From an archaeon (GTDB taxonomy: Archaea; Micrarchaeota; Micrarchaeia; Anstonellales; Bilamarchaeaceae), in NCBI GenBank assembly GCA_020053355.1, contig JAGVNI010000019.1, positions 7,707 to 71,706 on the forward strand: a stretch of DNA of 64,000 nt, in the 5' to 3' direction. Numbering within the stretch: the stretch's first letter is position 1; each line of letters starts with the position of its first letter. This document shows positions 1 to 64,000 of this stretch, piece after piece. The position numbers and the translations under genes were made by a program. The notes beneath the pieces were generated by a model. The model saw nothing but the letters and a program-made list of their open reading frames with translations. It had not been told where the DNA came from and did no database searches.

Positions 1-59
1 GGAGTATTGTTTTAGATGGTGAGCGTTCATGATGGTGATGTGTCAGGAAAGCTATATAA

Positions 60-214
60 ATCAAACGGAATTACGGCGTATTTTTCATAAAATGCCCATC
101 AGGCAAGAATAAATAGGGAAAAAGATACAATAGAACAATAAACCAATAAAAAAAGGGAAAAAAGATTTGTTTTCGTTTCTTTGGAAGCGTGTGCCACGAA
201 GGTGAACCAGCCAA
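60..214. promoter_or_regulatory. AT-rich upstream region of the dual-Lrp gene (candidate promoter/autoregulatory sites)
   Basis: A/T-rich tract (tatataaat, aataaatagggaaaaag, aaaaaaaggg) in an otherwise GC-rich window. Similar AT islands precede the two other dual-Lrp genes. Confidence 0.35.
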
Positions 215-1192
215 ATGCGCCAATACGCCCTGGATGAGATTGAAAGAAGGATGATTTACGAGCTCGAAAGCGACTGCAAGGTCAGCGTCAACAAGCTCGG
301 CGGGAAGCTCGGCATTTCCAAAAGGATGGTCGAGACGCGCATGCACAAGCTTATCGGGAAGAAGGCAATCGTGAACTTCGTCGCAATCGTGGATTTCTCG
401 AAGCTGGGGTATGTGGACCACGAGGTCTGGGTGCAGGTACGGCACATGCAGGCGGAAAAGAAACGCAGGTTCCTTGACTCGCTGATAACGCACCCGCAGG
501 TGGGGTGGGTCGCATCGTGCGGGGGGAAGTTCGATTTCGCATTCAGCATAATGGCCGAGGACAGCGTGACCTTTTCCGAGATACTGAGGAAAATCCTCTC
601 AGACAATCCCGGCGTGGTGCAGAACTATTCGATAAGCATCGCAACCAAAATCAGGTCCTATCCCCGCACTTATCTGCTTGAGAAGCACGGCGCCGAAAGG
701 GCCGGGGCGCTGTTTTTCAGCGGGCCGCCGCAGAAGAGCAGGCTGGACAGGAAGGATTTGGCCATACTGTCGATTCTGGCCAGGGATGCCAAGACGCCCG
801 CGGTCGAGATTGGAAGGAAGATAGGGATGTCCACGAACGCGGCCAGGGTGAGGGTCAGGAAACTGGAGGCGATGAAGGTCATACAGGGGTACAAGGCGAT
901 TTTCCAGCCGTCGGTCATAGGGATACAGAATTACGAGATACTGGTGACCACCGAGGGCATAACCGCCGAGAAGGAGGAAGAATTCAACGAATACTGCAGG
1001 TCGAACCCGCACATAACGCTTTTCATGACGTGCATCGGCAGGTGGGACATCAACATTTCAGTCGACATAGAAGGGCCGCAGCAGCTCCAGCAGACATTGA
1101 GCGAAATCAGGGACAGGTTCGGCTCGGTCATAAAGGATTTCGAGTACACGCCGATTCTCCATGTGTACAAATTCAACCTGGGCAAATCGTAA
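215..1192 (+). CDS. Two-module Lrp/AsnC-family transcriptional regulator (two HTH + RAM-like modules in tandem)
   Basis: 325-aa ORF. Two repeats of the HTH pattern (ESDCKVSVNKLGGKLGISKRMV... and RDAKTPAVEIGRKIGMSTNAARVRVRKLE), each followed by an AsnC-type effector-like domain. Paralogous to 42905-43876 and 62911-63873. Confidence 0.8.
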   Translation: MRQYALDEIERRMIYELESDCKVSVNKLGGKLGISKRMVETRMHKLIGKKAIVNFVAIVDFSKLGYVDHEVWVQVRHMQAEKKRRFLDSLITHPQVGWVASCGGKFDFAFSIMAEDSVTFSEILRKILSDNPGVVQNYSISIATKIRSYPRTYLLEKHGAERAGALFFSGPPQKSRLDRKDLAILSILARDAKTPAVEIGRKIGMSTNAARVRVRKLEAMKVIQGYKAIFQPSVIGIQNYEILVTTEGITAEKEEEFNEYCRSNPHITLFMTCIGRWDINISVDIEGPQQLQQTLSEIRDRFGSVIKDFEYTPILHVYKFNLGKS

Positions 1193-1231
1193 GCGTAAGG
1201 GATGGAAAAATAAAGTTGAAAAAAAGGAAAA

Positions 1232-1642
1232 TCAGTCCCTAAGCGCTTTGAGGGCCTGCTTGTTGTCAGATGCCCCGAGAAGGACGTACGAGAGCGTCGG
1301 CGTCATCGTTACCGAGAATGCGTATACGAGGTTGACGCCCTTATCCGATATCTTCTTCGCCGCGTCCGCCATCGTGCCGGGCCGGTTCTCGAGCCGGATG
1401 ATGATGACTTCCTTCTCCATCGCGCTGACGCCGAGCTTTTTGAGGACCGGACGCACTTTCGGCAAATCCAGGTTCTCGACAATCAGGTGGGTGTTGATGC
1501 TGCGGTCCTCAGGCGGCATGATGATGCTTTTGACGCCAATGCCTTCGAGGGCCTTCGCGACTTTCGATACCTCTTTGAAGTTCGGCTTTTCCAAGAAAAG
1601 TTCTGTCACAATCCTGTCTTCATCCATAACCTCACCAGCCAT
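1232..1642 (-). CDS. ACT-domain protein
   Basis: 136 aa. C-terminal half (EVIIIRLENRPGTMADAAKKISDKGVNLVYAF...LLGASDNKQALKALRD) has the ACT pattern and is paralogous to 42324-42824. Confidence 0.6.
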   Translation of the reverse strand: MAGEVMDEDRIVTELFLEKPNFKEVSKVAKALEGIGVKSIIMPPEDRSINTHLIVENLDLPKVRPVLKKLGVSAMEKEVIIIRLENRPGTMADAAKKISDKGVNLVYAFSVTMTPTLSYVLLGASDNKQALKALRD

Positions 1643-1654
1643 TTATTACCAACG

Positions 1655-1830
1655 TAAATCTTAGTGAACTACCCACGCCTGAAGTCCGATAGAACGTCGC
1701 AACGTTCTATGGGCCATTGAACGGTTCGTAATTGTTCGTTGTCCGAACAATTTGCGCCTTGAACGTTACGACGTTCAAGTGCGCGCCGTTCAATCGGTCG
1801 TGGGCTTCCTGTTTCATTGAAGATACTTAC
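1655..1830 (-). ncRNA. Candidate omega/reRNA scaffold plus IS right end, immediately 3' of tnpB
   Basis: Nested stems: CCCACG(1672-1677)/CGTGGG(1799-1804) and CCATTGAACGG(1714-1724)/CCGTTCAATCGG(1786-1797). Local hairpins: AGAACGT..ACGTTCT (1691-1708), ATTGTTCG..CGAACAAT (1731-1751), CTTGAACGT-TACG-ACGTTCAAG (~1758-1779). Confidence 0.4.
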
Positions 1831-3002
1831 CAGCAATATTTATAACTGGTAGCGGTTTCTTCTCCATCCGAAGAGTCTGGCTCTCCGGCTGCCGAATAGC
1901 TTAGCATTTCAGCACAGGCTTTACTTCCCTCAGTTCCTGAGGTAGCTCTGTCGAGTATGTTTATCGCTGCATTGAGATCCCGGTGCATCGAAGCTCCACA
2001 GATGCAACTGTGCCACCTCTCAGCAAGCGATTTCTTTCGTACCAGGCTGCAGCTGCTGCAGCGTTGTGTGGTATGGGCAGGGTCCACCAGCACGACCTCG
2101 CAACCAGCTTCTTCCGCTTTGTATGCAAGCATGCTTGAGAACTCTGCCCAGCCGCAGTCCAGCACCCCTTTTGCAAGGAAACCCCTGGCCAACCCAGCCA
2201 CATTAAGTTTTTCCATTGCCAGGAGAGCGTATTTGCCGACCAGCATACGGCTGGCCTTATGGAGGAAATCATGTCTCCGGTTTGTGACTTTCTCGTGTGC
2301 TATCGCAACCCTGATTCTTGCCTTTCGCCTGTTTTTGCTACCTTTCTTTTTCATCGACATGTGCCGCTGTGCTGTTTTCAATCCGTCTTCTGCTTCTTTC
2401 AGATGCCTTGGATTCTGTAGCACAGTGCCATCGCTAAGGTAAGCGAAGTGCTCCAGCCCGAGGTCGATACCTACCTTCAAGCCACATTTTTTCTGACGTA
2501 CGTTGTCATCTGTCTCTGTAGTGAAAATGGCAAACCATTTCCCTGAAGGCGAATTCTTTATAGTCAGGGTTTTTGTCTTCCCGTGCATCTCGCGGTGTTT
2601 CCTGATAGCTATGCTGCCTATGCCCGACAGTGCCAGCCTTTCATCAAGCTCAAAACCAAACTGCGGGTAAGTGAAGGATCTCATCCTTTCGGCTGATTTG
2701 AACCTTGGAAAACCTGCATTCATGCCGGCTTTCTTCTTGGCAACCATGCAACGCATTGCTTTCACAAGCCGGTCTGCAACATTCTGGGAAACCTGAGAGA
2801 AGAGGTACGTACCTTTTGTTCTAGGATAAAGTTGCTTTCGTGATGGAAACTTTCTGGTTTCATCGTAGTGCACTTTTGCATATTGGAGAAGGGAATTCCA
2901 AAGCAGTCTGCACCCGTGGAAATACCGCTCAAGGGCTTTCTCCTGTGCTTTGGAAGGATAGATCCGGTATTTCCATGAGCGTATCGGCATAATATGTCTC
3001 AT
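1827..3002 (-). CDS. tnpB: TnpB (OrfB_IS605) RNA-guided nuclease-like transposon protein
   Basis: 391 aa. RuvC-like motifs GIDLGLEH, LAMEKL, HRDLNAAINI. Zinc finger CSSC...C.C. N-terminal WKYRIYPSKAQEK typical of OrfB. Confidence 0.9.
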   Translation of the reverse strand: MRHIMPIRSWKYRIYPSKAQEKALERYFHGCRLLWNSLLQYAKVHYDETRKFPSRKQLYPRTKGTYLFSQVSQNVADRLVKAMRCMVAKKKAGMNAGFPRFKSAERMRSFTYPQFGFELDERLALSGIGSIAIRKHREMHGKTKTLTIKNSPSGKWFAIFTTETDDNVRQKKCGLKVGIDLGLEHFAYLSDGTVLQNPRHLKEAEDGLKTAQRHMSMKKKGSKNRRKARIRVAIAHEKVTNRRHDFLHKASRMLVGKYALLAMEKLNVAGLARGFLAKGVLDCGWAEFSSMLAYKAEEAGCEVVLVDPAHTTQRCSSCSLVRKKSLAERWHSCICGASMHRDLNAAINILDRATSGTEGSKACAEMLSYSAAGEPDSSDGEETATSYKYCW

Positions 3003-3251
3003 TCATAGGTTATTTATAAACAAAAAGAGACCGTACATTTCCGCGGAAATGATTACGGACAGTTATTTGGGGCACTTTCATCTCACATTTGAAAATGTGG
3101 GATTTCCCGTGCCAAGGCATTTAAAAGCGACGGTCCGCGCCGGACGGGGCTTATGCGCGGCGGCCATTCCCGCCCTATGACGGCATGGTTATACCATTTG
3201 CAGACACTTTTATTAACGTTTCGCAACATAGGTCATGACTGGGTGGGAGAA

Positions 3252-4574
3252 ATGAAACTTAGGAATTCTGATGCTTTATCTGGTGTGGAAAGGCAGGCTA
3301 AGCCGCAGGGCGCGTTCTCGAGGATGACTGAGAAGCTCGCGGTGGCCGCAATCATCGGAGGCGCATTCCTTGCCCAATCTGGCATGGGGTGCAAACCGAA
3401 CGACAGCCCCCGGCCGGCACCCGCCGGGACCGCTTCACAAAGCGCCGAAACTCCAACGTCCGCTCTTCCTACGATGACCCGCTCGGCAACCCCTGCCACT
3501 CCGGCTTCCGGTTCAGGCTCCGCAACCTCTGCCCCGGCAACATCTTCCGCAGTGCCGGCACCGGCGGTTTCAAGCGCAACTTCGGCACCCACTGGTTCTG
3601 CATCGGCAGGCACGGCGCCAGCCGCACCAGCTGCGGGACGGCCGGGCTCGTGCACGGCCGTTCCCTCAATTGAGAGGTGGGCTTCGAAAAGGGGGCTCGA
3701 CCCGATGCTTGTCCGCGCCTTCGCACTGACGCAAAGCAACTTGGATAATTGCACAGCAGCCAAAATGTGCCGCGCCGGCTTCGAGGAGGGCACCTGCTTT
3801 GGGCCGGGGCCTGGAAAAGACGAGGGCTATGATGTCGCCCTGGATGAGATGCATGACCCGGCCGGCACATGCCAGTTTGCAAATTCCTCCGGCACATCGG
3901 CACCAGACTGGCGCTGGCTCGCATTCGGCGTTTTGCAGACGCTCGAGCCGCCTTACACGTTCTGGCCGGCGGCATACCACCCTGACGGAGTAGATGGCCA
4001 GTACTTCGATGTATTCGAACGCTCGGGTCTATCATCCGGGCTGGATTTTGGCGAGGCCAGGGCATGCAATCCGAGGTTCAACCCGTTCAATCAGGAGGAT
4101 TCGGTGTGCTTGGGCACATCCAAGCTCGAGCGCCTGTATAGGGCGGCGCGGGCCTGGATAAGAAGCCACCGGGCGCAGCTTGGGATTGCTGAAAACGACA
4201 CAAGGGGCGAGGAGAGGATGAGTATTTACGTGCTCGGCAATATGTACTCCGGCTTATGGGGCAGCAGAACAAGGTCGGCAGACCACCCGAGATGCTCAAG
4301 CTCTACAAACAATGGAGAATGCTGGGCATATGGGTTCAGCCAGAGCGCTGCGGTGAACGACGCTTACTGCAATTCCGGCGCCGGGGGAGGAGACACTCAA
4401 AGATGCAGCTCCGGCCGCCCTGCCAGGAATCCGCCGAGCATGTGCAATGGGGACACTGATTTCATCCAGTATGTTAGGGACTGCGAGCTCCCGTTTCTGC
4501 CCTGGGCAAGGGATGGCGGAGCCGCTGTGCTAAGGGTATATCAGGACCTTAAATCCAGATGCGGCCGGAGATGA
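3252..4574 (+). CDS. Secreted/lipobox protein with S/T/A/P-rich linker and a lysozyme-like (SLT-like) segment
   Basis: ATG at 3252 preceded by gggtgggaga; alternative start at 3324 (MTEKLAVAAIIGGAFLAQSGMGC). The long PAxS/T linker is followed by GLDPMLVRAFALTQSNLD...WLAFGVLQT, which resembles the SLT motif. Cys-rich C-terminus. Confidence 0.6.
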   Translation: MKLRNSDALSGVERQAKPQGAFSRMTEKLAVAAIIGGAFLAQSGMGCKPNDSPRPAPAGTASQSAETPTSALPTMTRSATPATPASGSGSATSAPATSSAVPAPAVSSATSAPTGSASAGTAPAAPAAGRPGSCTAVPSIERWASKRGLDPMLVRAFALTQSNLDNCTAAKMCRAGFEEGTCFGPGPGKDEGYDVALDEMHDPAGTCQFANSSGTSAPDWRWLAFGVLQTLEPPYTFWPAAYHPDGVDGQYFDVFERSGLSSGLDFGEARACNPRFNPFNQEDSVCLGTSKLERLYRAARAWIRSHRAQLGIAENDTRGEERMSIYVLGNMYSGLWGSRTRSADHPRCSSSTNNGECWAYGFSQSAAVNDAYCNSGAGGGDTQRCSSGRPARNPPSMCNGDTDFIQYVRDCELPFLPWARDGGAAVLRVYQDLKSRCGRR

Positions 4575-4600
4575 AGCAGTTATAAAGATAGGAAAAACTT

Positions 4601-4786
4601 TCAGCCGCCAATCCTTACGCCCCTGGCCTTGCCGACCTCTTCGGTCAGTCCGGCGCGGTGGGCAGGGCAGCGGGTGAAAATCCTTTTTTCAGGTTTTGCG
4701 ATTGTAGCCTGGCTCCAGCCAAGCGTAATCAATTCGTCAACACCGCCCGAGCAGAAAGCTTTGCACTTGTCGCACTTTACTTTCAT
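4601..4786 (-). CDS. Small Cys-containing (zinc-binding-like) protein, unknown function
   Basis: 61-aa reading MKVKCDKCKAFCSGG...RCPAHR from the internal ATG at 4786. TTTAATAA box about 30 nt upstream on the minus strand. The longer 112-aa ORF runs into the hairpin array. Confidence 0.35.
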   Translation of the reverse strand: MKVKCDKCKAFCSGGVDELITLGWSQATIAKPEKRIFTRCPAHRAGLTEEVGKARGVRIGG

Positions 4787-4890
4787 ATGTAATAAGATGT
4801 CCGGACATGTTATTAAATAGACGATGCGGGGTTTGAAAAAGGGCCTGGCAGCGCCGAACAAACGTCTGCGAGCCGGTAGGCGATGTCCTT

Positions 4891-5177
4891 GGTCGACGCA
4901 TCGACCACATCCAAAACGCAAAGCGTTTTGGGTGGCCAAGTTGCTAAAGGCAACTTGACCAAGACAGTCACCCTATTGTTCGACCGGCAAATCGACGCAT
5001 CGATTTGTGGTCCACAGAACGTTTCGACGTTCTGTTGGACGCTTCGAACAATGGGGCAGCATGAACAAAGTTCATGCACGAGAACGCGATGTCGCGTTCT
5101 TGCCAGCATATAGAAAAAAACGCTGTGTTCAAGAACGACGATTCGTTCTTGGACATCGATTTTTCTAGAAGAAAAAT
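4891..5177 (+). repeat. Array of about 9 GAACG/TCGA-core palindromes forming a multi-branch structure (candidate structured RNA or IS-derived PATE/MITE-like remnant)
   Basis: Stems at 4891-4906, 4905-4935, 4936-4960, 4971-4983/5044-5056 (enclosing 4989-5006 and 5010-5040), 5059-5077, 5079-5102, 5127-5154, 5157-5179. Motif GAACGTTTCGACGTTC (5017-5032) matches 1761-1776 at 15 of 16 positions. Confidence 0.55.
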
Positions 5178-5358
5178 CGCTGACGGCAGGATTTGAACCT
5201 ACAATCCCAGGGGGACCGGTTAGCTTGAAGCGCTTTTTGGGGTGACGCCCTTTTAGGCAGCCCAAAAAGGGCTCTTCAAGACCGGCGCACTACCAGGTTG
5301 CACGCAATGCGGGCAAATCTTGGACGGAACGCCGTCCAAGGCTTTATGCGACGTCAGC
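5178..5358 (-). tRNA. tRNA, probably Ser(UGA), with a ~53-nt anticodon-loop intron and a second ~45-nt insertion between the acceptor 5' strand and the D-arm
   Basis: Perfect 7-bp acceptor GCTGACG/CGTCAGC and G discriminator. T-arm GTAGG-TTCAAAT-CCTGC. D-arm GTGC-AACCTGGTA-GTGC. Anticodon stem CCGGT/ACCGG with CTTGAA then the intron. 13-nt variable arm. Oligo-T follows the 3' end. Confidence 0.65.
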
Positions 5359-5369
5359 ATCATGATACG

Positions 5370-5882
5370 CTAAAGAGTCGTCTGCTCGGGCGGCGGCTCC
5401 GCCTTCGGCTGGCTCTCCTGTTTTTCCTGTACGAAATATATCTTAAACTTCTCGGTCAGCGTGAGCTTCGATGAGCGGCCGGATTTGTGCGACTTGAGGA
5501 AGCCGGCATCGATAAGCTCCTTCACGTCAGCATAGACGTGCGTGCCTATCTTCCGCACAAGCTCGGATTTCAGCATCCCGTCATGCTTGGAGAGGTACGC
5601 GAGGGTGCGCAGCGCGCTCTTGCCGATTTCGGTATCCTGGGCGAACTGCCTGACCCTCGGGAGGACGTCCGCGCGGACGCGCATGGAGAATTTCCCGTCG
5701 CTCTCCTGTATCTCGACAGCGCTCTCCCGCTCGTCGTAATCCTTCTTCAGTTCGGCAAGAACGCCCTGGATGTAGCCGAGCGCGCCGATTCCGGTCAAGG
5801 TACGGAACTCCTCGAGCGACATGGCGCGGGAACTCATGAAAAGCGCTGCCTCAATCAGCTTTTTTTCCTCTTTCATAAGCAT
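5370..5882 (-). CDS. scpB: Segregation and condensation protein B (ScpB)
   Basis: 170 aa. LIEAALFMSSRAMSLEEF... and GKSALRTLAYLSKHDGMLKSELVRKIG show two winged-helix repeats typical of ScpB. Confidence 0.8.
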   Translation of the reverse strand: MLMKEEKKLIEAALFMSSRAMSLEEFRTLTGIGALGYIQGVLAELKKDYDERESAVEIQESDGKFSMRVRADVLPRVRQFAQDTEIGKSALRTLAYLSKHDGMLKSELVRKIGTHVYADVKELIDAGFLKSHKSGRSSKLTLTEKFKIYFVQEKQESQPKAEPPPEQTTL

Positions 5883-5891
5883 CTACCAAGC

Positions 5892-6416
5892 CTACCGTAC
5901 TTTAAGGTGCCTTTTCAAATCCGGTGAATAGTCTACCGTGTCAAGCCTTTTCTTTTTTTGCTTTATCGCCTTCACCAACTCGCTGACGCATCCGGAGACG
6001 CTCCTCTTGGACGTGTCGAGTTCGAGGGGCTTGCGCCCGTAGACGGCTTCCGTACGCCAGACGCAGTAGTCGAGCATCTCGGCCATCAGGTTCTCTTCAA
6101 GCTTTTTTTTGCCGTAATGCCGCTTTGCGAGGCGGCGGCGGAGCGTTGCGGGGCTGGTGCGCAGGACGAAGATGAAGTCGGCCGGGAGCCGGATTTCGCA
6201 CGCAAGATGCCCTTCGGCGATGAAATCCTTTTTCCTTGCGAGCGGGCGGAGCGCGGCTGCGAGCTTCCCAAGGTCGACTTCGCGGCTTTTCCCGACAAGC
6301 TTGCGCGTACAGGCGATTCGCTTGATGTCGATTAGCGCAAAGCCCAGCTTTTCAGACAGGGCGATTGCGATGCGGGACTTGCCTGTCCCGGGCGAGCCGG
6401 TGAGGATGATGCGCAT
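5892..6416 (-). CDS. Fap7/AK6-type adenylate kinase-like NTPase
   Basis: Start at MRIILTGSPGTGKS (P-loop). Size and layout fit archaeal adenylate kinase isoenzyme-6 homologs. The upstream ORF extension to 6473 is unnecessary. Confidence 0.7.
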   Translation of the reverse strand: MRIILTGSPGTGKSRIAIALSEKLGFALIDIKRIACTRKLVGKSREVDLGKLAAALRPLARKKDFIAEGHLACEIRLPADFIFVLRTSPATLRRRLAKRHYGKKKLEENLMAEMLDYCVWRTEAVYGRKPLELDTSKRSVSGCVSELVKAIKQKKKRLDTVDYSPDLKRHLKVR

Positions 6417-6469
6417 ATGTGGGTATCCCGGGGAGATATTAAAAGGGCGATTGGGCGGATGCAAACCGC

Positions 6470-7276
6470 TCATCTGGAAAGAGGCGCGGGCACCTCTCCG
6501 TTGACAGGATCCCGTCCGCCAGGTTCAACAAGTATCCCCAATCCTGAGCGAAGCTCATCGCGCAAAGGCGCATATGTCATTCCGAAGCAAACGATGCCGC
6601 CGCGGTATTGGCCAAGCGGCCTTCCCTGCGCATCCACTCCAATGATATGTGCGCTGATGAAATCCCCGCCGTTGATGAAATCGCTGGTTCTTTCCACGAG
6701 GACGTGCACCCGCTCGAGCTCCTGGCCGGTAACCTCCCGGAACACCTGGGCGAATTCAATGGCGGGCAACACCCTCAGGCCCGGAAGCGAGCTCATCTGG
6801 GGCTGGGTATCCAGGGAGGACGGAAAAAACAGCGCTGCGGAATAATTAGGGCTGTTCGCGCCGCGCTCCTTCAGAAAGAGGAAACTTAGCGCGCCCAGGG
6901 TTTCTTGCGTGTAGCTCTGCCTGAGGACGACATCCGGAAGCGTCACCAGGTCTGCGCTCTGCCCTTCCTGGAGGCGCAGGTCCCGGAACCGGAGGCGCTC
7001 GTTGGAGGCCTCCATCTGGGCGATAGTGCTTTTCAGGAACATCACGCTCAGCCGGTGGCTCCCGATGGCAAGGACCCGCACGGTCTGGGTGCCGTATTGC
7101 CTGGATATGCTGGAGGGATAGTGGTCGTAATACTCGCCCCACCCCAGGCCGGTTGTTGCGCATCCGATTCCGGTTGCCATCACCAAGGCCGCGGCAGCCA
7201 GTTTGCCAAATTGCCGAGACTCGCGCTTCTGCCCCTTTTCCGCTGCAGGAGCGGCGTCGTGTACTAGACGTTTCAT
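6470..7276 (-). CDS. Lipobox-type secreted protein, unknown function
   Basis: 268 aa. Its long basic N-region followed by LAAAALVMATGIGC resembles the leaders of the 51317-53478 lipoprotein family. Confidence 0.6.
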   Translation of the reverse strand: MKRLVHDAAPAAEKGQKRESRQFGKLAAAALVMATGIGCATTGLGWGEYYDHYPSSISRQYGTQTVRVLAIGSHRLSVMFLKSTIAQMEASNERLRFRDLRLQEGQSADLVTLPDVVLRQSYTQETLGALSFLFLKERGANSPNYSAALFFPSSLDTQPQMSSLPGLRVLPAIEFAQVFREVTGQELERVHVLVERTSDFINGGDFISAHIIGVDAQGRPLGQYRGGIVCFGMTYAPLRDELRSGLGILVEPGGRDPVNGEVPAPLSR

Positions 7277-7334
7277 GATTATCCCGGTATTACTTTGGTT
7301 GGAAATAAATATAAATAGATTTTACCATAAAAAA

Positions 7335-7655
7335 TCACAGTTTTCCCGCAAGAATCCCGAAATATTCCCTCGCCGAATCCAGGGCCCGCTCGCCATTTTT
7401 TGTCAGGCGGTAGTATTTCCGCCTCGCACGGAACTCGGAGGATATGAGACCTTCCGCTTCCAGCTTGTAAAGGACCACGTAGACCATGATTTTGTTCGGC
7501 CGGAAAAGGAATTCCTCATCGATACGCTTGTCGAGGGAATACGCGTAAAGCTCGCCCTCTTTCCGGATGAGGGAGAGGATGTAGAGCCATAGGTTGCCGG
7601 ACGTGAGAAGGTTGCGCAGCCGCTTAATCGGACTGAATGCCCGTCGGAGTACCAT
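7335..7655 (-). CDS. PadR-family transcriptional regulator
   Basis: 106 aa. LWLYILSLIRKEGELYAYSL...VLYKLEAEGLISSEF...RKYYRLTKNGERAL is a classic PadR winged helix. Starts 11 nt after the giant gene stop. Confidence 0.85.
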   Translation of the reverse strand: MVLRRAFSPIKRLRNLLTSGNLWLYILSLIRKEGELYAYSLDKRIDEEFLFRPNKIMVYVVLYKLEAEGLISSEFRARRKYYRLTKNGERALDSAREYFGILAGKL

Positions 7656-7666
7656 GGCACCAGAAC

Positions 7667-10600
7667 TCAGATGGCGCCCCCTGCGGCCTCCATTTCCCGC
7701 CTCGCCCTTTCCTCGCAGTATTGCTCGGCACTCCGGGTGCTGGTCACGAAACCATCCCTGGATTCGGTGTACTGGCCGCGGTTGAATTGCTGGAGGGCCT
7801 GTGTTCCGGAGCGGTATACGTCTGCAGGAATTTCTGCCCGGTATTCGGATGATGCCTCAAGCACGGTCCGCGAGCCAGCAACGTAGCCGGCAAACGCCCT
7901 TCCGTCTAAGGTTGGCACCTGTTCCGCTACAGGAAGGGTGTAGTCCACCCGAGGCGTCTCTCCGGATACGGGTCCGCTTCCCCTGCCCAAATCCATGAAT
8001 GCGCGCGAGGTTTGGTCTTGCGGCCCTCCAGCCAGAGTGCCAAGGAAGGTGGTATGGTCGTCCATTCCGGTCGGATTAAACCCGGTGCGGGCGGTATAAT
8101 CGACCTGGCTGGCTGCGAATCGGCCCAGTGCGTAGTCGGTACGGTCCGAAGCGGACGCATCAGGAGGAAGCCTGGCCCGCGCCTCATCCTGTGCAGCAGA
8201 CCAGTCGCGGCTTGTTGTCGCAATGAAGGAAACCCGGTCTGAGGGAGCCCTCTGCTCCTCGCTCTGGCGCCATGCGGCGTCTATGGTAGCGCGTGCCGCC
8301 GGGTCTTCCGGACGTATATCAGGATGCGTGGCGGCATAATCCGCTGCAAAAGCTACTCCAGCCGGGCTGTCAGCAGGCCGGGGATTGAACGCGCCCGTAG
8401 TCATCACGCCCCTGTAAGCCATGTCTGAATCGAATGGCATGTATGTCGTCGGGTTCGAAGATATCTCCCGCGCTACCGTATGCTCGGCCGCATCGAAGCT
8501 TCTTGCGACGCCTCTTGCCCGGTCGAGATAATCTGACGCGTATGCCATTGCGGCAGGCCGGTCCTCAGCAGCGATTGTCGGGTCGCGCATGACGCGTTCC
8601 TGCACGGTGGCGAGGACCGCGCCGTCGCTCATGCCCACAAGCTCGGTCCCCAAGCCAAGCATATGCCTTGCGACGTTCGTTCCTAAAGGCGGGTCGCCGC
8701 CAGCCACGAGTTCAGGGTGCGCGGCCATCGTGGGAGCGACAGAGTCATGAATCCGGGTGTCCACTACCTCGGTTGCGCCAGTCTCCCTGCGCCCCGTGTA
8801 TGCGGCTATTGCCGCATCAGCCACCGAAGTGCCTGATGGCGGAGTGTAGCCTGTGGGAAGGATGCCAATCCGTTGCGCCTCCACCTCAGCAGTTCTACGA
8901 GTATCGGGGTTATCTGAATGCAGGTTTCTTACCACCTGGCGTTCCGCAGCGTCAATGCCATCTATTCTGGGGCGCATCGCAACCTCTATCGCGCTGGCGG
9001 TTCGCGGGTCCTCCGGATTGAATGTCGCCCCACCCCGTTCATATTGCGCACGGACTTCTTCCCGGGCATCGTAATATGCCTGTGCGCGCGGGCTCATATT
9101 TTCTGCGTTCTCTCCTTCCCGGTTGCCGGTCCGAAGGGCAGTCATGAACGCGGTGTCGTATTCCCTTGCTCCCCTGCGCGCTTCTGCCGAATATTCCACT
9201 TCGGTCTGGCCGAAGCTCGTGCCGCCATAAAGCAATCCTGCGGCGCGGGCCACATCACCATCGACACCGGCCTCGGAAAGCCTCCTCTCCAGAGTCTCTC
9301 CGCCTTCACGTCTGGCCGTGCCGCCCTCCTCAAGGGCCCTGGCAAGGTCCGGGTTCCTTTCCCGGAGCTGCGCTCCGACCTCGGTCATCACGGCAGTCTG
9401 GTATGCCTGGTTCGCCTGAACCATGTTGTTAGCAGCCTGATAGAAGCCATCCAGGTGCTCGCGCACGCCGCTTGCGTCAACAGGTGAGCCCCTTGAAGCG
9501 TTTGTGTCGAGCACGATGTTGGTGCCGGCGAGGGATGTCTGGAACCAGGTGCCGCCAGCGCCTTCTACCGGCTGGTCCCGCCGCAGGATGTCCCGGCCGT
9601 TGGCGTCGGTGGCTGAAGTGAATGCGTCGTTCTGGACGGTTATCGTGGTGCCGGCAGTAAGGCCGGTCCGGTTGGCCGGCTCGCCGGTAGGCGTGTATGA
9701 CGCATCGACCACGCGGATGGTGCAGTCGCCGCGCGCATCGCTTTTCGGCGTCCCGTCCGGATTGCGCTCCCCTTCTCCGCTAAGGTGGAGGACGTTCCGG
9801 TCGGTGACATCGACCATGCCGTACTGCTCCATGTAGACGCGCTGGGTGCGCTCGAGGCTGGCGTTCGCCGACTCCATCGTCCGGGCGGTCATCTCGCGCA
9901 TGTTCGCTGCGGTCAACGCCTGGATGCCCTGTATGGAATCCATGGAATGCCCGTCGTTATTAATCAGCTCGCGGACTGCGTTTTCCATCGTTGAAGTAAC
10001 GCCCACCTGCATGCCGGGCTGTCCCGGCTGGCCTGTCGGAATGCCCCGGTCGAACATCGTAATCTCGCCCGCCTGGCTCCGTTGAATGACAATCGTACCG
10101 ACTTCCGTGATGTTCCCCTGCGCATCCCTGCGGACTTCCTGGGTGGTCGGGGCGCGGCCGACATCGACACCGCTATAGTCCGTGATGCCTGCGGCGACGA
10201 CCGTATTGTTGGGACCCAAGCGATAATTGATGCCGACCTGCTCAACGCCTCCCGGATTGACCACGCGTTCGAAACCCGTGGCGACGCCATTCTCAAGGCG
10301 CCAGTTGGTGAGCTGCCTTGAATCGCCGCTGCCGGATGAGACATGGATTGTGACTGTCGACTCTCCGTTCGCGCCGGTGTTCTCCACGGTGGCAACAGCC
10401 CGGGCCCCTGCGGGGAGACCAAGGCCATCAGTGCTGACGTCGACGTAGCGGCTGCCCCTCACGCCCGTCATGGAGCCGTCATCATCCACGCGTGAGCGCC
10501 CTTCCGCAAAGCTGACGCTCGGATTCGAGCACATGGTCCCGTAGCGGTCAGTGAAAAGTTCTGATTCTGCGATGGCCCTTGCGCCGGTCTCCCTCCTGCT

Positions 10601-11842
10601 TCCAGCGACAGCGCTTTCCATCGTATTCGAAAGGCTGCCGAGAGTGGTGGAGAACATGCCGCCGACTGTCGAGAGGAATGATGAATCCCAAAGCGAAGCG
10701 CCAATCCGTCCCAGAGCAAGGCCGAATTCCGTCCCCCAGGAGCCCACCACCTGGCCAGCATCGAAGGCACGTCCTGCGACCGGCCCGGAGCCGGGGCCGA
10801 TGGGCTTGCCTTCCTTGTCCACCCGCCCGCCTAATGCCCTGACATTGGAGGCCTGGACATCCCGCCTGGCCTTGGAGAATGCGCCGGAGATGCCGGGCCT
10901 TTGGCGTCTTCCGCCCCCTAGGGACACGTTTTGGCTGACCTGCGTGGCTTTCCCTGACCCTCCGGCACCGGCTGTGCCCACAAGCACATCCCCAAGGTCG
11001 CGGACCATCGAATATCCGAACCATTTCGCCTCGGTAGCTTCTCCCTTCCTTCTGCCTGTTTCCTTGCCCTCGGAATCCACTTCGGGCTGCATCTCGTTTA
11101 CCGCGCTTGAGACGGACATTATCACGGATTTCAAATCAAGCGAGAAGCCCCTGCCCCTCGCCTGGTACCTCATGTGCTTGCCGACACGCGCCCCGCCGAT
11201 GTTGAAGCCGGCCCACGGGTTCTTCCCTGTGAGGTAAAGCGCCCCTGAGAGCAATGAGAATACAATCAGCAGGGGAAGGCAGAGGGCGGGCGTCGACGCC
11301 ATTCCGGGCGGCGGCGGGCAGTATGAGAGCTGGTCCACGGCGGGCAGGTACCTCGCTTCGCTTAGCAGCGCCGGAGCAGGCTTGCTTCCCGGGCCCACGT
11401 CAATCTCGTCCGCGCTGTCCTTGTCCGTTTCGATAAGGGAGTAATTCAGGCATGCCTTGAAGCCGCATTCGGGCGACGAAGGGCTGCAGAAGGGGCAGTA
11501 GAGCACCTTGAAGGTTATGCAGCCGTTCTTCCATGTGGTGAAATCGAAATGCGCGGAGCCGTTGGAATCCGTATATGTCTTGTATAGCTCCTTGAGCCCG
11601 GTCGAATTGGTCATCTCTATTATCATTATGGAATCGTTTATCGGCTGGCGCGAAACGGGCGCCGTGAGATTCTCGTAATATACGTAGATGTCGATCGTGT
11701 GGGCCGTATCGTCGTTGACTGAGAGAATCCTTGCCTGCGGCTTGCCGGACATCTCCTCGCAGGAGATGCAGTCGGACGCGATGATGGAGGATGCAAGCGC
11801 GAGCAGGACCAGGGCGATGAAGGCAAATCTCATGATAATCAT
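7667..11842 (-). CDS. Giant (~1390 aa) single-pass membrane protein: signal peptide, ~170-aa Cys/N-glyco ectodomain, one TM, ~1150-aa Cys-free A/G/R/D/E/T-rich domain; no recognisable family
   Basis: Long ORF. Real start is ATG 11842 (MIIMRFAFIALVLL...) or 11833, because the ORF portion 11843-12259 overlaps the divergent gene and promoter. TM at LCLPLLIVFSLLSGALYL. No enzymatic motifs recognised. Confidence 0.85.
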   Translation of the reverse strand: MIIMRFAFIALVLLALASSIIASDCISCEEMSGKPQARILSVNDDTAHTIDIYVYYENLTAPVSRQPINDSIMIIEMTNSTGLKELYKTYTDSNGSAHFDFTTWKNGCITFKVLYCPFCSPSSPECGFKACLNYSLIETDKDSADEIDVGPGSKPAPALLSEARYLPAVDQLSYCPPPPGMASTPALCLPLLIVFSLLSGALYLTGKNPWAGFNIGGARVGKHMRYQARGRGFSLDLKSVIMSVSSAVNEMQPEVDSEGKETGRRKGEATEAKWFGYSMVRDLGDVLVGTAGAGGSGKATQVSQNVSLGGGRRQRPGISGAFSKARRDVQASNVRALGGRVDKEGKPIGPGSGPVAGRAFDAGQVVGSWGTEFGLALGRIGASLWDSSFLSTVGGMFSTTLGSLSNTMESAVAGSRRETGARAIAESELFTDRYGTMCSNPSVSFAEGRSRVDDDGSMTGVRGSRYVDVSTDGLGLPAGARAVATVENTGANGESTVTIHVSSGSGDSRQLTNWRLENGVATGFERVVNPGGVEQVGINYRLGPNNTVVAAGITDYSGVDVGRAPTTQEVRRDAQGNITEVGTIVIQRSQAGEITMFDRGIPTGQPGQPGMQVGVTSTMENAVRELINNDGHSMDSIQGIQALTAANMREMTARTMESANASLERTQRVYMEQYGMVDVTDRNVLHLSGEGERNPDGTPKSDARGDCTIRVVDASYTPTGEPANRTGLTAGTTITVQNDAFTSATDANGRDILRRDQPVEGAGGTWFQTSLAGTNIVLDTNASRGSPVDASGVREHLDGFYQAANNMVQANQAYQTAVMTEVGAQLRERNPDLARALEEGGTARREGGETLERRLSEAGVDGDVARAAGLLYGGTSFGQTEVEYSAEARRGAREYDTAFMTALRTGNREGENAENMSPRAQAYYDAREEVRAQYERGGATFNPEDPRTASAIEVAMRPRIDGIDAAERQVVRNLHSDNPDTRRTAEVEAQRIGILPTGYTPPSGTSVADAAIAAYTGRRETGATEVVDTRIHDSVAPTMAAHPELVAGGDPPLGTNVARHMLGLGTELVGMSDGAVLATVQERVMRDPTIAAEDRPAAMAYASDYLDRARGVARSFDAAEHTVAREISSNPTTYMPFDSDMAYRGVMTTGAFNPRPADSPAGVAFAADYAATHPDIRPEDPAARATIDAAWRQSEEQRAPSDRVSFIATTSRDWSAAQDEARARLPPDASASDRTDYALGRFAASQVDYTARTGFNPTGMDDHTTFLGTLAGGPQDQTSRAFMDLGRGSGPVSGETPRVDYTLPVAEQVPTLDGRAFAGYVAGSRTVLEASSEYRAEIPADVYRSGTQALQQFNRGQYTESRDGFVTSTRSAEQYCEERARREMEAAGGAI

Positions 11843-11927
11843 AGTTTTGGTAAGTTTATAAATTTGCCACTCGGCAGGCTTCCGGGAATATCGAAAACAT
11901 TTAAATGCGTGACTTATAATTAGAGGC
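11843..11927. promoter_or_regulatory. Divergent intergenic promoter with two TATA-like boxes
   Basis: tttataaat (11855-11863) lies about 26 nt from ATG 11833 on the minus strand. cgaaaacatttaaat (TATA 11899-11905 with a purine-rich BRE-like stretch) lies about 26 nt upstream of ATG 11928. This implies leaderless transcripts. Confidence 0.6.
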
Positions 11928-13130
11928 ATGCAGCTGCGGCCACTGGCATTATTCCTATTCGCAATCATGCCACTCGCTTTTTCGGCCGCCAGCCCGGTTG
12001 ACCTGACGTTCGCCGTCCCCGTGATGGCGGCCGTCGTCGCGGCGTTCCTCGGAATCGCGAACATGCTCTCGCACTCCATCTCGGACCCGAAATTGGAGGC
12101 ATGGGTGAACACCGAGATGCGCGAATTCTTCGCCGCGGTGGTGCTCATCGTCATCATCACCGGCTCGCTGATAGGAAGCAACGGCGTCGCGAAGGCGCTG
12201 ACAGGATATGACGATTTCACCGGCGCGGCCCAGGGCGTCGTGGACGGGTGGCTCGGCACCTATGACGGCGCATTCGAGTATATAATCAAGGCCGCGGGCA
12301 GGATAAGGGCGGCCGCCACGTATTCCCCGTACCTCAACATACCGATCTGGTATTTCTCGATCAACTATTCCACGAACACGCTGGGCGGCATCGCCATAAT
12401 ACTCGGGCCGCTGAACATGGCCGCGCAGGGGCTTACGAACGCCATCTACCTTTCCGAGGGCCTGCGCATGCTTCTCGTGTTCCTCAAAATCGTGGTTCCG
12501 CACATCCTCCTGCCGATTGCTTTCGTTACGAGGCTGATTCCTTTCTCGAGGAAGCTCGGCAATACCCTTATCGCCCTCTCGATAGCGGGCATCATATTCC
12601 TCCCGCTCTCGGTCATAATGGCCAGCGCGCTAAACGGCACGATAACGATGCCGGTGCCGACGATGGACCTCAGCAGGCTCGACGCGGACCCCTGGGCGAT
12701 GGAGTTCGCCGAGCCGCTTTGCGAAAGCGTGCCTGTCCGGAGCCTGCTGTTCGTGACCGAGCAGATTTTCTCTGCAATCGTATGCCTGCCGCTCCTCCTC
12801 ACCCCGTGGACCGCCGGGCTCTACCAGGCGCCGTGCCGGGAGCCCCTGATGCACCAGGTCGTCTACCCGCTCATCCAGCTGATTTTCCAGATTGTCAGCA
12901 CCGTGCTCCTCCTGATATGGGAGATTGCGTACAGCGCAGGCATGGCCCACACGTATGCCGAGCAGGTTTTCGGGGAGGTCCTGGGGTTCCTCCGCGCGGT
13001 CAACAATCTCGTCGTGGTCGCTTACATTGATTTCATAATGGTCGGGATAATCACTTTGACCGGCGCCAGAAGCCTGTCGAGTGCCCTTGGCGGCGAATGG
13101 TACATGGCGGGGATACAGAGGCTCATATGA
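11928..13130 (+). CDS. Polytopic membrane protein, paralog P1 of a six-member family (unknown family)
   Basis: 400 aa, signal peptide MQLRPLALFLFAIMPLAFSAAS. Blocks: AWVNTEMREFF, RKLGNTLIALSIAGIIFLP, C-terminal ALGGEWYMAGIQRLI. Confidence 0.85.
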   Translation: MQLRPLALFLFAIMPLAFSAASPVDLTFAVPVMAAVVAAFLGIANMLSHSISDPKLEAWVNTEMREFFAAVVLIVIITGSLIGSNGVAKALTGYDDFTGAAQGVVDGWLGTYDGAFEYIIKAAGRIRAAATYSPYLNIPIWYFSINYSTNTLGGIAIILGPLNMAAQGLTNAIYLSEGLRMLLVFLKIVVPHILLPIAFVTRLIPFSRKLGNTLIALSIAGIIFLPLSVIMASALNGTITMPVPTMDLSRLDADPWAMEFAEPLCESVPVRSLLFVTEQIFSAIVCLPLLLTPWTAGLYQAPCREPLMHQVVYPLIQLIFQIVSTVLLLIWEIAYSAGMAHTYAEQVFGEVLGFLRAVNNLVVVAYIDFIMVGIITLTGARSLSSALGGEWYMAGIQRLI

Positions 13131-14125
13131 ACCACTTCAAGGCTTGCTTGTTCATCCTGCTGCTCGCGGCGACAGTGCACTCCAGCTGCGTCTCCGACGC
13201 GACAGACGTCGTGCTGTCCGATCAGGGTTTGCTGATTGGCATGGTGATCGGCTTCACGGCAGTCGTGCTTGCGCTCGCGTACATGATAGGCACGACGCTC
13301 GGGCACACGCATTACGTCGTCTTCGCCAAGGACGAGGCATACCATCTCGGGTTCTCAATCGTCATGCTCTTCGCCTTCAGCGCGGTCCTCATATTCTCAT
13401 GCGACCTTATGAATTACTTCTATCACGGCGTATTCGCGAACCTCGGCCCCCTTCCATCGCAGTGCTACCTGGGCGAGGGGACGGGGATGAACAGCGCCGC
13501 ATCGTGCTACATCAAGCTCGTGAAGAACGACGCCACGAGGCTGTCCAAGAGCTATATACAGAATTACCTGGATTACCTGATGGAATCCACGTTCTCTTTC
13601 AGCCTCGCCATACCGCTCTTGAACTCCTACACGGCCATTCCGGGCGCGTACCGGAGGGTCGTGTCCAACCAGTATGACATCATCCTGAACACGTTCCTGA
13701 TACCCGCGCTCATGAGTCTCAGCATGCAGAAAATCGGTCTTGATTTCATAAACGAGAATGTAATCAAATGGATTCTTCCTTCGGCCTTCGTCCTCCGGTT
13801 CTTCATACCAACACGGCAGATGGGGAACATGCTGATAGCGCTGTCGCTTGGATTGTACGTCATCGTCCCGTTCATGTATGTGTTCAACCTGGCCATGTAT
13901 GACGCGGTCCTCAGCGACTGCAACGCATATGCCCAGGCTGTTTGCGACAGCGTCGTGGACAGTTACAGCTGCTCCAGCTCGCCCGAGATTACGTGCAGCA
14001 ACCCGGACGGGTTCTGGTTCGTCGCGAGGCTTATTCCGCAGGCGATATTCCTGCCGAACCTGACAATCGCGATACTTATAACGTTCCTTAGCGCCGTGCA
14101 CAAGGGACTGAGGGTGGTCGGATGA
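13127..14125 (+). CDS. Polytopic membrane protein, paralog P2
   Basis: Start at ATG 13127 overlaps the P1 stop (ATGA). Signal peptide MNHFKACLFILLLAATVHS. Blocks: VFAKDEAYHLGF, RQMGNMLIALSLGLYVIVP. The C-terminal tail is divergent. Confidence 0.8.
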   Translation: MNHFKACLFILLLAATVHSSCVSDATDVVLSDQGLLIGMVIGFTAVVLALAYMIGTTLGHTHYVVFAKDEAYHLGFSIVMLFAFSAVLIFSCDLMNYFYHGVFANLGPLPSQCYLGEGTGMNSAASCYIKLVKNDATRLSKSYIQNYLDYLMESTFSFSLAIPLLNSYTAIPGAYRRVVSNQYDIILNTFLIPALMSLSMQKIGLDFINENVIKWILPSAFVLRFFIPTRQMGNMLIALSLGLYVIVPFMYVFNLAMYDAVLSDCNAYAQAVCDSVVDSYSCSSSPEITCSNPDGFWFVARLIPQAIFLPNLTIAILITFLSAVHKGLRVVG

Positions 14126-16197
14126 GAAAGGCTTTCCTGTTGTTACTCCTGCTTGCGGCTTTCGTTGCTGCCACGGATACGGTTACACAAACCCAGTTCG
14201 AACAGCAGACCCAGAGCTCACCGCTCGAGATTGCGCGCGACTGGAAGGTCTTGGCCGGCCTGTCCCTCATGCTTTCGGTCATACTTGTCGGAATCGGTTA
14301 CGCGATAGGCGTGGGCCTCGAGATGCCGGAGATAAAGGCATGGGCGAGCAACGAGATGGCCCAGATTTTCGCAAACGCGCTGATAATAATCGTCCTGATA
14401 GCGACCATCGCGTTAATCGACGGGCTCGTCGTTTCGATGGTGATGGGAAGCGGCCTGAACGTCCCGGCCTGCTCGACCGTCGGCCAGAGCTGCCTGCAGA
14501 ATGTGACGGTAATCTACCTGCAGGATTATGTGAGCACGGCCGAATCCGGAGCCAGGGACGTCCTCGTCAACAACATGGATGCCGCGCATGCCGCCAGCAT
14601 AAGGATCGGGCTGTACTGCACGACGGCGTTCCTTCCGCTCTTCTGCCTCCAGGCCGGATTCACAACGACCGTTGCCGGGCAGTACATGCTGGACCAGGAC
14701 ATGTATGCGATACTCTTCGAGTACTACACCGGCCTGCTCTCATCCATGGAGGCGCAAAAGTTCTTCGTGACCGAAATCTGCTTCAAGATGGCTCCGGTCG
14801 TTCTCGCGATAGGCATAGTCGCGCGCGCATTCTTTTTCACGCGGAAAATCGGCGGCCTCCTGATTGCCATAGCGGCCGGATTGATGTTCTTCTTCCCAGG
14901 GATGTACATCTTCGACTGGATAACCCTGGACATGGCCGTGAACGGGGACAAATTGATGAATGCCGACGACCCGTTGTGCCCGGCAGAATGCGGCGTCGCC
15001 GCGCCGCGCGCCTATTATGACGGCGGCTCGCTGACATCGCCCCCGGATGTTTATTTGGCATTCTCGGAAGGGGACGCCGGGGTGGCCGCCGGGATAATCG
15101 ACGGCAGTATAGCGTCAGCCACAGGCTCGAACCCGGACAGCCCTGCCAACGGCAAAACGGTGACGTCATGTTTCTACGGAGCTTATGGAGGCTGCGCCCT
15201 CGATTGCAGGGAGCTTCCGTATCCGGCCTCTTCCGGCAATTGCTCGAATATGGCCGTGGAGACGCTCTGTGCTACGGTTCCTGAGCAGTGCAAGGTGAGG
15301 CGCCTCGTGGACACATCCTCGCCTAAGTTCGACTTGAACGAGTACAACAAGTGCCCGGCGTCGTGCAAGATTGTGCCGCCATTGAAAAGCGACTGCTCCA
15401 CGGGCTCGGAGGCATGCATGGGTTCTCGGTTCGACTGCCGCCTGGCCATGCGCTCGAACCTGGACTGGAGGCCGACCACGGTCGATATAGAAGGCAGCAA
15501 TTACTGGCAATGCGTCTTCGCTGCGGCATGTCCAGCAAGCCTCGATGCCTACCAGAACTGCGTATATGTGATTCCGGACAGCGGCAGGTGCAACGACCTC
15601 TGCGTAGCATGCCCGGCCGAATGCAGGATACGCGACGCGAACCTGGCGGACCTCCCTGCGCAGTGCAAGGACGGCGACGGCAACCTGCTTTCGCCATGCG
15701 CGACCTGCCACACGGCCTATGACAGCTGCACGATAGGCATGACTGACATAACCTCGCTTAATCCGCCTGCGGAATCCTGCGGCTCATGCCCGGCAGTGAA
15801 AAGGATAGTATACTCTACGCTGCCCGAGGACTACGTCACAGGCGGCTGCTCGATAGAAGCATGCCCCAAGGATTACCGGGCGGCCATACCCCGCAACACG
15901 TGCGAGAGCTGCCTGTTCACGGAGGAATCGTACGTCTACAACCCGCCGATAAACACGCAGTGCGGGGACCAGTGCAGCTCGACCGGCAACGTCCCTGCGA
16001 AGAAGCCGGGCGAATACACCAAGATAGGCGGGGACGGCCTGGTGGGCAAGCCTGAAATCGTGAATGTGGCGAAACTCATGGTCCCGGTCTATCTCCTGCC
16101 CCTTTTCAACATAGTCACGACGCTCGTATTCATTAAAGGCCTGTCCGGCATGCTCGGAGGGGACATAGAGATCCCGGGTCTCGCCAAGGTGTTCTGA
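14122..16197 (+). CDS. Polytopic membrane protein, paralog P3, with a ~330-aa Cys-rich ectodomain insertion
   Basis: 691 aa. ATGA overlap with P2. Blocks: AWASNEMAQIF, RKIGGLLIAIAAGLMFFFP, C-terminal MLGGDIEIPGLAKVF. About 32 Cys between the block-B helix and the last TM. Confidence 0.85.
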   Translation: MRKAFLLLLLLAAFVAATDTVTQTQFEQQTQSSPLEIARDWKVLAGLSLMLSVILVGIGYAIGVGLEMPEIKAWASNEMAQIFANALIIIVLIATIALIDGLVVSMVMGSGLNVPACSTVGQSCLQNVTVIYLQDYVSTAESGARDVLVNNMDAAHAASIRIGLYCTTAFLPLFCLQAGFTTTVAGQYMLDQDMYAILFEYYTGLLSSMEAQKFFVTEICFKMAPVVLAIGIVARAFFFTRKIGGLLIAIAAGLMFFFPGMYIFDWITLDMAVNGDKLMNADDPLCPAECGVAAPRAYYDGGSLTSPPDVYLAFSEGDAGVAAGIIDGSIASATGSNPDSPANGKTVTSCFYGAYGGCALDCRELPYPASSGNCSNMAVETLCATVPEQCKVRRLVDTSSPKFDLNEYNKCPASCKIVPPLKSDCSTGSEACMGSRFDCRLAMRSNLDWRPTTVDIEGSNYWQCVFAAACPASLDAYQNCVYVIPDSGRCNDLCVACPAECRIRDANLADLPAQCKDGDGNLLSPCATCHTAYDSCTIGMTDITSLNPPAESCGSCPAVKRIVYSTLPEDYVTGGCSIEACPKDYRAAIPRNTCESCLFTEESYVYNPPINTQCGDQCSSTGNVPAKKPGEYTKIGGDGLVGKPEIVNVAKLMVPVYLLPLFNIVTTLVFIKGLSGMLGGDIEIPGLAKVF

Positions 16198-17180
16198 TGA
16201 AAGCTGCAACCGCCCTGCTATTCCTGATGATGGTGCCGCTCGCGTTCGCGGCATGGCAGACAACGGCGGCTGTGGCCATAGCCACGTCAATCGGGTTGCT
16301 GGGCGCGATATACATACTCGGCATGGGATTCGGAATCAGCGAATTGCAGATGACGGCCAAGGAGGAATTCTTCCAGCTTATCGCGGCGGCGCTGATGATA
16401 GTCTTCCTGGTGGGCGGGGATTCTGCCCTGAATGCCATTTCAACCAACTTCGGGGATAGCGGCTCGGCGACCTTGCAGGAGGCGGCGAGGGCCAGTATCG
16501 ACACCACCCTTACGGGCGTGACCGGCCTGATGACCAGCATAGAGGGCACGGACAAGGCGGCGGCCATTGAAGGCTCGAAGGCCAGCTCCTGCAGCATCCT
16601 GGGGATGGGATACTCGGTGAGCGGATGCGGAAGCTACACCATGCTCGCGACGCCGCTTTCCATGGCGGGAGGGATAACCGGTTTCGCGGTCGGCGAGCTC
16701 TACACCATGAAGCGGCTTATCCAGCTTTCCGAAGGGTTCGCATTCCCGTTCCTGCTTCCCCTAGGCATCGTGCTGAGGACGTTCAAGTTCACAAGGGGGG
16801 CCGGAGGGCTCCTGATAGCGCTCGCAATCTCGCTCCACATATTGCTGCCGATAGGCTTGATATTCAACGACATGCTCGGAGCCACGTTCCTGGACCCCCC
16901 GGGAACGGATAATGACGCGCTCTCGGCACCCTACAAGGCCGTTCCGCAGAGCGTCAGCCTCAGCTGCAACCCCGGGGACACGGGCCCGGACAACGAAAAC
17001 AACGCGGTCGGCGGGTACCATACCCTGCGGACCAATCTGCGGGTGTACCTGTTCACGATGCTCATCCAGGCGACGCTCGGCCCCGTGCTGGCGTTGCTCA
17101 TGATGTCGACAGGCCTAAGGACATTAACATCGCTCGCCGGCGCCGAGGTCGACGTGAGCGCGATATCGAGGTTCGTCTGA
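16197..17180 (+). CDS. Polytopic membrane protein, paralog P4
   Basis: 327 aa. TGATG overlap with P3. Blocks: MTAKEEFFQLI, RGAGGLLIALAISLHILLP, C-terminal LAGAEVDVSAISRFV. Confidence 0.85.
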   Translation: MKAATALLFLMMVPLAFAAWQTTAAVAIATSIGLLGAIYILGMGFGISELQMTAKEEFFQLIAAALMIVFLVGGDSALNAISTNFGDSGSATLQEAARASIDTTLTGVTGLMTSIEGTDKAAAIEGSKASSCSILGMGYSVSGCGSYTMLATPLSMAGGITGFAVGELYTMKRLIQLSEGFAFPFLLPLGIVLRTFKFTRGAGGLLIALAISLHILLPIGLIFNDMLGATFLDPPGTDNDALSAPYKAVPQSVSLSCNPGDTGPDNENNAVGGYHTLRTNLRVYLFTMLIQATLGPVLALLMMSTGLRTLTSLAGAEVDVSAISRFV

Positions 17181-18259
17181 TGGCATACCTATGCGGCCCT
17201 GAATTCGGAGCTTTCTTTTCGGACAGCGTGCTCCCGCTCCTGGTGTACGCCGCCAGCGCGCTCATCGGCCTGATCGGCATCGCGTACATGGCCGGCACCG
17301 CTACCAGCAATGCCAAGCTTACCCTCTGGAGCAAGACCGAGGCAGTCCAGTTCGTCGTATCCACCGTGTCCGTGTTCCTCATAATAACCACCATGAACAC
17401 GTTCTGCGCCATCAAGATCAACGAGATAGCCAGCATTTTCGACATGCCGGCGGCGGCAGGCGACCCGGACATCTACGCCGCGGCAAACGGCTACCTCCTC
17501 GACGCGGCGATATACTCGCACAATGCGCTCACGGTGGTGAGATACCACCTTGAGGCGTACACCACGCTTTCTTTCTTCAACGCGTTCATGTGCGACCTCG
17601 CGACAGGCAGGATTGGCTGGGGCTGCCTGTTCGGGTATTCCGGCGAGAGCCAGCAGCCCTTGGGCGGCTACAGCGTGCAGACCGCGGCGATGAACATATT
17701 CTTCAACGGCGCCATAATAGCGCATTTCATGTCCCTCAACTTCATCTTCATCCTGCTGTTCGTCTACAAGGGCTTCGTGTTCCTGTTCCTCCCCCTGGGG
17801 GTGTTCATGCGCTCCATGCCGTACATGAGGTCTTTCGGCTCCCTACTCGTGGCGCTCGCCATCTCGTTCCTCCTCATCTACCCGTTCCTGCTCGCGGTGA
17901 TGTACCTGATGAGGAGCGTGCTTGTGGATGCGGACACGGGATACACCCCGCTCCCGGTCCCCATGAGCGGGTATGACGAGAGGAGGTACGACGACATGGT
18001 CAACGGGGGCGACATGATAGCGATGAGCACGCTGGGCGAAGAATACGTATGGCACTGCTATTTCAGCGTTGACGGCTGCGGATGGAGCGGGGACTCCAAG
18101 GAGAACCTGCCCGGTGCGATAGGGTTCGCATCCAACGCGTTTGTGGCCGCCGTGTTCTTCCCGAGCGTCGCGCTCCTCGCTACGATAGCGAGCGTCGGCT
18201 ATATCGCGAGGCTCTACGGCGATGAGATAGATTTAAGTAGGATAACACAACTGGTGTAG
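17180..18259 (+). CDS. Polytopic membrane protein, paralog P5
   Basis: 359 aa. TGATG overlap with P4. Blocks: LWSKTEAVQFV, RSFGSLLVALAISFLLIYP, C-terminal LYGDEIDLSRITQLV. Confidence 0.85.
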   Translation: MAYLCGPEFGAFFSDSVLPLLVYAASALIGLIGIAYMAGTATSNAKLTLWSKTEAVQFVVSTVSVFLIITTMNTFCAIKINEIASIFDMPAAAGDPDIYAAANGYLLDAAIYSHNALTVVRYHLEAYTTLSFFNAFMCDLATGRIGWGCLFGYSGESQQPLGGYSVQTAAMNIFFNGAIIAHFMSLNFIFILLFVYKGFVFLFLPLGVFMRSMPYMRSFGSLLVALAISFLLIYPFLLAVMYLMRSVLVDADTGYTPLPVPMSGYDERRYDDMVNGGDMIAMSTLGEEYVWHCYFSVDGCGWSGDSKENLPGAIGFASNAFVAAVFFPSVALLATIASVGYIARLYGDEIDLSRITQLV

Positions 18260-18261
18260 AT

Positions 18262-19284
18262 ATGGCGTTCCTTGCGCTTTCCGTAAGCAGTTTTTTCGGA
18301 GGATGGGCGAACTGGCTCCCACTGTCAATCCTGGCGGTGGCGGCAGCGGTGCTCTTCCACACGGTCCTGCTCATGGTGGCGAGGGCGTTCTCGATTCGGG
18401 AACTTGAAGCGTATGCCGTATCCGAGATACTCCAGGCGGCCGCAACGGCATTCATGGCCATTTTCCTGGTCGCCATGGTCGGAAGCGCGATGGAGATATC
18501 GCAGGGCCTCATCCATGGCGAGGTCAACTGCGGCGGCACGGCCATGCACATAGGGACCAGCGCCAATTCGACGATGGACCAGGCGTACTACGCCATCCGG
18601 TGCAGGCTGCAGACCAGGACCAGCGAGGTCGCCGCCATCCAGGACGGCATCACAAGCTCCGGCATGGTGGGGCTGGAGTTCAATGCGATCAACATGGCGG
18701 CAAGCCTGTTCGGCATCACCGTTTTCAAGGGGGACTGGGTGACCGGGCTTTACCGCTCCACGGAAACGACGAGGATAACCAACAATCTCGCCACAGTGAT
18801 GCTCATCGGGCTCAACGCGCAGTCCTCGCTCCTGGAGTACCTGCGCATCAACATGCTCCACGTGTTCATCCCGGTCGGGATTCTGCTGCGGGGCTTCTAC
18901 ATAACGCGTGGGCCGGGCGCGCTTTTCATCGCCCTTGGCATCGGGATGTATTTCATTTTCCCGATATTCTTCGTCCTCCTCGACCCGGGTTTCGTGGCGA
19001 CGCCGCTCCCGGCGGCGGTGAACACCCAGCAGCAGCAGACCCTGTGCTATCCCACGATGACGAATGCGGTGTCGGTGCTCACCTCGCTCGAGAACTCGGG
19101 CTTCGGGAGCAGCGCCGGGCTGTCTTTCGACAGCCTCAGGAACGACCTTTCGAAATCGTACATAACGCTCATGCTCCACCCGCTCGTGGCATTCTTCCTG
19201 ACGATGGTCTTCGTGAGATACATGATGTCGGTGCTTGGCGGAGACACGTTTGAACTGACAAAAATGGTAAGCAAAGTGATTTGA
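18262..19284 (+). CDS. Polytopic membrane protein, paralog P6
   Basis: 340 aa, 2-nt gap after P5. Blocks: AYAVSEILQAA, RGPGALFIALGIGMYFIFP, C-terminal VLGGDTFELTKMVSKVI. Confidence 0.85.
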   Translation: MAFLALSVSSFFGGWANWLPLSILAVAAAVLFHTVLLMVARAFSIRELEAYAVSEILQAAATAFMAIFLVAMVGSAMEISQGLIHGEVNCGGTAMHIGTSANSTMDQAYYAIRCRLQTRTSEVAAIQDGITSSGMVGLEFNAINMAASLFGITVFKGDWVTGLYRSTETTRITNNLATVMLIGLNAQSSLLEYLRINMLHVFIPVGILLRGFYITRGPGALFIALGIGMYFIFPIFFVLLDPGFVATPLPAAVNTQQQQTLCYPTMTNAVSVLTSLENSGFGSSAGLSFDSLRNDLSKSYITLMLHPLVAFFLTMVFVRYMMSVLGGDTFELTKMVSKVI

Positions 19285-22200
19285 ATGGGAAAAGCTCTGG
19301 CGATATCGGTCGTGTTGCTGGCTATCCTGGCCGCGGGATGCATACAGCCCGTGGTCAAGCTCGGCTGCTGCCTGAAGGAAAACATCAGCGAAGGCTGCGT
19401 GCTCTACAACACCACGGACTTCACGAACAGCAGCTACATAGACAGGACCAACGGCCCGTGCGACAGCAACGACACGGCCTACAACACCACCGGGCACTGC
19501 AACGTCACTATAAACATGGGCGGGTCGGCGGGGGAAAAATCGTTCCTCGTGCCGATATGCACGCAGGACGACATCAGGCCGTGCATAAACCAGAACTGCA
19601 CGACCATGGTGTGCGGCGATTTCGCATACAAGCCGCGTTTCGCCCCGGGATTCCAGACGAGCGGGAACGACACCAGCAACCCGGACTCCAGCGTCGAGGC
19701 ATCCGGGGGCAACATCCCGCCGGACACCGGAGAGGGCGGGGCGGCGGGTTTCTACAAGGCCCAGTGCAGGTTCCTCAAGATGGACGCGAAACTGCGGCAG
19801 ATCATGAAAAGCTCGAAGTCGCAGATAAACGTCTTCAGGATAGGCGTGGGCGGCTCCATGGACGAATTCGACCAGTACAGGTACTACTTCCCCCTTTCGG
19901 ATAGATACTGCAACATAAATCCCGGCTCGGAAGGTGAGGAGCGGGTAGACAGGTATATGAACTACCTGACCAGCTCGAAAACAGATTACAATCCCGAAGC
20001 GGACATCACGACCAACTGCCTCAAGGACGGCGGCGCAAGCTTGTTCGGCAGCCCGAATCCCTTCGGCTTCGGCGAAAGCCCGGCTGCGCGGGCATCGAGC
20101 ATTTCGGTCGCCTTCGGTTACAGCCCGGTAGTGCCTGATGAATCCAACTACAAGTTCGCCCACCAGGCGCGGGAGGACTGGTTTTCGTCCTGGGACAGCG
20201 GCTGGGGGGGCTACTACTATGGCGGCCCGTCCATCCGCCAGGATTCGGTCTTCAAGAGGATTGACGAGGAATACTACAGGCGTGAATTGTCGATTGCGCA
20301 CGCGGCGACCATCTACGGGGAAACGATGGCAAACACCACCCGGGCGCCTTTCGAATGCGACTCGAGAGGCAACGAATGCTACTCTGGAACGTGCAACACG
20401 CAGTTCTACTCAAGGGGAGTCCTCCTGACATATCCGGGACTTACCGGCACCGTGCCGCCCGATGAGGTCGTGGCGGACTGCAACAGGGTCAGCAACGAGA
20501 ACGGGAAGACGATTGTCGTCTGCGCGCCCACAAAATCCGTATCAATCAGCCCTACGCCCGGCGTCCCTCCGACGTTCACATACGCAACCGTCGATGTGAG
20601 GCCGCAGCATTTCGAGGTCGAACTCGACAACAACGACGAATATGATTACTCCAGCCTGACCGAAGAGGAAAACGTGCTTGACCCGTTCTGGGACGGGTTC
20701 AACACCGGGCAGTTGGGTACCAAACTGACCGGGCACACACGCACGATAACCGGCACGGGATATTATACTTATTGGTATTTCACGCAGAAGAGGTACTGCC
20801 AGTCGGATTACGGGACCAACAACGAAACGACCCAGGTCCTCTGCTCCTCCGTCTCTGAGAGCTGGTACAAGCCTCCGGCGGGTGGGGTTGTCTTTTTCGG
20901 AAAGCAGGGCGAGGGCAATGGTGTCGTCTACAACGGAAATAAGATAATAGGATATGCCATCTCATCCCCGTCCGATTTCAAGGACATAAAATTCGTGAAA
21001 AAATGCGGCATCAATGTCAGCAGCGATACGGAGACGGGCGATTTCGTCCGGGTGGAACTGGACAGCATGGACGACCCGGACTGGGCGGCGCTGCAAGCCG
21101 CCTTCAAGCCGTACTTCCAAGAAAGGCTGAAATCCATGACGACCGGCGGTTTCGACGACGGCTGCGGCGATGCGCTCCAGCCCGTCGATGCGGTCCTCTC
21201 GGCGATGCCATGGGTCGTGAATTACCAGAAAGGCATCCGTGACGCGGATTTCCTCTTCTCAGACACTCTGGAGCCGATATCATACCATATGAGTTCCACG
21301 AGCGCGCAGGCCTTGCGGAAAAACAACGTATATACCGAATACATGGAAACCTGGCCCGGGACAAGCAGCTGCGAACTCCGCAGGACGACGCTGTCGTGGT
21401 GGCTGCCCGTCGACCTTAACTTCTATTACGACGTCCTTTTCTCGAGGTACATATACCTCTTCAAGTACACCGACGGCTCGAGCAAGCTCGGCAATTGCGC
21501 GGTAGACGAAAGCGATTACCTCCCCACCGTCAGGACGTACGGCTGGTGCGAGCCCTGCACGACTTCGACCCTTGCATTCCAGAGCATAAGCGCACACGAA
21601 CGCGTGTATATGCCGGCCTACACTGCCAATGTGGAGGGAGCGGGCGGCACTAGTATCGAGAACATCTGCACCGCCCAGTACGACACCAGGTGGGAGGGGT
21701 GGCTCGATTTCACGCATACCGATAATGTTTCATGCATGAATCCGCGCATTACTGACGTGAATGAATACAAGGAATCCATCGGCGGCATCGGCTCCCCGAG
21801 GACGTCCCCGGAAGCCACCATCCTGAAAGAAAGGCTCGGGAATTACATGAAGTCCGGGATAATGCCTGTTTTCGACATGACGGATGCCAGCAACTGGAAC
21901 ATGGCGAACCCGGATGCCGGCACAGGCGGATTCTGGCTGTTCTATGACGAGGCGCCGGCAACTTACCAGCAGTACGATTTCCAGAGGCTCTTCGGGGAGA
22001 TGGGAGCGACGGTGGTCATAGTGAACCACATAAGCGGCGATGCGACCGATGCGCAGATTGAGGATATCATCAACCGGGCTTCGGTAATCCACGAAAGGTG
22101 CTTCGGCTGCCTGACCGCCTTCCATGTGGACGGCCCTGCGAGCAACACGAGCTTCAATGATTCCGTCAATTCTGTGCTTTCGGACACGCGCGCGAACTTC

Positions 22201-23193
22201 GCGGTGGACATGGTGACGTTCGACTACCCCATATCCAGCCACTCGTCGGTCTTTTCTGGCCTGAGCGAGCCGGAGAACCGCAGCGAGGCCATCGCAAACG
22301 ACATCGCCTCTTACGGCCGTGTCGCACTGCAGGCGAAGAGGAAGCCGACCATGGTGGTCGGCCTCAACGTCAGGAGCGACGACGGCTACTGGAATGACGC
22401 CAACTACAAGATATTGTTCGAGAAGATAGTCAGGAAACAGGACGAGATGGTCAAGAACGGCGTTATCGGGGTGATTTATTCGCCGGCCCGCGCCGCCAGC
22501 GGAACCGGCACCGGCATAGTCAGCGTCGATGCGAGCGGCCAGGGGCACAAGAGCGAGAAGTTCTGCGCCTTCCAGTCTGCCATGCAGACGATGTCCACCG
22601 GCGCGCCGGTGGCGCTGTTCTCGAGGGTCAACGCCGTGAACACCACAAACTGCACGAAATGCATGAGCCTGGACAAGGTCGGGACCGGGGTATGCTCGGA
22701 TTACAGCCGCAACGACTTGGGCATCGACCCGAAGGAGTGCGATAACGGGGTCATTTGCACGGTCCCTGAGGGCATGGATTCCGATGAGGCCAAATGCCAG
22801 CAAGGCACCATAGTGGATACGGAAGACAGCGGGTGCACGCTGTGCAACGAAACCGGCAAGATGTACACATGCACGCTCAGGTACACCAACGGCACGGTGG
22901 AGACGATAGGGCCGAGGCCGATGACCGAGGTCAGTTCGGACATGTATCTTGATATAATGGCCGGGATATCGAAGCCGAACAAGTGCTGCCTCAATGCCAC
23001 GAACGACAAGAGGTACACGTACGTAAAGGACGCATACCAGAACTCCATAACCAAGGCGATTGTGTTCTCATCCACAGGGGACCCGAAGATGGAGTGCAAC
23101 CTCGGGGACCCCAGGACCATAAGCGAGCTTGGAAGCTTCTGCGGCATCCAGCTTCCTTTGCGCGACTATGATATCAACTGCACGCTGAGTTGA
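19285..23193 (+). CDS. Giant (1302 aa) Cys-rich, N-glycosylation-sequon-rich lipobox surface protein (P7); no recognisable family
   Basis: Starts directly after the P6 stop. Signal plus lipobox MGKALAISVVLLAILAAGC. About 45 Cys by my count and many NxS/T sequons (NIS, NTT, NSS, NDT, NVT, NCT...). No C-terminal TM. Confidence 0.85.
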   Translation: MGKALAISVVLLAILAAGCIQPVVKLGCCLKENISEGCVLYNTTDFTNSSYIDRTNGPCDSNDTAYNTTGHCNVTINMGGSAGEKSFLVPICTQDDIRPCINQNCTTMVCGDFAYKPRFAPGFQTSGNDTSNPDSSVEASGGNIPPDTGEGGAAGFYKAQCRFLKMDAKLRQIMKSSKSQINVFRIGVGGSMDEFDQYRYYFPLSDRYCNINPGSEGEERVDRYMNYLTSSKTDYNPEADITTNCLKDGGASLFGSPNPFGFGESPAARASSISVAFGYSPVVPDESNYKFAHQAREDWFSSWDSGWGGYYYGGPSIRQDSVFKRIDEEYYRRELSIAHAATIYGETMANTTRAPFECDSRGNECYSGTCNTQFYSRGVLLTYPGLTGTVPPDEVVADCNRVSNENGKTIVVCAPTKSVSISPTPGVPPTFTYATVDVRPQHFEVELDNNDEYDYSSLTEEENVLDPFWDGFNTGQLGTKLTGHTRTITGTGYYTYWYFTQKRYCQSDYGTNNETTQVLCSSVSESWYKPPAGGVVFFGKQGEGNGVVYNGNKIIGYAISSPSDFKDIKFVKKCGINVSSDTETGDFVRVELDSMDDPDWAALQAAFKPYFQERLKSMTTGGFDDGCGDALQPVDAVLSAMPWVVNYQKGIRDADFLFSDTLEPISYHMSSTSAQALRKNNVYTEYMETWPGTSSCELRRTTLSWWLPVDLNFYYDVLFSRYIYLFKYTDGSSKLGNCAVDESDYLPTVRTYGWCEPCTTSTLAFQSISAHERVYMPAYTANVEGAGGTSIENICTAQYDTRWEGWLDFTHTDNVSCMNPRITDVNEYKESIGGIGSPRTSPEATILKERLGNYMKSGIMPVFDMTDASNWNMANPDAGTGGFWLFYDEAPATYQQYDFQRLFGEMGATVVIVNHISGDATDAQIEDIINRASVIHERCFGCLTAFHVDGPASNTSFNDSVNSVLSDTRANFAVDMVTFDYPISSHSSVFSGLSEPENRSEAIANDIASYGRVALQAKRKPTMVVGLNVRSDDGYWNDANYKILFEKIVRKQDEMVKNGVIGVIYSPARAASGTGTGIVSVDASGQGHKSEKFCAFQSAMQTMSTGAPVALFSRVNAVNTTNCTKCMSLDKVGTGVCSDYSRNDLGIDPKECDNGVICTVPEGMDSDEAKCQQGTIVDTEDSGCTLCNETGKMYTCTLRYTNGTVETIGPRPMTEVSSDMYLDIMAGISKPNKCCLNATNDKRYTYVKDAYQNSITKAIVFSSTGDPKMECNLGDPRTISELGSFCGIQLPLRDYDINCTLS

Positions 23194-23200
23194 GGGGCAC

Positions 23201-23542
23201 ATGGGCTTAGGAGACATCTTCAATACGTTTGCCAAAGGGCCGCCGCCTGGTTCCGGCGGGAAGGGCCAGGTCCAGAAATGCCCCAACTGCGGAGAAAAGG
23301 TCAACCTCAGCATGGAACGCTGCCCGAAATGCGGGGTGCGCGTCAAAAGCATGTTCCGGCGCAAGTGCCCCAAATGCCAGACGCTGGTCGAATTGGATGC
23401 GAAAAAATGCACCAAATGCAGGTTCAGCTTCGAAGCCGAGCTCGAAAGGGCTAATAAAACCTTTTATGTATGTCCCATATGCGGGTTTAAGATGGAGGCC
23501 ATGATGACGCAGTGCCCTGCATGCAATACCCGCTTCATGTGA
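23201..23542 (+). CDS. Triple zinc-ribbon protein
   Basis: 113 aa with three CxxC-x(n)-CxxC pairs: CPNC..CPKC, CPKC..CTKC, CPIC..CPAC. 7-nt gap after P7. Confidence 0.75.
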   Translation: MGLGDIFNTFAKGPPPGSGGKGQVQKCPNCGEKVNLSMERCPKCGVRVKSMFRRKCPKCQTLVELDAKKCTKCRFSFEAELERANKTFYVCPICGFKMEAMMTQCPACNTRFM

Positions 23543-23548
23543 GCAAAT

Positions 23549-24115
23549 ATGGCCGAATCGTACAAGCAATCCGAGAAGAAGGAGGCGGCGGATGCCCCGA
23601 AGAGGAAATTCATCCACCTGCTCGACGAGGAGGAGGTAGAGGTGAAGCGCCTCGACTCCGAGGACATCGAGGACTGCGTGAAGGTGATGCGCAAATGCGC
23701 ATTCGACGTGACGGAGGTCGAGGTGGGCAACATCATAGCCTACGGCAAGAGCTTCGGGGCGACGGTGAACCGCATGCTCGTCGGGGTGGGGCTCGCTTGG
23801 CCGGCCAGGCTCGACCTCGAGAGCAAGAAGATAACCAGCGGGGAGGCGAACGCCCTGTACATGGAGGACCCCGCCGTGCTCCTCGCTTATGAAGGCCGGG
23901 GGGTGAGGAGGATACTCCTCAAGGAGCGGGAGAAGGAAGCGGTTGACTCCAAACTCAAGTATACGATAGGATACCTCTATGAGGACATCCCGAAGGGGGA
24001 CATAGCGGGCTACATCACCGAAGCCGGAAGCGCGCTTGAAAAGCTGTACTTGTCCGAGGCCTACGAGTTCTTCAGGACCGAGAAGGGAATCCTCGCTTTC
24101 AAGAAAGTAGTCTGA
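23549..24115 (+). CDS. GNAT-like acetyltransferase-fold protein (tentative)
   Basis: 188 aa. YEGRGVRRILLKERE resembles the R/Q-x-x-G-x-G/A acetyl-CoA loop. 6-nt gap after the zinc-ribbon gene. Confidence 0.45.
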   Translation: MAESYKQSEKKEAADAPKRKFIHLLDEEEVEVKRLDSEDIEDCVKVMRKCAFDVTEVEVGNIIAYGKSFGATVNRMLVGVGLAWPARLDLESKKITSGEANALYMEDPAVLLAYEGRGVRRILLKEREKEAVDSKLKYTIGYLYEDIPKGDIAGYITEAGSALEKLYLSEAYEFFRTEKGILAFKKVV

Positions 24116-24129
24116 TTTTATAAAAAAAA

Positions 24130-24915
24130 TCATGACTCGGATTTCAGGTAGACTTCCGAGAACCCGAAGGATTTCATCTTCTTCTTGATAGCCCCGATGC
24201 GCCGTGCAAGTGCCACCAGGCCGCCCTTTCCGACGATTATATAGGCGCTGTCCCCGTGCAGGCGCACATGCGCGGACTCATTTAGCGAAAACAGGTAAGC
24301 CCTGGCCATGGAGCGCCTTTTGGCATCCTTGTCCATCCCGCCCCCCCGCGCGGAAGAGGAGGGCGGCTTGTCCCAGTTCGGAAGGCCGAACTCTTTTGCA
24401 AGCAGGCGTATCTCGGCTTTCGAGAGGTTGCTTTCCAGGAGGGGGCTCCTGACGCCTGCGCGGCGCGCTTCGAGGTAGCTCCGGCCCCGGTCCGTTGCGT
24501 CGTCCTGGTGCGAGCCGTCGAGGACGTGCTTGAGCTTCATCCTCATCGCAATGCATTTCATGGAGCTGTAGAGGCTTGAACCCCGGGCAGCTCCGGTCAC
24601 TTTGGGCGGCCTGGGCTCGCATGCGGGCCGGGAGGGGTCGTAAACCAGGTGTTTCACCCCGATTATCTTCGCCACCCTCCGTGCTACTGAAAGCTCTGAG
24701 CGGGGGTAATTGTCAGAAAGCGCTGTGACGGCGACCGCCTTCTCTCCGAGCTCCTCCCTGCATATGCGCATCAGGAACGAGCTGTCCACACCCCCGGAGA
24801 ATGCCACGAGGGCGCTGTCCAGCTTCCGTATCCTCTCACGCAGGGACGTCAGTTTCCGCTCTAGCCGCCTATCCATACTTGCTATTTTGATGCGCATTAT
24901 TAAAACCCCGACCAT
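24130..24915 (-). CDS. PP-loop ATP pyrophosphatase (LarE/TIGR00268-like)
   Basis: 261 aa. The VAFSGGVDSSFL motif (SGGxDS) is followed by a typical adenine nucleotide alpha-hydrolase layout. Confidence 0.75.
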   Translation of the reverse strand: MVGVLIMRIKIASMDRRLERKLTSLRERIRKLDSALVAFSGGVDSSFLMRICREELGEKAVAVTALSDNYPRSELSVARRVAKIIGVKHLVYDPSRPACEPRPPKVTGAARGSSLYSSMKCIAMRMKLKHVLDGSHQDDATDRGRSYLEARRAGVRSPLLESNLSKAEIRLLAKEFGLPNWDKPPSSSARGGGMDKDAKRRSMARAYLFSLNESAHVRLHGDSAYIIVGKGGLVALARRIGAIKKKMKSFGFSEVYLKSES

Positions 24916-25052
24916 GCGCTTTCCCGAGTCCTTGGAAGAACCGGGGGTGCAGCGCGGCCTTACAGTATATGTGTTATAAAACGTGTTTATAAACGGAGTG
25001 CTTAGGCAGGGAATTGCAAGGTATTTTAACCCTTTAAGCGGGAGAGTGAATC

Positions 25053-26855
25053 ATGAGACCCGAGCCAGCGCTATTGCTCGCTATCGCCATCGCCACCATC
25101 AGCCTTTCCCTGAGTTCCATCGCCTACGGAGCGTGCGAGGGCAGCATATCCCAGAACGTTCCCGCGGTGGTCGGGGACGGGGGCGGCCTCGTGAATGTCA
25201 GCATAAGCCTCACGAGCGGACCGGGCCAGGTCTATGTTACGGTCTTCCCGCGGACAGGCGTCATGACCCAGGATTCCATCGAGCAGGCCGTCTCTTATGC
25301 ATACGGGCTTGCGCATGTGGAAGAAGGCTGCGACGTGCTCGTGGATTTCGGAGCCAACCCCTCGACAAGCTATATCGACGGGCCAAGCGCCGGGACGGCG
25401 CTGACAGTCATGACATACGCCCTCCTTGAGAACCGGACGCTCAGGAACGACACGGTGATAACCGGGACCATAGAGCAGGACGGGCAGGTGGGCCCCGTAG
25501 GCGGCCTCTACGAGAAAGCCAAGGGCGCCGCGACGAAGGGGGCCAGGTACTTCATAACGCCTGTCGAGAGCATATACGAGATGATGATGCTGCACAAAAT
25601 GGAGGAGCAGTACGGAATCAGGATGCTTCAGGCGCAGCGCGTGGAGGAAGTGATCGGATTCATGGTGGATAACCGGAGCATCGGCCAGGAAAGCCTGGAG
25701 GTGCCGGCCAGGGACGTGCCCGATGTCCCGCCGTACGATTCCTCGGGCATGGAAGCGTTCAAACCGGTAGCGGACAGGATGGTCGGCCTCGAGGGCGGGC
25801 TCGCCGCATCTGTTGAAGGCTCTGACAACCAAAGCGAGGCCATACGCGACTTCTTCAAATCCGAAGTGGAAAGGCAGGATGGCATAATAGCGAAAGGATA
25901 CTTCTTCACCGCCGCGAACGAGGCGTTCCTCAATTATATCGACCTGTCCACCATCAATGCCATAATCTCCGGCGACCCGGACCTTCCCCGCAAGAAAGGA
26001 GACGCAGGCATCTGCCTGACCGGCATCCAGAGGCCGAACCTCACCGACAGGAATTTCGAGTGGGTGGCCGGAGCGGACGAGCGGCAGGGCTGGGCATATG
26101 AAAGGATGGAAAGCACGGAGACGGACGACCGCATGCTGACCGATGAGAAATACGCAAAATACAACGAACTGATGTACGCGCAGGCCTGGTGCATCGTGGC
26201 TAAGGAGCTGGTTTCCGCAGCCCCGCAGGACGGCACCAGGATAAACGAGAGCGCCTGGAAAAGCATCGCGGGCGAGCGGATAAGCGAGGCCCGCGCCCTC
26301 AACCCCATCGACGCGGAATACGTGAAGAGGCTCAACATCGCGCAATCCAACTTTGACGCCGGCCGCTACGGTGCCGCGATATTCGATGCGGTGTATGTCA
26401 TCGAGAACGAGGAGGCGGCAGGGGAGAAGCCGGGCGATGGCAACATCAGCATGCTGATAGAAGAGCCGAGAGCATCCCTTTGGGGGAGGATTTACCAGTC
26501 GCATGCCGCGTTCCTGTATGCCCAGAACGAGAGCGGCGGCGCCTATCGCACGGCACGGTTTGCCAAAGGCCTGGACGAGGCCACTAAGCAGATGATTGAC
26601 GGGATGGAACCGCTTCCTGCAAACGCGCCGGAAACCCCTTCCGAAGAGCCGGCCGTGCAGGTGCGGGTGGAGGACAATACGCTGATGTTTGCCGCGGCCG
26701 CGGCGGTGTCTGTCTTTTTATTCCTTGTTCTGCTATTATTACTGACAAGGCGAACACATGGTGCTGACAGCGCGGGATTTGGCAAGGCTGATAGAGCTAA
26801 ACAAAAAAAAGGCGGAGCTCCAGTTCCAGGCAAAAGTGCTTGGCGCCAGCCCTGA
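25053..26855 (+). CDS. Secreted, C-terminally anchored Lon-like S16 serine protease domain protein
   Basis: Signal peptide. YIDGPSAGTALTV (catalytic Ser) and GGLYEKAKGAA (Lys) form the Lon proteolytic dyad. Helical middle region, then C-terminal TM FAAAAAVSVFLFLVLLLLL. Confidence 0.75.
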   Translation: MRPEPALLLAIAIATISLSLSSIAYGACEGSISQNVPAVVGDGGGLVNVSISLTSGPGQVYVTVFPRTGVMTQDSIEQAVSYAYGLAHVEEGCDVLVDFGANPSTSYIDGPSAGTALTVMTYALLENRTLRNDTVITGTIEQDGQVGPVGGLYEKAKGAATKGARYFITPVESIYEMMMLHKMEEQYGIRMLQAQRVEEVIGFMVDNRSIGQESLEVPARDVPDVPPYDSSGMEAFKPVADRMVGLEGGLAASVEGSDNQSEAIRDFFKSEVERQDGIIAKGYFFTAANEAFLNYIDLSTINAIISGDPDLPRKKGDAGICLTGIQRPNLTDRNFEWVAGADERQGWAYERMESTETDDRMLTDEKYAKYNELMYAQAWCIVAKELVSAAPQDGTRINESAWKSIAGERISEARALNPIDAEYVKRLNIAQSNFDAGRYGAAIFDAVYVIENEEAAGEKPGDGNISMLIEEPRASLWGRIYQSHAAFLYAQNESGGAYRTARFAKGLDEATKQMIDGMEPLPANAPETPSEEPAVQVRVEDNTLMFAAAAAVSVFLFLVLLLLLTRRTHGADSAGFGKADRAKQKKGGAPVPGKSAWRQP

Positions 26856-27570
26856 GGGCGAACTGAGAAGGGTGGCATCGAATGCAGAGGAACTGGCTGA
26901 CCGGGCGAAAGCCGCAGGGATAAGGCTTGTTTTCCCGAATCAGGACATGCTCGACGAACTGGCAAGCGCCCTTGAGGAGTTCCCGCCGGACGCCATACGT
27001 GCGGGCATCAAAGTCAAGGACGGGAAGGCGTACCAGACGCTCAAAGAACGCGGGATGATAGTGAAAAAGAACTACGAGAACCGCTCCGAGATAGCAAAGC
27101 TCCTGGTTATCATAGCGAGGATGGCCGCTGAGGAAAGGGAGGCGGTTATCCGCGCCATCGCATCCGGCTCGTTCACGGCCCCGCTCAGCGTCGCCTCGCT
27201 GGATGATCCGGCAAGGATAAAACTCGCCAGGTTCCTACGCCGCTGCGGCATGGCATGCGCGTTATCGGGCAGCGTTTTGGCGCCTGATTCGGCCGGGGCA
27301 GGCGATAGGGAGATAAAAATCGAGATGCCAAACCGAAGCGTCTGGGTGAGCGAGGCGGCCAAGGACCGGCTGGAAGCGAACCTGAAGAAGATGCAGCATC
27401 TGAATGCCCGCATACAGCTGAAAAACGCCGAGCGCCAGATAAAGGTGTTCAGCGACGAGGAAGAAGGTGTTTTCGCCACCCTCCAGAAAGAATACCTAGA
27501 CCTCCTCAAGGAACAGGACGAGGTGCTGAAGGAATTCAACGAAGAGGAGAGCCTTACGGCGAATCTATAG
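26758..27570 (+). CDS. Hypothetical protein with C-terminal coiled coil
   Basis: 270-aa ORF. Its first 98 nt overlap the 3' end of the preceding gene in another frame, so the start is uncertain. No family recognised. Confidence 0.45.
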   Translation: MVLTARDLARLIELNKKKAELQFQAKVLGASPEGELRRVASNAEELADRAKAAGIRLVFPNQDMLDELASALEEFPPDAIRAGIKVKDGKAYQTLKERGMIVKKNYENRSEIAKLLVIIARMAAEEREAVIRAIASGSFTAPLSVASLDDPARIKLARFLRRCGMACALSGSVLAPDSAGAGDREIKIEMPNRSVWVSEAAKDRLEANLKKMQHLNARIQLKNAERQIKVFSDEEEGVFATLQKEYLDLLKEQDEVLKEFNEEESLTANL

Positions 27571-27584
27571 ATGATTGGGAACGC

Positions 27585-29150
27585 TCACAGCTTTTTCACC
27601 ATGTAATGACCCTCCAGATGATAACCGTGCCTGCGGTAATACTCGCGCACCCCGACACCGCTTATTATATGCAGGCTGCCTTTTCCCGCATCCCTTGCCG
27701 CGTCTTCGGCGGCCGAAAGCAGTTTTGAACCAAGGCCGCGATGCTGGACCAACCCGCGCCCGGAAAGTGGCGCTTCGCTGCCATAGACGTGCAACTCGCG
27801 GATGAATGCTGCATCAGGGCCAATTCGGCTGCATTCGCACCCGGCGCCCGCCCTGGAGGGGAACCGCAGCCGGATGAAGCCTGCCACCAAGCCGTCTTCG
27901 TTTTCGTATGAGAGGAATGATTCGGACCCCCCGCTTGCGCGGTAATCCGTCCGACCAATGGCGAAATCGGCAAGCGTTGGACGGCGGCCGCCCTGGAGCC
28001 CGATTTCCCGGCACCGTATTTCGCGCGGCACAATCCCTTTTTCCTTGATTTCCAGCTCCACAAGTTCGCGGAGGTTGCTTTTTTTCACGCCGCTAGCGAT
28101 TAGCCGGGCGGGAATGTCGCGCTGAATCCTCATAACGCGGACATATCTTGGGATGTGGCGGTAGAACTCGGATATCACGTCCGCGGCTTCTTCGGATGAG
28201 TATGGCACGTACTCTCCCGTGTCCGCAAGCGCCGCCAATGGCGTCCCTTCCAGCACCAGGGTGGGGTAGATTTTCAGCATGTCCGGCTGGAAGCGTTCGT
28301 CGGAAAATAGCTTTTTCATAAAGGAGATGTCCTTTTCCCTGCCTGCGCCAGGAAGGCCGGGCATGATATGGTAGAGGACCTTGAAGGCGGCATCCTTGAG
28401 GGCGCGGGTCGAGTCCGTGACGTGCCTGACGGTATGGCCCCTTTGGATGAGCAGGTATATCCTATCGTCCGCATGCTGGACGCCGAGTTCGACGCGCGTG
28501 GCGCCATAGGAGAGCATCTCGCCGATGTATTGCGCGCAGGCATCCGGGCGGGTCTCTATCGTCAGCCCGACGGCCCGGTGCGTTTTCGCTATCCCGTTGG
28601 CGTGGATTGCGGCATCGAGCGTTTCTGACCGGAAGCCGTTCAGCCCTTCATAGACGCCTTTGACGAAGGAGCGCTTGTATGCCGCGTCCATCTCGAGGAA
28701 TGTGCCACCCATGATGATTACTTCGCATTTGTCCGCAGGGTGGCCGCCGCCCTCGAACTGGGCGACGCGGCCAGATGACTGGAGGTATGGGTCGAAGCCG
28801 CACTGCCTGCTCCGCAGCGCGGCAGGCTCGAACCCGCTGTAGCTTTTCGCGGCGAGGCCCGAGGATGGGCAGTATATGCAACCATGGCTGCAGGAACCCT
28901 GGGGTTTTATCATGACAGCCACCGGGGTCACGCCCGAGATGGTACGCGCGGGGCGCTTCATGAGCAGGGCCTTCAGTTCCGGGGTGAGGCGTTCACTTGG
29001 AATGCGGGCGAGGATTTCCGGGTTCTTTATCATGTTCGCTATGCCATTGCGCCTGCATTCCTGCCGCTTAACCCAGTCCAGGCTGTGCACGGCCGCTTCT
29101 CCGGCAAGGATTCGCCTGACGATTGAATCTATGGCCTCCCGCCTTGTCAT
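27585..29150 (-). CDS. elp3: ELP3-family radical SAM/GNAT tRNA-modification acetyltransferase
   Basis: 521 aa. SHGCIYCP radical-SAM cluster motif, central TIM-like region, and a C-terminal GNAT (HRGLGSKLLSAAE). Confidence 0.9.
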   Translation of the reverse strand: MTRREAIDSIVRRILAGEAAVHSLDWVKRQECRRNGIANMIKNPEILARIPSERLTPELKALLMKRPARTISGVTPVAVMIKPQGSCSHGCIYCPSSGLAAKSYSGFEPAALRSRQCGFDPYLQSSGRVAQFEGGGHPADKCEVIIMGGTFLEMDAAYKRSFVKGVYEGLNGFRSETLDAAIHANGIAKTHRAVGLTIETRPDACAQYIGEMLSYGATRVELGVQHADDRIYLLIQRGHTVRHVTDSTRALKDAAFKVLYHIMPGLPGAGREKDISFMKKLFSDERFQPDMLKIYPTLVLEGTPLAALADTGEYVPYSSEEAADVISEFYRHIPRYVRVMRIQRDIPARLIASGVKKSNLRELVELEIKEKGIVPREIRCREIGLQGGRRPTLADFAIGRTDYRASGGSESFLSYENEDGLVAGFIRLRFPSRAGAGCECSRIGPDAAFIRELHVYGSEAPLSGRGLVQHRGLGSKLLSAAEDAARDAGKGSLHIISGVGVREYYRRHGYHLEGHYMVKKL

Positions 29151-29182
29151 CGCATGTAATGATGCAGAGCGGTGTTTTTATT

Positions 29183-29992
29183 TTAATTGAAGAAGTTGGA
29201 AAGCAACCCCGCCAATGCGTAAATCGGCGCTTCGAATATCGGGAACACGACCGCGCCGTTATTGGCCGCCTTGTAGTCGCCAAGCAGGTCGGAGCGGACG
29301 AACAGCGTCACGTTCTCGGATTCTGCGATGTTCTTGCTGGCCAGGGACACTGCGTTGACGGTGGTCTTGTAAGTCTCTTCCTCGGTCGCGACTATCTCGT
29401 AATTGAACGTCTTCGAGCTCTGGGCAGGCACGAAGACCGGTTTCGTGAACTCCCACCTCTTCGCTCCGGTGGCGCTGACCTGGAAGACGTCGCTGGTCGA
29501 GCCCTTGTTCGTTATCGTTATCGCGAACCGGGCGGGCTGGCCCGGGCCGACGCTCCGGTAATTGGGCGACACGTCGAAATCAATCACATCCCAGGTTATG
29601 CGCACTTTCACCATGAAGGTGATGTTCCCAAGCTCCTCGCCGTTGTTCTCATCGATGACCGTTATCCTCGTCGTATAGTTGCCTTCCGGCGCATCCGGGT
29701 CGGCCGTTATCGTCACCATCAGGGGGTTCTGGTAGAGCTTGCTGTCCTGGCTCGTCCAGCCCCTAGGAAGGTCCCCGACCTTGGCCTCGTCATAGAAGCC
29801 GCCTTCACCGTGGATTCCGCCGGTCGTGACCTCCGGGTCGATAAGGAGCAAGACCGTCTGCCCCGGGCCAATCGTGCCCAGGTCGATTGTGTCGCCACTT
29901 TCGACGTTCCGCACGGCGGGCGAAACGAGGTTGATGGCGAACGAGAATGAGACGATAAGCATCAGCGCAAATATGGTGGTCCTGCTCAGCAT
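29183..29992 (-). CDS. Secreted surface protein with Ig/CARDB-like beta-sandwich repeats and a hydrophobic C-terminus
   Basis: 269 aa. Signal peptide, repeated V.I.V.N.G patterns (FAITITNKGSTSDVFQV), C-terminal APIYALAGLLSNFF. Confidence 0.55.
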   Translation of the reverse strand: MLSRTTIFALMLIVSFSFAINLVSPAVRNVESGDTIDLGTIGPGQTVLLLIDPEVTTGGIHGEGGFYDEAKVGDLPRGWTSQDSKLYQNPLMVTITADPDAPEGNYTTRITVIDENNGEELGNITFMVKVRITWDVIDFDVSPNYRSVGPGQPARFAITITNKGSTSDVFQVSATGAKRWEFTKPVFVPAQSSKTFNYEIVATEEETYKTTVNAVSLASKNIAESENVTLFVRSDLLGDYKAANNGAVVFPIFEAPIYALAGLLSNFFN

Positions 29993-30057
29993 GCGCCAAT
30001 ATCTGTCTTAAGGATTAAAAACTTGCCCGAAAGCGCGCCTATCCGTCCGGCTCGCCA

Positions 30058-31569
30058 TCAGAGGAACGCTTCGACGTTCTTCGCCTTCTTCTCGGCGTTC
30101 TCCTCGAATTCGATGGCCTGCCGGTGGAGCGGGGCGCCTTTTTCGCGCTTTTCGGATTTGCGGTCGCGGACGCTTATGAATACGGGGTAGTTGACCGCCT
30201 CGCCGACAAGAATCGCTTCGCCGACTTTGAGGCCGGTGATGCTCTTTGCCACGCGGGCATCGATGCCTTCTGAACTCATCTGGATATGGTCCAGGTCATT
30301 CGGATTCGTCACGCGCAGGATGATGTGGGTGTTACACTGGGAGAGAGCAGTTGTGCTGAGGTTGACCGGGCGCTGGCTGATGAGGCATAATGATGCACCG
30401 AATTTGCGGCCTTCCCGCGCAATCGTCTCTATTATCGCCCTGCTCACGGCTTCGCTTTCCTCGGCCTTTTCCCTCGCGAAATTGTGCGCTTCCTCGATAA
30501 GCAGCATGAACGGCGGGATTTTGCCCTTCTTCCGAAGCAGGAAAAGCCGCCTCGCCACCAGGGAGACGAGAATCTGCTTCTTCCGGAGCGAGTCTATCGG
30601 GCTGAAATCCAGTATGAGGAGGTGCCCGGGCCGGACCTGGGTGAGCAGTTTCGGGTTTTCGGTTTTGCGCGAGAGGAAACGGTGGCGCTTCAGCTCTGAG
30701 AGGCTGCGCTTCAGGGCGCGCTTCACCTCGTCTTTGGATACGTCTGCGGAATCTATGGCCGCAATCAGCTCCTTGAACGAATAGCCATCGGCGTCTTTCT
30801 TCGATTCCCGAAGCCCGCTTAATGCGAGCCGGAGCACGTCGCGTTGCGGTGCGGAGAGGTGCGGGAGCCACTCCATCATGGTTTCGGGGTTAACCTTCTT
30901 GAGAGGAATCGCGATATCGCCGCCTTCTATCACGGTGGTCTTCTTGCCGAAGACGGGGTCATGCGCGAACCCCCCGTACTCGCCATGGATGTCGACGACA
31001 ACCACTGCGACCCGGCCGTCTTTCTGCTCGCGGGAGAGAAGCTCCTCGAGAAGCACGCTCGCAAGGTGGGATTTCCCGGCCCCGCTCATTGCAAGGATAG
31101 CAAGATGCTTCTGCAGGAGGCGCGTCATGGATATGCGCGCGGGCACATCATGATGCTCGATTGAGCCGAGAAAGAGGCCGTTCTCTTCAAAGCCGAGGAA
31201 TGAGCGGAGCACGTCCGGCTCAGCACCATAGACCGCGGCGCCCGGGGATGGGGGCATGAACGCGCGCTGGAACCTCCCCCCGTCGAACACGCCAAGCACC
31301 TTGACGAGCGCGATGACATATTCCCAGGAATCGGTTGGGAACTGGTTCGATATCCCGGGGCCCCGCTCGAAATCAGCGACGCTTTCCGCGCGCTCATAAT
31401 ACCTGTTGGCCTTGAAGACTTCTGAGACGAACCCGAAAAGCAGGCCTTCCCCGTGACGGAGCTGGACGTATTGCCCCTTCAGGACGCCTTTGCCCTTAAC
31501 GACAAAGGAGAATTCTGAGGTGGACGGCGATTCATCTGCGGCAATCACAGTCCCCAGGGGTTCGCTCAT
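30058..31569 (-). CDS. herA: HerA-like (DUF87) FtsK/HerA-superfamily ATPase
   Basis: 503 aa. N-terminal HAS-barrel-like region, Walker A AMSGAGKSH, Walker B LLIEEAHNF. No adjacent NurA. Confidence 0.8.
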   Translation of the reverse strand: MSEPLGTVIAADESPSTSEFSFVVKGKGVLKGQYVQLRHGEGLLFGFVSEVFKANRYYERAESVADFERGPGISNQFPTDSWEYVIALVKVLGVFDGGRFQRAFMPPSPGAAVYGAEPDVLRSFLGFEENGLFLGSIEHHDVPARISMTRLLQKHLAILAMSGAGKSHLASVLLEELLSREQKDGRVAVVVVDIHGEYGGFAHDPVFGKKTTVIEGGDIAIPLKKVNPETMMEWLPHLSAPQRDVLRLALSGLRESKKDADGYSFKELIAAIDSADVSKDEVKRALKRSLSELKRHRFLSRKTENPKLLTQVRPGHLLILDFSPIDSLRKKQILVSLVARRLFLLRKKGKIPPFMLLIEEAHNFAREKAEESEAVSRAIIETIAREGRKFGASLCLISQRPVNLSTTALSQCNTHIILRVTNPNDLDHIQMSSEGIDARVAKSITGLKVGEAILVGEAVNYPVFISVRDRKSEKREKGAPLHRQAIEFEENAEKKAKNVEAFL

Positions 31570-31615
31570 ATGAGCCCATATCGCGCTTTTGGATTATAAA
31601 CGCTTGCAAAAAAAG

Positions 31616-32332
31616 TCATTTCTTCATGGCCTTCATGAGCACGGCTGCGACGGCGATGCCGCCGACAAGAAGCACCACGCCCCCGCCGATTAGGGCAAGG
31701 AGCGGCATGTCAAGCTCCTTGGATTTCACCTTGATGTAGTTGCCGTCCTCCATCAGGTCGAGAACGTTGTATCTGGCCGTCTTTTTCCCGGATGGGTCGA
31801 TAACCACTTCACCGTTATCCGCGCTGGTGAGTTCCCCTGGCATTTCCACGGTGTAAGTCATCGAAGCGCCCGCCGTCCTTAGCGTCGCCGCTCCGAGCTT
31901 CGCCGAAGGGTCCTTGAAGTCCGAATCGGTCTGGGTGCCGCTCCCCCCGTTTGTGGACAAATCAGCGGATTTGATTATCTCCGGGAGCTTCCGCAATTCC
32001 AGGGTATAGACGGTGTATGGGAACTCTGAGGCCTTGCTGAACAGGTATTGGCCATCGCCGGGTTTCACGGCCTTGGTTACGTTTATCACGCCGTCGCTGT
32101 AAGTGCAGTTCACGTCAGTCTCACCTTTGGTGATGTTGACGCATATGGTGGATAGCTGGTCGGAAGCGCTTGCATACTGGCTTCCCGCCGAAAGCAGCGC
32201 GCTCATGTCAATCGTTTGGGTCATCACCGAGTTGCCGTCCCGGTCGAGTTTCTGCGTGTAGTCAATAGATATGCAGCCGAAAAGGAACAATGCGGCGAAT
32301 CCAAGAACCAGGAATAAGGAGCGCGTTTCCAT
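31616..32332 (-). CDS. Lipobox surface protein with C-terminal TM anchor
   Basis: 238 aa. LFLFGC lipobox and C-terminal LLALIGGGVVLLVGGIAVAAVLMKAMKK. Confidence 0.6.
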   Translation of the reverse strand: METRSLFLVLGFAALFLFGCISIDYTQKLDRDGNSVMTQTIDMSALLSAGSQYASASDQLSTICVNITKGETDVNCTYSDGVINVTKAVKPGDGQYLFSKASEFPYTVYTLELRKLPEIIKSADLSTNGGSGTQTDSDFKDPSAKLGAATLRTAGASMTYTVEMPGELTSADNGEVVIDPSGKKTARYNVLDLMEDGNYIKVKSKELDMPLLALIGGGVVLLVGGIAVAAVLMKAMKK

Positions 32333-32466
32333 GGCGTATTCGTAGGAGGCAATTTTTTTAAATGTAGGCCAAACGGGATGCGGATGGTGCGGGAACGGGG
32401 GGGAGCATTCGCGGGATTATCGATAGATATTTAAGAGATAATTGACGTAATCACGTCGGTATTATT

Positions 32467-32724
32467 ATGGCAGCACAACGAATGAAACCGCAGGAAGAGG
32501 CCGGGCAGACCCCGACTCAATTTAGTTTATCGATACCTCGGATGGAGAATCAAAACACCCTGAGCCCACCCAGGCAGATACCGAATGGCTACGAATTCAA
32601 CTTGGGAGGCACGAAGCTGCGCATCACGACCGAGGTCACGCCGACTAGCCAGATGCTTTACCTGTCGATTGACCTGAACTCCCTTGCGGCTCCTGCGCGG
32701 GCCGAGCCAAGGCGAAGCCGCTAG
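32467..32724 (+). CDS. Small hypothetical protein
   Basis: 85-aa ORF with an atatttaag box about 35 nt upstream. No homology recognised. Confidence 0.3.
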   Translation: MAAQRMKPQEEAGQTPTQFSLSIPRMENQNTLSPPRQIPNGYEFNLGGTKLRITTEVTPTSQMLYLSIDLNSLAAPARAEPRRSR

Positions 32725-32795
32725 GATTCAGGAGGGTGCGGCATAATCCACGCCACAGGCTAATCCAAGCACAGAGCATTCCTAATCAGGTAAAA

Positions 32796-33575
32796 TCAGG
32801 TGCGCCGGAAACGCTGCTTCGACGAAGGGGGCGCATCGCTCTGCCGCCCGCCGAACTTCGCGAGGTCGCTTGCCGAGGGCGCGTTCCTTGGATTCACGAA
32901 CCGGTCCGCTGCCGACCCTATTATGGCCGGGATTATCGAGTGGGGTTCGCCCTGTTTTTCCTCCGCAGGCCCGGCTGTCCCATCCTGACCGATTTTCGCA
33001 ACGCGTACGCCCTTTGCCGACGGGGACCGTTCGAAAATGTAAACCAGGGAATGAGGAACCGCGGCCGCCGTCTCCACCCGCTCGACAGTCTGCAAATCCA
33101 CGAGGCCCATGCGATTCAGGGTCTTTTTATCAGGAGCGGGGACTTTCTCCCCGGGAACAGGCTTGATGAACAGGACGGCGACGACCGGCTTTGAGCGGCC
33201 GGAATCCTTGACATTGGCGGATATCACATAAGCTCTGGGGGAATAAAGAAGCCGGTCCGCGGCGGGCCCTGAGACGGGTGGCACGAGGAAGCTCGGCTCG
33301 CCGCCCACCCTTGCGCGGCTGACTTCGCAATTCCCCCAGTCCAGGCGGACGACCTCGACGGAAACGGATGCGGGGGAGCGGGCGTATAGATAGAGCGTCG
33401 GCTCGGTGGGCTGGCTGGAAAGGGGCTTCACCTCGTCGACAGACTGGACGTCGGCAAAACCTGCGCGGCAAAGCGTCTGCATTTCCGGCGGGCTGTTCGA
33501 AAACAGCACGCCTGCGATTGGCCGGACGCTTTCCCCTTCCCGTGCCACGCCTGAGATGATGAATGACCTATCCAT
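32796..33575 (-). CDS. Hypothetical protein made of two tandem ~110-aa repeats
   Basis: FIISGVAREGESVRPIAGVLFSN...LYLYARSPASVSVEVVRL is paralleled by YVISANVKDSGRSKPVVAVLFIK...LVYIFERSPSAKGVRVAKI. Confidence 0.55.
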   Translation of the reverse strand: MDRSFIISGVAREGESVRPIAGVLFSNSPPEMQTLCRAGFADVQSVDEVKPLSSQPTEPTLYLYARSPASVSVEVVRLDWGNCEVSRARVGGEPSFLVPPVSGPAADRLLYSPRAYVISANVKDSGRSKPVVAVLFIKPVPGEKVPAPDKKTLNRMGLVDLQTVERVETAAAVPHSLVYIFERSPSAKGVRVAKIGQDGTAGPAEEKQGEPHSIIPAIIGSAADRFVNPRNAPSASDLAKFGGRQSDAPPSSKQRFRRT

Positions 33576-33642
33576 GATTAAACACCAAGTTACAATAATG
33601 AGTTGGATGGTCGGATTTATTATTTTATGTATCCGGGGGAGG

Positions 33643-34140
33643 TCAATCGAAATTCATCCTTCCGAACTTGATGAAAAGGGGCTTCTCCTGCGCAAAATCC
33701 ACTACGGCGATTGCAAGCTCCTTGCGAAGGCGCCCGGCGGCCTCCAGTGACGGCATGAGGCTTTCGGGGCTGATTTTCCAGTCCTTGGGGACGACCTCGA
33801 TAAGATAATACGTCTTGTCCTCCCCGGGCCGGAATCCCTTGCGGTGCAGGCGCAGGTAATCCGTGCCATCCAGGCTCGGCCGGACGATATAGCCGCGTTC
33901 CCGGAGGTATTTCATCACATGGAATTTTTCCCGCGCCAGTTTGTCCTTATCAAGCGCCCGGGACAGGAGTTCCTCCTTTTCCAGCGGCAGCACTCCGCGC
34001 CCTGCAAAGTAAGCGGCTTCCAGATAGGTTATCCGGGTCTCCTCGGCATCCTCCACGCCCGCCCCAAGGCTGCGCAGCTTGAGTATGAGCGGCTTCTGCC
34101 GGATGATTAGGTAGTCGTTCGCGAATTCAATGCCTTCCAT
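33643..34140 (-). CDS. endA: tRNA-splicing endonuclease subunit (EndA)
   Basis: 165 aa. YLRERGYIVRP...HRKGF...YYLIEV...ELAIAVVD matches the EndA catalytic-domain layout. Confidence 0.75.
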   Translation of the reverse strand: MEGIEFANDYLIIRQKPLILKLRSLGAGVEDAEETRITYLEAAYFAGRGVLPLEKEELLSRALDKDKLAREKFHVMKYLRERGYIVRPSLDGTDYLRLHRKGFRPGEDKTYYLIEVVPKDWKISPESLMPSLEAAGRLRKELAIAVVDFAQEKPLFIKFGRMNFD

Positions 34141-34156
34141 TCAAAAAACCCCGCCG

Positions 34157-34606
34157 TTATGTCCCGTCTCCGTTGCCTCCTTTGGCCCGGATTTCGCCCA
34201 GTATCTTCTTCAGGTCGTCATGCTTGACATCCGGCATGTGGATGGCCATGTTCATGCCTCCGGCCGTATCGATGTTCAGGGTTCCCACCCCGAATGCCCT
34301 CTGCACCAGCCCCTGTACATAGCTGGTCTCGGTTATCTTGGCATACGGAAGCATTATCCTGCGGGTCGCCAGGATGCCGGATTGGAACAGCATGCTGTTC
34401 TCATCAAGGGTGAGCGTCTGGAACCGCGAGGCAAGGAAGGCGATAAGCACGAAGACGAGCCCCACTAGCCACACGGAGATAATGAGGGGGTACAGGATGC
34501 GTTCGAGTATGTCCCTCATGACGAATACAAGGGCGCTCAATAGGAGGGTCATGATTATGACCTTCGTCACAGCCACGACGGGGTGCGGATGGAATGAATG
34601 CGCCAT
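34157..34606 (-). CDS. Membrane protein with bacterial-PH (bPH_2/YdbS-like) domain
   Basis: Start at ATG 34606 (MAHSF...). Two TMs, then LPYAKITETSYVQGLVQRAFGVGTLNIDTAG, typical of DUF304/bPH_2. The longer ORF overlaps rnhA antisense. Confidence 0.65.
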   Translation of the reverse strand: MAHSFHPHPVVAVTKVIIMTLLLSALVFVMRDILERILYPLIISVWLVGLVFVLIAFLASRFQTLTLDENSMLFQSGILATRRIMLPYAKITETSYVQGLVQRAFGVGTLNIDTAGGMNMAIHMPDVKHDDLKKILGEIRAKGGNGDGT

Positions 34607-34657
34607 GCGATTCTTAGGCTGGCGCAGATTTAAATCATTGCGTCCGAAGGTTAAACC

Positions 34658-35086
34658 ATGCTCACCATTTTCACCGACGGAGCTTCGCTTGGCAATCCCG
34701 GCCCGATGGGAATCGGCATCGTCATTTACCGTGACGGGATAATCGTGGAGGAGCTCAGCGAGTTCATCGGGGTGGGCACCAACAACGTGGCCGAATACAC
34801 CGCGGTCATCAAGGCGCTCGAGACCGTGCACAGCATGGGCGAGATGGAGGCGCACGTGAAAAGCGACAGCCAACTCATCGTCCGGCAGCTGAATGGCGAG
34901 TACAAGGTGAAGGACCCGGACCTCCGGCCGCTGCATGAACGGGTCGTGCACCTTTGCAAGGGGATAAAAGTCCATTTCGAGCACATCCCACGCGAGCACA
35001 ACAGCGAGGCGGATGCTCTCTCCAAAGAGGGCGCGGAAATAGGAAAGAGAAGGAATGGGGCTGGAAAGCCAGGGGCCAGGGCATGA
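34658..35086 (+). CDS. rnhA: Ribonuclease HI
   Basis: 142 aa. FTDGAS, NNVAEY, SDSQL, NSEAD carry the DEDD catalytic residues in canonical order. Confidence 0.85.
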   Translation: MLTIFTDGASLGNPGPMGIGIVIYRDGIIVEELSEFIGVGTNNVAEYTAVIKALETVHSMGEMEAHVKSDSQLIVRQLNGEYKVKDPDLRPLHERVVHLCKGIKVHFEHIPREHNSEADALSKEGAEIGKRRNGAGKPGARA

Positions 35087-36240
35087 AAATCACTCAAAAT
35101 CCTGAACTCGGCAGGTACATGACATTCGAGCTTTCAAAAGAGAAGCCGGTCCACGGATGGTTCTGGTACAAGGAGGGTTATGCGCCTGAATTGGTGGAAT
35201 GGGCCCTCAAGACCGAGCAGGAGACGGCAGGAAGGAGGCCGGAGGCGGTCCTGGACCCGTTCTGCGGCGTGGGGACGACCCTGCTCACAGCCAAGGAGTT
35301 GGGCATCGCTTCGGCGGGAGTGGACGCATCGACGCTCGCTGCGTTCGTCTCGCGGGCAAAGACGGACGATTATGACAATGCGGACATCGAATCCGCCCTC
35401 GCGTTTTTACAAAAAAAGCTGGATTACCGCTCGGCCGAGAGGCTGGACTGGCCCTTCGAGCTGTTTTCCACCAAGGCGGCATTCCCGAAAAGGAACCATA
35501 CCGAGATACTTGCGCTTAGGGAGGCGATTGAGAACGAGGAGGGGAGGGCGCGAAACCTGCTGCTGCTTGCGCTGCTCTCCATACTGCCCCAATCAAGCAT
35601 CATCCTGAAAGACGGCGGGGTGCTGAAAATCGACAAGAGCAAACGCGCGCTTCCTGCCCGGGAGATATTCAAGAGGAAGGTGAAACGCATGGCGCGGGAA
35701 CTTGTTGGCCGGCCGCAGGGCCATGTGCCGAGGGTTTTCCTAGGCGATGCGAGGGCGCTGGACATAGGCGGCGGGGAGGTGGATTTGGTCATGACATCCC
35801 CCCCTTACCTGAACAACATCGACTATTCCAAGATTTACGGGCTTGAACTCAGCCTGCTGGCGATGAGCAAGGCTGAAGCCGAGGAGGTCCGGATGCGCGC
35901 CATCCGCTCCTTCATAGGACGGAGGATGGACGTCGGGGAGATGCCGCCTGAAGTCGGCGATGCTGGCCTGCGGATTCCGATTGTCGGGACGTATTTCAAG
36001 GACATGGAATCCTGCATCACGGAGATGTTCCGCGTGCTTTCCCCCGGCGGGGCCGCGTATGTGAACGTGTCCAACTCGGTCATCCACGAGACGCACGTGA
36101 TTGTGGACGAGGTTTTCGCGCAGATGGCTGAACGGATTGGATTCGCCGAAACGGAAATAGTGGTCGGGGCCGAGCGCATCGCGGATGTCCGGCCGCAGAA
36201 AGTGAAAACGAGGGAGAGCGTAGTCATAATGAGGAAGTGA
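35083..36240 (+). CDS. SAM-dependent DNA (N6-A/N4-C type) methyltransferase, no adjacent endonuclease
   Basis: ATG 35083 overlaps the rnhA stop (ATGA). Motif I LDPFCGVGTTLL, motif IV VMTSPPYLNNIDY. Confidence 0.7.
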   Translation: MKITQNPELGRYMTFELSKEKPVHGWFWYKEGYAPELVEWALKTEQETAGRRPEAVLDPFCGVGTTLLTAKELGIASAGVDASTLAAFVSRAKTDDYDNADIESALAFLQKKLDYRSAERLDWPFELFSTKAAFPKRNHTEILALREAIENEEGRARNLLLLALLSILPQSSIILKDGGVLKIDKSKRALPAREIFKRKVKRMARELVGRPQGHVPRVFLGDARALDIGGGEVDLVMTSPPYLNNIDYSKIYGLELSLLAMSKAEAEEVRMRAIRSFIGRRMDVGEMPPEVGDAGLRIPIVGTYFKDMESCITEMFRVLSPGGAAYVNVSNSVIHETHVIVDEVFAQMAERIGFAETEIVVGAERIADVRPQKVKTRESVVIMRK

Positions 36241-36244
36241 TTCT

Positions 36245-37435
36245 ATGGCACAAACCCAGGTACATCCGCAGCAGGGACCGAATCCGTTCCAGCAGATGCC
36301 TCTTATGGGGCAGCAGACGCCACAGCAGGTGGCAATCAACGGTTACTTGGGAATCGACCCCGCCCTGATGGCGCAGATTACGAGCCATGTCCAGAGGCCG
36401 CCGAATAATGCCTCGCCGGCCCAGCAGCTCGCGGCCGTCCAAAGCCTTTTCGACGTGCTTAGGCACGGCGGAACGCTAGGGCTGAGATGGCAGGATGGCA
36501 CCGGAAGGGAACCGAGGAGCCCATCTGACACATTACGGGCGCGGGGCGGGGACTGCGACGAGATGTCCACCCTATTTTATGCAGCCGCAAGGCAGCTGGG
36601 CATTGATGTTAGCGGATTCAGGCTCTCAACGATGACACTGGTGTCCGGGGGGGCACGGGTTGAACACGCACCGCTGCTCCTTGAGATGGGCGGAAGCAAG
36701 TACATAGTGGACCCCGTGATGCCCCGGATAGTCCCGGTTAGGGATTTCAACGACGCCACGCTAATCGGCATCCTTGGCCCGTATTTCCATCTGAGCGGCC
36801 AAGGTCCCAGCGCGGCGACAACCCCGGTCACGATACAGGATAGGAACGACTTCACGGGCGCGGCCGACATCGCGTCGGTGGAGCTGCTCCAGCGCGCTGT
36901 CCGCAACTCCCTTCTTGGCACGTCGGCCGGGACGGCATCTGCGAGAAGGGATTTGGAACGCATCGCCGCAATCGGCTCGAGCACGCCGATTATCACCAGG
37001 CAGCGGGATACCGTCGCCCAGAATTTGTTTCTCGCATATTTCAATGGGGCGGACAATGCGTTCACCGGCGGAGCGAGGGGCGCGCCGGTTGTGAAAGGGT
37101 ATTCCGACGCCCTCGCAATCATCGGGCTTGTGCCGTCTATTGCGAACGCGAATGAAGCGAGGATATACAGGACACACGGCGGACTGGGCCTCTGCTTCAA
37201 AAGTCAGGGCAGGCCTGCAGAGGCGCGGGCCGAGTTTTCCGCGCAGATAAGGATGAGGCCTGCCGACCCCGTCGGTTACCGTAATTTAATCAACCTCGAA
37301 TACGGCTTGGGGAACCGCCAGGGGGCAATCGCCGCATGCGATGCCGCCCTTCAAGGCATCCCGCAGGGCCCGGACTACAATGCCATCCAGGCGTTCAGGG
37401 CGCAGCTTGTGGCGAAGGGCACGAAAAAACCATAG
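36245..37435 (+). CDS. Transglutaminase-like cysteine-protease-fold protein with Q/P-rich N-terminus and C-terminal TPR-like repeats
   Basis: GGDCDEMSTLFYAAA (Cys), EHAPLLLEMGGSKYIVDP (His/Asp). TPR-like helices near the C-terminus. 4-nt gap after the methyltransferase. Confidence 0.6.
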   Translation: MAQTQVHPQQGPNPFQQMPLMGQQTPQQVAINGYLGIDPALMAQITSHVQRPPNNASPAQQLAAVQSLFDVLRHGGTLGLRWQDGTGREPRSPSDTLRARGGDCDEMSTLFYAAARQLGIDVSGFRLSTMTLVSGGARVEHAPLLLEMGGSKYIVDPVMPRIVPVRDFNDATLIGILGPYFHLSGQGPSAATTPVTIQDRNDFTGAADIASVELLQRAVRNSLLGTSAGTASARRDLERIAAIGSSTPIITRQRDTVAQNLFLAYFNGADNAFTGGARGAPVVKGYSDALAIIGLVPSIANANEARIYRTHGGLGLCFKSQGRPAEARAEFSAQIRMRPADPVGYRNLINLEYGLGNRQGAIAACDAALQGIPQGPDYNAIQAFRAQLVAKGTKKP

Positions 37436-37488
37436 GAACCGGGAAGGTTGTTAAAACCGTTGCTGAAAATGCGTAGAGGGAGAGACAA

Positions 37489-38682
37489 ATGCTCATTGGC
37501 ATAGTTGGAAAACCATCTACAGGGAAAAGCACGTTCTTCATGGCCGCGACGTCAGTGCCGGTCGAGCGCTCGCCCCGCCCATTCACGACAATCAAGCCGA
37601 ACCGGGCGGTGGCGTACGTGGAAGTGGAATGCGTGGACAAGGAGTTCGGGAAGCAGTGCAACCCGAGAAGCGGCTTCTGCGCGAACGGAAGGCGGTTCGT
37701 GCCGGTCGAGCTTCTGGATGTCGCCGGCCTGGTCCCCGGAGCCCACGAAGGCAAGGGCCTGGGCAACAAGTTCCTCGATGATTTGCGGCAGGCGGACGTG
37801 CTGGTCCATATCGTCGATGCGAGCGGCTCGACAAACGAGATGGGCGAGAAGGTGCCGATCGGCAGCTACGACCCATGCAACGACGTCCGGTTCCTCGAGC
37901 AGGAGCTGGACTACTGGATAAAGGGCATACTCGACAAGAACTGGGAGAAGCTCGTGCGTGAGGCCAAGCTCAATAAAAAGAAGAACGAGGATTTCCTGGC
38001 AGACCAGTTCAGCGGCCTCGGCATGACGAAAGACATAATCGGACGCGTCCTCAAGGAGCTGAAACTCGACGAAAAAAGCCTCCTCGATTGGAGCGCTGAC
38101 GAGCGCCTCGGATTCTGCAAGAAAATCCGCCAGATAGGAAAGCCGATAATCATAGCCGCGAACAAGTGCGACCTCTCGAGCGGATGGGACAACTACCAGA
38201 AAATTCGGAAAACGTTCCCGGAGTATTTGGTGATTGCATGCTCGGCGGAAGCCGAGATAACGCTCAAGGGAGCCGCAAAGGCCAGCTTCATAGAATACAT
38301 CCCCGGCGACAAGGAATTCAAGGTCAAGGCCGACCTGAACCCGGAGCAGCGCAAAGCCATGGACATCATGAAGGCGGTCTGCGACAAATACGAGGGGACC
38401 GGCATCCAGAAATGCCTGAATGCGGCTGTGTTCGACTTTTTGCATTACATCGCGATTTTCCCCGGAGGGGTCGGGAAACTGGAGGATTCGGAGGGGCGCG
38501 TCCTTCCGGACTGCTTCCTGCTGCCGCCTAAGACGACCGCGCTGGATTTCGCCTTCAAGCTTCATTCGGACATCGGGCGGGGGTTCATCAAGGCCATCGA
38601 CGTAAAAACACGCCAGGCAGTCGGGAAGGAGCACGCCCTCCACCACAGGGACGTAATCGAGATAGTGTTCAAGAAACCTTAG
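37489..38682 (+). CDS. Obg-like GTPase/ATPase (YchF/OLA1-DRG class) with C-terminal TGS-like domain
   Basis: 397 aa. G1 GKPSTGKST, G3 DVAGLV, G4 NKCD. C-terminal DVIEIVF TGS-like end. Confidence 0.75.
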   Translation: MLIGIVGKPSTGKSTFFMAATSVPVERSPRPFTTIKPNRAVAYVEVECVDKEFGKQCNPRSGFCANGRRFVPVELLDVAGLVPGAHEGKGLGNKFLDDLRQADVLVHIVDASGSTNEMGEKVPIGSYDPCNDVRFLEQELDYWIKGILDKNWEKLVREAKLNKKKNEDFLADQFSGLGMTKDIIGRVLKELKLDEKSLLDWSADERLGFCKKIRQIGKPIIIAANKCDLSSGWDNYQKIRKTFPEYLVIACSAEAEITLKGAAKASFIEYIPGDKEFKVKADLNPEQRKAMDIMKAVCDKYEGTGIQKCLNAAVFDFLHYIAIFPGGVGKLEDSEGRVLPDCFLLPPKTTALDFAFKLHSDIGRGFIKAIDVKTRQAVGKEHALHHRDVIEIVFKKP

Positions 38683-39991
38683 CATTGCGCCTGCAGAATT
38701 CCAGGTCCTCGGCTTTGCTGGTTTCGAACATCTTCTTGTATGCCCCGCCTTTTATCCAGAAAAACAGGATACCGGGAATCGTAGCAAGGGCAACTGCCGG
38801 AATGATGAGAAGAACCAGGAGTTGCATCAACACGGTGTTCCGGAAGAGGAGCCGGAAGCAGTTTTCCTTTTCATCATGGACACATACCGATTTTGCCAGC
38901 AGGGAGAAGGGGGGAAAGGCCGCGAGAAGCGGGTGGACGATTAGCAAATCCTTTCCGCGCAGCCGCCATATCATCCGGAGCATTTCCGTCATGAGCCGCC
39001 CCGGCGATGCGTAGCGTATCTGTCCGGAGAAAACTTCGGCGCGCACGACCTCCCGGGGAAGCGGGCCGGAGGCAACCTTCTCCTTGTCCATATCCCCCAA
39101 AATGAGGATGGCGCCCGAATCGTGGGGCGGATTCCCGGCCTTGGGGATTTCGAAGCTTTTTCGAATCCCGTCTGATTTTCCCAGGCGGCCTGCCAGGAAA
39201 TCCAGGTAAGCGTTGAAAAATGCCGAAATGAAATCCGCCGAATGGAGCAAGCTGAGGAAGAAGATGCTCTTGGAGAGAAGAAAGCCCTGGATGAGCAGGA
39301 ATGAACCGAGGTTTCCCGTAGCCGAGGTATGGACAAGGGAGTTCCGGAGATAATAGTAATGCCTCCGGGTTTCTATTTCCGGATAGAACGGATGGTGAAT
39401 GACTATCCCGGGGTCGTTGTAGAGTTCGGCAAGACGCGCCAGCCTGGACGGGAATTCGATGTCCTCGTTCATGAAGAAGAACGGGGCGAAATAGAAGCCG
39501 GCCTTTTCGAAGATGCACCGGTGTATCATGAAATAATGGTTGGAGTGCACGACTTTGGCGCCGCTTGTGTAATAGCCGGCCACGACTAGCCTGCCCTTGC
39601 GGGCATTGCTCCTGAAAAAGCCGATGCTTCCGGATGACGGAATCGCGTCGTCATCCGCCTGGATGATGTAATCGTAACCGGCGGCGAACGCATGTTTCGC
39701 GCCTTCCTTGAATCCCCCCGCCGGGCCGATGTTCTCGAAGCGTAACAACTCAATCCCGAGGGAGGGGAATTCTTCTTGCGCCCATGCAAGTTGCATCTTG
39801 CCGGTGTTCACGATTATCACTTTATCAGGGAAGTCGGTCCCGCCGGAAATGGCCTTGAGGCTGGCCCTAAGCCGGTCAGGCTTGTCGAAAGTCAGGATGA
39901 CCACAGCGATTGTCGGGACTCCCATCCCGCGTGCTACTTGCTTCATAGGATGCCCTTGCCCCAAAGAGGATGAATGATACCGTTCGGCCAT
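38669..39991 (-). CDS. Family-2 glycosyltransferase with C-terminal membrane region
   Basis: VVILTFDKPDRL..., GPAGGFKEG, IIQADDDAIP (DxD-like). Hydrophobic C-terminal third. The start may be the internal ATG at 39946. Confidence 0.7.
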   Translation of the reverse strand: MAERYHSSSLGQGHPMKQVARGMGVPTIAVVILTFDKPDRLRASLKAISGGTDFPDKVIIVNTGKMQLAWAQEEFPSLGIELLRFENIGPAGGFKEGAKHAFAAGYDYIIQADDDAIPSSGSIGFFRSNARKGRLVVAGYYTSGAKVVHSNHYFMIHRCIFEKAGFYFAPFFFMNEDIEFPSRLARLAELYNDPGIVIHHPFYPEIETRRHYYYLRNSLVHTSATGNLGSFLLIQGFLLSKSIFFLSLLHSADFISAFFNAYLDFLAGRLGKSDGIRKSFEIPKAGNPPHDSGAILILGDMDKEKVASGPLPREVVRAEVFSGQIRYASPGRLMTEMLRMIWRLRGKDLLIVHPLLAAFPPFSLLAKSVCVHDEKENCFRLLFRNTVLMQLLVLLIIPAVALATIPGILFFWIKGGAYKKMFETSKAEDLEFCRRNAKVS

Positions 39992-40098
39992 ATAAAACTT
40001 GCTGGCATATCAGCGCGCAACCCGGGTCGGCAGGATTCCGAAGGAAAGGCGGGGGGATGGTTTATAAGCGCGCATGAGATAGGAATCGGGGATGCAGT

Positions 40099-40401
40099 AT
40101 GGATTTCGACCTCATAACGTCTGTGAACCTGTTCTTGTGCGTACTGATAATTTTGGCAGGATATCTCGCCTATAAAAAAGACAATGGGGCCGCATGGCTC
40201 TACCTTGCGCTGGCATTCTCGCTTTTCGGGCTGTCGCATGTCGTGACTTTGGCGGGCGCGGCAGAATCGCTCTATGACCCGATGGTGGTAATACGCGCCT
40301 TGGGCTACCTGCTCGTCCTCTTCGCGATATTCAAGGGAACCGCGAAGGTCGCATTGACGACGGTAGCAGAAGCGCCGAAACCCTCAAGAAGGAAGAGATG
40401 A
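40099..40401 (+). CDS. Small 3-TM membrane protein
   Basis: 100 aa, three hydrophobic helices, basic C-terminus. Confidence 0.45.
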   Translation: MDFDLITSVNLFLCVLIILAGYLAYKKDNGAAWLYLALAFSLFGLSHVVTLAGAAESLYDPMVVIRALGYLLVLFAIFKGTAKVALTTVAEAPKPSRRKR

Positions 40402-40414
40402 GCAGGGCATCCTG

Positions 40415-40819
40415 ATGATAATCGTCCTTTCGACTTATCCGGACAAGTCAAGCGCGCAAAAGGCCGCGGCGGACCTGGTGGAACGCAGGCTCGCCGCATG
40501 CGTCAGCATCATCCCCATAGAGTGTTCGGTCTACAGGTGGAAGGGAAAGATAGAGAAGCGCTCCGAACGCCTCCTCTTAATCAAGACAGGCAAGAGCGCG
40601 TATTCGGCCGTTGAAAGGAGGATAAAGGAGACGCACCCGCATCGCGTCCCGGAAATCGTGTATGTCACCGTGGACCGGGGGAACCGGGATTACCTTGGCT
40701 GGGTCGAAACCTCGACAAGGCTTTTCAGGCTGCCGCTTGATTTGAGGGAAACGATGCGGGACTCCGCCCCGTCCAGGGAGCATAAGAGGGCCAGGAAACC
40801 CAGGACTTTATCAAGGTAG
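40415..40819 (+). CDS. cutA: CutA1 divalent-cation tolerance protein with a C-terminal extension
   Basis: MIIVLSTYPDKSSAQKAAADLVERRLAACVSI...YRWKGKIE...YLGWV is the CutA signature. The ~30-aa tail overlaps the convergent gene. Confidence 0.75.
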   Translation: MIIVLSTYPDKSSAQKAAADLVERRLAACVSIIPIECSVYRWKGKIEKRSERLLLIKTGKSAYSAVERRIKETHPHRVPEIVYVTVDRGNRDYLGWVETSTRLFRLPLDLRETMRDSAPSREHKRARKPRTLSR

Positions 40820-41043
40820 TCGCGCTCGCAGCGCAGGATGCCCCTCATCCGGGTTTTTTCAAAACTGACCAGCTTCAGGGCTGCATATGATAGCCCCAGC
40901 TCGCCGAAGAATTTCAATGCCTCGGAATAAAGCGCCCTTTTCAGGGGCTCTTCGTCCATCTGGGGGCCGCGGAGCTCGAAAAGGATGTAACGCTTCTTCA
41001 GCGCGCGCGCTTTCGTCATGAGTTGGGATTGGCTGAAAGCCAA
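40690..41043 (-). CDS. rnp2: RNase P protein component 2 (Pop5/Rpp14 homolog)
   Basis: 117 aa. KRYILFEL...ALYSEALKFFGELG...LRCERDYLDKVLGFLAL matches archaeal Pop5. Confidence 0.7.
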   Translation of the reverse strand: MAFSQSQLMTKARALKKRYILFELRGPQMDEEPLKRALYSEALKFFGELGLSYAALKLVSFEKTRMRGILRCERDYLDKVLGFLALLCSLDGAESRIVSLKSSGSLKSLVEVSTQPR

Positions 41044-41084
41044 TTAAATATCTTAGCACCAATCATGGCATTGGAGGTTATCAT

Positions 41085-41666
41085 ATGTTCAAGCCTGATT
41101 TTCATTTCCCGCCATTATTGAGGAAGCTGAAGCGCGGGGGGCCTGCGGTCACCCTTCCAAAGGATGCCGGCCAGGTGATAGCTTATACAGGGCTGGGGAA
41201 GGACTCGCGCGTCATTGAACTCGGCTCAGGAAGCGGGTTCATGACGGTCCAGATGGCCAATATCGCGAAAGAGGTCGTTTCCTATGAGAAGAGGAAGGAG
41301 TTCCTCGAAATCGCAGAGGCGAACGTATTGCGGGCCGGCCTTACGAATGTGACATTCAGGCTCCACGACGTCCTGCACGGCATAGAAGAGAAGGACGAAA
41401 GCTGGGACCTTGTCTTCTGCGACATCGCCGAAGCCGAAAAAGCCGCGCCGATGGCTTATGCGGCCCTCAGGAAGAACGGATACATGGCTGCGCACTGCCT
41501 GCAGTCAGAGCAGGCGAAAGCGCTGCACCTGGAATGCCAGAAGCAGTTTGCCGAGGTCTTCACGACCGAATGCATAATGCGCGAGTTCGAGGTGCGCGAA
41601 TTCGGGTTCCGTCCGGCGCATTTCGGGCTGATGCACACGGCATACTTGGTGTTCGCACGGAAATGA
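41085..41666 (+). CDS. trmI: tRNA (adenine-N1)-methyltransferase TrmI/Gcd14-like
   Basis: 193 aa. RVIELGSGSGFMTVQMA SAM motif and DLVFCDI motif. The size fits short archaeal TrmI. Confidence 0.6.
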   Translation: MFKPDFHFPPLLRKLKRGGPAVTLPKDAGQVIAYTGLGKDSRVIELGSGSGFMTVQMANIAKEVVSYEKRKEFLEIAEANVLRAGLTNVTFRLHDVLHGIEEKDESWDLVFCDIAEAEKAAPMAYAALRKNGYMAAHCLQSEQAKALHLECQKQFAEVFTTECIMREFEVREFGFRPAHFGLMHTAYLVFARK

Positions 41667-41712
41667 TGCCGGGGCATCCTATAAAAAATCTTTTCGCAGA
41701 ACTCTCCCCCAC

Positions 41713-41994
41713 GTGATAAGTATGGCAGAAGTGGAAATCAAGAACGACTCAAAGACGGTCAAGGTTGCCGACGGCTCGCTCCTTGCCGAACTGGATGGCA
41801 AATGCTCGATTCTCTTCGCATGCAAGGCCGGAAGCTGCGGCTCGTGCAAGGTCAAGGTAGTGTCCGGAATGGAGAATCTGGAAGCCCCGAACGACATCGA
41901 ACAGGCAGGCCTTGCCACATTCGGCGGCGACCCGACGGAGCGACTTCCCTGCGTCTGCAAGATAAAGAAGGGCAAGGTCGTTGTCGAATATTAG
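41713..41994 (+). CDS. 2Fe-2S ferredoxin-like protein
   Basis: 93 aa. CKAGSCGSCKVKV...LPCVCK gives the plant-type C-x4-C-x2-C...C pattern. Confidence 0.75.
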   Translation: MISMAEVEIKNDSKTVKVADGSLLAELDGKCSILFACKAGSCGSCKVKVVSGMENLEAPNDIEQAGLATFGGDPTERLPCVCKIKKGKVVVEY

Positions 41995-42099
41995 TTTTTT
42001 ATTTCATTCATATTCAAGTATTCTGTTCATTCGTTCCGGAGATTTTCTCAGGAAGTTTGATAGAAAATTTACCCGGAGTAGTTCCGGAGGAAATTTTCT

Positions 42100-42223
42100 G
42101 CAGGAGTAGCGAAGCGGTCAAACGTGACAGACTCAAGATCGGTTTGACTAGTTCCCCTTTCAATCGGGAATTGGGAAATCTGTTGGCCTAGCGCCTTCGA
42201 AGGTTCAAATCCTTCCTCCTGCA
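42100..42223 (+). tRNA. tRNA-Leu(CAA) with a ~40-nt canonical intron
   Basis: Acceptor GCAGGAG/CTCCTGC plus discriminator A. D-loop AGCGGTCAAA. Anticodon stem ACAGA/TCTGT with loop CTCAAG, then the intron (about 42138-42177). Long variable arm. T-arm GAAGG-TTCAAAT-CCTTC. Confidence 0.8.
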
Positions 42224-42237
42224 ATTCCGAAGGGATT

Positions 42238-42277
42238 GCAGGGACCTTGAACGCAAGTTCAAGCATCCCTGCTTTTT
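42238..42277 (+). terminator. Hairpin plus T5 tract downstream of tRNA-Leu
   Basis: GCAGGGA...TCCCTGC stem enclosing CTTGAAC..GTTCAAG, followed by TTTTT. Confidence 0.45.
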
Positions 42278-42323
42278 CTTCCTCCCGCTTCAAGGCTCCA
42301 TGCGTGCGCGCCCGCCAGCGTCC

Positions 42324-42824
42324 TTAATCATCTGGTGTTGGGTGGGGGGTTGGCATTTTATTGCGGGATGGGGCGGCGGGAGGCTTGCCGTCGAGAGCCT
42401 TGAGGGCCATTTTATTGTCGCTGCACCCCAGGACAAGGAATGCCTCAGATGATGAAAGGCGGCCAAGGTATGCATAATTGATGGAAATGCCGCAGTCGCC
42501 GATTTTTCTTGAGATGCCTGCGATAGTGCCGACTTCGTTTTCCACATGAAGGACGAGAACCTCCTTTTCTTTTGCATGGATATTGAAGCGTTCGAACGCA
42601 TCCCGGGCTTTTTTCAAATCACCCTTGGGTATTATCAAGACCCCGCGGTTCCCGCAATCGATATTTGGAAGGTTTGGAAGGATTGCCACATCGAGCCCGA
42701 TAGTATCGAGCATCCGGTAAATCTGAGCCACTCTTGGGTATGAGCAACCCGTAAACGACAATTCCGCCATAATCCTTTTTTCCATAAAACCAACCTCAAC
42801 TGGAACTATAGTCTGTTTTGGCAA
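42324..42824 (-). CDS. ACT-domain protein (paralog of 1232-1642)
   Basis: EVLVLHVENEVGTIAGISRKIGDCGISINYAY...VLGCSDNKMALKAL parallels the other ACT protein. The start may be the internal MEKRIM. Confidence 0.6.
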   Translation of the reverse strand: MPKQTIVPVEVGFMEKRIMAELSFTGCSYPRVAQIYRMLDTIGLDVAILPNLPNIDCGNRGVLIIPKGDLKKARDAFERFNIHAKEKEVLVLHVENEVGTIAGISRKIGDCGISINYAYLGRLSSSEAFLVLGCSDNKMALKALDGKPPAAPSRNKMPTPHPTPDD

Positions 42825-42904
42825 AAAGCAGATATTTATAATTTCTATATCTATTTTTTGACAAAGGCATAATAATATATAGAAAAAACGTATAATAATA
42901 AAAA
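42825..42904. promoter_or_regulatory. AT-rich divergent promoter region between the ACT gene and the dual-Lrp gene
   Basis: About 80 nt of nearly pure A/T with several TATA-like boxes (atatttataat, ataataatatata, tataataataaaaa). Confidence 0.5.
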
Positions 42905-43876
42905 ATGGTGAAAATAGATAAAAAAGACAGGATTCTGCCCTATGAGCTTTCCAACAACTGCCGGCAGAGTTTCAGCACCCTGGCGAAGAAGGCGGGAATC
43001 TCCAAGCAGATGGTGCATTACCGGGTGAACCGCCTGGTCAGGCTGAAAATCCTGAGGGAAACGCTTCTCACGGTTGATGTCGGGAAATTAGGATACCAGA
43101 ACTACGGGGTTTATTTCCAGTGGAATAACAGGCGCCACGAAAGGAAAATAATCGAGGAACTCATAAACTGCCCTTCGGTCAGATATGCTTCGGGAGGAAC
43201 CGGGAAAATCAACTTCGTCGTCACGTTCAATGCCAGGAGCCCAATAGAATTCCAGAGGGTATGGGATGGAATCCTCCAGAAATACGAGGGAGCGATTAAG
43301 GTATACTCCATACAGGTCATCACGGAGTATCGCAGCTTTGAGAGTTGCGTGCTCATCGGAAAGCAGGACCGAGACCCCATAGGATCCTGCCTCATCACAG
43401 GAGATAAAAGGGTCGCCCTGGACGGCCTGGACAAGGAAATACTGAAGGTTCTCTGCGACGATGCCAGGGCCTCCCTGGTCCGCATCGCCAGGGAGACGGG
43501 CTCATCGCCGGATACGATCAAAGGCAGGATCAGGCGGATGGAGGAGGAAGGCCTTATACAAGGGCATCAATGGATGTATGACCTCAGGGCAGTCGGCCTC
43601 CGATGGTATGAGGTGCCGATATCGCTCATGGATATGACGAAGGAGACGTGGGATTCCCTTTACGGCTATTGCAGGAGCAATCCGCGGATAATCCTGTATG
43701 TCAGGTCAATTGGGAGATTCGAGGTCATGCTGTTATTCGAAGTCTGTGATGATTTGGAGTTCGATTCGGAGATCAACAGGCTCCATGAGATGTTCTCGAA
43801 GAATATCAGGGATTTTGAAATGATGAAAGTGGATGACATCTATAAATTCCGCTTCATCCACGACCCGCGCTTATAG
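42905..43876 (+). CDS. Two-module Lrp/AsnC-family transcriptional regulator
   Basis: 323 aa. HTH segments NNCRQSFSTLAKKAGISKQMVHYRVNRL and DDARASLVRIARETGSSPDTIKGRIRRME, each followed by an AsnC-type domain. Confidence 0.8.
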   Translation: MVKIDKKDRILPYELSNNCRQSFSTLAKKAGISKQMVHYRVNRLVRLKILRETLLTVDVGKLGYQNYGVYFQWNNRRHERKIIEELINCPSVRYASGGTGKINFVVTFNARSPIEFQRVWDGILQKYEGAIKVYSIQVITEYRSFESCVLIGKQDRDPIGSCLITGDKRVALDGLDKEILKVLCDDARASLVRIARETGSSPDTIKGRIRRMEEEGLIQGHQWMYDLRAVGLRWYEVPISLMDMTKETWDSLYGYCRSNPRIILYVRSIGRFEVMLLFEVCDDLEFDSEINRLHEMFSKNIRDFEMMKVDDIYKFRFIHDPRL

Positions 43877-43960
43877 CAGAATCCGGGGATGCGGCGCGGG
43901 TTGTGCAGATGATGCATTACATTGCCCTACTCGGAATGGAATAAAAGCCCGGTTGCGGCA

Positions 43961-44158
43961 ATGGCATTTATGATTACGGTTGACCCTTCAAGATGCCCGC
44001 AGAACCACCGGTGCCCCATGATTCCCCGCTGCCCGAAGGGGGCAATCAGCCAGGACGGATTCGGCCTCCCGAAGATTGATTCGGCAAAATGCATCGGGTG
44101 CGGCCTCTGCGTGCGCTCATGCCCGATGCAGGCGATGCGCAAGGTTAAGGATGGCTGA
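43961..44158 (+). CDS. 4Fe-4S ferredoxin-type protein
   Basis: CIGCGLCVRSCP cluster motif plus an upstream Cys-Pro-rich segment. ATG at 43961 is preferred over the TTG at 43922. Confidence 0.65.
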   Translation: MAFMITVDPSRCPQNHRCPMIPRCPKGAISQDGFGLPKIDSAKCIGCGLCVRSCPMQAMRKVKDG

Positions 44159-44375
44159 TGCCGCCGGCATAGGCACTGTATTGGATGGGAACGGCACGGC
44201 GCACATCGCTCATTCACCGGAAACTGCGGGGGTTGCATGCCTAATCCGGGCTTGGCTTGGGAAAACCGCAGTATTAAAGCCAAAACAGCCTAAGGTATTT
44301 TGGGGTGTTGGCATCACTGAGACAGAAGGGCTCCGGAAGGAAGGGGGATTTTCCAAACAGCTAATTGGCATAACA

Positions 44376-45518
44376 ATGCTCGTCCTGATTCTCATTATCG
44401 CGTTCTATTTCCTCGGAACAGGCAGGGAGGGAACCCAGGCAACTGGAAATAATGTAACCCCGCCTCTCGATGGGAAGCCGCCCCTTTTCACGTTCAACCG
44501 GACCGTGCAGGTGACGCCGGATGGGGAATACCTGACCGGCAGCTTCCCGAGAATCGGTTATGTCCCTGCGACAGACCGCTTCGTTGTGACATTCGGGACG
44601 AAACGCTCGGTGGAGAAAGGGGCGTGCAATGGGTCGGGGTATGTGTACAAGGAGTACACGGCAGGAATGCAGGAGACGGGAAAATCCGGGGATTTAATCC
44701 GATATAATGATTTCCAATGCGAAGCGGGGGATTCCGGCTCCGTGATGGACGGCAACGACTATTACCTGGCCACCGTCCCCCAAGGGCCCGGATATCCCTA
44801 CGGCTGGCGGCTGACCAAATTCAGCGCTATCGACTGGACGATTTTGGCTGATATAAACGTATCGCTTGACGATCCGCATGAGGCCAATACCGACCCGTCA
44901 GTCGCTTTTGTCAACGGACAGCTCGATGTCAGCAACCAATACAACCCCGACGGGATGTGGCAGCAGGGGGATGGGAGCCACCACAATTTCTTCTCGGCCG
45001 ACCTTACGCCCATGGATAAAAAATATCTAACCGACTCCCCGCATATCAGCGGCGCGTCCATGACATACGTGGACGGCATATACTACATCATATCGGCGGA
45101 CTCCTATCCGGGCGACCTGGTGGTTTTGAAATACGACAGGGATTGGAAGTACCTCGGGATGAAAGAGCTGATAAAGCAGGCACATTGGTCCCAGGGGGTG
45201 GTTTTTGACGGCCGGAACTTTTATGTCGCTTATCTGAATACCAGCATAAGGAACGAGAGCGGTTTTTTCCCGGTCTACCCGAATGCCCACCTTGCCGCGT
45301 TTGATAAGGACTGGAACCTCCTGGAAGATGTGGCTGTCACGAATTTCACCCGCTCCGACAACAAAAAAGCCGGCAGGCCGTGGGTGGTTCTGCATGATAA
45401 CCGCTTATACGTCTCATATGACGTGGATACCGTGGTGCCAGGCACCGAAGAGGAGCGTGCCGAGTGGCAGGCGTATGTGAGCATTTACGACTTAATGCAA
45501 ACAAAACAGGCCCCGTAA
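44376..45518 (+). CDS. N-terminally anchored extracellular protein, beta-propeller-like repeats (tentative)
   Basis: Start at MLVLILIIAFYFLG (TM). Repeated blade-like patterns (YYLATV, IYYIISAD, NFYVAYLN, RLYVSYDVD). The upstream ORF part overlaps the ferredoxin gene. Confidence 0.5.
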   Translation: MLVLILIIAFYFLGTGREGTQATGNNVTPPLDGKPPLFTFNRTVQVTPDGEYLTGSFPRIGYVPATDRFVVTFGTKRSVEKGACNGSGYVYKEYTAGMQETGKSGDLIRYNDFQCEAGDSGSVMDGNDYYLATVPQGPGYPYGWRLTKFSAIDWTILADINVSLDDPHEANTDPSVAFVNGQLDVSNQYNPDGMWQQGDGSHHNFFSADLTPMDKKYLTDSPHISGASMTYVDGIYYIISADSYPGDLVVLKYDRDWKYLGMKELIKQAHWSQGVVFDGRNFYVAYLNTSIRNESGFFPVYPNAHLAAFDKDWNLLEDVAVTNFTRSDNKKAGRPWVVLHDNRLYVSYDVDTVVPGTEEERAEWQAYVSIYDLMQTKQAP

Positions 45519-45650
45519 GCTGGCGGCTGGAATCGCGCCCGGATTCCGTTTGGGAAGTGCGCAGGCTGGGCCATCAATCGTTTTATAAATAGTTCATGGC
45601 ATTAACTAATTACATAAAAGGTTAGCCACCTTGCTGTTTGAGGCAAAGAT

Positions 45651-46097
45651 ATGGATGACGCACAGGTCGAGAGGATTTCGCAGAACGTGGGCAGGTTCAT
45701 GCGGGTTTTCCACATAATGAGGAACAGGAGCGAGACCGCCGGACTTAAACCCCCGCCGCTTGACCCGCAGTACATGGTGCTGGCATTATTGAAGGAAGGA
45801 GCCCTGCCCATGTCCGGCCTCAGCAGGAAGCTCGAGTGCTCCAAACCCAATGTCACGGCGCTCGCCGACAGGCTGATTGATGAGGGGTTAGTCAGCCGCC
45901 AGCATGATCGGGCGGACAAGCGGATTATAAGGCTGGGCATCACGGAAAAGGGGAAGACGGTCATGGAGGAGCGCAAAAAGGCGGCCAGGGCGGCGATTCG
46001 GGCGAACCTGTCTCCCTTAAGCGAAAAAGACCTGGACGATTTATGCGAATCCCTGGAGAGAGTGAACAGGATAATCGCGAAACTGGGAAGTGATTGA
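45651..46097 (+). CDS. MarR-family transcriptional regulator
   Basis: 148 aa. MSGLSRKLECSKPNVTALADRLIDEGLVSRQHDRADKR is a MarR winged helix. Confidence 0.85.
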   Translation: MDDAQVERISQNVGRFMRVFHIMRNRSETAGLKPPPLDPQYMVLALLKEGALPMSGLSRKLECSKPNVTALADRLIDEGLVSRQHDRADKRIIRLGITEKGKTVMEERKKAARAAIRANLSPLSEKDLDDLCESLERVNRIIAKLGSD

Positions 46098-46098
46098 G

Positions 46099-46788
46099 AT
46101 GAGCGACCATTCCGTGCAGACAAGGGAAGCGCCGCAGGGCGCCCACAAGGGAATCGGGGAGAACCCCCTGGTGTCGAGGATAAAGAAGCACCCGCTAATC
46201 ACCGAGTTCGCGCTCCTGGTCGTAATCGCCGCAGTTATCGGCGGATACCTGTACATCCAGGACATGAACAACAAGATTTTCATCGAAAAGGCCGAGATTA
46301 GCGCGCCAATCATATCCATCGGGTCCCCGGCATCCGGGCAGATAGAAAAGATATACGTCGAGGAAGGTGACAGCGTTTCCGAGGGCCAGCGCCTCGCCCT
46401 GGTCGGGAATACGACAATCTACGCGGAGACCCGGGGGGTAATCATCTGGACCAAGGACAACCCGGGGCAGATTACCGGCCCCAGCGACACCATCGTGAAA
46501 ATGATTGAGCCGGGGGAGTTCAGGGTTGTCGGGCGCGTGCAGGAGGACAAGGGCCTGGCGGACATCCGCCCGGGCCAGCGCGTGATTTTCACAGTGGATG
46601 CGTTCGGGACGAAGCAATACGGGGGGTTCGTGGATTCGGTCGCGATGAGCGCCCGCTCCTCCGACATCGTTTTCAGCATCTCCGACAAGAGGGAGCCCCG
46701 GGAATTCGAGGTGCGCGCGCTGTTCGACCCGCTGGCATACCCCGAATTGAAGAACGGGATGTCCGCCAAGATGTGGATTGTGAAGTGA
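46099..46788 (+). CDS. HlyD/EmrA-family membrane-fusion (periplasmic adaptor-like) protein
   Basis: N-terminal TM, then AEISAPIISIGSPASGQIEKIYVEEGDSVSEGQRLA (biotinyl-lipoyl-like hairpin) and a beta-barrel region. Starts 2 nt after the MarR stop; GTG 46090 is an alternative start. Confidence 0.75.
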   Translation: MSDHSVQTREAPQGAHKGIGENPLVSRIKKHPLITEFALLVVIAAVIGGYLYIQDMNNKIFIEKAEISAPIISIGSPASGQIEKIYVEEGDSVSEGQRLALVGNTTIYAETRGVIIWTKDNPGQITGPSDTIVKMIEPGEFRVVGRVQEDKGLADIRPGQRVIFTVDAFGTKQYGGFVDSVAMSARSSDIVFSISDKREPREFEVRALFDPLAYPELKNGMSAKMWIVK

Positions 46789-46825
46789 AATGCCCGGCAT
46801 CGGATAAAAAGGACGCTGATTTCGA

Positions 46826-48310
46826 ATGTCTGACACCGGGGACAGCCTCAAGTGGTGGATACTGCTCACAGTCATAATCGGCACGTTCCTAGGCAGGCTC
46901 GACCAGACGATAGTCAACCTCGCGCTCCCTAAAATCATGGAGGATTTCTCGATAACGGTTTCCGATGCCGGCTGGATAGCGACCGCATACATCCTCGCGA
47001 ACGCGGTCTTCGTCCCGGTCTGGGGCAAGCTCGGCGACACAATCGGAAGGAAGAAGGTGTACATCTGGGGGTTCTCCCTCTTCATCGTAGGCTCGGTGCT
47101 TGCCGGCCTGGCCTGGGACTTGAATTCGATGATAGTTTTCCGGGTCATACAGGCCATCGCAGGCTCTGCCGATTATCCGACTGCGATGGCGATTATCGCA
47201 GTCACATTCCGCGGAGCCAGGGAAAGGGCGGAGGCTCTCGGCATCTGGTCCTCGGCTTTCGCCGCTTCCGCGGTATTCGGGCCGCTCCTCGGGGGGCCCC
47301 TGATAGACACTTTCGGATGGCGCTCGGTCTTCCTAATCAACCTCCCGGTCGGCATCCTCGGCCTTGCGATGGCGTATATCTTCGTCCGGGAATCGGTCTC
47401 GGAGAAGAAGTCTGTGAAATTCGACATATGGGGGGCGCTGACGCTCGGCATCACCTTGTCCGCCCTGGTCCTGGTCCTTGACAAGGGGCTGGACTGGGGA
47501 TGGACGTCGGTTGAGGCCATTGTGTGCTATTCGTCGATTCTTGGATTCGGATACCTGTTCTACCGCATTGATTCGGTTCATCCGGAGCCCATAGTGGATT
47601 TCAAGTTCTTCAGGGTGGGCGCGTTCGTCGGGGCGCTGACGAACAACTTCACGGTGTTCATGGGAATGATGGGCGGGGTGTTCCTCATCCCGGTATTCGT
47701 CCAGACCTTCCTTGGCTACGACGCGACGCAGACCGGCCTCATGTTCATGCCGATGGCGGCGGGGATGATGATTGCCGCGCCTCTCGGATCGAAATTGGTC
47801 GGGAGAGTGAAGCCAGGCATAGTGATAGCCATAAGCACGTTCATCGCGGCTATCGGCATGCTCCTCTTCCTCGGGCTCGACCCGCGTTCCGGCCCCATAG
47901 ACGTAATCATTCCGGTCTTCGTAATGGCTTCGGGGATGGGTTTTGCAATGGCGCAACGGACGAACATCATAGCATCCGCCGTCCCTGAGAATGAAATCGG
48001 CGTCGCGTCGTCCGTGCTGGCGCTTGTGCGCAATATCGCAGGCGCGTTCGGGATAGCGATATTCACGACGATACTGAAGAATGCCACGGAAAGCAGCCTG
48101 CTCCTGATTTCAGAAAACAGCATCATCAACACGCACGACCCGGCAATCCTCCAGCAGGTTGCCGCCCTGATGATTCTGAAGGCCCAGATTCTCGGCTACC
48201 ATACGGTGTTCATACTCGCCTCGGCAATCCTGTTCGTCTCGGCCGCGCTCGCCATAATCATGATAAAGGTGGAGGAAAAGAAGAGCGGCGTCGAGGTTTT
48301 TGTAGAGTGA
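46826..48310 (+). CDS. MFS transporter, DHA2 (EmrB/QacA-like, ~14 TMS)
   Basis: 494 aa. DQTIVNLALPKI, GKLGDTIGRKK (motif A-like), many TMs. Confidence 0.85.
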   Translation: MSDTGDSLKWWILLTVIIGTFLGRLDQTIVNLALPKIMEDFSITVSDAGWIATAYILANAVFVPVWGKLGDTIGRKKVYIWGFSLFIVGSVLAGLAWDLNSMIVFRVIQAIAGSADYPTAMAIIAVTFRGARERAEALGIWSSAFAASAVFGPLLGGPLIDTFGWRSVFLINLPVGILGLAMAYIFVRESVSEKKSVKFDIWGALTLGITLSALVLVLDKGLDWGWTSVEAIVCYSSILGFGYLFYRIDSVHPEPIVDFKFFRVGAFVGALTNNFTVFMGMMGGVFLIPVFVQTFLGYDATQTGLMFMPMAAGMMIAAPLGSKLVGRVKPGIVIAISTFIAAIGMLLFLGLDPRSGPIDVIIPVFVMASGMGFAMAQRTNIIASAVPENEIGVASSVLALVRNIAGAFGIAIFTTILKNATESSLLLISENSIINTHDPAILQQVAALMILKAQILGYHTVFILASAILFVSAALAIIMIKVEEKKSGVEVFVE

Positions 48311-48335
48311 TGGGTGCGGGGGCGGAAGCCCGGGT

Positions 48336-48818
48336 TCATCCGCATCCTGATACGGTGGATGGGAAGGAATCGAAATATCCGCCGCATTCCGAGCTGATTG
48401 GCTTCCCGGTCATGAAATGCCCGCACTTTGCGCCGTGCGGCCCGACGGCTATAGGGCTCTGGCTATAGGCGGCGATGCATTCTTCGCAGCATCTTAGGCG
48501 CATCCGGCTTTCCGCGCCATCGCCGCTCGTTAGGTTCTCCCTGCCGCTCTGGTTGATTGCCGCCAAATCCTCATTGGAAACGAACGTGCGGCCGTCCGGC
48601 GTCCTGCACTGGCGCGGGTATGATTCCATGATTGGATAGCCTGCCGCCGCGCATGCTTCGAAGGAATTGATTGCGCTGATATTAGTCTGGTTGCTGGTTT
48701 GGTTTCCGGTCAGGTTTCCGGTTTGGTTCGGCAGTGGAGCCGGGGATATGCAGCCGATGAGAAGGATGCATGCCGCAAAGACGATGCATTGCAAATATGG
48801 GCTAGAGGACGAGGCCAT
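48336..48818 (-). CDS. Small Cys-rich lipobox protein with N-glyco-rich linker
   Basis: Start at MASSSSPYLQCIVFAACILLIGC. NQTGNLTGNQTSNQTN linker. Confidence 0.55.
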   Translation of the reverse strand: MASSSSPYLQCIVFAACILLIGCISPAPLPNQTGNLTGNQTSNQTNISAINSFEACAAAGYPIMESYPRQCRTPDGRTFVSNEDLAAINQSGRENLTSGDGAESRMRLRCCEECIAAYSQSPIAVGPHGAKCGHFMTGKPISSECGGYFDSFPSTVSGCG

Positions 48819-48826
48819 AGGATTAC

Positions 48827-49363
48827 CTACCCGAAAACGATGACTTTTGCCCATGCCCCGCTTCCGGAATACGGGGCCGCGACCTGCACGACAAAGATAC
48901 GGTAGCTCGAATCGTCCGGGCTCCTCCATATCTCCGATTCGCCGGGGCAGATGAACATCTTCTCAATCAACGAGCCGTTGCTGGACCACAGGCTGAAGAT
49001 GCCGCACGGTTCGGATGATGCCGGGATTACCGAGGCGTCATCGAGCGCAATGATATAGCTGCCGTTTCCGAATGAGAGGCCCGCCGGAGCAATCATGGGT
49101 TGGGGTTCCGGGTTTTGGGGCGTTACGGTATTGTTATCTTGGGGGTTTTCTGACGGAGGCGTGACGTTCCCCCCTGCGGTTACGTTTTCGGGTGGAGAAA
49201 CCGTCAGGTTGCCGGATACTGCCGGGATTGCCGGGGCGGTTTCCCCGGGCCCTGCATTTTCCTGCGGCAGGGTCTGGTTCTGGGCCACCGGATGGGCCTC
49301 CTGGCCGATGCATCCTGCGAACAGGATGAGTGTCGCGAGCAAAACAAGCCTTATGGGCTTCAT
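48827..49363 (-). CDS. Lipobox secreted protein with N-glyco/Pro-rich linker
   Basis: Start at MKPIRLVLLATLILFAGC. The upstream ORF extension overlaps the promoter of the divergent gene. Confidence 0.55.
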   Translation of the reverse strand: MKPIRLVLLATLILFAGCIGQEAHPVAQNQTLPQENAGPGETAPAIPAVSGNLTVSPPENVTAGGNVTPPSENPQDNNTVTPQNPEPQPMIAPAGLSFGNGSYIIALDDASVIPASSEPCGIFSLWSSNGSLIEKMFICPGESEIWRSPDDSSYRIFVVQVAAPYSGSGAWAKVIVFG

Positions 49364-49423
49364 GAAATGGATAGGGTTACGCGGGCATATAAATTTTACC
49401 GCAGGAAGGGTTTCGTGGGACCC

Positions 49424-49720
49424 ATGTACCTGAAGATACACAAGAACCCCCAGGGGAAGATTGTCGCAGTGTGCGACGAAGACCTTCTGGGCAAGGTGCT
49501 AGAAGACAAGGACATCTGCATGGACCTCGACAAATTCCGCAGATTCTATGACGAGAGCAAAGTAGGGCCGCGGGAGGTCGAAGAAGCGCTGAAAAGCTTC
49601 GATTCTGCCAACATTGTGGGAAAGGAAGCGGTCGCCGTGGCGATAAAGATGGGATTGATTGGGAAAAAGGACGTTATGTATATAAAGCGGACGCCATATA
49701 TCCAGATTTACAGATTATGA
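49424..49720 (+). CDS. DUF424-family archaeal protein
   Basis: MYLKIHKNPQGKIVAVCDEDLLGK... has the typical DUF424 N-terminus. TATA atataaatttta lies about 27 nt upstream of ATG 49424. Confidence 0.7.
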   Translation: MYLKIHKNPQGKIVAVCDEDLLGKVLEDKDICMDLDKFRRFYDESKVGPREVEEALKSFDSANIVGKEAVAVAIKMGLIGKKDVMYIKRTPYIQIYRL

Positions 49721-49736
49721 CCTTAGAGGTGGGGAT

Positions 49737-50144
49737 GTGAAATCAATCACGATAGTTGCTGACGATAAAGTGGGGCTTCTTGCCGACATTTCGTACATCC
49801 TGGCAAAAAGCAAGGTGAATATCGACGCCATCAATGTCGACGTCGTAGGCGGAAAGGCGATAATCTCGCTGGCATTGTCCGACCCGGCCAAGGGCAAACA
49901 GGTCGTAGAAGCGGCGGGATACAAATGCGAGGACCAGAACGCGGTCGTGATAAAGCTCCCCGACAAGCCCGGCGAGTTGAACAAGACGACGGCGCTGCTC
50001 GCAAAAGAAGGGGTCAACGTCCAGAATGTCCACGTGCTTTCCAAGGACGGCGCGAACACCGTGCTTTCCATCGTCGTGGACAAGCCGAAAAGAGCGGCAT
50101 TGATTCTCCAGCCGCACCTGATAACGAACGACTCGGCAATTTAA
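49737..50144 (+). CDS. Tandem ACT-domain protein
   Basis: GTG start preceded by GAGGTGGGG. ITIVADDKVGLLADISYILA and VVIKLPDKPGELNKTTALLA are two ACT repeats. Confidence 0.65.
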   Translation: MKSITIVADDKVGLLADISYILAKSKVNIDAINVDVVGGKAIISLALSDPAKGKQVVEAAGYKCEDQNAVVIKLPDKPGELNKTTALLAKEGVNVQNVHVLSKDGANTVLSIVVDKPKRAALILQPHLITNDSAI

Positions 50145-50150
50145 AAAAAA

Positions 50151-51146
50151 TCATAGGTCGGCTTCGACCGACTTTTCCTTTTTATCCATTTTTCCACTGT
50201 ACTTTTTTTCAAGCTCCTGCGCCTTATCGGATTTAGCGAGCGCGATTATTTCTTCCGCCTTCTGGAAATTGGCGTAGATGAAATCCCCTTTCTCCTTGTC
50301 CGCCTTCTCCTCCCCCTGGAGTTCGGAGAGGCGCTCGGCCTGCTTCTCAAGGCGCTCTTTCAACTTATCTAGTTTCGGATTCGTCTTTTCCAGATGAGCA
50401 TAGTATTCGTCAGCGGCCTCGCTGAGCGTTCCGGGTTCCGCAGTTTCGAGTTTCGAGTATTTGGAAATCCTTGCGAGGGCGAAATCGAGCATCTTCCCGT
50501 TCTCGAAGAATGCGACTGGCTTGGCCTCCGCCTGAAGTCTGGCGATTTCCTGCTCCAACTTCATGATTTGGTTGCCGCTTAGCGAATTGCCAGGCGTCTT
50601 TTCGTCGATTTTCAGCCTTGAGAGCGCCTCCAGGGCATAGTCCTTGCCGAGGGGGAGCTTCATCAGTGAGACGATGATGTATTTGTCCGTGACTTCGAGC
50701 GCATCCATCGGGGCGGTCTTGGGCGGCTTGTACGGGGCTCCGGCTTTTATCTCGCGGTCGGACCATGACTCGTATTTATGCGCGCAGACGGCATTGCCGC
50801 CTTTCACCAGGATGGCATTGCCCTCCCCGAACATCTCGAAAATTAATTCGCCCTTGTCGAAGACGAAGGAGACGATGCGGTCGTTGTTGATTTGCCGGAT
50901 TTCGCTCAAGCGGGCGTTGTCCAGCTCTTTTTCCACCTTTTCCGTGAACTTGTCGGATTCTGCAGGCTCGATGTATTTGGTGGAGTGGATTCTGACGCCG
51001 AGCTCGCAGAGGATTTCATAGCCTGCGATTTTCATCCGGTAGGTGCCCCCGCCGATTTTCCGGATGCGGCCGAAATGCTTGCCGTTCAGGACAATCGAGA
51101 GCTCGCGGACGATGAATGAGTATTCGAGATTCGACATCTTGTGCAT
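50151..51146 (-). CDS. NFACT-N (Rqc2/FbpA-like) domain protein, short form
   Basis: 331 aa. The N-terminus EYSFIVRELSIVLNGKHFGRIRKIG...RIVSFVF matches NFACT-N, followed by a coiled coil. No NFACT-R/C region. Confidence 0.6.
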   Translation of the reverse strand: MHKMSNLEYSFIVRELSIVLNGKHFGRIRKIGGGTYRMKIAGYEILCELGVRIHSTKYIEPAESDKFTEKVEKELDNARLSEIRQINNDRIVSFVFDKGELIFEMFGEGNAILVKGGNAVCAHKYESWSDREIKAGAPYKPPKTAPMDALEVTDKYIIVSLMKLPLGKDYALEALSRLKIDEKTPGNSLSGNQIMKLEQEIARLQAEAKPVAFFENGKMLDFALARISKYSKLETAEPGTLSEAADEYYAHLEKTNPKLDKLKERLEKQAERLSELQGEEKADKEKGDFIYANFQKAEEIIALAKSDKAQELEKKYSGKMDKKEKSVEADL

Positions 51147-51316
51147 GGTTTTCCTTTTGCTGGGGGGGATTAAAGAATTATGAAGAAGTGCGAAAAATTG
51201 GCAAATGGAGAAGCCAGGTTTTGATTGAGAGTATGTTGCGGGAATTCCACAACAAACTATTATATATATGTCATAATAAATTGATTAAAATGGATTAAGT
51301 TCAGGAGGGAGAATCG

Positions 51317-52099
51317 ATGGCCAGGAATTTGGAAATACACAGAATGGAAACGGGTGGGGGAATGAAAGGAAGCAGGCGCGATGCCGCTTCGCGCATCTGG
51401 GAGAGGCTGAAGGATAAGCTCGCTATCGGCGCGTTCGTTCTTGTGGCAGGATGCGCTCCAGCAGCATCTCAGAACCAGCCGACCACGCCGCCAGTGCCGG
51501 AAGCAGTGCAGCCAACGGCAGTCGTATCCTCGACAACCCTCCAGAGCGGGAGGACATCCGCAGGGCAGACCGAGATAGGCATGCAGCGGAGAATAGATGG
51601 GGGAACGTCTATTTTGACGTATACCGCCAACGTGACCGGCGACAACATGACGTACAACTGGTTCATGTATCAGGACGCAGGAACCGGAAACCAGCTCTTG
51701 CTGAATCCCAGGTACCGGGAGACGAGCCAGCCGAGGTATGTAGGCGCAGTCGTGAGGGATGCGACGCTCACCGACGGCACGAGGGGGGATTTCGTGGTCA
51801 GGGTTTACGGAAACGCTACCGCACCCGCATCGGACTCGGAATTTTCCCCGGTTGTTGAGCGCGACGGAAGGGTAAGGCCGGAGAATGTGCTCTATGCGCT
51901 CCAGAATGGCTCGCTCGAGCCGGTCAGGGATTCCCGCTTGCAGCAGAATCTGGATGAATGCTGCATGGCGAGGGCATCGCCCATGGTCAGCGTGGTGGAG
52001 TATGCGGCTACCACAGCCGTATTGATTGTCACCCAGAAGATGGCCGCCGCGACAGGCCCGATTTCAAACAGTTCTTCGCAGATGGCTCCGCGCGAGTGA
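51317..52099 (+). CDS. Lipobox protein, family member A (unknown function)
   Basis: Leader MARNLEIHRMETGGGMKGSRRDAASRIWERLKDKLAIGAFVLVAGC. Core motif TYNWFMYQ...LLLNPRYRETSQPRYVGAVV is shared with 52738-53478. Confidence 0.65.
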   Translation: MARNLEIHRMETGGGMKGSRRDAASRIWERLKDKLAIGAFVLVAGCAPAASQNQPTTPPVPEAVQPTAVVSSTTLQSGRTSAGQTEIGMQRRIDGGTSILTYTANVTGDNMTYNWFMYQDAGTGNQLLLNPRYRETSQPRYVGAVVRDATLTDGTRGDFVVRVYGNATAPASDSEFSPVVERDGRVRPENVLYALQNGSLEPVRDSRLQQNLDECCMARASPMVSVVEYAATTAVLIVTQKMAAATGPISNSSSQMAPRE

Positions 52100-52140
52100 T
52101 TTTTTTCGTTTATTATTGTCAAAAAAAAGGTCGGGAAGTC

Positions 52141-52677
52141 ATGGTTAAACGGTTGGAAATGCACCAAGTGGGGACAGAAGAGTGCGATGGAACCAGCAGG
52201 CGCAAAGCCGGCCCCAGGGCCTGGAGCAGGCTGAAGGAATCTTTAGCAGCCGGCTCGGTGATTCTCGCCGCAGGATGCGGCTCTGCTTCCATGCAGAACC
52301 TACAGGCGCCGGTGCCCGTCCAGACCGCCATCCAGGCCAGAACCGTTGGCGATTCTAAGGAAGGGCCGGAAGAGATTGGCTCGGACGGAAAAACAATCCA
52401 GGAATACGTCCGGTTGGTCGATGCGATGCGCGTGCTGTATAACGATCCAGCCGTCAACGCCGGGCTCTTTGTCGAATCCATGGGACGCGTTAGCGTTCTG
52501 AATGCCCTGTATCTGGATGTGCAATCTGCGAGGACGATGCTGGACCTGACTCGGGATGGCAGATACGACCTGGCGGTCGAGGTCTGCGACAAGAGCCGGG
52601 ATATGACCTCGTCCTTATTGGCATGGAGGAGGCTGCAAACGTATCTTACCTACCTGCCACAGCATTGGGGGCCATGA
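52141..52677 (+). CDS. Lipobox protein, family member B (shares the leader only)
   Basis: Leader MVKRLEMHQVGTEECDGTSRRKAGPRAWSRLKESLAAGSVILAAGC is nearly colinear with member A. The mature part differs. Confidence 0.6.
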   Translation: MVKRLEMHQVGTEECDGTSRRKAGPRAWSRLKESLAAGSVILAAGCGSASMQNLQAPVPVQTAIQARTVGDSKEGPEEIGSDGKTIQEYVRLVDAMRVLYNDPAVNAGLFVESMGRVSVLNALYLDVQSARTMLDLTRDGRYDLAVEVCDKSRDMTSSLLAWRRLQTYLTYLPQHWGP

Positions 52678-52737
52678 TTTCCTTGTCCAAAGATAAGTTA
52701 TATTTTATGGTTAATATTGATATTTATAAGGATTTGC

Positions 52738-53478
52738 ATGCAAATACGTCCCAGGGATGAAATGAGACTTCGGAATAAGCCGGATGATAAGTTGGGCAGG
52801 TCCGGAAAGAAAGACAGCCGTTTTGTTATGCCGCTTGCAGAAAGCATCGCAGCCCTGGCCATCTCTGCGGCCATCGGATGCGCGCACACTCAGGAACGGC
52901 TGTACGAGCCGCCGCGGGGGAGCATCGCGCTTTATTCTGTCGAGGATGGAATCCAGCCGGAGCAGGTCAACATCGGCGGCGAATTGAATGCCCTGATACG
53001 GGTGGACATGCGCATCGTCCGCAACGGAGTGGTGAGGGACCTCGCGACGCATGAGGGGAAATTCGGCGAAAGCGGCCTGACATACTGCTGGTTCATTTTC
53101 CAGGCAACGGAAAATGGCCTGAACAACGGGCCTGGTTTCCTGCTTCTTAACCCGAAATATAAGGATGCCGGCCAGCCCAGGTTCATCGGCGCGATATTGG
53201 AGTATCCAGGCAGGGGCGGTGGGACGGTTGCGGCGGTTCTGCCAGTCTGGCATTTCCAAGGCGCTCCTGAGGAATCCGGCTGGATGATGGGCCGGATGCC
53301 AGCTTCGCGCGACGGTCACCTGTTCTATCTGGAGGGGAAGACGTTCATCCCGAAACTGGATGATGCGGCTATTCGGAGGCTGCCCGACTACTGCAAGGAG
53401 ACAACCCTGCCGGAATATGCAGTCGTGGAATTCGGCCCGACGTTCCCGGTTTTGGCCGTCTACCCAAGCCGGGAATAG
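52738..53478 (+). CDS. Lipobox protein, family member C
   Basis: ATG 52738 or 52762. Leader ends AALAISAAIGC. Core TYCWFIFQ...LLLNPKYKDAGQPRFIGAIL is paralogous to member A. Confidence 0.6.
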   Translation: MQIRPRDEMRLRNKPDDKLGRSGKKDSRFVMPLAESIAALAISAAIGCAHTQERLYEPPRGSIALYSVEDGIQPEQVNIGGELNALIRVDMRIVRNGVVRDLATHEGKFGESGLTYCWFIFQATENGLNNGPGFLLLNPKYKDAGQPRFIGAILEYPGRGGGTVAAVLPVWHFQGAPEESGWMMGRMPASRDGHLFYLEGKTFIPKLDDAAIRRLPDYCKETTLPEYAVVEFGPTFPVLAVYPSRE

Positions 53479-53586
53479 GTTAGTTACTCCCCCCTAAGGG
53501 GAAGATATCGGTTATATACTAATTGTGTTAATTTGTGTATATTCTAGCCCTACTCGCGGCATTGCCGTGCAGGGCAGAGGGATACC

Positions 53587-54618
53587 ATGAATCTGGCTTA
53601 CAAGGAACGGGTGTCGAAAGTGGAATCGGCTGCAAGGAAGTTCGCGGTCGCAGGAGCGATTGGCCTTGGCGTCCTCGCGGGCGCAGAACGGGATGCAGCG
53701 GCGCAGACGAGGGTGGCCGCGGAGCCGATATTCGAGCTGATGCCAGTCCATGTGCTAGGATACCAAAGCTCGCGGTCGGTCGAAGCCGGCCCGGGCAAGT
53801 TCATATTCAACGCTACGGCCGCAAGGCCGCTGAAATCCGAGGCCTGGATGGGCCTCGCCCTCGGCCAGAAAAGCAGGAGCTCGATAAGTATCGGCGCTTC
53901 CTATGAAACGTTCTATGGCTTCGGCTCATATTCCGGCCCTGCGCCAATCAGAACTCCAATGTATGATTATTCCGGGCATTCTATCGGCGCCGGCGCAATC
54001 CTGAGGACAAAATTCGGGGACGAGGGGACGGCGCCCGAGCTGACGGCGTATGGAAGCGCCGCGTATCGGGCATATGAGGCGGTCCTTACAGGAAGCAGGG
54101 GAATGAACGGGGATGACGCGTCTGCGCTGTATAAGGGCTGGGGGCTTGGACAGGGCGGAATCGAGCTGGCGCTGCCTTCCTCGGCAAGGTTCAGCATCCG
54201 CAGGCTCGGGGCAGGAATCGTATCCGACCCGAGAAACGCATTCGTATTTGCCAGCCTGAGCGCGGCGATGTTGCGCGGGTCGCCAATCATGCTGAGAAGC
54301 ACGCTATCTCCGAATTTGTCGCTGATGCATGGCCAAGCCGGGGCAGGAGCGGATATCCGCCCGTTTGAAGTGATTTACCAGGCTGGCAAGCATCCGGAAA
54401 ACATGAAGCAACTCATCGCCGCCCCGGGCCTGAAATACGCGTATTCGCCGGAGAGCCACATGTTTGCGGCATATGGAAGCGCCACGTATTCCCTGCAGCG
54501 GATGGCGGGCGTTTCAGCGGACTTGTCGGCCCAGGCCGGGTATATGTTCTGCTCGGGGAGCGAAAAAACCGTCCCGAACACGATGTTCGGCGCATTGTCA
54601 TTGGGCCTGACATTCTGA
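53587..54618 (+). CDS. Secreted Gly/aromatic-rich protein with beta-barrel (bacterial-OMP-like) sequence character
   Basis: 343 aa. Signal-like FAVAGAIGLGVLAGA. Alternating-hydrophobicity strands (AYGSAAYRAY, GAGAILRTKF, FAAYGSATYSL). C-terminus ALSLGLTF ends in Phe with hydrophobic residues at -1, -3, -5, -7. Confidence 0.5.
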   Translation: MNLAYKERVSKVESAARKFAVAGAIGLGVLAGAERDAAAQTRVAAEPIFELMPVHVLGYQSSRSVEAGPGKFIFNATAARPLKSEAWMGLALGQKSRSSISIGASYETFYGFGSYSGPAPIRTPMYDYSGHSIGAGAILRTKFGDEGTAPELTAYGSAAYRAYEAVLTGSRGMNGDDASALYKGWGLGQGGIELALPSSARFSIRRLGAGIVSDPRNAFVFASLSAAMLRGSPIMLRSTLSPNLSLMHGQAGAGADIRPFEVIYQAGKHPENMKQLIAAPGLKYAYSPESHMFAAYGSATYSLQRMAGVSADLSAQAGYMFCSGSEKTVPNTMFGALSLGLTF

Positions 54619-54661
54619 TTTTTTCCCATTCTTTTTTATCGTTTCTCTGCGATTGAGGTTA

Positions 54662-55621
54662 ATGGACCTGGAAGCGGAGCTTCTCAAATCACTGTCAAAG
54701 GACGATTTCGAGCGCCAGGTCGGGAAAAAAATCGAATCCTTTCACGGCTTCCTCACGCGCGAAGTCGCCATCAGGCTGATTGCAAAGGACATGGGCCTCC
54801 TGAAAACTGAAGAGAAGGCGTATAGGCTCGCCGAAATCCCCAAGGGCGAGAAGCGCATCGCGTTCCAGGCCAACGTGAAAAAAGTCTGGCCCGTGGCGAC
54901 GTATTCCTCCGGGAAGAAGTCGCGCGTGGTGGAAGTGCAGGATGAAACCGGCGCGAAACCGCTGGTGCTCTGGAACGAGGATGTGGAACTGGCGTCGAAA
55001 CTTAGGGCGCGGGACGGACTGACGGTCCGTGGGGCTTATGAGAAGAATGGGGAGCTGCACCTGGGCTACAGCGGAAGCCTCGAGGTCGTGAACAAGGCAG
55101 CTTTCTCCGACTTAGGCGAACTCGCCGAGGGGGAGTCGGTCCACCTTCGCGGCATCGTTTCCCGTGTCGAAGGTTATGACGGATTCGTGCGTGGGACTAA
55201 GACGGTACAGGGGTATGCCTTCGTCATCTCGAACGGGAAAAACGAGCGCCGGTGCATCATCTACGAAGGGATGGGCCGCTCCGGGAGCATCCGTCCCGAA
55301 GATGAGATAATCATCGAGAACGCGGGTGTCAGGAACGGCAACGTGGAAATAGGCGCGGAAAGCCGCATGATGATGCGAAGGAGCAGGGAGATGCTCCTTG
55401 GGGAAGTGACATCGGTCGATTGCGATGGCGAAACGCTCATGGTGCGGGTGGGGGGGAAGGATGCAAAGCTTTCGCGCGATAATGCGATGCGTTTCCTGGG
55501 TGTTGCGGCCGCGGACGACATCTCGCTTTCCACCGTCGTGGGCCTTAAAAAAGAGTCACTATTAAATACAATGATAGCAATCAGGATAGAAGAGAAGAAC
55601 GGGGAGATATTCGTTCGGTGA
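54662..55621 (+). CDS. OB-fold protein (RPA/SSB-like, multiple OB modules)
   Basis: ATG 54662 is preferred over TTG 54653. Repeated OB-like segments (IAFQANVKKVWPV...RVVEVQDETG...LVLWNE and VHLRGIVSRVEG...AFVISNG). Confidence 0.5.
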   Translation: MDLEAELLKSLSKDDFERQVGKKIESFHGFLTREVAIRLIAKDMGLLKTEEKAYRLAEIPKGEKRIAFQANVKKVWPVATYSSGKKSRVVEVQDETGAKPLVLWNEDVELASKLRARDGLTVRGAYEKNGELHLGYSGSLEVVNKAAFSDLGELAEGESVHLRGIVSRVEGYDGFVRGTKTVQGYAFVISNGKNERRCIIYEGMGRSGSIRPEDEIIIENAGVRNGNVEIGAESRMMMRRSREMLLGEVTSVDCDGETLMVRVGGKDAKLSRDNAMRFLGVAAADDISLSTVVGLKKESLLNTMIAIRIEEKNGEIFVR

Positions 55622-55625
55622 GATT

Positions 55626-57785
55626 ATGCCTCCAGTCATGCTGAAAGTCGCTGAAGCCTTCCAGAACGACATAGGCCGCGGCATCGCGCGTGTGGACTCC
55701 AAAGCCAAAAGCGAGCTTGGCGTCTCGACCGGCGACATAATCAAACTGATTGGCAAGAAGGCGGCCCTCGCGATAGTATGGCAGGCGCACCCGGATGATG
55801 AGGGCCTCGACATGATAAGGATGGACGGCATCCTGCGCCAGAACGTCGGTGTCGGCCTCGGCGAGAAGGTGCGCGTCGAGCTCGTCCATGCAAAAGCCGC
55901 GAAGAAGGTCGTGCTAGCACCGTTGCTTAGCCCGCAGGAGAAGGGGAGGTATTCCCTGGGCCTCGACCAGTATGTGAAAAAGAGGCTCATCGGCAAGGCC
56001 TTGCTTAAAGGCAACCTCCTCCCGGTCGGAATCTTCGGGACATCCATCCCGCTTATCGTCGTGCAGGTATTCCCGCAGGGCCCGGTGCTTATTTCGGAGG
56101 AGACCGAGGTCAAGATCAACAAAGAACCAATCAAGGAAATCAAGAACGTCCCGAACATCACATACGACGATGTCGGCGGCCTCAAAGACACCATCCAGAA
56201 GGTCAGGGAGATGATAGAGCTTCCGCTGCGCCATCCTGAGATTTTCGAGCGCCTGGGGATAGACCCGCCGAAAGGCATACTTCTTTACGGCGCCCCGGGG
56301 ACAGGGAAGACGCTGCTCGCCAAAGCCGTCGCGAACGAATCCGACGCCAACTTCTTCTATGTGGGCGGCCCGGAAATCATCAGCAAGTACGTGGGAGAGA
56401 GCGAAGAGAGGCTCCGGAAGCTCTTTGCCGAAGCGCAGGAGAACTCCCCGTCCATCATATTCATCGACGAGATAGACGCCATCGCCCCGAAGAGGGAGGA
56501 GGTCACGGGCGAGGTGGAGAAACGGATGGTGTCGCAGCTGCTGACAACCATGGACGGGCTGAAGGCAAGGGGCGAGGTCATAGTCATCGGCGCGACGAAC
56601 CGGCCGGACTCGATTGACCAGGCTCTTCGGCGGCCCGGGCGTTTCGACCGTGAGATAGAGATAGGCGTTCCGGATAAGAACGACCGGCGCGAAATCCTCA
56701 ACATCCATGTCCGGAACATGCCGCTCGGGAAGGACGTGGACATTCCTGAAATCGCAGGCGTCACGCACGGTTATACCGGGGCGGATTTGAGCCTGCTTTC
56801 CAAAGAGGCCGCAATAAAGGCGCTCCGGCGGGTGCTTCCGATAATCAATATAGAGGAGGAGACCCTCTCGCCTGAAGTCCTTGACAAGATTATCGTCACC
56901 AAGGAGGATTTCTTCAATGCCATGCATGAAATCCAGCCTTCGGCCCTACGCGAAGTCTATGTCGAGAAGCCGAACGTCAGGTGGGACGATATCGGCGGCC
57001 TCGATGAAGTGAAGCGGGAAATCCAGGAGGCTGTCGAGCTTCCGCTCAAGAAGCCCGAGGTATTCGAGAAAATGGGCATACGGACGATCAAGGGCATCCT
57101 GCTCTACGGCCCGCCCGGGACCGGGAAGACGCTTCTTGCCAAAGCCGTCGCAAACGAGACCGAGGCGAATTTCATATCAATCAGCGGGGCGCAGGTGCTT
57201 ACCAAGTACGTCGGCGAATCCGAGAAGATGGTCAGGGAGATATTCAAGAAAGCGCGCATGGCGGCGCCGTGCGTGCTTTTCATAGACGAGATAGACGGCA
57301 TCGCGATGAGGCGCAGCGGCCGGGCCGAATCAGGCACCATGGTGATGGAACGCATCGTGGACACGCTCCTGACCGAAATGGACGGCCTCCGCAGCCTGAA
57401 GAACGTGGTTGTGATAGCCGCAACGAACCGGCCGGACATGCTGGACCCGGCCCTCATGCGCGCCGGGCGCTTTGACCGGCTCGTCGAAATATCGCCGCCG
57501 GACGAGAAGGCGAGGCTGGAGATTTTCAGGATAACGACAGCAAAGATGCCACTTGACAAGGAGGTTGGCCTCAAGGACCTTGCGAAACTGACCGAAGGAT
57601 ACACCGGCGCCGACATCGACAACCTGGTCCGCGAGGCGGGCATGGGCGCGATACGGGATGGCGCGAAGAAGGTCTCTGCGAGGCATTTCGAACTTTCGTT
57701 CAAATCCATCGTGCCAAGCGTGAAGAAGGAGGACGTGGAGAGCGTGCAGAAGTTCAAGACTGCCGCCGCTACGATGTACAGGTGA
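55626..57785 (+). CDS. cdc48: CDC48/VCP-type AAA+ ATPase
   Basis: 719 aa. CDC48 N-domain, two AAA modules with GAPGTGKTLLAKAVA and GPPGTGKTLLAKAVA, Walker B IIFIDEID and VLFIDEID. Confidence 0.95.
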   Translation: MPPVMLKVAEAFQNDIGRGIARVDSKAKSELGVSTGDIIKLIGKKAALAIVWQAHPDDEGLDMIRMDGILRQNVGVGLGEKVRVELVHAKAAKKVVLAPLLSPQEKGRYSLGLDQYVKKRLIGKALLKGNLLPVGIFGTSIPLIVVQVFPQGPVLISEETEVKINKEPIKEIKNVPNITYDDVGGLKDTIQKVREMIELPLRHPEIFERLGIDPPKGILLYGAPGTGKTLLAKAVANESDANFFYVGGPEIISKYVGESEERLRKLFAEAQENSPSIIFIDEIDAIAPKREEVTGEVEKRMVSQLLTTMDGLKARGEVIVIGATNRPDSIDQALRRPGRFDREIEIGVPDKNDRREILNIHVRNMPLGKDVDIPEIAGVTHGYTGADLSLLSKEAAIKALRRVLPIINIEEETLSPEVLDKIIVTKEDFFNAMHEIQPSALREVYVEKPNVRWDDIGGLDEVKREIQEAVELPLKKPEVFEKMGIRTIKGILLYGPPGTGKTLLAKAVANETEANFISISGAQVLTKYVGESEKMVREIFKKARMAAPCVLFIDEIDGIAMRRSGRAESGTMVMERIVDTLLTEMDGLRSLKNVVVIAATNRPDMLDPALMRAGRFDRLVEISPPDEKARLEIFRITTAKMPLDKEVGLKDLAKLTEGYTGADIDNLVREAGMGAIRDGAKKVSARHFELSFKSIVPSVKKEDVESVQKFKTAAATMYR

Positions 57786-57789
57786 ACCG

Positions 57790-58170
57790 ATGCGGGTATT
57801 CCTTTTCTTCAAATTAATCATCGCGGCGCTCTGCATATCGCTCCTGGCGTTCGCCCTGGTCCCTGACGTTTCCCTAATCGGCGCGCTCAAGATAATGGCG
57901 CTCGGGACGGTGATTTCCATCGCGGTGACGGCGTACTACCCTGAGTTCCGGGGGATACGGGCCGGCGATTCGGTTGCCGTAGTGAACGACTCGAACATCC
58001 CGAGCCTGATTGGGAGGCCGGGGACAGCTGCAGCAAACGGGAAGAGGAATCAGCAGATAAAGATAGTCCTTCCAAATGGCAACGAGGTCCTTGGCGTGAT
58101 TGAAAGCTATACGGGGCTTATCAGCCCGCCGAAAATCAGGGTGCTTTACGAAGAGAAACTGGTGGAATGA
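57790..58170 (+). CDS. Membrane protein with small C-terminal beta domain, unknown function
   Basis: 126 aa. Two or three N-terminal TMs. In an operon between cdc48 and the S2P protease (4-nt and 0-nt gaps). Confidence 0.45.
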   Translation: MRVFLFFKLIIAALCISLLAFALVPDVSLIGALKIMALGTVISIAVTAYYPEFRGIRAGDSVAVVNDSNIPSLIGRPGTAAANGKRNQQIKIVLPNGNEVLGVIESYTGLISPPKIRVLYEEKLVE

Positions 58171-58899
58171 GTGTACGGGATATACATCGAGAAGGACGAG
58201 GCGGTGCAGATAGTCATCAGTGTCCTTGCCATCTCGTTCGCCATGGCCATCGTTTTCGCAGGCATGGACGGCATGCTCGGCTACCCCAGGGAGTTCCTCT
58301 TCTTCCTCGCCCCGCTCGTAGTCACTGTCGGAAGCGGGTTCATACTGCACGAGATGGCCCACAAGCTGGTCGCGATATATTACGGGGCGCAGGCACGGTT
58401 CCGGATGTGGACGCAGGGCCTCGTCTTCATGCTGGCGACGTCTTTCTTCGGGATACTCTTTGCAGCGCCGGGCGCGGTGTACATCTATTCGGACAGGATA
58501 AGCAGGAGGGAGAACGGCATCATATCGATTGCCGGGCCGGCCCTGAATGTCGCTATCGCGTTCTTCTTCCTGGCACTCCAGGAATTGGCGCCGATAGGGC
58601 AGTTCTTCAGCTTCCTCCTGATGCCAGGGGTGGATTTCTCGCCTTACGGAATCAGTGCCGGCACCCTGCACGTGTGGAAGTTCGGCGCGGCGATGAACAT
58701 CATGCTGGCGCTTTTCAACATGATACCCGCTTTCCCCCTTGACGGCAGCAAGGTCTTTGCCTGGAACAAGCTGATATGGATTGGCGCGGTCATCGCCCTG
58801 CTGGTTCTCGGAGCATGGGCAATAAACCCCATGATTGTGATTAGCTGGGGCTTCATGCTGCTCCTGTTTGGAATCCTTTCCAAGCTCCTTTTCGGTTGA
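58171..58899 (+). CDS. Site-2 protease family (M50) intramembrane metalloprotease
   Basis: GTG start directly after the preceding stop. HEMAHKLVA (HExxH) and NMIPAFPLDGSKV (NxxPxxxLDG). Confidence 0.85.
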   Translation: MYGIYIEKDEAVQIVISVLAISFAMAIVFAGMDGMLGYPREFLFFLAPLVVTVGSGFILHEMAHKLVAIYYGAQARFRMWTQGLVFMLATSFFGILFAAPGAVYIYSDRISRRENGIISIAGPALNVAIAFFFLALQELAPIGQFFSFLLMPGVDFSPYGISAGTLHVWKFGAAMNIMLALFNMIPAFPLDGSKVFAWNKLIWIGAVIALLVLGAWAINPMIVISWGFMLLLFGILSKLLFG

Positions 58900-58903
58900 T
58901 ATC

Positions 58904-59464
58904 ATGCGCGGTGCCGAAGCCATCCTGACGAAAAAACGCCTTCTTGGCAGGGATTGCGTGGTCAAGGCCAGGATGATGAAGCCATATCGAGTTAAAGAGC
59001 TGGATTGCCAGCTCCGGGCCGAGCGGACGCGGGGGGAGGCAAGGCTTCTGCACAAGGCGAAACTCGCAGGCGTGCCCTGTCCCACGGTCCTTGAACTGGA
59101 CGAGTATTCGATAACCATGGAGTTCGTGGATGGGGATAGGCCAGGGATGGATTTGTTGGAGTGCCGGGAAGCGGGCCGGCTCCTCGCCCGCCTTCATGCG
59201 GCGGACATCATCCACGGCGATTATACGCCTGCAAATCTCATCGCGGGGAAAGGGGCGTCCGGCATGTCGGTGATAGACTTCGGCCTCGGGTTCGTGTCGA
59301 ATGACATCGAGGACAAGGCGGTGGACGTCTTCACGATGCTTAGGGCCCTTGACAAAAAAGAGCTGAAGGACGCGTTCATCGAAGGATACCGGGAGTATGA
59401 GAAGGAAAAGGCGGTCCTTGCGCGCGTAAAAGACGTGGAAAAAAGGGTAAGATACGCGGTCTGA
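58904..59464 (+). CDS. bud32: Bud32/PRPK-type Kae1-associated kinase
   Basis: MRGAEAILTK... and IIHGDYTPANLI...VIDFGLG are RIO-like kinase motifs. Size about 186 aa. Confidence 0.8.
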   Translation: MRGAEAILTKKRLLGRDCVVKARMMKPYRVKELDCQLRAERTRGEARLLHKAKLAGVPCPTVLELDEYSITMEFVDGDRPGMDLLECREAGRLLARLHAADIIHGDYTPANLIAGKGASGMSVIDFGLGFVSNDIEDKAVDVFTMLRALDKKELKDAFIEGYREYEKEKAVLARVKDVEKRVRYAV

Positions 59465-59466
59465 GG

Positions 59467-59991
59467 CTAGCAGAAGTCCTCGCAGTATCTGTCGCACCAG
59501 CTGCGGTAAGACTCATTGACGATGCGGGAGCACAAATCGCACTTGCCGACCCTCCCGGGGCTGCAGGAGCCGATTTCGAAGAAACAGCCATCGCTGGCTT
59601 CGCTGACGGACAGGTTTTCGCAGTATGTCTCGTTATAGCCCGAAGCATATGCGACACATCCGCCATACGACCTTCCGCCCTGGCGGCAGCGCGAAGGGTC
59701 GTGGTTGGCCATTGCGACATAGTTATAGCAGTCGTTCCTCACATCGCCGGTTCTGAGCGTAAAATTGATCTCTTCACAGATTGAGGAATCGTTTCGAAGT
59801 TCGGCGATGCCCCTTAGGCAATCAGCCCGGGGGAATGCATATCCATAGGTGGAGCCGTTGGAATAATTGAGGGCCATCAATTCCGGCTGTTCCTTGCATC
59901 CGGCAATTTCCTTAGTGACTTCCGCAGAATATGTGCGGAGGCAGCCAAACATGATGAAAACCGCTAAACAGACAAGCAGGAACTTGTTCAT
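59467..59991 (-). CDS. Cys-rich lipobox secreted protein
   Basis: 174 aa. MNKFLLVCLAVFIMFGC, with many Cys spread along the mature part. Confidence 0.55.
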   Translation of the reverse strand: MNKFLLVCLAVFIMFGCLRTYSAEVTKEIAGCKEQPELMALNYSNGSTYGYAFPRADCLRGIAELRNDSSICEEINFTLRTGDVRNDCYNYVAMANHDPSRCRQGGRSYGGCVAYASGYNETYCENLSVSEASDGCFFEIGSCSPGRVGKCDLCSRIVNESYRSWCDRYCEDFC

Positions 59992-60097
59992 ATTTTACCT
60001 GTGGCTATGAAGGATTAAAAGATTAGGTGACCAGTGCCTCTTTCGCTGCTTTTATTAATCGTTCTGCTCTTCATTAGGTGTATTTAAGCGTGATAAT

Positions 60098-60832
60098 ATG
60101 GACGAAAAGGTGAAGACTGCCATCGTGAAGGCGGCGCAGGCATCCGGCACGTTCCTCAGGGATTCATCCGGCTCGAAAAAGACGGCGTACGAATTGGAAA
60201 AACGAGCCCGCGACATCATGCTAAGGGAACTGAGAGCCGCGCTGCCGCAAATGAGCGTCTGGGGTGAGGGCAGGGAGAATGGCTGCTCCGTGACGATATG
60301 CCCCCTGGATGCCCATATGAATTACTTCCGTGGCATAGGGCCATATGGCGCAATGGCCGCATATATCGAACGGGGGGAGCCTGTTTTCGGAGCCGTGTAC
60401 CTCCCTGAGACCGACGAGCTGCTTACGGCAGAGAGGGAGAAGGGCGCGAGGCTGAATGGAAGGAAGACCGAATCCGCAGGAAAGGCCGACCTCTCCAGGG
60501 CGGTTGTCTGCTGCGAATGCAACGTCTACGACGAGCAGATGGCGCCCCTAAGCATGGGCGCCATAGAGGCCCTTGCCAGAAACGCGGTCGTCTGGAGGAA
60601 TCTCGGCTCACCCGCAGCGGAATTCCTCTGGCTGGCAACGGGAAGGATAGACGGGCTGGTAGCCCCGATGCTTGAAAGCGCCCATGCCGCAGGCTATCTT
60701 GCGATGCAGGAGGCCGGGGCGAAGGTCACGGACAAGGAGGGGAACCCGTTCTCGCTCCGTTCGGCAAGTATAATTGCTGCGAATTCGAAATTGCACCAAG
60801 ACCTCTTTGACCTCGTGCGGGATTCGCTATAG
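60098..60832 (+). CDS. Inositol monophosphatase-fold protein with degenerate metal-binding motifs
   Basis: 244 aa. IMPase-like order (WGEGRENG, ICPLDAHMNYFRG, WRNLGSPAAEFLWLATGRIDG, SAHAAGYLAMQEAGA), but DPxDGT and WD positions are substituted. Confidence 0.6.
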   Translation: MDEKVKTAIVKAAQASGTFLRDSSGSKKTAYELEKRARDIMLRELRAALPQMSVWGEGRENGCSVTICPLDAHMNYFRGIGPYGAMAAYIERGEPVFGAVYLPETDELLTAEREKGARLNGRKTESAGKADLSRAVVCCECNVYDEQMAPLSMGAIEALARNAVVWRNLGSPAAEFLWLATGRIDGLVAPMLESAHAAGYLAMQEAGAKVTDKEGNPFSLRSASIIAANSKLHQDLFDLVRDSL

Positions 60833-62026
60833 GGTTCCTGCCGCGTCTGCTGGAGGCGCACCCAATGCCTCCTTCAACCCCGTAAGCACCTTTTCGAAGA
60901 ATCCCAGGGGGATTGTTTTTCCGGTTTTAGGGGGGCATGGGATGTTCATCATGCCGCCGAACCGATTCAGGTTCTCGCTTTGCGCCCATATTTCGGCAAG
61001 GCTCTGGTTCTTGAGGTCGCCCTGAATGCTCACATCGTCACCGGGACACCTTAAGGCCAACCCGTCCCGCCGAACGAACATGCCATGCCCGACCTGCTGG
61101 CAGGGGCGTACGCCTACGTACGGGCTCACCCCGTCGCGCTCGACATCCCCGAGCGTGTATATGCCGTTTTGGATTGCCCAGGCGTTTATCTTCACATACA
61201 AACGCACCAGCTCCGCTTCGCTCGGGTTGATGGAGTTGAAGACCGAGGCTTCCCTGCAGGAGCCTGAAACCATCGTAGGCGAGGAGATGATGTACATGTG
61301 CCTCCGTCTGGCCCATACGTGGAGGTCGAAAATCTCGTCGTAGTTGCTTCGCAGGATGGGGTTCACGATAAGCGAGAGCCGGGTCGGCTCCCCAGGAACG
61401 AATTCGTTGAAGCCGATGGAAGCAAGCAGTTCCATGGCGCGGTTGCGGACATCCGGATAAGTGCTCCGCCCCACAATCATGGCCTGCGTCGCGGGGTGGA
61501 ATGAATTCGCACCGAAGAGGATAGTGGCGCCAAAATCGTCCCTCAGCCTAATCGCAAGTTCCCCAGGGGTCAAACCGTGCACAGATTTCGAGATGCGCTC
61601 ATCCCCGAGGGCGGTCGCTTTGGTGAATATTAGCGGCGTGATGTCCCTTTTCGCCAGGAAATCGAGGAAATGCAGCAATGTCCGGTCTTCAAGCGGCTCG
61701 CCCGGGCCGATAATCTTAATCGAGCGCAGGCCGAGGGATTTGCCATCCTCCACAACGCGCAGTACCTGCGAATCGGTCATCAGCATGTGCCGGTTTTTCA
61801 GGAGCTTGGCTGTGGGGTTGAAGCAGTGGGCGCATCTCAGGCTGCAGCTTGCGCTGCCAGTCATGTCCAGGTCCATCGAAAGCATCCGCCCATCCCGCGC
61901 CGCTTCCGTAAGCACGGATTGGGGGAAGTTCCATCCTTTCACATCATTGACGTGGCCGGTGGGAAAACGGCCGGGAAACATCACATCGACCTTAGGGAAA
62001 ACCAGTATCTTTTGTTGTGGTTGCAT
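60827..62026 (-). CDS. Radical SAM protein
   Basis: 399 aa. SCSLRCAHCF (CxxxCxxC) and a TIM-barrel-like continuation. Additional C-terminal Cys. Confidence 0.8.
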   Translation of the reverse strand: MQPQQKILVFPKVDVMFPGRFPTGHVNDVKGWNFPQSVLTEAARDGRMLSMDLDMTGSASCSLRCAHCFNPTAKLLKNRHMLMTDSQVLRVVEDGKSLGLRSIKIIGPGEPLEDRTLLHFLDFLAKRDITPLIFTKATALGDERISKSVHGLTPGELAIRLRDDFGATILFGANSFHPATQAMIVGRSTYPDVRNRAMELLASIGFNEFVPGEPTRLSLIVNPILRSNYDEIFDLHVWARRRHMYIISSPTMVSGSCREASVFNSINPSEAELVRLYVKINAWAIQNGIYTLGDVERDGVSPYVGVRPCQQVGHGMFVRRDGLALRCPGDDVSIQGDLKNQSLAEIWAQSENLNRFGGMMNIPCPPKTGKTIPLGFFEKVLTGLKEALGAPPADAAGTL

Positions 62027-62146
62027 GAAGGAATTAGTGTAAAAAGTCCGATATTACGCTAATCCTTGCGTGCACAAGTGGTTTGCGTCATTTTCCGACG
62101 TGGCTGGCGCTGGAAGAAGGATGGATGGCGATTGGGCAAACCGGCG

Positions 62147-62851
62147 TCAGTTCTGGATTTCTATTATTCTCGCGATGGTCGGCATGAGCTTGCGCTCGGC
62201 TTTCCGGAGCAGCTCGCCTGCCGCGGCCTCGCTGATGCCCATCTGCTGGCCGATTCTTTCAAGCGACGTGCGCTTTGGGATGTCGTAATAATCGAGGCTG
62301 CCGGCCAGGCGCAGGGCTTCTGCCTGCCTTTTTGTGAGGAGGTCAGCTGCGGATACGAACTCCATGAATCCGCTTTTGATTAGGCTGTCCGGGCGCACGC
62401 GCTCGTCCTCTTTCAGGAAATGCTTTGAAGCTACCTTGACGTTATAGCTGTTCTTCAGCGAATCCAGGAAGGATTTCAGGGAGTCGAATGACGGGGCGAA
62501 GAGGTGCGCCTTCTCGATGCCCCCGCAATACACTGGATTGGATATGAATGCGCATCCGGATTTCTTTAGCGCGAACTTGGTCGATGCGTCTTTCTTGGTG
62601 GTCGAAATTATTTCTGACGACTCCTTGCCCTTCCGGACAATCCGGATATCGTATGTGGTCGGGTGCGCGCGGAGGGACGTGATGAAGCGGGGCATTTGGG
62701 GGCCGCTGATGTTGAAGAAGTGGCTGATTGCCTTGCCCCGCTCCCCCAGTTCGGCAAGGTATCTTATCGAGGTGTCCGGGTAGCGCTCAGGTATGTCTGA
62801 GCAGATGCAGTCGTGGTTGTATTCTATCGTCGCGATGAGGGGCCTTGCCAT
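62147..62851 (-). CDS. DNA-binding protein with C-terminal HTH_10 (Bat-type) domain
   Basis: C-terminus LTKRQAEALRLAGSLDYYDIPKRTSLERIGQQMGISEAAAGELLRKAERKL matches the halobacterial HTH_10 pattern. Confidence 0.7.
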   Translation of the reverse strand: MARPLIATIEYNHDCICSDIPERYPDTSIRYLAELGERGKAISHFFNISGPQMPRFITSLRAHPTTYDIRIVRKGKESSEIISTTKKDASTKFALKKSGCAFISNPVYCGGIEKAHLFAPSFDSLKSFLDSLKNSYNVKVASKHFLKEDERVRPDSLIKSGFMEFVSAADLLTKRQAEALRLAGSLDYYDIPKRTSLERIGQQMGISEAAAGELLRKAERKLMPTIARIIEIQN

Positions 62852-62910
62852 AGGTAATAATATGGCTAAAAGTGTTTATAAAGTTGTCTTTTATGGAAAA
62901 TCGTATATAT

Positions 62911-63873
62911 TTAGCCGAATATGGTCTTCTTGGCGGGAAACACGTAATCCTCGCTCATGACCGCAGATTCTATGTTTCGGAGCTCGTGCGGGAACAGCGC
63001 GCGCAATTCATGCATTATCTTGTTGTACGCCGCATAGTTCTCCACCATAATCTCCAGCTCTATCTCCCAGGGGCCGATAAGCCTTACGATGTGCACGATG
63101 TTGGGCTGTGATTTGCAGAATTCCAGCAGTTTCTTCTCCTCTTGGGCCCCCAGGTTGTCGAAATACAGGAACGTCTTGTAGAACTCCATCCCGAGCTTGG
63201 TGTGGTCGATGGCCGCAGCGTACCAGCCGATGATGCCCGTTTCTTCCAGACGTTTCACCCTGTTGCGGAGGATATCAACGGTGACGCCTGCAGAATTGGC
63301 GAGTTCGACGCTCTTCGCCCTTCCGTTGTGCATGAGCGCCGCCAGGACCTTCCGGTCGATTTCATCCAGCTCATTTTCCTCAATATTGCCGAAAAGCGTG
63401 CGCGGCTCGCCTTCTTCGCCGACGAGGAATTTGAACGGGTACACCCAGATGTCCACCAGAAGGCCGGTCTTCTTCTCCATGATGATGTCGCTAAAGCGGG
63501 AGAAAAGCTCGTTCTTCTTATCGAAGAACTCCTCCTTGTTTTTCGCGAAGAAGGTCACTCCGACATCCCATGCGCCGTCCGCCACACCAAGCCAGAAAAC
63601 GTCGTTACGGGAGCGTATATGCTCGAAGAATTCCGACCTGCGCTTCTGGTCGCCCGACATCTTAAGATAGAGCTTGTAATTGTGATAGCCCAGTTTTCCA
63701 AGATCAATCCAGGTGCGATAGACCGGAATGAGGCCGCGCGCAGAGAGCTGTTTAATCCGGTAATGGACGACGTCGCGGGAGAGCCTCAGCCGTTTTGCAA
63801 GGATTGTTTCAGGGACGCGTGCATCCATGTGGAGCGCATGGAGGATTTTCCGGTCGCTTGCGTCAAGTAGCAT
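62911..63873 (-). CDS. Two-module Lrp/AsnC-family transcriptional regulator
   Basis: 320 aa. HMDARVPETILAKRLRLSRDVVHYRIKQL and HNGRAKSVELANSAGVTVDILRNRVKRLE are HTHs, each followed by an AsnC-like domain. Confidence 0.8.
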   Translation of the reverse strand: MLLDASDRKILHALHMDARVPETILAKRLRLSRDVVHYRIKQLSARGLIPVYRTWIDLGKLGYHNYKLYLKMSGDQKRRSEFFEHIRSRNDVFWLGVADGAWDVGVTFFAKNKEEFFDKKNELFSRFSDIIMEKKTGLLVDIWVYPFKFLVGEEGEPRTLFGNIEENELDEIDRKVLAALMHNGRAKSVELANSAGVTVDILRNRVKRLEETGIIGWYAAAIDHTKLGMEFYKTFLYFDNLGAQEEKKLLEFCKSQPNIVHIVRLIGPWEIELEIMVENYAAYNKIMHELRALFPHELRNIESAVMSEDYVFPAKKTIFG

Positions 63874-63960
63874 AATAAATTACTCAATAAATGCAATAAT
63901 ATATATAAATATGCGTTTTTTGTGAAAAAATAGGTATAAGATATTAAATATAAGTAATGT
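63874..63960. promoter_or_regulatory. AT-rich upstream region of the third dual-Lrp gene
   Basis: About 85 nt of nearly pure A/T with multiple TATA-like boxes (aataatatatataaatat, aaaaaataggtataag). Confidence 0.45.
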
Positions 63961-64000
63961 GTTAGATGATGTCATGATGTTAACAAAAATCCGCTCAGCC

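What the first reader, a model, noticed from the sequence alone, without database searches (positions are those of the whole stretch)
7667..24115. Divergent ~16.5-kb envelope locus with no recognisable family members: candidate novel cell-surface/trans-membrane machine
One 85-bp divergent promoter (11843-11927) drives two units.
- Minus strand: a ~1390-aa single-pass membrane protein with a small Cys/N-glyco ectodomain and a ~1150-aa Cys-free inner domain. A PadR regulator follows 11 nt after its stop, then a lipobox protein.
- Plus strand: nine genes with overlaps or gaps of at most 7 nt. These are six paralogous polytopic membrane proteins (P1-P6), a 1302-aa Cys-rich, sequon-rich lipobox protein (P7), a triple zinc-ribbon protein and a GNAT-like protein.

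Reading every protein by eye, I find no Walker-type ATPase, no pilin-type class III signal peptide, no secretin, no VirB4/VirD4, and no ABC or Sec components. The architecture is a cytoplasm-facing giant, a hetero-oligomeric membrane set, and a large glycosylated ectoprotein. This suggests an envelope-spanning assembly, for example a surface-layer/anchoring or cell-cell contact apparatus of a small-genome archaeon. That functional reading is inference only.
Basis: partly seen in the sequence, partly recalled or inferred. Interest (0 to 1): 0.92.

Follow-up and report, generated by a model that had tools for sequence, protein, structure and literature searches.

The report
Micrarchaeota-specific eight-gene envelope module
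This is a real gene cluster, conserved across the tiny Micrarchaeota (DPANN) archaea, that encodes six related membrane proteins, a huge sugar-enzyme-like surface lipoprotein and a membrane protein with a long floppy inner tail; none of it matches a known machine, so it is a strong candidate for an undescribed cell-envelope apparatus.

Summary
The window comes from a Micrarchaeota (DPANN) archaeon. The divergent pair "giant single-pass protein | P1-P6 + P7" recurs in about 45 species-level Micrarchaeota genomes, always in the same order, and the whole eight-gene unit is duplicated in some. The intergenic region carries two conserved BRE/TATA-like boxes.

P1-P6 are ancient paralogues. They have five to seven TM helices, N-terminus out and C-terminus in, with conserved cytoplasmic E / RxxxxxRxxG / C-terminal GG[DE] motifs. 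They match nothing in Pfam, NCBIfam, PADLOC, PHROGs or PDB. A confident AlphaFold model finds only a weak likeness to TTYH pentaspan proteins.

P7 is a lipobox-anchored, disulphide-rich protein. Its confident model shows a GH2-like fold (beta-sandwich plus clan GH-A TIM barrel) without conserved catalytic glutamates.

In the giant, only the ectodomain, TM helix and juxtamembrane motif are conserved. Its roughly 1150-aa tail is hypervariable and looks disordered.

No T4SS, pilus, Sec, ABC or S-layer family membership was found. The function remains inferred. My leading guess is a hetero-oligomeric envelope platform that presents a glycan-binding lipoprotein. A transport conduit and a contact apparatus are live rivals.

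The parts
7667..11842 (-). 'Giant': 1391-aa protein. Signal peptide, ~160-aa Cys-containing beta-rich ectodomain, one TM helix (186-204), a conserved juxtamembrane motif (YLTG[KR]NP[WF]AGFNIGG.R.G.H.RYQARGRG), then a ~1150-aa hypervariable cytoplasmic tail rich in A/G/R/T/D/E and poor in K.
   Evidence: hydropathy; only residues ~1-270/400 align to orthologues, whose lengths run 796-1566 aa; composition; GC3 periodicity supports the frame; invariant C25 C28 C116 C126 C131 P185 C188 G206 N208 P209 F213; only weak Ig-like hints.
11843..11927 (.). 85-bp divergent control region with two back-to-back BRE/TATA-like boxes: GTAAGTTTATAAATTT next to the giant's start, and GAAAACATTTAAATG about 22 nt before the P1 ATG.
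   Evidence: sequence; both motifs recur at the same relative positions in the intergenic regions of many, though not all, of ~30 related genomes that are otherwise divergent.
11928..13130 (+). P1, 400 aa. Member of the pentaspan paralogue family, with two extra hydrophobic helices.
   Evidence: (AF2 pLDDT 84).
13097..14125 (+). P2, 342 aa (332 aa if it starts at the conserved Met at 13127). Family member that lacks the C-terminal GG[DE] tail.
14122..16197 (+). P3, 691 aa. Family member with a ~380-aa extracellular insert between TM4 and TM5 that carries 37 Cys (CPxxC-type motifs).
16197..17180 (+). P4, 327 aa. The minimal family member.
17180..18259 (+). P5, 359 aa. Family member.
18262..19284 (+). 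P6, 340 aa. Family member.
19285..23193 (+). P7, 1302-aa lipobox-anchored ectoprotein, rich in disulphides and sequons. Beta-sandwich domains plus a clan GH-A-like (beta/alpha)8 barrel (about residues 840-1117), flanked by Cys-rich ends with invariant vicinal Cys pairs.
   Evidence: invariant G18 C19 and ~40 invariant Cys; AF2 pLDDT 86, pTM 0.85; Foldseek GH2/GH5/GH10/GH53, E down to 1.6e-6; no conserved Glu in the barrel.
23201..23542 (+). 113-aa triple zinc-ribbon protein, cytoplasmic. A conserved neighbour of the primary locus but absent from duplicated copies.
   Evidence: DZR 4e-11; in L048 it sits upstream of P1.
23549..24115 (+). 188-aa highly conserved cytoplasmic protein, possibly GNAT-like (YEGRGIRRILL motif). 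A conserved neighbour but absent from duplicated copies.
   Evidence: 61-85% identity; no PDB hit; Acetyltransf_1 at E 0.043 in 2 of 4 orthologues.
7335..7655 (-). PadR-family winged-helix regulator, co-directional with the giant. Conserved at the primary locus and a candidate regulator of the divergent promoters.
   Evidence: Absent from second copies.

Best explanation
The core is an eight-gene, vertically inherited, Micrarchaeota-specific envelope module: the giant, P1-P6 and P7.

Shown:
- The six paralogues are ancient. They are kept one-of-each in a fixed order and are probably translationally coupled.
- Each has a predicted N-out/C-in helical topology with helices extending beyond the membrane. 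The most conserved residues lie on the cytoplasmic face.
- P7 is a lipid-anchored extracellular protein with a GH2-like fold that lacks the canonical catalytic glutamates.
- The giant keeps only its ectodomain, TM helix and juxtamembrane motif.

Inferred:
- P1-P6 co-assemble 1:1:1:1:1:1 into a hetero-oligomeric membrane platform.
- P7 docks on the platform's extracellular stalks and Cys-rich loops and acts as a glycan-binding, lectin-like module rather than a hydrolase.
- The giant joins through its conserved membrane-proximal part and hangs a long disordered tail into the cytoplasm.
- The assembly works as a housekeeping envelope organiser or tether. It would link the membrane to the glycosylated surface layer or glycocalyx, without its own ATPase, and would not be a secretion, pilus or conjugation machine.
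- PadR probably controls the two back-to-back promoters.
For: Conservation and fixed order hold in about 45 species-level genomes and in the deepest-branching variants. The whole eight-gene unit is duplicated within single MAGs without PadR, ScpB, the Zn-ribbon protein or the 188-aa protein.

Gene junctions are tight and the BRE/TATA boxes are conserved.

The TM cores lack conserved polar residues, which favours a scaffold over an ion-coupled transporter.

The P7 fold is confident and GH2/GH-A-like. Its lipobox and about 40 Cys are invariant, and no Glu is conserved in the barrel. P7 evolves at about the same rate as P1 (35-50% against 45-55% identity), as expected for a housekeeping protein rather than a host-specific adhesin.

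The S-layer protein of Micrarchaeota is glycosylated and its membrane anchor is unknown (bioRxiv 10.1101/2021.04.28.441871).

The locus has no viral or mobile context.
Against: - There is no direct evidence that the proteins interact or that the genes are expressed.
- Six maintained paralogues with roughly 32 TM helices seems elaborate for a mere tether.
- The conserved cytoplasmic motifs and C-terminal tails could equally dock an energising partner encoded elsewhere.
- I inferred the missing catalytic residues from alignment conservation, not from a structural superposition, so P7 might still be an enzyme.
- I could not establish whether the cultured, S-layer-bearing Micrarchaeota (A_DKE, Mia14, ARM-1) carry the module.
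Confidence: 0.3

Rival explanations
1. Uptake or transfer conduit. The six paralogues form a hetero-hexameric channel or lipid-handling platform, by analogy with Mce1A-F and with TTYH-like hydrophobic cavities. It would move lipids, glycolipids or glycans captured by P7 across or into the membrane, energised by a partner encoded elsewhere or by gradients.
For: - Six fixed paralogues are kept one-of-each.
- The best fold hits for P1 are TTYH1-3 over the full length. TTYH shares the five-TM, N-out/C-in topology with TM2/3/5 extending outwards, disulphide-stabilised ectodomains and proposed lipid transfer (PMC8361169, PMC12328215).
- Conserved cytoplasmic motifs and the C-terminal tail could dock a partner.
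- P7 has a carbohydrate-enzyme fold.
- DPANN archaea are generally auxotrophic (own knowledge).
Against: - The TTYH match is not significant (best E 7e-3, TM-score 0.18).
- There is no Tweety or MCE Pfam hit.
- No polar residues are conserved inside the TM cores.
- The module has no ATPase or permease.
Confidence: 0.25
2. Host or cell-cell contact apparatus. P7 recognises glycans on a partner cell, the hexad forms the membrane base of the contact site, and the giant's tail organises the cytoplasmic side.
For: - The locus is restricted to a DPANN phylum whose cultured members are ectosymbionts (PMC11329633, PMC8975820 abstracts).
- P7 is a large, glycan-fold ectoprotein.
- The cytoplasmic tail is hypervariable.
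Against: - The lineages that carry the module (the Anstonellales / 'LFWA-III' group) have been proposed to be free-living (PMC8561730).
- P7 is not hypervariable, unlike typical host-range determinants.
- In the one Micrarchaeota co-culture studied by cryo-ET, the intercellular nanotubes originate from the host, not the symbiont (PMC11329633).
Confidence: 0.2
3. Degenerate or novel type IV secretion, conjugation or Ced-like DNA-transfer system, with P1-P6 as VirB6/TrbL-like channel subunits.
For: VirB6 has a similar generic topology: polytopic, with a periplasmic N-terminus and a cytoplasmic C-terminus (own knowledge). A phage TrbL-annotated model appears at rank 35 in BFVD with the highest TM-scores of that list, 0.24-0.26. 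A HerA-type ATPase lies 6 kb downstream.
Against: - None of 39 family members hits TrbL/VirB6 in Pfam.
- No VirB6 chain appears among the 50 best PDB fold hits listed, and the BFVD TrbL hit has E 1.1.
- The module has no VirB4, VirD4, relaxase or integrase.
- It sits at a conserved chromosomal position among housekeeping genes in all genomes.
- It is absent from viral contigs.
Confidence: 0.02
4. There is no single system. The genes are neighbours only because gene order in this chromosomal region is generally conserved in Micrarchaeota.
For: Flanking housekeeping genes (ScpB, AAA_18, PP-loop, Lon_C, ELP3, HerA) are also syntenic in relatives.
Against: - The eight-gene unit moves and duplicates as a block, without the flanks.
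- The same three component types stay together in a different arrangement in the most divergent lineage.
- Gene junctions overlap.
Confidence: 0.05

Closest known systems
TTYH (Tweety homologue) / prominin pentaspan membrane proteins of eukaryotes
   Same: Both have five TM helices with the N-terminus outside and the C-terminus inside. Long helices continue from the TM segments into an extracellular helical domain. Extracellular Cys and sequons are present, and a conserved acidic residue lies at a TM boundary. TTYH1-3 are the top PDB fold hits for P1 over ~400 aligned columns (PMC8361169).
   Different: The match is statistically weak (E 7e-3, probability 0.75, TM-score 0.18). There is no sequence or Pfam similarity. 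The proteins here are archaeal, come as six obligatory paralogues, and have their own cytoplasmic RxxxxxRxxG loop and C-terminal GG[DE] tail. P1 has two extra helices.
Clan GH-A glycoside hydrolases, especially GH2 beta-glucuronidases/galacturonidases (compared with P7)
   Same: Both have a (beta/alpha)8 barrel preceded by beta-sandwich domains. Foldseek gives probability 1.0 and E down to 1.6e-6, with ~600 aligned columns for GH2 and 93 hits below 1e-3.
   Different: Identity is only 8-14% and no Pfam GH family matches. No Glu is conserved in the barrel where the acid/base and nucleophile should be. P7 is lipobox-anchored, has about 40 invariant Cys and carries large extra Cys-rich N- and C-terminal regions.
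Mycobacterial Mce1A-F hetero-hexameric lipid importer (own knowledge)
   Same: Six paralogous membrane-anchored proteins are encoded in a fixed order in one operon and assemble one-of-each. The ATPase is encoded elsewhere, and lipoprotein and accessory subunits are encoded alongside.
   Different: There is no MCE domain and no YrbE-like permease. The subunits here are polytopic, not single-pass. Hetero-hexamer assembly is not shown here. This is an analogy of gene logic only.
T4SS VirB6/TrbL inner-membrane channel subunits
   Same: Both are polytopic inner-membrane proteins with an extracytoplasmic loop and a cytoplasmic tail.
   Different: There is no profile or fold match. The module has no VirB4/VirD4 ATPase, no mobile-element context, and comes as six paralogues instead of one gene.
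Archaeal S-layer anchoring proteins (e.g. SlaB of Sulfolobales) and the Micrarchaeota S-layer protein SLP_Mh (PF05123)
   Same: Both are large, glycosylated, membrane-anchored proteins of the archaeal envelope. The anchor of SLP_Mh is unknown.
   Different: P7 has no PF05123 or other S-layer domain hit and is Cys-rich, whereas SLP_Mh has almost no sulphur-containing residues. No coiled-coil stalk like SlaB was detected.

Membership tests
T4SS VirB6/TrbL (PF04610) | Profile match to the TrbL/VirB6 family | tested here: not met
   Pfam hmmscan at E<=1 on the six window paralogues and on 39 family members gave no TrbL hit.
T4SS VirB6/TrbL (PF04610) | Co-encoded VirB4/VirD4-type ATPases and other T4SS parts | tested here: not met
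   No ATPase domain in any of the module's proteins. Neighbours are housekeeping genes.
T4SS VirB6/TrbL (PF04610) | Fold similarity to solved VirB6 | tested here: not met
   Foldseek of the P1 model against PDB showed no VirB6/TrwI chain among the 50 best hits listed. A BFVD TrbL-annotated model hit only at E 1.1.
TTYH / prominin pentaspan proteins | Five TM helices, N-out/C-in, TM helices extending into an extracellular helical domain | tested here: met
   Hydropathy, the positive-inside loops and AF2 secondary structure agree, compared with PMC8361169. This is predicted topology only.
TTYH / prominin pentaspan proteins | Significant fold or sequence similarity | tested here: inconclusive
   TTYH1-3 are the top PDB fold hits, but at E 7e-3 to 0.18 and TM-score about 0.18. 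No Pfam Tweety hit and no PDB sequence hit.
Clan GH-A glycoside hydrolases (GH2/5/10/53), for P7 | (beta/alpha)8 barrel fold, with GH2-like preceding beta-sandwiches | tested here: met
   AF2 model pLDDT 86. Foldseek probability 1.0, E 1.6e-6, 93 hits below 1e-3.
Clan GH-A glycoside hydrolases (GH2/5/10/53), for P7 | Conserved catalytic Glu pair (acid/base after strand 4, nucleophile after strand 7) | tested here: not met
   In the 44-sequence alignment, no position in residues ~840-1117 is conserved as Glu. Only D864 and D975 are at least 90% acidic. No structural superposition was possible.
Clan GH-A glycoside hydrolases (GH2/5/10/53), for P7 | Sequence-profile membership in a GH family | tested here: not met
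   No Pfam or NCBIfam GH hit for P7 or for 7 orthologues. The PDB profile search returned nothing.
Archaeal S-layer proteins (PF05123-type, as SLP_Mh) | S-layer domain profile match and low Cys content | tested here: not met
   No such Pfam hit. P7 has 45 Cys, whereas SLP_Mh has almost no sulphur-containing residues.
Mce transporters | MCE domain (PF02470) and YrbE permeases | tested here: not met
   No Pfam or NCBIfam hit. Only the six-paralogue gene logic is shared.
Type IV pili / archaellum | PilB/FlaI ATPase, PilC/FlaJ platform, prepilin-type subunits | tested here: not met
   No T2SSE or T2SSF hits in the locus. Class III signal peptides were not scanned with a dedicated tool.
PadR transcription regulators | PadR winged-helix profile above the gathering score | tested here: met
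   PF03551 at 49.2 bits against a cutoff of 27. Orthologues are annotated the same way.
GNAT acetyltransferases (188-aa protein) | Acetyltransf_1 profile match / motif A | tested here: inconclusive
   The window protein has no hit. Two of 4 orthologues hit PF00583 at E 0.043. A motif-A-like YEGRGIRRILL is visible in the sequence.
Anti-phage defence systems / phage proteins | Match to PADLOC or PHROGs models | tested here: not met
   Searches gave only generic zinc-ribbon hits.

The most novel reading that the evidence does not exclude
P1-P6 would be the first prokaryotic counterpart of the TTYH/prominin pentaspan architecture. They would be assembled as an obligate hetero-hexamer that, together with a lectin-like GH2-fold lipoprotein and a giant disordered cytoplasmic tether, forms a new class of archaeal envelope machine for acquiring or exchanging lipids or glycoconjugates, or for shaping membrane contacts. 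That would make it the long-sought molecular basis of how Micrarchaeota (DPANN) obtain membrane components or connect to other cells.
Probability: 0.15. Interest if true: 0.9.

Novelty: categorically new. Interest (0 to 1): 0.68.

Why it matters
DPANN archaea make up a large share of archaeal diversity, yet the molecular parts of their envelopes and of their exchange with other cells are almost unknown.

This module takes up about 16 kb of roughly 1-1.5 Mb genomes. It has kept its gene order across the Micrarchaeota genomes recovered here and is built from families that have no Pfam, NCBIfam or PDB relatives.

The work gives concrete, testable candidates: eight proteins, with HMMs and confident models for two of them. 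These can be used to interpret cryo-ET densities under the Micrarchaeota S-layer, to ask what anchors that S-layer, and to ask how these cells handle external glycans and lipids.

It would also be a rare example of an ancient hetero-hexamer-style paralogue set in a reduced archaeal genome.

Tried and rejected
Searches on the module proteins that found nothing:
- Pfam, NCBIfam, PADLOC and PHROGs gave nothing beyond zinc ribbons.
- Pfam over 39 family members, 7 P7 orthologues, 32 giant N-termini and 4 orthologues of the 188-aa protein gave no recurring significant family.
- PDB sequence-profile searches for P1, the whole P family, P7, the giant N-terminus and the 188-aa protein were all empty or at chance level.
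- Foldseek of P1 against PDB and BFVD gave no hit below E 1e-3.

Mobile or viral origin is rejected. P1 relatives are absent from IMG/VR contigs, there are no PHROG hits, and the locus sits in a conserved chromosomal context.

P7 as the Micrarchaeota S-layer protein is rejected. It has no PF05123 hit and is Cys-rich, whereas SLP_Mh is Cys-poor.

The antisense 308-aa ORF 23207-24133 is rejected as a gene.

Steps that led nowhere:
- My third homologue search, using a divergent L053 paralogue, returned only 7 unnamed relatives and did not extend the taxonomic range.
- A viral-contig scan with the family-wide alignment failed because it has no conserved stretch to seed on.
- Five literature searches for a prior description of this cluster found none. 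That is an absence from the searchable library, not proof.
- I could not determine whether Micrarchaeales (ARMAN-2, Mia14, A_DKE) or Microcaldus ARM-1 carry the module. The single genome-collection scan relied on P1-specific peptide patterns.


Full report
**Observation**

The ORF map matches the finding.
- On the minus strand, a 1391-aa protein (7667-11842) is followed 11 nt later by a PadR regulator (7335-7655; Pfam PadR 49 bits against a cutoff of 27).
- After an 85-bp gap, nine plus-strand genes run from 11928 to 24115. Their junctions are overlaps of 4/1/1 nt or gaps of 2/0/7/6 nt. P1/P2 overlap 34 nt, or 4 nt if P2 starts at its conserved Met11.

- The giant has a signal peptide, a ~160-aa Cys-bearing ectodomain, one TM helix and a long inner part.
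- Each of P1-P6 has five to seven hydrophobic helices.
- P7 has a single N-terminal lipobox helix, 45 Cys and 21 sequons.

P1-P6 are real paralogues, with invariant E63, R202, R208, G211 and P226 in P1 numbering. Pairwise BLAST gives E from 1e-3 to 7e-12.

Minor corrections:
- The giant's inner part has three Cys.
- The downstream 'lipobox' gene 6470-7276 occurs only here and in one close relative.
- The long antisense ORF 23207-24133 is an artefact. Relatives call the plus-strand genes, and the codon-position GC pattern is that of an antisense strand.

**Whose genome, and is the locus conserved?**

A profile of P1-P6 retrieved 143 proteins. Nearly all that carry a name are from Candidatus Micrarchaeota or Bilamarchaeum, and all are annotated 'hypothetical'. 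P7 retrieved 77 full-length relatives with the same taxonomy and no Pfam domains.

A scan of one genome per GTDB species returned 50 loci. All are labelled Micrarchaeota, Micrarchaeia or 'uncultured archaeon', apart from one MAG deposited as '(I)ainarchaeum sp.'.

Classifying the ORFs of these loci shows the same layout in about 45 genomes: ScpB <- AAA_18 <- PadR <- giant | P1 -> P2 -> P3 -> P4 -> P5 -> P6 -> P7. Per-paralogue HMMs assign one orthologue of each of P1-P6, in that order, even in the most divergent loci. The six-fold duplication therefore predates the radiation sampled here.

A full hmmsearch of 1.8 billion cluster representatives found 2967 family members at E<=1e-3. Those I could look up are again Micrarchaeota / Anstonellales.

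Two MAGs carry a second copy made of giant | P1-P6-P7 only, without PadR, ScpB, AAA_18 or the two small downstream genes. That defines the eight-gene core.

One deep-branching lineage is an 'LFWA-III related' Micrarchaeota group (PMC8561730). There the genes are all co-directional, but the same three component types persist:
- a 661-aa protein with signal peptide, ectodomain, TM helix and tail, whose TM/juxtamembrane region matches the giant profile;
- a 570-aa lipobox ('GCIQ') protein with 21 Cys that matches the P7 barrel segment;
- six family members.

The locus is absent from viral contigs and is flanked by housekeeping genes.

**Control region**

The 85-bp spacer contains GTAAGTTTATAAATTT next to the giant's start. 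It also contains GAAAACATTTAAATG about 22 nt upstream of the P1 ATG. Both motifs recur at the same relative positions in many of the intergenic regions of about 30 related genomes whose flanks have diverged. By established knowledge of archaeal promoters these look like BRE/TATA elements, so two back-to-back promoters giving short-leader or leaderless transcripts are likely. PadR binding was not tested.

**The six paralogues**

No member matches any Pfam, NCBIfam, PADLOC or PHROGs model or any PDB sequence.

An AlphaFold2 model of P1, built on 71 sequences, is confident (pLDDT 84, pTM 0.71). It is all-helical apart from one beta-hairpin, and its long helices continue out of the membrane.

The inferred topology is as follows:
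- signal peptide, then an N-terminus outside;
- TM1;
- a short cytoplasmic loop holding the invariant Glu;
- TM2;
- an extracellular helical hairpin plus the beta-hairpin;
- TM3;
- a cytoplasmic RxxxxxRxxG loop;
- TM4;
- a variable extracellular loop containing Cys, which is 380 aa with 37 Cys in P3;
- TM5;
- a cytoplasmic tail ending in LGG[DE]-x-[DE/Y]...

The conserved residues sit on the cytoplasmic face, and the TM cores lack conserved polar residues.

Foldseek against PDB gives nothing below E 1e-3. The best hits are human TTYH1-3 over the full length (E 7e-3 to 0.18, TM-score about 0.18). BFVD gives nothing. TTYH proteins share the five-TM, N-out/C-in plan with TM2/3/5 extending into a disulphide-stabilised ectodomain, and they are thought to handle lipids (PMC8361169, PMC12328215). 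I treat this as a lead, not as membership.

**P7**

A model of residues 103-1302 is confident (pLDDT 86, pTM 0.85). Foldseek returns 93 PDB hits below 1e-3. GH2 beta-glucuronidases and galacturonidases lead the list (E 1.6e-6, ~600 columns), followed by GH5, GH10, GH51 and GH53 enzymes. This indicates beta-sandwich domains plus a clan GH-A (beta/alpha)8 barrel.

Sequence identity is only 8-14%, and no GH family matches by profile. In the 44-sequence alignment no Glu is conserved in the barrel (~840-1117), and only D864 and D975 are conserved acidic positions. The canonical catalytic pair therefore appears to be missing.

The lipobox G18-C19 and about 40 Cys are invariant, including vicinal pairs C28-C29 and C1234-C1235. 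P7 is not the known Micrarchaeota S-layer protein, which carries PF05123 and has almost no sulphur-containing residues.

**The giant**

Only residues ~24-235 are conserved: the ectodomain Cys, the TM helix and the motif YLTG[KR]NP[WF]AGFNIGG.R.G.H.RYQARGRG. Beyond that, orthologues do not align and their lengths vary from 796 to 1566 aa.

The tail is 74% A/G/S/T/P/D/E/N/Q/R, 0.9% K and about 24% hydrophobic, which suggests it is largely disordered. GC3 periodicity supports the reading frame. The ectodomain gives only sub-threshold Ig-like hints.

**The small genes**

The triple zinc-ribbon protein and the 188-aa protein follow P7 in relatives. In one genome they sit upstream of P1, and they are missing from the second copies. 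The 188-aa protein is highly conserved (61-85% identity). Its GNAT assignment rests on a motif-A-like string and on sub-threshold Pfam hits in two orthologues.

**Interpretation**

Shown: this is a real, ancient, chromosomal, lineage-specific eight-gene module with a three-part architecture and conserved promoters. Its proteins belong to no characterised machine.

Inferred: one-of-each assembly of P1-P6, docking of P7 and the giant onto that assembly, and any function.

I rank the functional readings as follows.
- Housekeeping envelope organiser or tether presenting a lectin-like P7 (0.30). P7 evolves no faster than P1, the TM cores lack transport-type residues, the carrier lineages may be free-living (PMC8561730), and the anchor of the glycosylated S-layer is unknown.
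- Uptake or lipid-handling conduit (0.25). The support is the six-paralogue logic as in Mce1A-F (own knowledge), the TTYH-like plan and the conserved cytoplasmic docking motifs.
- Host or cell-cell contact apparatus (0.20).
- A T4SS-like system (0.02).
- Mere neighbourhood (0.05).

**Novelty and interest**

I found no description of this cluster in the searchable literature and no curated family for seven of the eight core proteins. It lies far from known systems, so I class it as categorically new, with the caveat that its function is unproven. Interest is high but not extreme (0.68). It offers concrete candidates for unexplained DPANN envelope biology, but nothing here yet shows a surprising mechanism.

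Noticed in passing
window 42100-42223 (+): Rfam finds a 124-nt tRNA (48 bits), too long for an uninterrupted tRNA, so it presumably contains an intron. ARAGORN reported no tRNA anywhere in the window.
   Followed up: no
window 1827-3002 (-); L001 2462-3625 (+): A TnpB / IS605 OrfB-type gene (OrfB_IS605 plus Cas12f1-like TNB domain) lies a few kb from the locus. A gene with the same domains sits in the corresponding neighbourhood of a distant relative with a 1.57-Mb chromosome.
   Followed up: no
window 6470-7276 (-): A 268-aa gene with a weak lipobox (GIGC) is inserted between PadR and the AAA_18 gene. It has a counterpart only in the closest relative, L004, and no family hit, so it looks like a recent insertion rather than part of the system.
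   Followed up: partly
window 23207-24133 (-): A 308-aa ORF lies antisense to the Zn-ribbon and 188-aa genes. Its codon-position GC (0.76/0.39/0.52) is the mirror of a coding frame, and relatives call the plus-strand genes, so it is a high-GC artefact.
   Followed up: yes
L006/L028 (one MAG), L010/L034/L057 (one MAG): Some Micrarchaeota genomes carry two complete, diverged copies of the giant|P1-P6-P7 module (~45% P1 identity to the window). The second copy sits at an unrelated chromosomal site and lacks PadR, the Zn-ribbon gene and the 188-aa gene.
   Followed up: partly
L050 12110-16252; L050 19564-20328: In one Micrarchaeia MAG the P3 orthologue is 1380 aa, twice the usual size, and no P7-sized gene follows P6. 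The ectodomain function may have moved into P3 there.
   Followed up: no
window 19366-19371 and 22984-22989 (P7 C28-C29, C1234-C1235): Invariant vicinal Cys-Cys pairs sit in similar 'K.GCCL / KP.KCCL' contexts near both ends of P7. P3 carries repeated CPxxC motifs. The chemistry (vicinal disulphides or metal sites) is unexplained.
   Followed up: no
L014 (JAQTOF010000011.1): One fully syntenic locus comes from a MAG deposited as 'Candidatus (I)ainarchaeum sp.', which is the sister phylum Iainarchaeota. This is either a mislabelled Micrarchaeota bin or a hint that the module extends beyond the phylum.
   Followed up: no
window 24130-31569; L055, L056: The downstream run of PP-loop ATPase, membrane Lon_C protease, ELP3 and an unannotated ~269-aa gene next to a HerA (DUF87) ATPase is also syntenic in distant relatives. 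L055 has an extra 1189-aa NosD/beta-helix surface protein inserted there.
   Followed up: no
window 5892-6473 (-) and 5370-5882 (-): The giant and PadR are co-directional and tightly linked, in nearly all primary loci, with an AAA_18 (Fap7/adenylate-kinase-like) P-loop protein and ScpB. Whether this reflects co-transcription with chromosome-segregation genes or only conserved gene order is open.
   Followed up: partly

Follow-up and report, generated by a model that had tools for sequence, protein, structure and literature searches.

The window analysed here, a 64,000-nt stretch of DNA from a Micrarchaeota archaeon (GCA_020053355.1 JAGVNI010000019.1:7707-71706), contains a giant gene on the minus strand (7667..11842) whose product changes sharply in composition along its length. 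This raises the question of what kind of protein it is, which genes it belongs with, and why most of its length is nearly devoid of lysine.

Organization of the giant gene and predicted topology of its product

The reading frame ends at a stop codon at 7667-7669, and its translation gives 1,391 aa from the ATG at 11842 or 1,388 aa from that at 11833. Either could be the true start; 11833 is the more likely, since database homologs begin at the MRFAF encoded there and the distance between this codon and the TATA box (11855-11862) is 29 nt, counted to the first base of the box. A 1,530-aa frame opening with a GTG at 12259 overlaps the divergent gene P1 and was rejected as spurious.

All segments of the protein are encoded on the minus strand. 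Residues 1-23 (11774..11842) form a signal peptide or N-terminal hydrophobic helix, recognized by hydropathy and modelled by AF2 as a helix over residues 3-20; this N-terminus is Sec-like, with R5 in the n-region, a hydrophobic core and an IAS/D site. The ectodomain (residues 24-186; 11285..11773), kept family-wide, is predicted to be a disulfide- and sequon-rich beta-sandwich of Ig/MG/FN3-like type (pLDDT 94-98), a fold class typical of extracellular proteins. Together, signal peptide and ectodomain (residues 1-186) contain eight Cys and five sequons (NLT58, NDS69, NST79, NGS94 and NYS133), four of which are retained in the two closest homologs; two CxxC pairs are present (C25/C28 and C116/C119). 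The L027 lineage carries an extra N-terminal beta-helix/NosD-like extension on the ectodomain side. The hydropathy profile shows two hydrophobic segments; a single transmembrane (TM) helix, LCLPLLIVFSLLSGALYL (residues 187-204; 11231..11284), almost invariant in sequence, was placed by hydropathy and AF2. It is followed by a basic juxtamembrane motif, TGKNPWAGFNIGGARVGKHMRYQARGRGFSL (residues 205-235; 11138..11230), which is the last conserved element; ectodomain, TM helix and motif are hereafter called the N-module. A Gly/Ser/Arg-rich linker (residues 236-414; 10601..11137), predicted to be disordered (pLDDT 20-50), leads to a variable cytoplasmic domain with a beta-rich part (residues ~415-790; 9473..10600; AF2 strands, pLDDT ~70-89) and an all-alpha part (residues ~791-1391; 7670..9472; long AF2 helices, pLDDT ~70-92 except 1276-1310). 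The AF2 model, built from seven sequences only and with a pTM of 0.55, predicts residues ~414-1391 as a whole to be folded, not disordered (pLDDT 70-90).

The 1,187 residues after the TM helix include just 3 Cys (0.25%) and 11 Lys (0.9%), and are rich in A (12.6%), G (11.6%), R (9.4%) and T (8.5%). Since the eighteen other ORFs of the window average 1.29% Cys and 5.8% Lys, this bias is far beyond chance. The bipartite composition described in an earlier note on this DNA (signal peptide, N-part with Cys and sequons, one TM helix, Cys-poor remainder) is thus a true property of the translation. That note had also found the switch to fit an N-part outside and a C-part inside, and further evidence agrees. 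In all 79 non-redundant family members the 30 residues that follow the TM helix contain more K+R than the 25 that precede it (medians 6 and 1), as the positive-inside rule predicts, and both Cys (3.68 vs 0.12 per 100 aa) and sequons (2.45 vs 0.44, ∼5.6 times denser) are concentrated in the ectodomain relative to the C-part. A type-I single-pass topology is therefore supported by these sequence features.

The giant gene is the eighth member of a conserved module

The giant gene is divergent from six paralogous genes for polytopic membrane proteins, P1-P6 (11928-19284, plus strand), which are followed by the gene for a 1,302-aa Cys-rich lipoprotein (19285-23193, plus strand). Among 56 giant-gene rows, for which the arrangement was assigned automatically and in which rows other than the linked, near and unlinked ones came without context, 46 were linked to this module: 31 with the giant gene divergent from P1 and 15 with it directly behind the lipoprotein gene. 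In two further loci the P1-P6/lipoprotein array lies 1.4 kb from the giant gene, and in one (L043) the homolog is unlinked, among housekeeping genes and with no module near. Where the two are co-directional, the giant gene either overlaps the lipoprotein gene or lies at most 66 nt from it, and a genome with two giant genes has two complete eight-gene modules. The N-module and P1-P6 diverge at the same rate (mean distance 0.59 vs 0.56-0.60; r ∼0.8). With P1-P6 and the lipoprotein gene, the giant gene makes up an eight-gene module of Micrarchaeota, of which it is the eighth member; the distribution covers 114 of 401 genomes of the phylum, 72 of the 75 in the window's family and all 27 other genomes of the genus.

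Type IV secretion machines include tandem or extended VirB6 paralogs and TraG-type exclusion determinants. The module resembles the archaeal Ced/Ted and bacterial type IV secretion systems in having a multi-paralog polytopic membrane core plus large accessory proteins. The giant protein, however, is a bitopic protein and no VirB6 paralog. It has no conserved Walker A, and no VirB4-like gene adjoins its gene in this window, whose sole DUF87 ATPase gene lies ∼7 kb off, at 30058-31569.

Conservation stops at the juxtamembrane motif

Family-wide conservation is limited to the N-module, up to residue ∼235, and G206, N208, P209, G221, Y226 and R231 of the juxtamembrane motif are invariant in 63 sequences. 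Whole-genome matches stop at query residue ∼250-400, in ORFs that run for 900-2,600 aa. Among 1.84 billion representatives, only three relatives of the cytoplasmic part extend beyond its first ∼490 residues, the other matches reaching residue 324 at most. A phmmer search with residues 401-1391 gave no match in 18 loci, nor in 35 loci, in contrast with P1-P6, which are 43-63% identical in same-genus loci. No sequence relative of the giant protein was found in Pfam, NCBIfam or the PDB, and the C-parts of 39 + 13 members contained no Pfam family above cutoff. The cytoplasmic part matches no known family in these searches, and the earlier note had recognized no catalytic motif there. The segment GAGGSGKA (residues 292-299) does lack the S/T of the Walker A motif (GxxxxGK[ST]), as had been remarked, although it spans 10946-10969 and not 10946-10981; its counterparts in the closest homologs are GDKGSTGKGG and GAGGSGSA. 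With this segment unconserved and no NTPase match in Pfam or NCBIfam, a P-loop NTPase or VirD4/TraG-type coupling protein was rejected. The best Foldseek match of the cytoplasmic domain was weak (E 1.4e-3, TM-score 0.07, rmsd >35). The weak rows were beta-plus-alpha-solenoid scaffold proteins (nucleoporin, SEA and IFT-A types being compared), and the likeness to beta-propeller plus alpha-solenoid proteins is one of secondary-structure class order only.

The transition is abrupt. In four pairs of relatives, an identity of 86-100% gave way to one of 20-50% over a single 30-residue window directly after ...ARGRG(F/Y)S. The 63 database proteins included 17 pairs whose N-modules shared at least 70% identity, and in every one of them the C-part was the less identical (for example, 98% vs 26%, and 97% vs 38%). 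Because N-modules 97-98% identical drop to 26-38% past the motif, these comparisons point to a cassette-like exchange of the C-domain at the juxtamembrane junction. The C-parts are nonetheless weakly homologous and collinear (a single BLAST cluster takes in 47 of 78), with lengths from ∼350 to 1,600 residues and a hydrophobic content of 22-32% family-wide. In vertical evolution the dN of the C-part is 3-4 fold higher; dN/dS, with dS saturated, was 0.20 for the C-part and 0.06 for the N-module in the one alignable pair, which shows purifying, not positive, selection in that pair.

The C-terminal tails of P1-P6 are conserved (37-41 orthologs each), with GGEWYMAGIQRLI, GGDIEIPGLSKVF and GAEVDVSAL.RFV among the consensus sequences; alternating KR-rich and Cys-rich loops predict a cytoplasmic location for them. 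They are acidic, and the juxtamembrane motif is basic. The earlier proposal that the bulk of the cytoplasmic domain scaffolds these tails is not supported, as the domain is hypervariable past residue ∼235 and the tails are near-invariant; only the ∼30-residue juxtamembrane motif shows enough conservation to qualify as their candidate partner.

The folded domain is a lysine desert

The C-part had been described as containing few Lys. The count of 11 in 1,187 residues bears this out but understates the case: ten lie within residues 205-346, leaving K700 alone in 347-1391. The juxtamembrane motif has two, the linker eight, the beta-rich part one (K700) and the 601 residues of the all-alpha part none. 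Residues 456-1391 contain 1 Lys in 936 residues vs 54 expected (log10 P ∼-22.5 at the local background). The concept of lysine deserts appears in PMC13696103 and PMC10665810; the former, a review of them, describes a domain-specific Arg/Lys bias in translocated toxin domains. Taken as at least 150 continuous Lys-free residues beyond compositional expectation, the term applies to the folded domain, which has Lys-free runs of 353 and 691 residues.

The family as a whole does not share the low Lys content. It was seen in 25 of 78 relatives (K ≤1.3%, a threshold for K-free alleles set after the distribution was viewed), and at least seven changes of state were counted on a quick search version of the N-module tree. 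The Lys-free state is independent of GC content, with flanks at 0.36-0.59 for K-free and 0.40-0.60 for K-containing alleles. The linker of K-free alleles has 4.7-11.3% Lys, which weakens a simple anti-tagging reading. An E1-like ThiF gene, which scored above cutoff in 29 of the 31 genomes of the genus, fails to distinguish K-free lineages from K-containing ones, and no link between the Lys-free state and a tagging system was seen. The folded domain resembles other lysine-desert proteins (the catalytic chains of ER-trafficking AB toxins; ubiquitin- and Pup-proteasome components) in its long Lys-free runs confined to one domain, with Arg in place of Lys and no explanation in GC content. Here, unlike in those proteins, the desert belongs to an archaeal envelope machine, where it lies in a cytoplasmic domain, and its state toggles between relatives.

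A PadR gene and the divergent promoter

The gene 11 nt downstream of the giant gene (7335..7655, minus strand; ATG at 7655) encodes a 106-aa winged-helix regulator of the PadR family, as first reported from the sequence; residues 26-93 match PF03551 with 49.2 bits (curated cutoff 27; E 5.4e-13). It is probably co-transcribed with the giant gene. Unlike the PadR family at large, it belongs to a PadR-AAA18-ScpB group, which it heads. The divergent promoter region (85 bp; 11843..11927) contains TATA boxes for the giant gene (TTTATAAA, 11855-11862) and for P1 (ATTTAAAT, 11899-11906), both conserved in related loci; besides these, no conserved operator-like palindrome was found in the intergenic region.

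PadR relatives, 49-77% identical to that of the window, adjoin the giant gene in 26 of 46 loci. They abut its 3′ end in 21 of 28 divergent-arrangement loci vs 1 of 12 co-directional ones, and in most of the former lie -118 to +51 nt from the giant stop. The PadR-AAA18-ScpB group occurs both where the giant gene separates it from P1 and where it does not (in locus L035, P1 and PadR are the divergent pair), and PadR is absent from second module copies. The idea of PadR as a local regulator gains from its place in divergent loci and loses from its rarity in co-directional ones, its absence from second copies and the lack of a conserved operator; judged from gene order, such a role is plausible as a lineage-limited one.

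Discussion

The reading we prefer, with a probability a little under one half (about 0.45), is that the giant protein is the eighth subunit of the envelope module, with an anchored N-module and a swappable folded cytoplasmic domain that serves as a lineage-specific interaction surface, Lys exclusion being protective. The N-module, with a glycosylated, disulfide-bonded Ig-like ectodomain, a TM helix and the juxtamembrane motif, would anchor the protein in or beside the P1-P6/lipoprotein complex. A flexible linker of ∼180 residues would tether the ∼980-residue folded domain, beta-rich and then all-alpha, which appears to evolve several-fold faster than the rest and to have been swapped out repeatedly, as one complete cassette, through recombination at the juxtamembrane motif. 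This domain would more probably offer a lineage-specific surface at the machine's inner mouth than a generic scaffold for the P1-P6 tails; there it might meet partner or foreign macromolecules that come from a host, a mating partner or a virus. Almost complete exclusion of Lys, as seen in many lineages, could shield it against lysine-directed modification or cleavage. In the present lineage the giant gene would lead an operon that also contains PadR; autoregulation by PadR from the shared 85-bp promoter is probable.

An unlikely, though not far-fetched, alternative is that the C-domain is a low-constraint spacer, a cortical or solenoid-type strut that drifts fast, its Lys pattern a by-product and the sharp junctions due to gene conversion homogenising the conserved module genes. 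Long helices, the low hydrophobic content and widely varying length, a dN only 3-4 fold higher at a dN/dS of 0.20, and the solenoid-type scaffold proteins among the weak Foldseek rows would all suit a strut, as would a slope of GARP/FYMINK against flank GC about twice as steep in the C-part (0.53) as in P1-P6 and the lipoprotein (0.24). Drift, however, does not account for 1 Lys in 1,045 residues beside a Lys-normal linker and neighbour genes, nor for a two-state Lys distribution across GC 0.36-0.60, and N-modules 98% identical joined to C-parts 26% identical are hard to obtain without importing a divergent allele. The toxins CdiA, Rhs, LXG and MafB share a conserved N-part, a short motif and an exchangeable C-terminus. 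The giant protein is like polymorphic toxins in its sharp junction after a conserved motif and in C-terminal exchange between otherwise near-identical genes; its C-domain might thus be effector cargo, released and passed through a P1-P6 channel into a host or rival cell, where the exclusion of Lys and Cys would aid translocation and evasion of the recipient's ubiquitin-like tagging. That both are excluded from the folded domain alone, independently of GC, that the gene is tied to a membrane machine of several subunits in a DPANN lineage of symbionts, and that translocated toxin domains show an Arg/Lys bias (PMC13696103) speak for such an effector, which we still hold to be improbable. Its C-parts are collinear variants of one large domain type of ∼1,000 residues (47 of 78 in one BLAST cluster), not unrelated toxin folds, and neither a toxin nor a catalytic family was matched in 52 members. 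Downstream there is no co-varying immunity-like gene but PadR (26 of 46 loci) or unrelated neighbours; the gene, part of a conserved eight-gene module, is a single-copy core gene present almost throughout the family (72 of 75 genomes), and the stop-transfer TM helix would keep the domain in the producer's cytoplasm, a known export route being absent.

The combined proposal of the earlier note, a huge cytoplasmic domain scaffolding the P1-P6 tails with the downstream PadR controlling the divergent promoter, seems a shade less probable again. It draws on conserved, predicted cytoplasmic tails, on their acidity opposite a basic juxtamembrane motif, and on PadR adjacency in 21 of 28 divergent arrangements and the divergence of PadR from P1 in L035. 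Against it, the cytoplasmic part past residue ∼235 is unconserved even within the genus whereas the tails are nearly invariant, a conserved ligand would not be expected for a cassette 20-30% identical between near-identical N-modules, and PadR is missing beside 11 of 12 co-directional modules and second module copies, with no conserved operator. Very improbable indeed is a reversed topology, in which the hypervariable domain would be extracellular and the Cys-rich N-domain a cytoplasmic zinc-binding module (CxxC...CxxC). Hypervariable regions are usually extracellular; hypervariability, Cys depletion and variable length are typical of exposed surface proteins, and the N-domain does have two CxxC pairs. 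Yet the N-terminus is Sec-like, all 79 members have more K+R after the TM helix than before it, sequons are ∼5.6 times denser in the N-domain, and it is on the N side that the predicted Ig/MG/FN3-like fold and the beta-helix/NosD-like addition of L027 are found.

The conserved/variable partition, the predicted linker-then-folded layout, the cassette-like replacement and the lysine desert are new. For the preferred reading, a swappable subunit of the envelope module, the wider meaning is that the Micrarchaeota, tiny and symbiotic, would possess in this module a cell-envelope machine not described before, in which cassette exchange and the near-absence of Lys in many lineages suggest a role in specificity or conflict.

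Results

The longest minus-strand frame at the giant gene spans positions 7667-12259. A start at 12259 was rejected, as its first 139 codons overlap P1 (the plus-strand gene for the first of six paralogous polytopic membrane proteins, P1-P6) and are missing from homologs. The true start is either ATG 11842 or ATG 11833 (MRFAF...). The second is the more likely: database homologs begin there, and a TTTATAAA box at 11855-11862 has its first base 29 nt away. Counted from 11842, the product of this minus-strand gene has 1,391 residues. It comprises a hydrophobic N-terminus (residues 1-23, by hydropathy), a segment up to residue 186 with eight Cys and five sequons, a single transmembrane (TM) helix (residues 187-204), and a post-TM region of 1,187 residues with three Cys, 11 Lys and a bias towards A, G, R, T, D and E. 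The mean for 18 other ORFs of the window was 1.29% Cys and 5.8% Lys. A bipartite giant protein followed by a PadR gene, noticed earlier from the sequence alone, is thus present as described, apart from small corrections. The GAGGSGKA motif mentioned in the same earlier note exists, but its position is 10946-10969 and it is not kept in the nearest homologs. Self-BLAST found no internal repeats.

The topology predicted in that note, with the N-part outside and the C-part (the cytoplasmic region following the TM helix) inside, was supported by computation. In all 79 non-redundant members of the family, K+R were more numerous in the 30-residue stretch following the TM helix than in the 25 residues preceding it (median 6 versus 1). 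Across these members the ectodomain had 3.68 Cys and 2.45 sequons per 100 aa, versus 0.12 and 0.44 in the C-part. The two closest homologs keep four of the five ectodomain sequons of the window's protein, whereas the majority of its C-part sequons are absent from them. One homolog (L027:6411-14387, minus strand) is extended at the N-terminus by about 1,000 residues containing right-handed Beta_helix/NosD repeats (PF13229, 1e-28; PF05048, 7e-24). The extension could be an additional adhesin- or glycan-binding region, and it fits an outward-facing N side.

The named database homologs belong to Candidatus Micrarchaeota and related DPANN bins. A relative was found in 114 of 401 genomes of the phylum, including 72 of the 75 genomes of the window's family and all 27 other genomes of its genus; two large families of the phylum had none (0/94 and 0/83 genomes). 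Residues 20-420 matched 55 proteins, all annotated as hypothetical and lacking a Pfam domain, and no description of the family was found in the literature searched. The S-layer protein of Ca. Micrarchaeum harzensis was considered and rejected, being a different protein; the available part of its preprint describes it as sulfur-poor and 101 kDa in size (bioRxiv 10.1101/2021.04.28.441871).

Gene context was compared in 18 loci of ~20 kb, 35 metagenome loci and four further regions, annotated using the window's proteins. In the window's layout (31 rows) the giant gene is divergent from P1; in a second arrangement (15 rows) it lies behind the lipoprotein gene and is co-directional with it, with an overlap or a gap of at most 66 nt. 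In two further loci the P1-P6/lipoprotein array was found 1.4 kb from the giant gene. Genomes with two giant genes had two complete eight-gene modules, in tandem in one genome (L074 and L075, G387:C61) and on two contigs in another (L076 and L077, G089), the copies being 45-62% identical. Since the giant gene is linked to the array in these arrangements and is duplicated with complete modules, its product is the eighth component of the P1-P6 and lipoprotein module. The mirror-tree signal with the giant protein was weak (partial r 0.23 for P2 and 0.20 for P6). The only clearly unlinked copy seen, at L043:10001-13630, had no P1-P6 array within 9 kb; its neighbours are housekeeping genes (phosphoglucomutase, PRPP synthase, Bax1-I, geranylgeranyl reductase and ThyX). 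The remaining giant-gene rows were without context.

The locus with the most similar flanks, L044, encodes ScpB, ORF325 and PadR proteins 93%, 90% and 77% identical to those of the window. Its P1-P3, in contrast, are just 48-57% identical and its N-module (ectodomain, TM helix and basic juxtamembrane motif) 52% identical, and its C-part belongs to a different type. With housekeeping neighbours at 68-93% identity, these values suggest either exchange of the whole envelope module or a divergence much faster than that of the flanking genes, fastest of all in the C-part. A HerA/DUF87-type ATPase gene (PF01935, 2e-34; 30058-31569, minus strand) lies ~7 kb past the lipoprotein gene, next to a gene for a 238-aa protein without a Pfam match. 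A TnpB/IS605 OrfB-type gene (1827-3002, minus strand; OrfB_IS605, Cas12f1-like TNB and HTH) is also found near the locus, and a relative of it (2e-150) lies next to ScpB in locus L039.

The PadR gene (PF03551, 49.2 bits versus a cutoff of 27) begins 11 nt past the giant stop codon. A PadR gene followed the giant gene at a distance of -118 to +51 nt (919 nt in a single case); this was so for 21 of 28 divergent, one of 12 co-directional and four of six unassigned loci. In locus L035, the PadR-AAA18 pair is itself divergent from P1. The recurrence in divergent loci, together with the L035 layout, suggests that in the window's family PadR is transcriptionally coupled to the promoter region of the module, in several arrangements. 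PadR was absent beside second module copies and in other families. In most related loci PadR directly abuts the AAA18 kinase-like gene, unlike in the window, where a 268-aa ORF without Pfam or NCBIfam matches lies between them (6470-7276, minus strand). The 85-bp intergenic region between the giant gene and P1 (11843-11927) contains two TATA boxes, located 22-29 nt upstream of the respective ATG, a spacing that suggests leaderless or near-leaderless transcripts for both divergent genes. A search for sequencing runs over 7300-12100 listed none. When nine divergent intergenic regions were searched for a conserved operator, the only recurring elements, present in some of the regions, were the pair of TATA boxes and an AAGAAATSTAG-like stretch close to P1; no further conserved palindrome was recognised.

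Conservation of the giant protein stops at about residue 235. An alignment of 63 sequences showed invariant positions at P185, C188, L198, G206, N208, P209, G221, Y226 and R231, within the consensus ...TPAxCLPLLIIFSLLxGALYLTGRNPFAGFNIGGxRVGRHIRYQARGRGFS. Matches in genomes end at query residue ~250-400, although the matched ORFs are 900-2,600 aa long. When the 1,187-residue cytoplasmic part was compared with 1.84 billion representative sequences, 34 proteins were matched at E 1e-3 or better; just three reached past the first ~490 residues, and all others stopped by residue 324. Between loci of the same genus, P1-P6 were 43-63% identical and the N-module 47-55%, while the C-part was at the level of shuffled sequences. 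A phmmer search with residues 401-1391 gave no match in the 18 loci or in the 35 loci. Pfam, NCBIfam and PDB sequences gave no match to the giant protein: Pfam and NCBIfam scans of the window's giant protein identified no family, a PDB sequence search with a three-sequence profile returned only ClpC (E 0.75), and the ESM Atlas gave no usable match to residues 460-1391.

N-modules were at least 70% identical in 17 pairs drawn from 63 full-length database proteins, and in all 17 the C-part was less similar (for example, 98% versus 26%, 97% versus 38% and 88% versus 30%). For P0017 and P0048, whose recorded contigs are both 43,822 nt long and may be one and the same, identity in 30-residue windows was 100% up to ...RYQARGRG(F/Y)S and fell at once to 20-30%. 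Comparable steps were observed for P0064/P0066, P0038/P0039 and P0043/P0047. The pair from loci L002 and L039 showed no step; its dN/dS, with dS saturated, was 0.06 in the N-module, 0.08 in the linker and 0.20 in the C-part. Sharp steps in some pairs, and none in L002/L039 at a dN/dS of 0.20, suggest that the folded domain is under purifying selection yet evolves several-fold faster, and that divergent alleles may also be imported whole by recombination at the conserved juxtamembrane motif.

An AF2 model of residues 192-1391, built with seven sequences only, had a mean pLDDT of 68.8 and a pTM of 0.55. It contained a Gly/Ser/Arg-rich linker (residues ~205-414, pLDDT <50), a beta-rich region (residues ~465-781) and long helices mostly at pLDDT 70-90 (residues ~791-1391); beyond the linker, the C-part is therefore predicted to be folded. 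BLAST clustering of 78 C-parts produced one cluster of 47, the window's group of six, several small groups and 13 singletons. Alignments within clusters were collinear, at 21-30% identity. Over six rounds of iteration on 87 family proteins, an HMM started from the window's C-part did not grow beyond seven sequences, and hhalign of the window's type with the 47-member type was ambiguous (probability 40%, E 3e-4, 13% identity). No Pfam family was found in the C-parts of 52 members. The 571-aa P0006, a fragment from a contig of 1,969 nt, was for this reason rejected as an orphan C-terminal cassette.

In the window's protein the final linker Lys is K346, after which only K700 is found, leaving Lys-free runs of 353 and 691 residues; for residues 456-1391, 54 Lys would be expected at the local background. 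Lys made up at most 1.3% of 25 of the 78 C-parts, a threshold for 'K-free' alleles chosen after the distribution was seen, and 2.6-13.8% of the remainder. GC content was ruled out as the cause. In locus L021, with a flank GC of 0.38, K/(K+R) was 0.02 in the C-part versus 0.51 in P1-P6 plus the lipoprotein, and upstream GC within the genus overlapped between K-free (0.36-0.59) and K-containing alleles (0.40-0.60); one K-containing allele at GC 0.57 had 8.0% K and 2.1% R. The linker of K-free alleles retains 4.7-11.3% Lys; the exclusion is therefore specific to the folded domain. On the N-module tree, obtained in a quick maximum-likelihood search, the Lys state required 15 changes, at least seven of them being forced by well-supported branches. 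In alignments of K-containing with K-free relatives, the positions of Lys are taken by R, Q, N, E, S or A. Of 31 genus genomes, 29 have an E1-like ThiF gene that passes the cutoff; its presence did not separate the two states. At a distance of 13 kb from the module lies a gene for a transglutaminase-core and TPR protein (36245-37435, plus strand); enzymes with the transglutaminase fold act on Lys/Gln or are proteases. According to the available part of a review on lysine deserts (PMC13696103), translocated toxin chains and proteasome-linked proteins show a domain-specific Arg/Lys bias.

Discussion

The best-supported account is that the folded cytoplasmic domain is not a generic scaffold. The conserved ectodomain, TM helix and juxtamembrane motif would fix the giant protein to the module, and the flexible linker that follows would tether an exchangeable, folded cytoplasmic domain, marked by its variability and lysine exclusion as a probable specificity or conflict interface. 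The rivals set against this account are a scaffold for the tails of P1-P6, a translocated polymorphic effector, a low-constraint spacer and a reversed topology. The tail scaffold, proposed in the earlier note, is unlikely: the domain is hypervariable, whereas the C-terminal tails, predicted from loop composition to be cytoplasmic, are strongly conserved (37-41 orthologs each). The basic, 30-residue juxtamembrane motif is the only candidate tail partner.

A joint reading, in which the variable domain meets or enters the cytoplasm of a partner during DPANN cell contact, with shuffled alleles setting specificity and the Lys-free state acting as a defence, appears improbable as a whole (roughly one chance in eight). 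Under this contact reading, partner specificity would depend on divergent allele classes, which would for that reason persist and be reshuffled by recombination at the juxtamembrane motif, and the Lys-free state would counter a lysine-directed attack by the partner (ubiquitin-like/SAMP, acylating or proteolytic). If true, the domain would be an archaeal equivalent of polymorphic effectors and of toxin domains that are translocated and poor in lysine. How Micrarchaeota and other DPANN archaea attach to and exchange with their hosts is, to our knowledge, an open question with no machinery assigned.

The giant gene supplies a conserved eight-gene envelope module with an unusual cytoplasmic face: a folded domain of ~1,000 residues without known relatives, which undergoes cassette-like replacement at a defined motif and toggles between Lys-free and Lys-containing states regardless of genome GC. 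Cassette exchange, Lys-state switching and an orphan domain usually mark specificity or conflict interfaces. These features suit experiments on topology, complex make-up, allele swaps and lysine restoration, and the giant gene provides a marker locus for studying populations of these uncultured symbionts at strain level.

Follow-up and report, generated by a model that had tools for sequence, protein, structure and literature searches.

A conserved operon of six paralogous membrane proteins in Micrarchaeota and its possible role as a cell-envelope platform

DPANN archaea, among them the tiny Micrarchaeota, account for a large share of archaeal diversity and their envelope machines are almost unknown; how these cells attach to others and exchange material with them is likewise almost unknown. 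In the window, i.e., the whole 64,000-nt stretch of a Micrarchaeota chromosome that was analysed, six consecutive genes code for polytopic membrane proteins (P1-P6) and are followed by a gene for a large Cys-rich protein (G2). A preliminary description of this DNA had regarded P1-P6 as divergent paralogs kept for joint use rather than as redundant copies, which raised the question of what such a set might build.

Paralogy and conservation of the six-gene array

All six ORFs were found where the preliminary description had placed them (Table 1). Consecutive genes from P1 to P5 overlap by 4, 4, 1 and 1 nt (ATGA, ATGA, TGATG and TGATG junctions), P5 and P6 are separated by a 2-nt gap and there is a 0-nt gap between P6 and G2. 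Such overlapping or abutting start and stop codons point to translational coupling. The length of P2 depends on the start codon: it is 332 aa if translation begins at the ATG overlapping the P1 stop and 342 aa if it begins at 13097, the first ATG. Inspection and hydropathy analysis agreed with the proposal that P1-P4 have signal peptide-like N-termini and that P5 and P6 lack them; the N-terminus of P5 is short and acidic.

Table 1. Positions in the window of the array, the flanking genes and the divergent intergenic region
Feature	Position	Strand	Length	Remarks
PadR regulator	7335-7655	-	106 aa	Winged-helix; Pfam PadR
G1	7667-11842	-	1391 aa	Signal peptide, single TM helix
Divergent intergenic region G1/P1	11843-11927	.	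85 bp	
P1	11928-13130	+	400 aa	Signal peptide, predicted 5 TM; tail ALGGEWYMAGIQRLI
P2	13127-14125	+	332 aa	Signal peptide, predicted 5 TM; no C-terminal tail
P3	14122-16197	+	691 aa	Signal peptide, predicted 5 TM, Cys-rich ectodomain; tail LGGDIEIPGLSKVF
P4	16197-17180	+	327 aa	Signal peptide-like N-terminus; tail AGAEVDVSAISRFV
P5	17180-18259	+	359 aa	No signal peptide; tail YGEEIDLSRITQLV
P6	18262-19284	+	340 aa	No signal peptide; tail LGGDTYELTKMVSKVI
G2	19285-23193	+	1302 aa	Cys-rich, lipobox-like signal

Pairwise blastp/phmmer comparisons of P1-P6 gave E-values down to 2e-8 (database size 1e6). The hhalign comparison of the alignments of the six orthologous groups was significant for 15/15 pairs (probability 88-99.6%, E 3e-6 to 1.5e-23), the alignments being collinear and spanning 54-322 columns. 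Among the reversed-sequence controls, 18 of 21 scored 6.4% or less and the three highest (12, 16 and 67%) each corresponded to a group confronted with its own reverse. The shared motifs passed this profile-profile test, hence they do not reflect generic TM composition and the paralogy of P1-P6 is far beyond chance. P4 is the minimal and most 'central' member of the family, giving the best matches to all other paralogs.

In the alignment of 78 sequences (13 species x 6 paralogs), five columns were invariant in 78/78 members: E63, R202, R208, G211 and P226 (P1 numbering). They form the signature Glu, Arg-x5-Arg-x2-Gly, Pro. The Glu proposed to be invariant before a TM helix (block A) and the Arg, Gly and Pro of block B were thus borne out, and a second invariant Arg, located six residues upstream of block B and absent from the preliminary description, was added. 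The third proposed block, a C-terminal tail, is real and conserved inside each orthologous group, each group keeping its own version; in P2, however, the tail is not degenerate, as had been thought, but missing, since P2 ends with ...NKALRVIG directly after TM5 in all orthologs. The loop following block B, 43-381 aa long, had been called hypervariable. Its sequence does vary between paralogs, whereas its Cys residues are almost all invariant within each group, and P1, P4 and P6 each carry an odd number of invariant ecto-Cys. The longest loop is the P3 ectodomain of 381 aa, inserted between TM4 and TM5, in which nearly all of the 32 Cys are invariant (30 orthologs).

The order P1-P2-P3-P4-P5-P6-G2 was observed in 31/31 loci long enough to hold all six genes; these correspond to 30 distinct contigs because L001 and L024 are one contig. 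At each of these loci every ORF best matched the window paralog of the same number, which indicated 1:1 orthology, and no loss, copy-number change or reshuffling of single paralogs was found in the sufficiently long loci of about 30 species. The identical gene order is retained in a more divergent clade, in which P1 is about 30% identical. A close relative carries two full copies of the module on different contigs, the duplication having covered the whole module and not single genes. Features specific to one group were also kept across species, i.e., the tail-less P2, the ~380-aa Cys-rich P3 ectodomain and the lack of a signal peptide in P5 and P6. The 1:1 orthologs in fixed positions with none missing, together with the whole-module duplication, the kept group-specific features and the translational coupling, speak for joint use of the paralogs and against redundancy.

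With 2891 clusters at 50% identity (E<=1e-3), the P1-P6 family amounts to almost 3000 sequence clusters, but none of the curated family libraries searched contains it. The organism names on the matches were nearly all Micrarchaeota, Micrarchaeia, Anstonellaceae or Bilamarchaeum; the exceptions comprised several 'ainarchaeum' entries, others given simply as 'archaeon' and a single 1.7-kb contig under the name Nitrososphaera. Large insertions are concentrated in the TM4-TM5 loop, and family members of 1100-1680 aa occur. No described family was found for P1-P6 in Pfam, NCBIfam, PHROGs, PADLOC, PDB sequences or with Foldseek, and the family HMM likewise matched none. A weak NCBIfam match of P3 to V-ATPase subunit K (E 4.9e-4, 19.9 bits relative to a cutoff of 127) was confined to a TM hairpin. 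Overall, a self-contained module of about nine genes, completed by the PadR regulator and G1, is conserved gene for gene across a major Micrarchaeota clade, sometimes with two modules per genome. Six ancient paralogs in a kept order and of no known family therefore probably represent an undescribed envelope machine.

Predicted topology and the large flanking proteins

Five TM helices with the N-terminus outside and the C-terminus inside were predicted for P1-P6 on the basis of hydropathy, the positive-inside rule, the signal peptides of P1-P4, the Cys positions and the domains of one family member. In 6/6 paralogs the TM3-TM4 loop is 6-11 aa long, contains 1-3 Lys/Arg and lacks Asp/Glu, all Cys fall in the N-terminus or in two large loops, and the Cys predicted to lie outside are invariant across about 30 species. 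One long family member bears N-terminal CARDB domains, which are Ig-like and extracellular. With such a topology, blocks A, B and C would all face the cytoplasm and every invariant Cys would lie outside.

The AF2 model of P1 (pLDDT 83, pTM 0.69) contained extended helices (H54-92 followed by H97-130, H153-203 and H297-387) and a beta-hairpin. Ecto-loop 2 of P1 holds extra hydrophobic helices, with strongly hydrophobic segments at residues 272-293 and 310-337 in a loop predicted to lie outside the membrane. The C-terminal tail was of low confidence in this monomer model (pLDDT 47), as expected for a peptide that would become ordered only on binding.

G2 contains 45 Cys and 21 N-glycosylation sequons. 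Its lipobox-like signal ..LAAGC (MGKALAISVVLLAILAAGC) fits the pattern [LVI][ASTG][GAS]-Cys at the end of a signal peptide, and the lipobox Cys19 is invariant in 50 orthologs; G2 is accordingly a predicted lipoprotein. The AF2 model (pLDDT 83.8, pTM 0.79) showed beta-rich domains and, after them, a TIM barrel of the (beta/alpha)8 type that resembles clan GH-A; judging from the secondary-structure pattern, the barrel would cover about residues 840-1105. Foldseek comparison of the model with the PDB returned 153 matches at E<=1e-3, led by GH2, GH53, GH5, GH10 and GH51 enzymes (probability 1.00, E down to 3e-6, target TM-scores up to 0.48), so the modelled protein has a (beta/alpha)8 barrel fold. 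The G2 sequence matched 0 families in Pfam and NCBIfam at E<=1, hence no curated GH family, and a PDB sequence search gave 0 matches. As in GH-A enzymes (e.g., GH2 beta-glucuronidase, GH5, GH10 and GH53), the barrel is preceded by beta-rich/beta-sandwich domains; unlike these enzymes, G2 has ~1300 aa, its 45 Cys and a lipobox, and is encoded in one operon with P1-P6. Acidic residues conserved within the barrel were D864, D867, D898 and D/E975. The catalytic Glu pair of clan GH-A, at the C-terminal ends of strands 4 and 7, was not evident among the conserved barrel residues, judging from approximate positions. G2 may bind rather than cleave glycans, or act on something else.

G1, the second large protein, has a Cys-rich ectodomain (residues 25-178), a TM helix (185-206) and a fast-evolving tail of ~1185 aa, which is probably cytoplasmic and has no Lys after about residue 400. 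Conservation among G1 orthologs is limited to residues ~1-300, and no match to G1 was found in Pfam, NCBIfam or the PDB.

Possible assemblies and functions of the module

Hetero-oligomers built of ancient paralogs include the V-ATPase c/c'/c'' ring, the FliP/Q/R export gate, MCM2-7 and the proteasome rings. Duplication followed by obligate retention with 1:1 orthology implies fixed places in one complex, and operon order may, as a general principle, mirror the order of assembly. The same retention logic applies to P1-P6, which share no homology with these systems and whose own assembly we infer. The region could thus be a Micrarchaeota-specific cell-envelope module in which P1-P6 form an obligate hetero-oligomeric, six-subunit platform for a glycan-directed surface complex, a reading to which we assign a probability of about 0.5. 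The six proteins would assemble into one membrane complex, probably with one copy each, made in operon order, and their helical ectodomains would consist of TM helices prolonged beyond the membrane. Outside the cell, the complex would carry or position two partners, namely the ectodomain of G1 and the large, disulfide-rich lipoprotein G2 with its glycosidase-like barrel. On the cytoplasmic side, the Glu before TM2, the Arg-x5-Arg-x2-Gly turn between TM3 and TM4 and the C-terminal tails would make up a common docking face, mediating contacts between subunits and/or with G1. The likely task of such a platform would be to build or operate a glycan-directed surface structure, possibly remodelling the glycans of the cell's own envelope/S-layer or targeting those of partner cells. 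The preliminary description had suggested a hetero-oligomeric ring or channel. No conserved polar residues were found within the TM helices in the 78-sequence alignment and the only invariant charges of the family sit at the cytoplasmic membrane boundary, a pattern more in keeping with a scaffold or docking platform than with a water-filled pore. P2 has no tail, therefore a perfectly symmetric ring is not implied. If the assembly is true, the module would add a clear-cut case to the membrane complexes known to have arisen by repeated duplication with all copies obligately retained.

A bolder and distinctly more tentative version would arrange P1-P6 as a new kind of heterohexameric, pseudo-sixfold membrane assembly in which operon neighbours are neighbours in the complex, forming a trans-envelope organelle with G1 and G2. 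On the cytoplasmic side it would be held by tails gripped in clamps: acidic and basic tail residues would bind the invariant Arg/Arg/Glu face of the following subunit and P2, having no tail, would leave one site vacant for G1. Inter-subunit disulfides could form outside because of the odd numbers of invariant ecto-Cys in P1, P4 and P6. Such a structure might be a lineage-defining organelle of Micrarchaeota for contacting or feeding on partner cells, and could be a prokaryotic relative or a convergent twin of the eukaryotic Tweety/prominin architecture.

The likeness to Tweety also underlies an alternative that we consider improbable, in which P1-P6 handle lipids through a hydrophobic ectodomain pocket open to the outer leaflet. 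Extended TM2, TM3 and TM5 helices would shape an extracellular helical domain, and the proteins would serve at the cell surface to extract, receive or hand over lipids or lipid-linked glycans. When the P1 model was compared with the PDB, TTYH1, TTYH2 and TTYH3 were the sole entries with consistent top ranks (best E 3.3e-3, probability 0.85). TTYH proteins have five TM helices, with N-out and C-in orientation and with TM2, TM3 and TM5 extending beyond the membrane, as well as a flap stabilised by disulfide bonding and a hydrophobic pocket on the extracellular side (PMC8361169). The same helices are extended in the P1 model, which also has the beta-hairpin, and the hydrophobic segments of P1 lie in the loop predicted to be outside. 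Extracellular disulfides and a flexible cytoplasmic C-terminus are further predicted features common to TTYH/prominin and P1-P6. The match itself is weak, however: TTYH chains occupied Foldseek ranks 1-10 with E 3e-3 to 5e-2, TM-scores of 0.15-0.20 and rmsd of 19-25 A, and 0 PDB matches of the P1 model reached E<=1e-3. The Tweety and Prominin profiles of Pfam matched 0/78 members at E<=1, and the conserved residues of P1-P6 lie on the predicted cytoplasmic face and not in the ectodomain, the Glu/Arg/tail signature having no counterpart in TTYH. TTYH proteins form homodimers or homotetramers from a single gene, whereas the six paralogs P1-P6 come as a fixed set. A mevalonate pathway and envelope biosynthesis of their own have been reported for Anstonellales (PMC12892359), therefore lipid scavenging is not clearly needed. 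Tweety/TTYH is nevertheless the closest, if weak, architectural look-alike of P1-P6 at the level of models. TTYH has been reported only in eukaryotes and, if the likeness holds, P1-P6 would provide this fold, described until now from eukaryotes alone, with its first counterpart in prokaryotes. Lipid handling would be relevant to partner-dependent DPANN cells and is compatible with the formation of hetero-oligomers.

Rickettsiales type IV secretion systems include tandem VirB6 paralogs, RvhB6a-e, and the preliminary description had drawn an analogy between them and P1-P6. VirB6/CedA proteins are likewise tandem, divergent and polytopic, some with large extra domains, and are presumed to serve one envelope machine. 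A pseudo-sixfold ring moving protein, DNA or polysaccharide, like VirB6/CedA or the core of a secretion system, with G2 or G1 as substrate or cap, would also suit the position of these giant secreted proteins on both sides of the array and the small-residue-rich TM4 (G-x-LLIALA-x-G), as in tightly packed oligomeric helices. We regard such a translocation channel as quite improbable, and the analogy was not sustained. P1-P6 differ from VirB6/CedA in TM count, topology and motifs, and no VirB4, VirB8 or coupling-protein genes lie near them. The TrbL/VirB6 profile (PF04610) was matched at E<=1 by 0/78 members, including the six window proteins (hmmscan, Pfam). No secretion-system component was found by Foldseek at E<=1e-3, no VirB6 or other T4SS chain occurred among the 50 PDB matches listed for the P1 model, and a phage TrbL in BFVD was not significant (E 1.2, TM 0.24-0.26). 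Neither an ATPase of the VirB4 or coupling type nor another energy source adjoined the module in the neighbourhoods of the window and of the related loci L001, L003, L037, L038 and L039, where housekeeping genes are also present and conservation among the neighbours is limited to ScpB, a small AAA_18 kinase and PadR. The HerA/DUF87 gene of the window (30058-31569) is 7 kb off, on the opposite strand. The absence of conserved polar residues inside the TM helices also argues against a channel, and G1 and G2 carry ordinary signal peptides and therefore probably use the Sec pathway.

Independent, partly redundant and non-assembling surface receptors or anchors, diversified for partner range or antigenic variation, would account for ecto-loops differing greatly between paralogs in length and sequence, for the TM4-TM5 insertions and for the very long members, one of them with CARDB, but this is the least probable explanation, as single paralogs are not lost, multiplied or reshuffled in the loci of about 30 species, ectodomain Cys and tails are conserved rather than diversifying within each group, and duplication hits the whole module.

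Putative divergent promoter region and PadR

The PadR protein matched PF03551 above the curated cutoff (E 5.4e-13, 49.2 bits relative to 27) and the start of its gene overlaps the G1 stop by 13 nt. The G1/P1 intergenic region contains A/T-rich TATA-like elements (TTTATAAAT, TTTAAAT and TTATAAT) about 20-30 bp from each start codon, and it may represent a pair of archaeal promoters and a target of PadR. The position of G1 is not fixed, since its gene and P1 are divergently oriented in the window, it lies downstream of G2 in L039, and L031 has two copies. In relatives without G1 at that position, PadR is directly divergent from P1, and PadR adjoins the module in L001, L003, L038 and L039. At one divergent locus, a DsbA/thioredoxin gene adjoins PadR, which is consistent with the formation of extracellular disulfides.

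Gene order and conservation of the P1–P6 module

All six ORFs named in the preliminary description were found on the + strand. The junctions from P1 through P6 were ATGA (-4), ATGA (-4), TGATG (-1), TGATG (-1) and +2, and these overlaps and gaps, ending with 0 nt in front of the gene for the giant secreted-type protein G2, indicate that P1 to G2 form one tightly coupled operon. The second giant secreted-type protein, G1, is encoded beyond an A/T-rich spacer of 85 bp, next to a PadR regulator gene. Scans of the region for tandem repeats and for bacterial promoters and terminators were uninformative.

Coordinates of the module genes and flanking features in the window
Feature	Position	Strand	Description
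OrfB/TnpB gene	1827-3002	-	IS605-family transposon gene
473-aa protein	3153-4574	+	lipobox-like signal
ScpB and AAA_18 kinase genes	5370-6473	-	upstream neighbours
PadR regulator gene	7335-7655		overlaps G1 stop
G1	7667-11842	-	1391 aa; divergent from P1
Spacer	11843-11927		between G1 and P1
P1	11928-13130	+	ORF, 400 aa
P2	13127-14125	+	ORF, 332 aa (342 aa from upstream ATG)
P3	14122-16197	+	ORF, 691 aa
P4	16197-17180	+	ORF, 327 aa
P5	17180-18259	+	ORF, 359 aa
P6	18262-19284	+	ORF, 340 aa
G2	19285-23193	+	1302 aa; 0-nt gap after P6
113-aa ORF	23201-23542	+	six CxxC motifs
188-aa ORF	23549-24115		next ORF
tRNA gene	42100-42223	+	124 nt

With each GTDB species represented by a single genome, a synteny scan yielded 33 loci, whose titles were all of the Micrarchaeota type, 'ainarchaeum' or 'archaeon'. 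The P1-P2-P3-P4-P5-P6-G2 order was kept in all 31 loci long enough for six genes (30 distinct contigs, L001 and L024 being located on the same one), and every ORF in them had the same-numbered window protein as its best match. Where a G1 homologue was detected and upstream sequence was present, it was divergent from P1. Such order and 1:1 matching indicate that the six duplications predate the clade and that no paralog has since been lost, gained or moved. The P1–P6–G2 order was also kept in a more divergent clade (P1 about 30% identical), with PadR directly divergent from P1 and, in locus L039, a G1-like gene downstream of G2. In the close relative GCA_022627495.1 the complete module occurred twice, on different contigs and in different genomic contexts (L010 and L037, contigs JAKEGJ010000016 and JAKEGJ010000003); in both copies the eight genes followed the same order, and each was the ortholog of its numbered counterpart. 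Two tandem G1 homologs were located upstream of P1 in one MAG (L031 1-5568, - strand).

Relationship, topology and fold of P1–P6

Pairwise blastp/phmmer comparisons of P1–P6 gave E values down to 2e-8 (database size set to 1e6), with P4 connecting to each other paralog. When one alignment per orthologous group (about 30 species each) was used as hhalign input, all 15 paralog pairs were collinear with a probability of 88-99.6% and E of 2.9e-6 to 1.5e-23, and an independent hhalign run gave an agreeing result for the weakest pair. The reversed-sequence controls did not exceed 6.4% in 18 of 21 cases; the remaining three (12, 16 and 67%) were groups compared with their own reverse over short stretches. 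This profile-profile test ruled out generic TM composition as the source of the shared motifs, and, as judged from the alignments, P1–P6 are truly related. The invariant columns E63, R202, R208, G211 and P226 (P1 numbering; 78 sequences from 13 species x 6 paralogs) matched the previously reported blocks A (Glu before a TM helix) and B (R-x2-G...P), adding one further Arg. Block C, a C-terminal tail, was real and group-specific, but P2, thought to possess a degenerate form, lacked the tail and always ended in ...NKALRVIG.

Hydropathy indicated five TM helices beyond any signal peptide and agreed with the signal peptides assigned earlier to P1–P4. The TM3-TM4 loop of all six paralogs was 6-11 aa long with 1-3 Lys/Arg and no acidic residues, all Cys fell in the N-terminal segment or two long loops, and one long family member carried CARDB domains (extracellular, Ig-like) ahead of TM1. 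The signal peptides, loop charges, Cys placement and CARDB domains point to a probable N-out, C-in topology. Such an orientation would put blocks A, B and C all on the cytoplasmic face, which would present the Glu before TM2, the Arg-x5-Arg-x2-Gly turn into TM4 and the C-terminal tail. The loop after block B had been described as hypervariable and Cys-containing; Cys were indeed present, but almost all of them were invariant across about 30 species, the outside being paralog-specific. The same invariance held for the ectodomain Cys in general, among them the 32 Cys within the P3 insert of 381 aa. P1, P4 and P6 had three invariant extracytoplasmic Cys apiece, and most paralogs had a Cys pair in loop 1 and a lone Cys about 20-25 residues past TM4. 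Inter-subunit disulfides would fit the odd counts. Many family members, among them P0153-P0263 and P0269 (Candidatus Micrarchaeia), reached 1100-1680 aa and had a very large insertion following block B; together with the N-terminal CARDB domains, such insertions mark the TM4-TM5 loop and the N-terminus as sites gathering extra domains.

The AF2 model of P1 (66 orthologs; pLDDT 83, pTM 0.69) was all-helical, with TM2, TM3 and TM5 running on outside as very long helices; a beta-hairpin spanned 135-148, and confidence was low in the tail. Foldseek of this model against PDB and BFVD gave no matches at E<=1e-3. All of the top ten PDB ranks went to TTYH1-3, the Tweety homologs, at E 3e-3 to 5e-2 and with TM-scores of 0.15-0.20. 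TTYH proteins possess five TM helices, N-out and C-in; their TM2, TM3 and TM5 continue into an extracellular domain that is stabilised by disulfides and bears a lipid-accessible hydrophobic pocket (PMC8361169). The architectural parallel with the P1 model is striking, though the scores fall short of establishing homology, and Tweety-like lipid handling would be an attractive alternative or addition to the membrane platform proposed below, if one of low probability. The analogy to VirB6 drawn in the preliminary description found no counterpart in the data: VirB6 was absent among the Foldseek matches listed and TrbL/VirB6 of Pfam matched 0 of 78 members, and a VirB6-like translocon seems quite unlikely.

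P1–P6, G1 and G2 confronted with Pfam, NCBIfam, PHROGs and PADLOC gave only sub-threshold noise, namely WCOR413 in 5 of 78 members (E 0.01-0.02), HHH_5, and V-ATPase subunit K (19.9 bits vs a cutoff of 127), and the suggested HMM search matched no described family with known function in the curated libraries. PDB sequence searches with single sequences and profiles gave zero matches. The literature searched, on Micrarchaeota, DPANN, Anstonellales, S-layer, paralogous membrane proteins and cell envelope, gave no description of the module, which also went unmentioned in a recent large, metabolism-focused comparative study of Micrarchaeota. The family and the module are thus missing from the curated libraries, PDB and literature searched, and any function given to them here is putative. 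The Micrarchaeota S-layer protein of Gfrerer et al. was rejected as a counterpart of G1 or G2, as its PF05123-type domains are absent from both. The predicted archaeal secretion/membrane-remodelling systems of Makarova et al. 2015 (arCOG01314 and arCOG01994 neighbourhoods) differ in composition, and the ARM-1 nanotubes, being of host-cell origin, are irrelevant.

G2, G1 and the proposed assembly

G2 had a lipobox-like signal with an invariant Cys19, 45 mostly invariant Cys and 21 sequons. Its AF2 model (residues 20-1114, 50 orthologs; pLDDT 83.8, pTM 0.79) gave 153 PDB matches at E<=1e-3 in Foldseek (best E 3e-6, target TM-scores up to 0.48); GH2 beta-glucuronidases and the single-domain TIM barrels of GH53, GH5, GH10 and GH51 ranked first. 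The alternating strand-helix pattern suggests a barrel at about residues 840-1105. The canonical Glu pair was not obvious among conserved G2 residues, which makes catalysis uncertain. In G1, a signal peptide and a Cys-rich ectodomain precede a single TM helix, behind which lie a positively charged stretch and the tail of about 1185 aa. Conservation among orthologs was confined to residues ~1-300, and the tail was alignable only between close relatives. Residues ~400-1391 of G1 (window 7667-10640; ~990 residues) contained no lysine and ~9% arginine. Among orthologs the balance in the last 900 aa differed by species, being either Arg-rich (1-21 Lys, 55-112 Arg) or Lys-rich (44-105 Lys, 25-54 Arg), and it did not follow the GC of the locus.

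The preliminary description held that six paralogs were kept for non-redundant use, with which the 1:1 orthology, fixed order, translational coupling and whole-module duplication agree. Gene content and order are those of a set of subunits in one obligate complex rather than of redundant or diversifying copies. Together with the paralog-specific conserved features, these properties favour a hetero-oligomeric membrane platform formed by P1–P6, to which a probability of about 0.5 was given. Assembly, the docking of G1 or both would run through the common cytoplasmic face and the tails, and the paralog-specific ectodomains would hold G2, the glycosidase-like lipoprotein. A ring is possible, and the missing tail of P2 counts against its perfect symmetry. 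Independent receptors are very improbable. A water-filled channel is not favoured, since the helices are uniformly apolar, with no conserved polar residues within the bilayer in the 78-sequence alignment, and an energy source is not encoded. The module is robust, spread widely through an enigmatic phylum and open to immediate in silico testing; its host lineages are uncultivated and its mechanism is speculative.

Taxonomic spread and genomic neighbourhood

All matches from a profile search across 5.8 billion proteins were annotated as 'hypothetical proteins'. The named ones were nearly all Candidatus Micrarchaeota, Micrarchaeia or Bilamarchaeum (order Anstonellales, class Micrarchaeia, kingdom Nanobdellati, i.e. 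DPANN), apart from 'ainarchaeum' records and a single short contig with the label Nitrososphaera. When 1.84 billion cluster representatives were scanned exhaustively with HMMER, 2891 family members were found at E<=1e-3 (2009 at E<=1e-10), and the long members with names were again from Micrarchaeia or Anstonellaceae. The window is archaeal chromosome, with genes for an intron-containing tRNA, ELP3, tRNA-intron endonuclease, HerA and ScpB. The tRNA gene, missed by ARAGORN, was detected by Rfam (48 bits), and its length implies the intron.

ScpB and a small AAA_18 kinase, the upstream neighbours of the main copy of the module, were kept in nearly all related loci, the divergent clade included; this adjacency may reflect either function or merely frozen synteny. 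The downstream neighbours tested were not conserved among relatives, and L037, the sole relative checked downstream of G2, had different genes there. The CxxC motifs of the 113-aa ORF, which starts 8 nt past the G2 stop, would fit about three zinc ribbons. An overlapping 308-aa minus-strand ORF (23207-24133) of odd composition looks spurious. In the divergent relative L038, a DsbA/Thioredoxin_4 gene (2560-3417, - strand) was located beside the module, between PadR and the AAA_18 kinase, which fits oxidative folding of Cys-rich ectodomains. The 473-aa protein (..QSGMGC) combines a long linker rich in Ser, Ala, Thr and Pro with a C-terminal domain rich in Cys and gave no Pfam match; L010, L017 and L020 carry homologs of it upstream of the module. 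The OrfB/TnpB gene encodes a Cas12f-like TNB domain, and a similar gene was also present in the syntenic region of L001.
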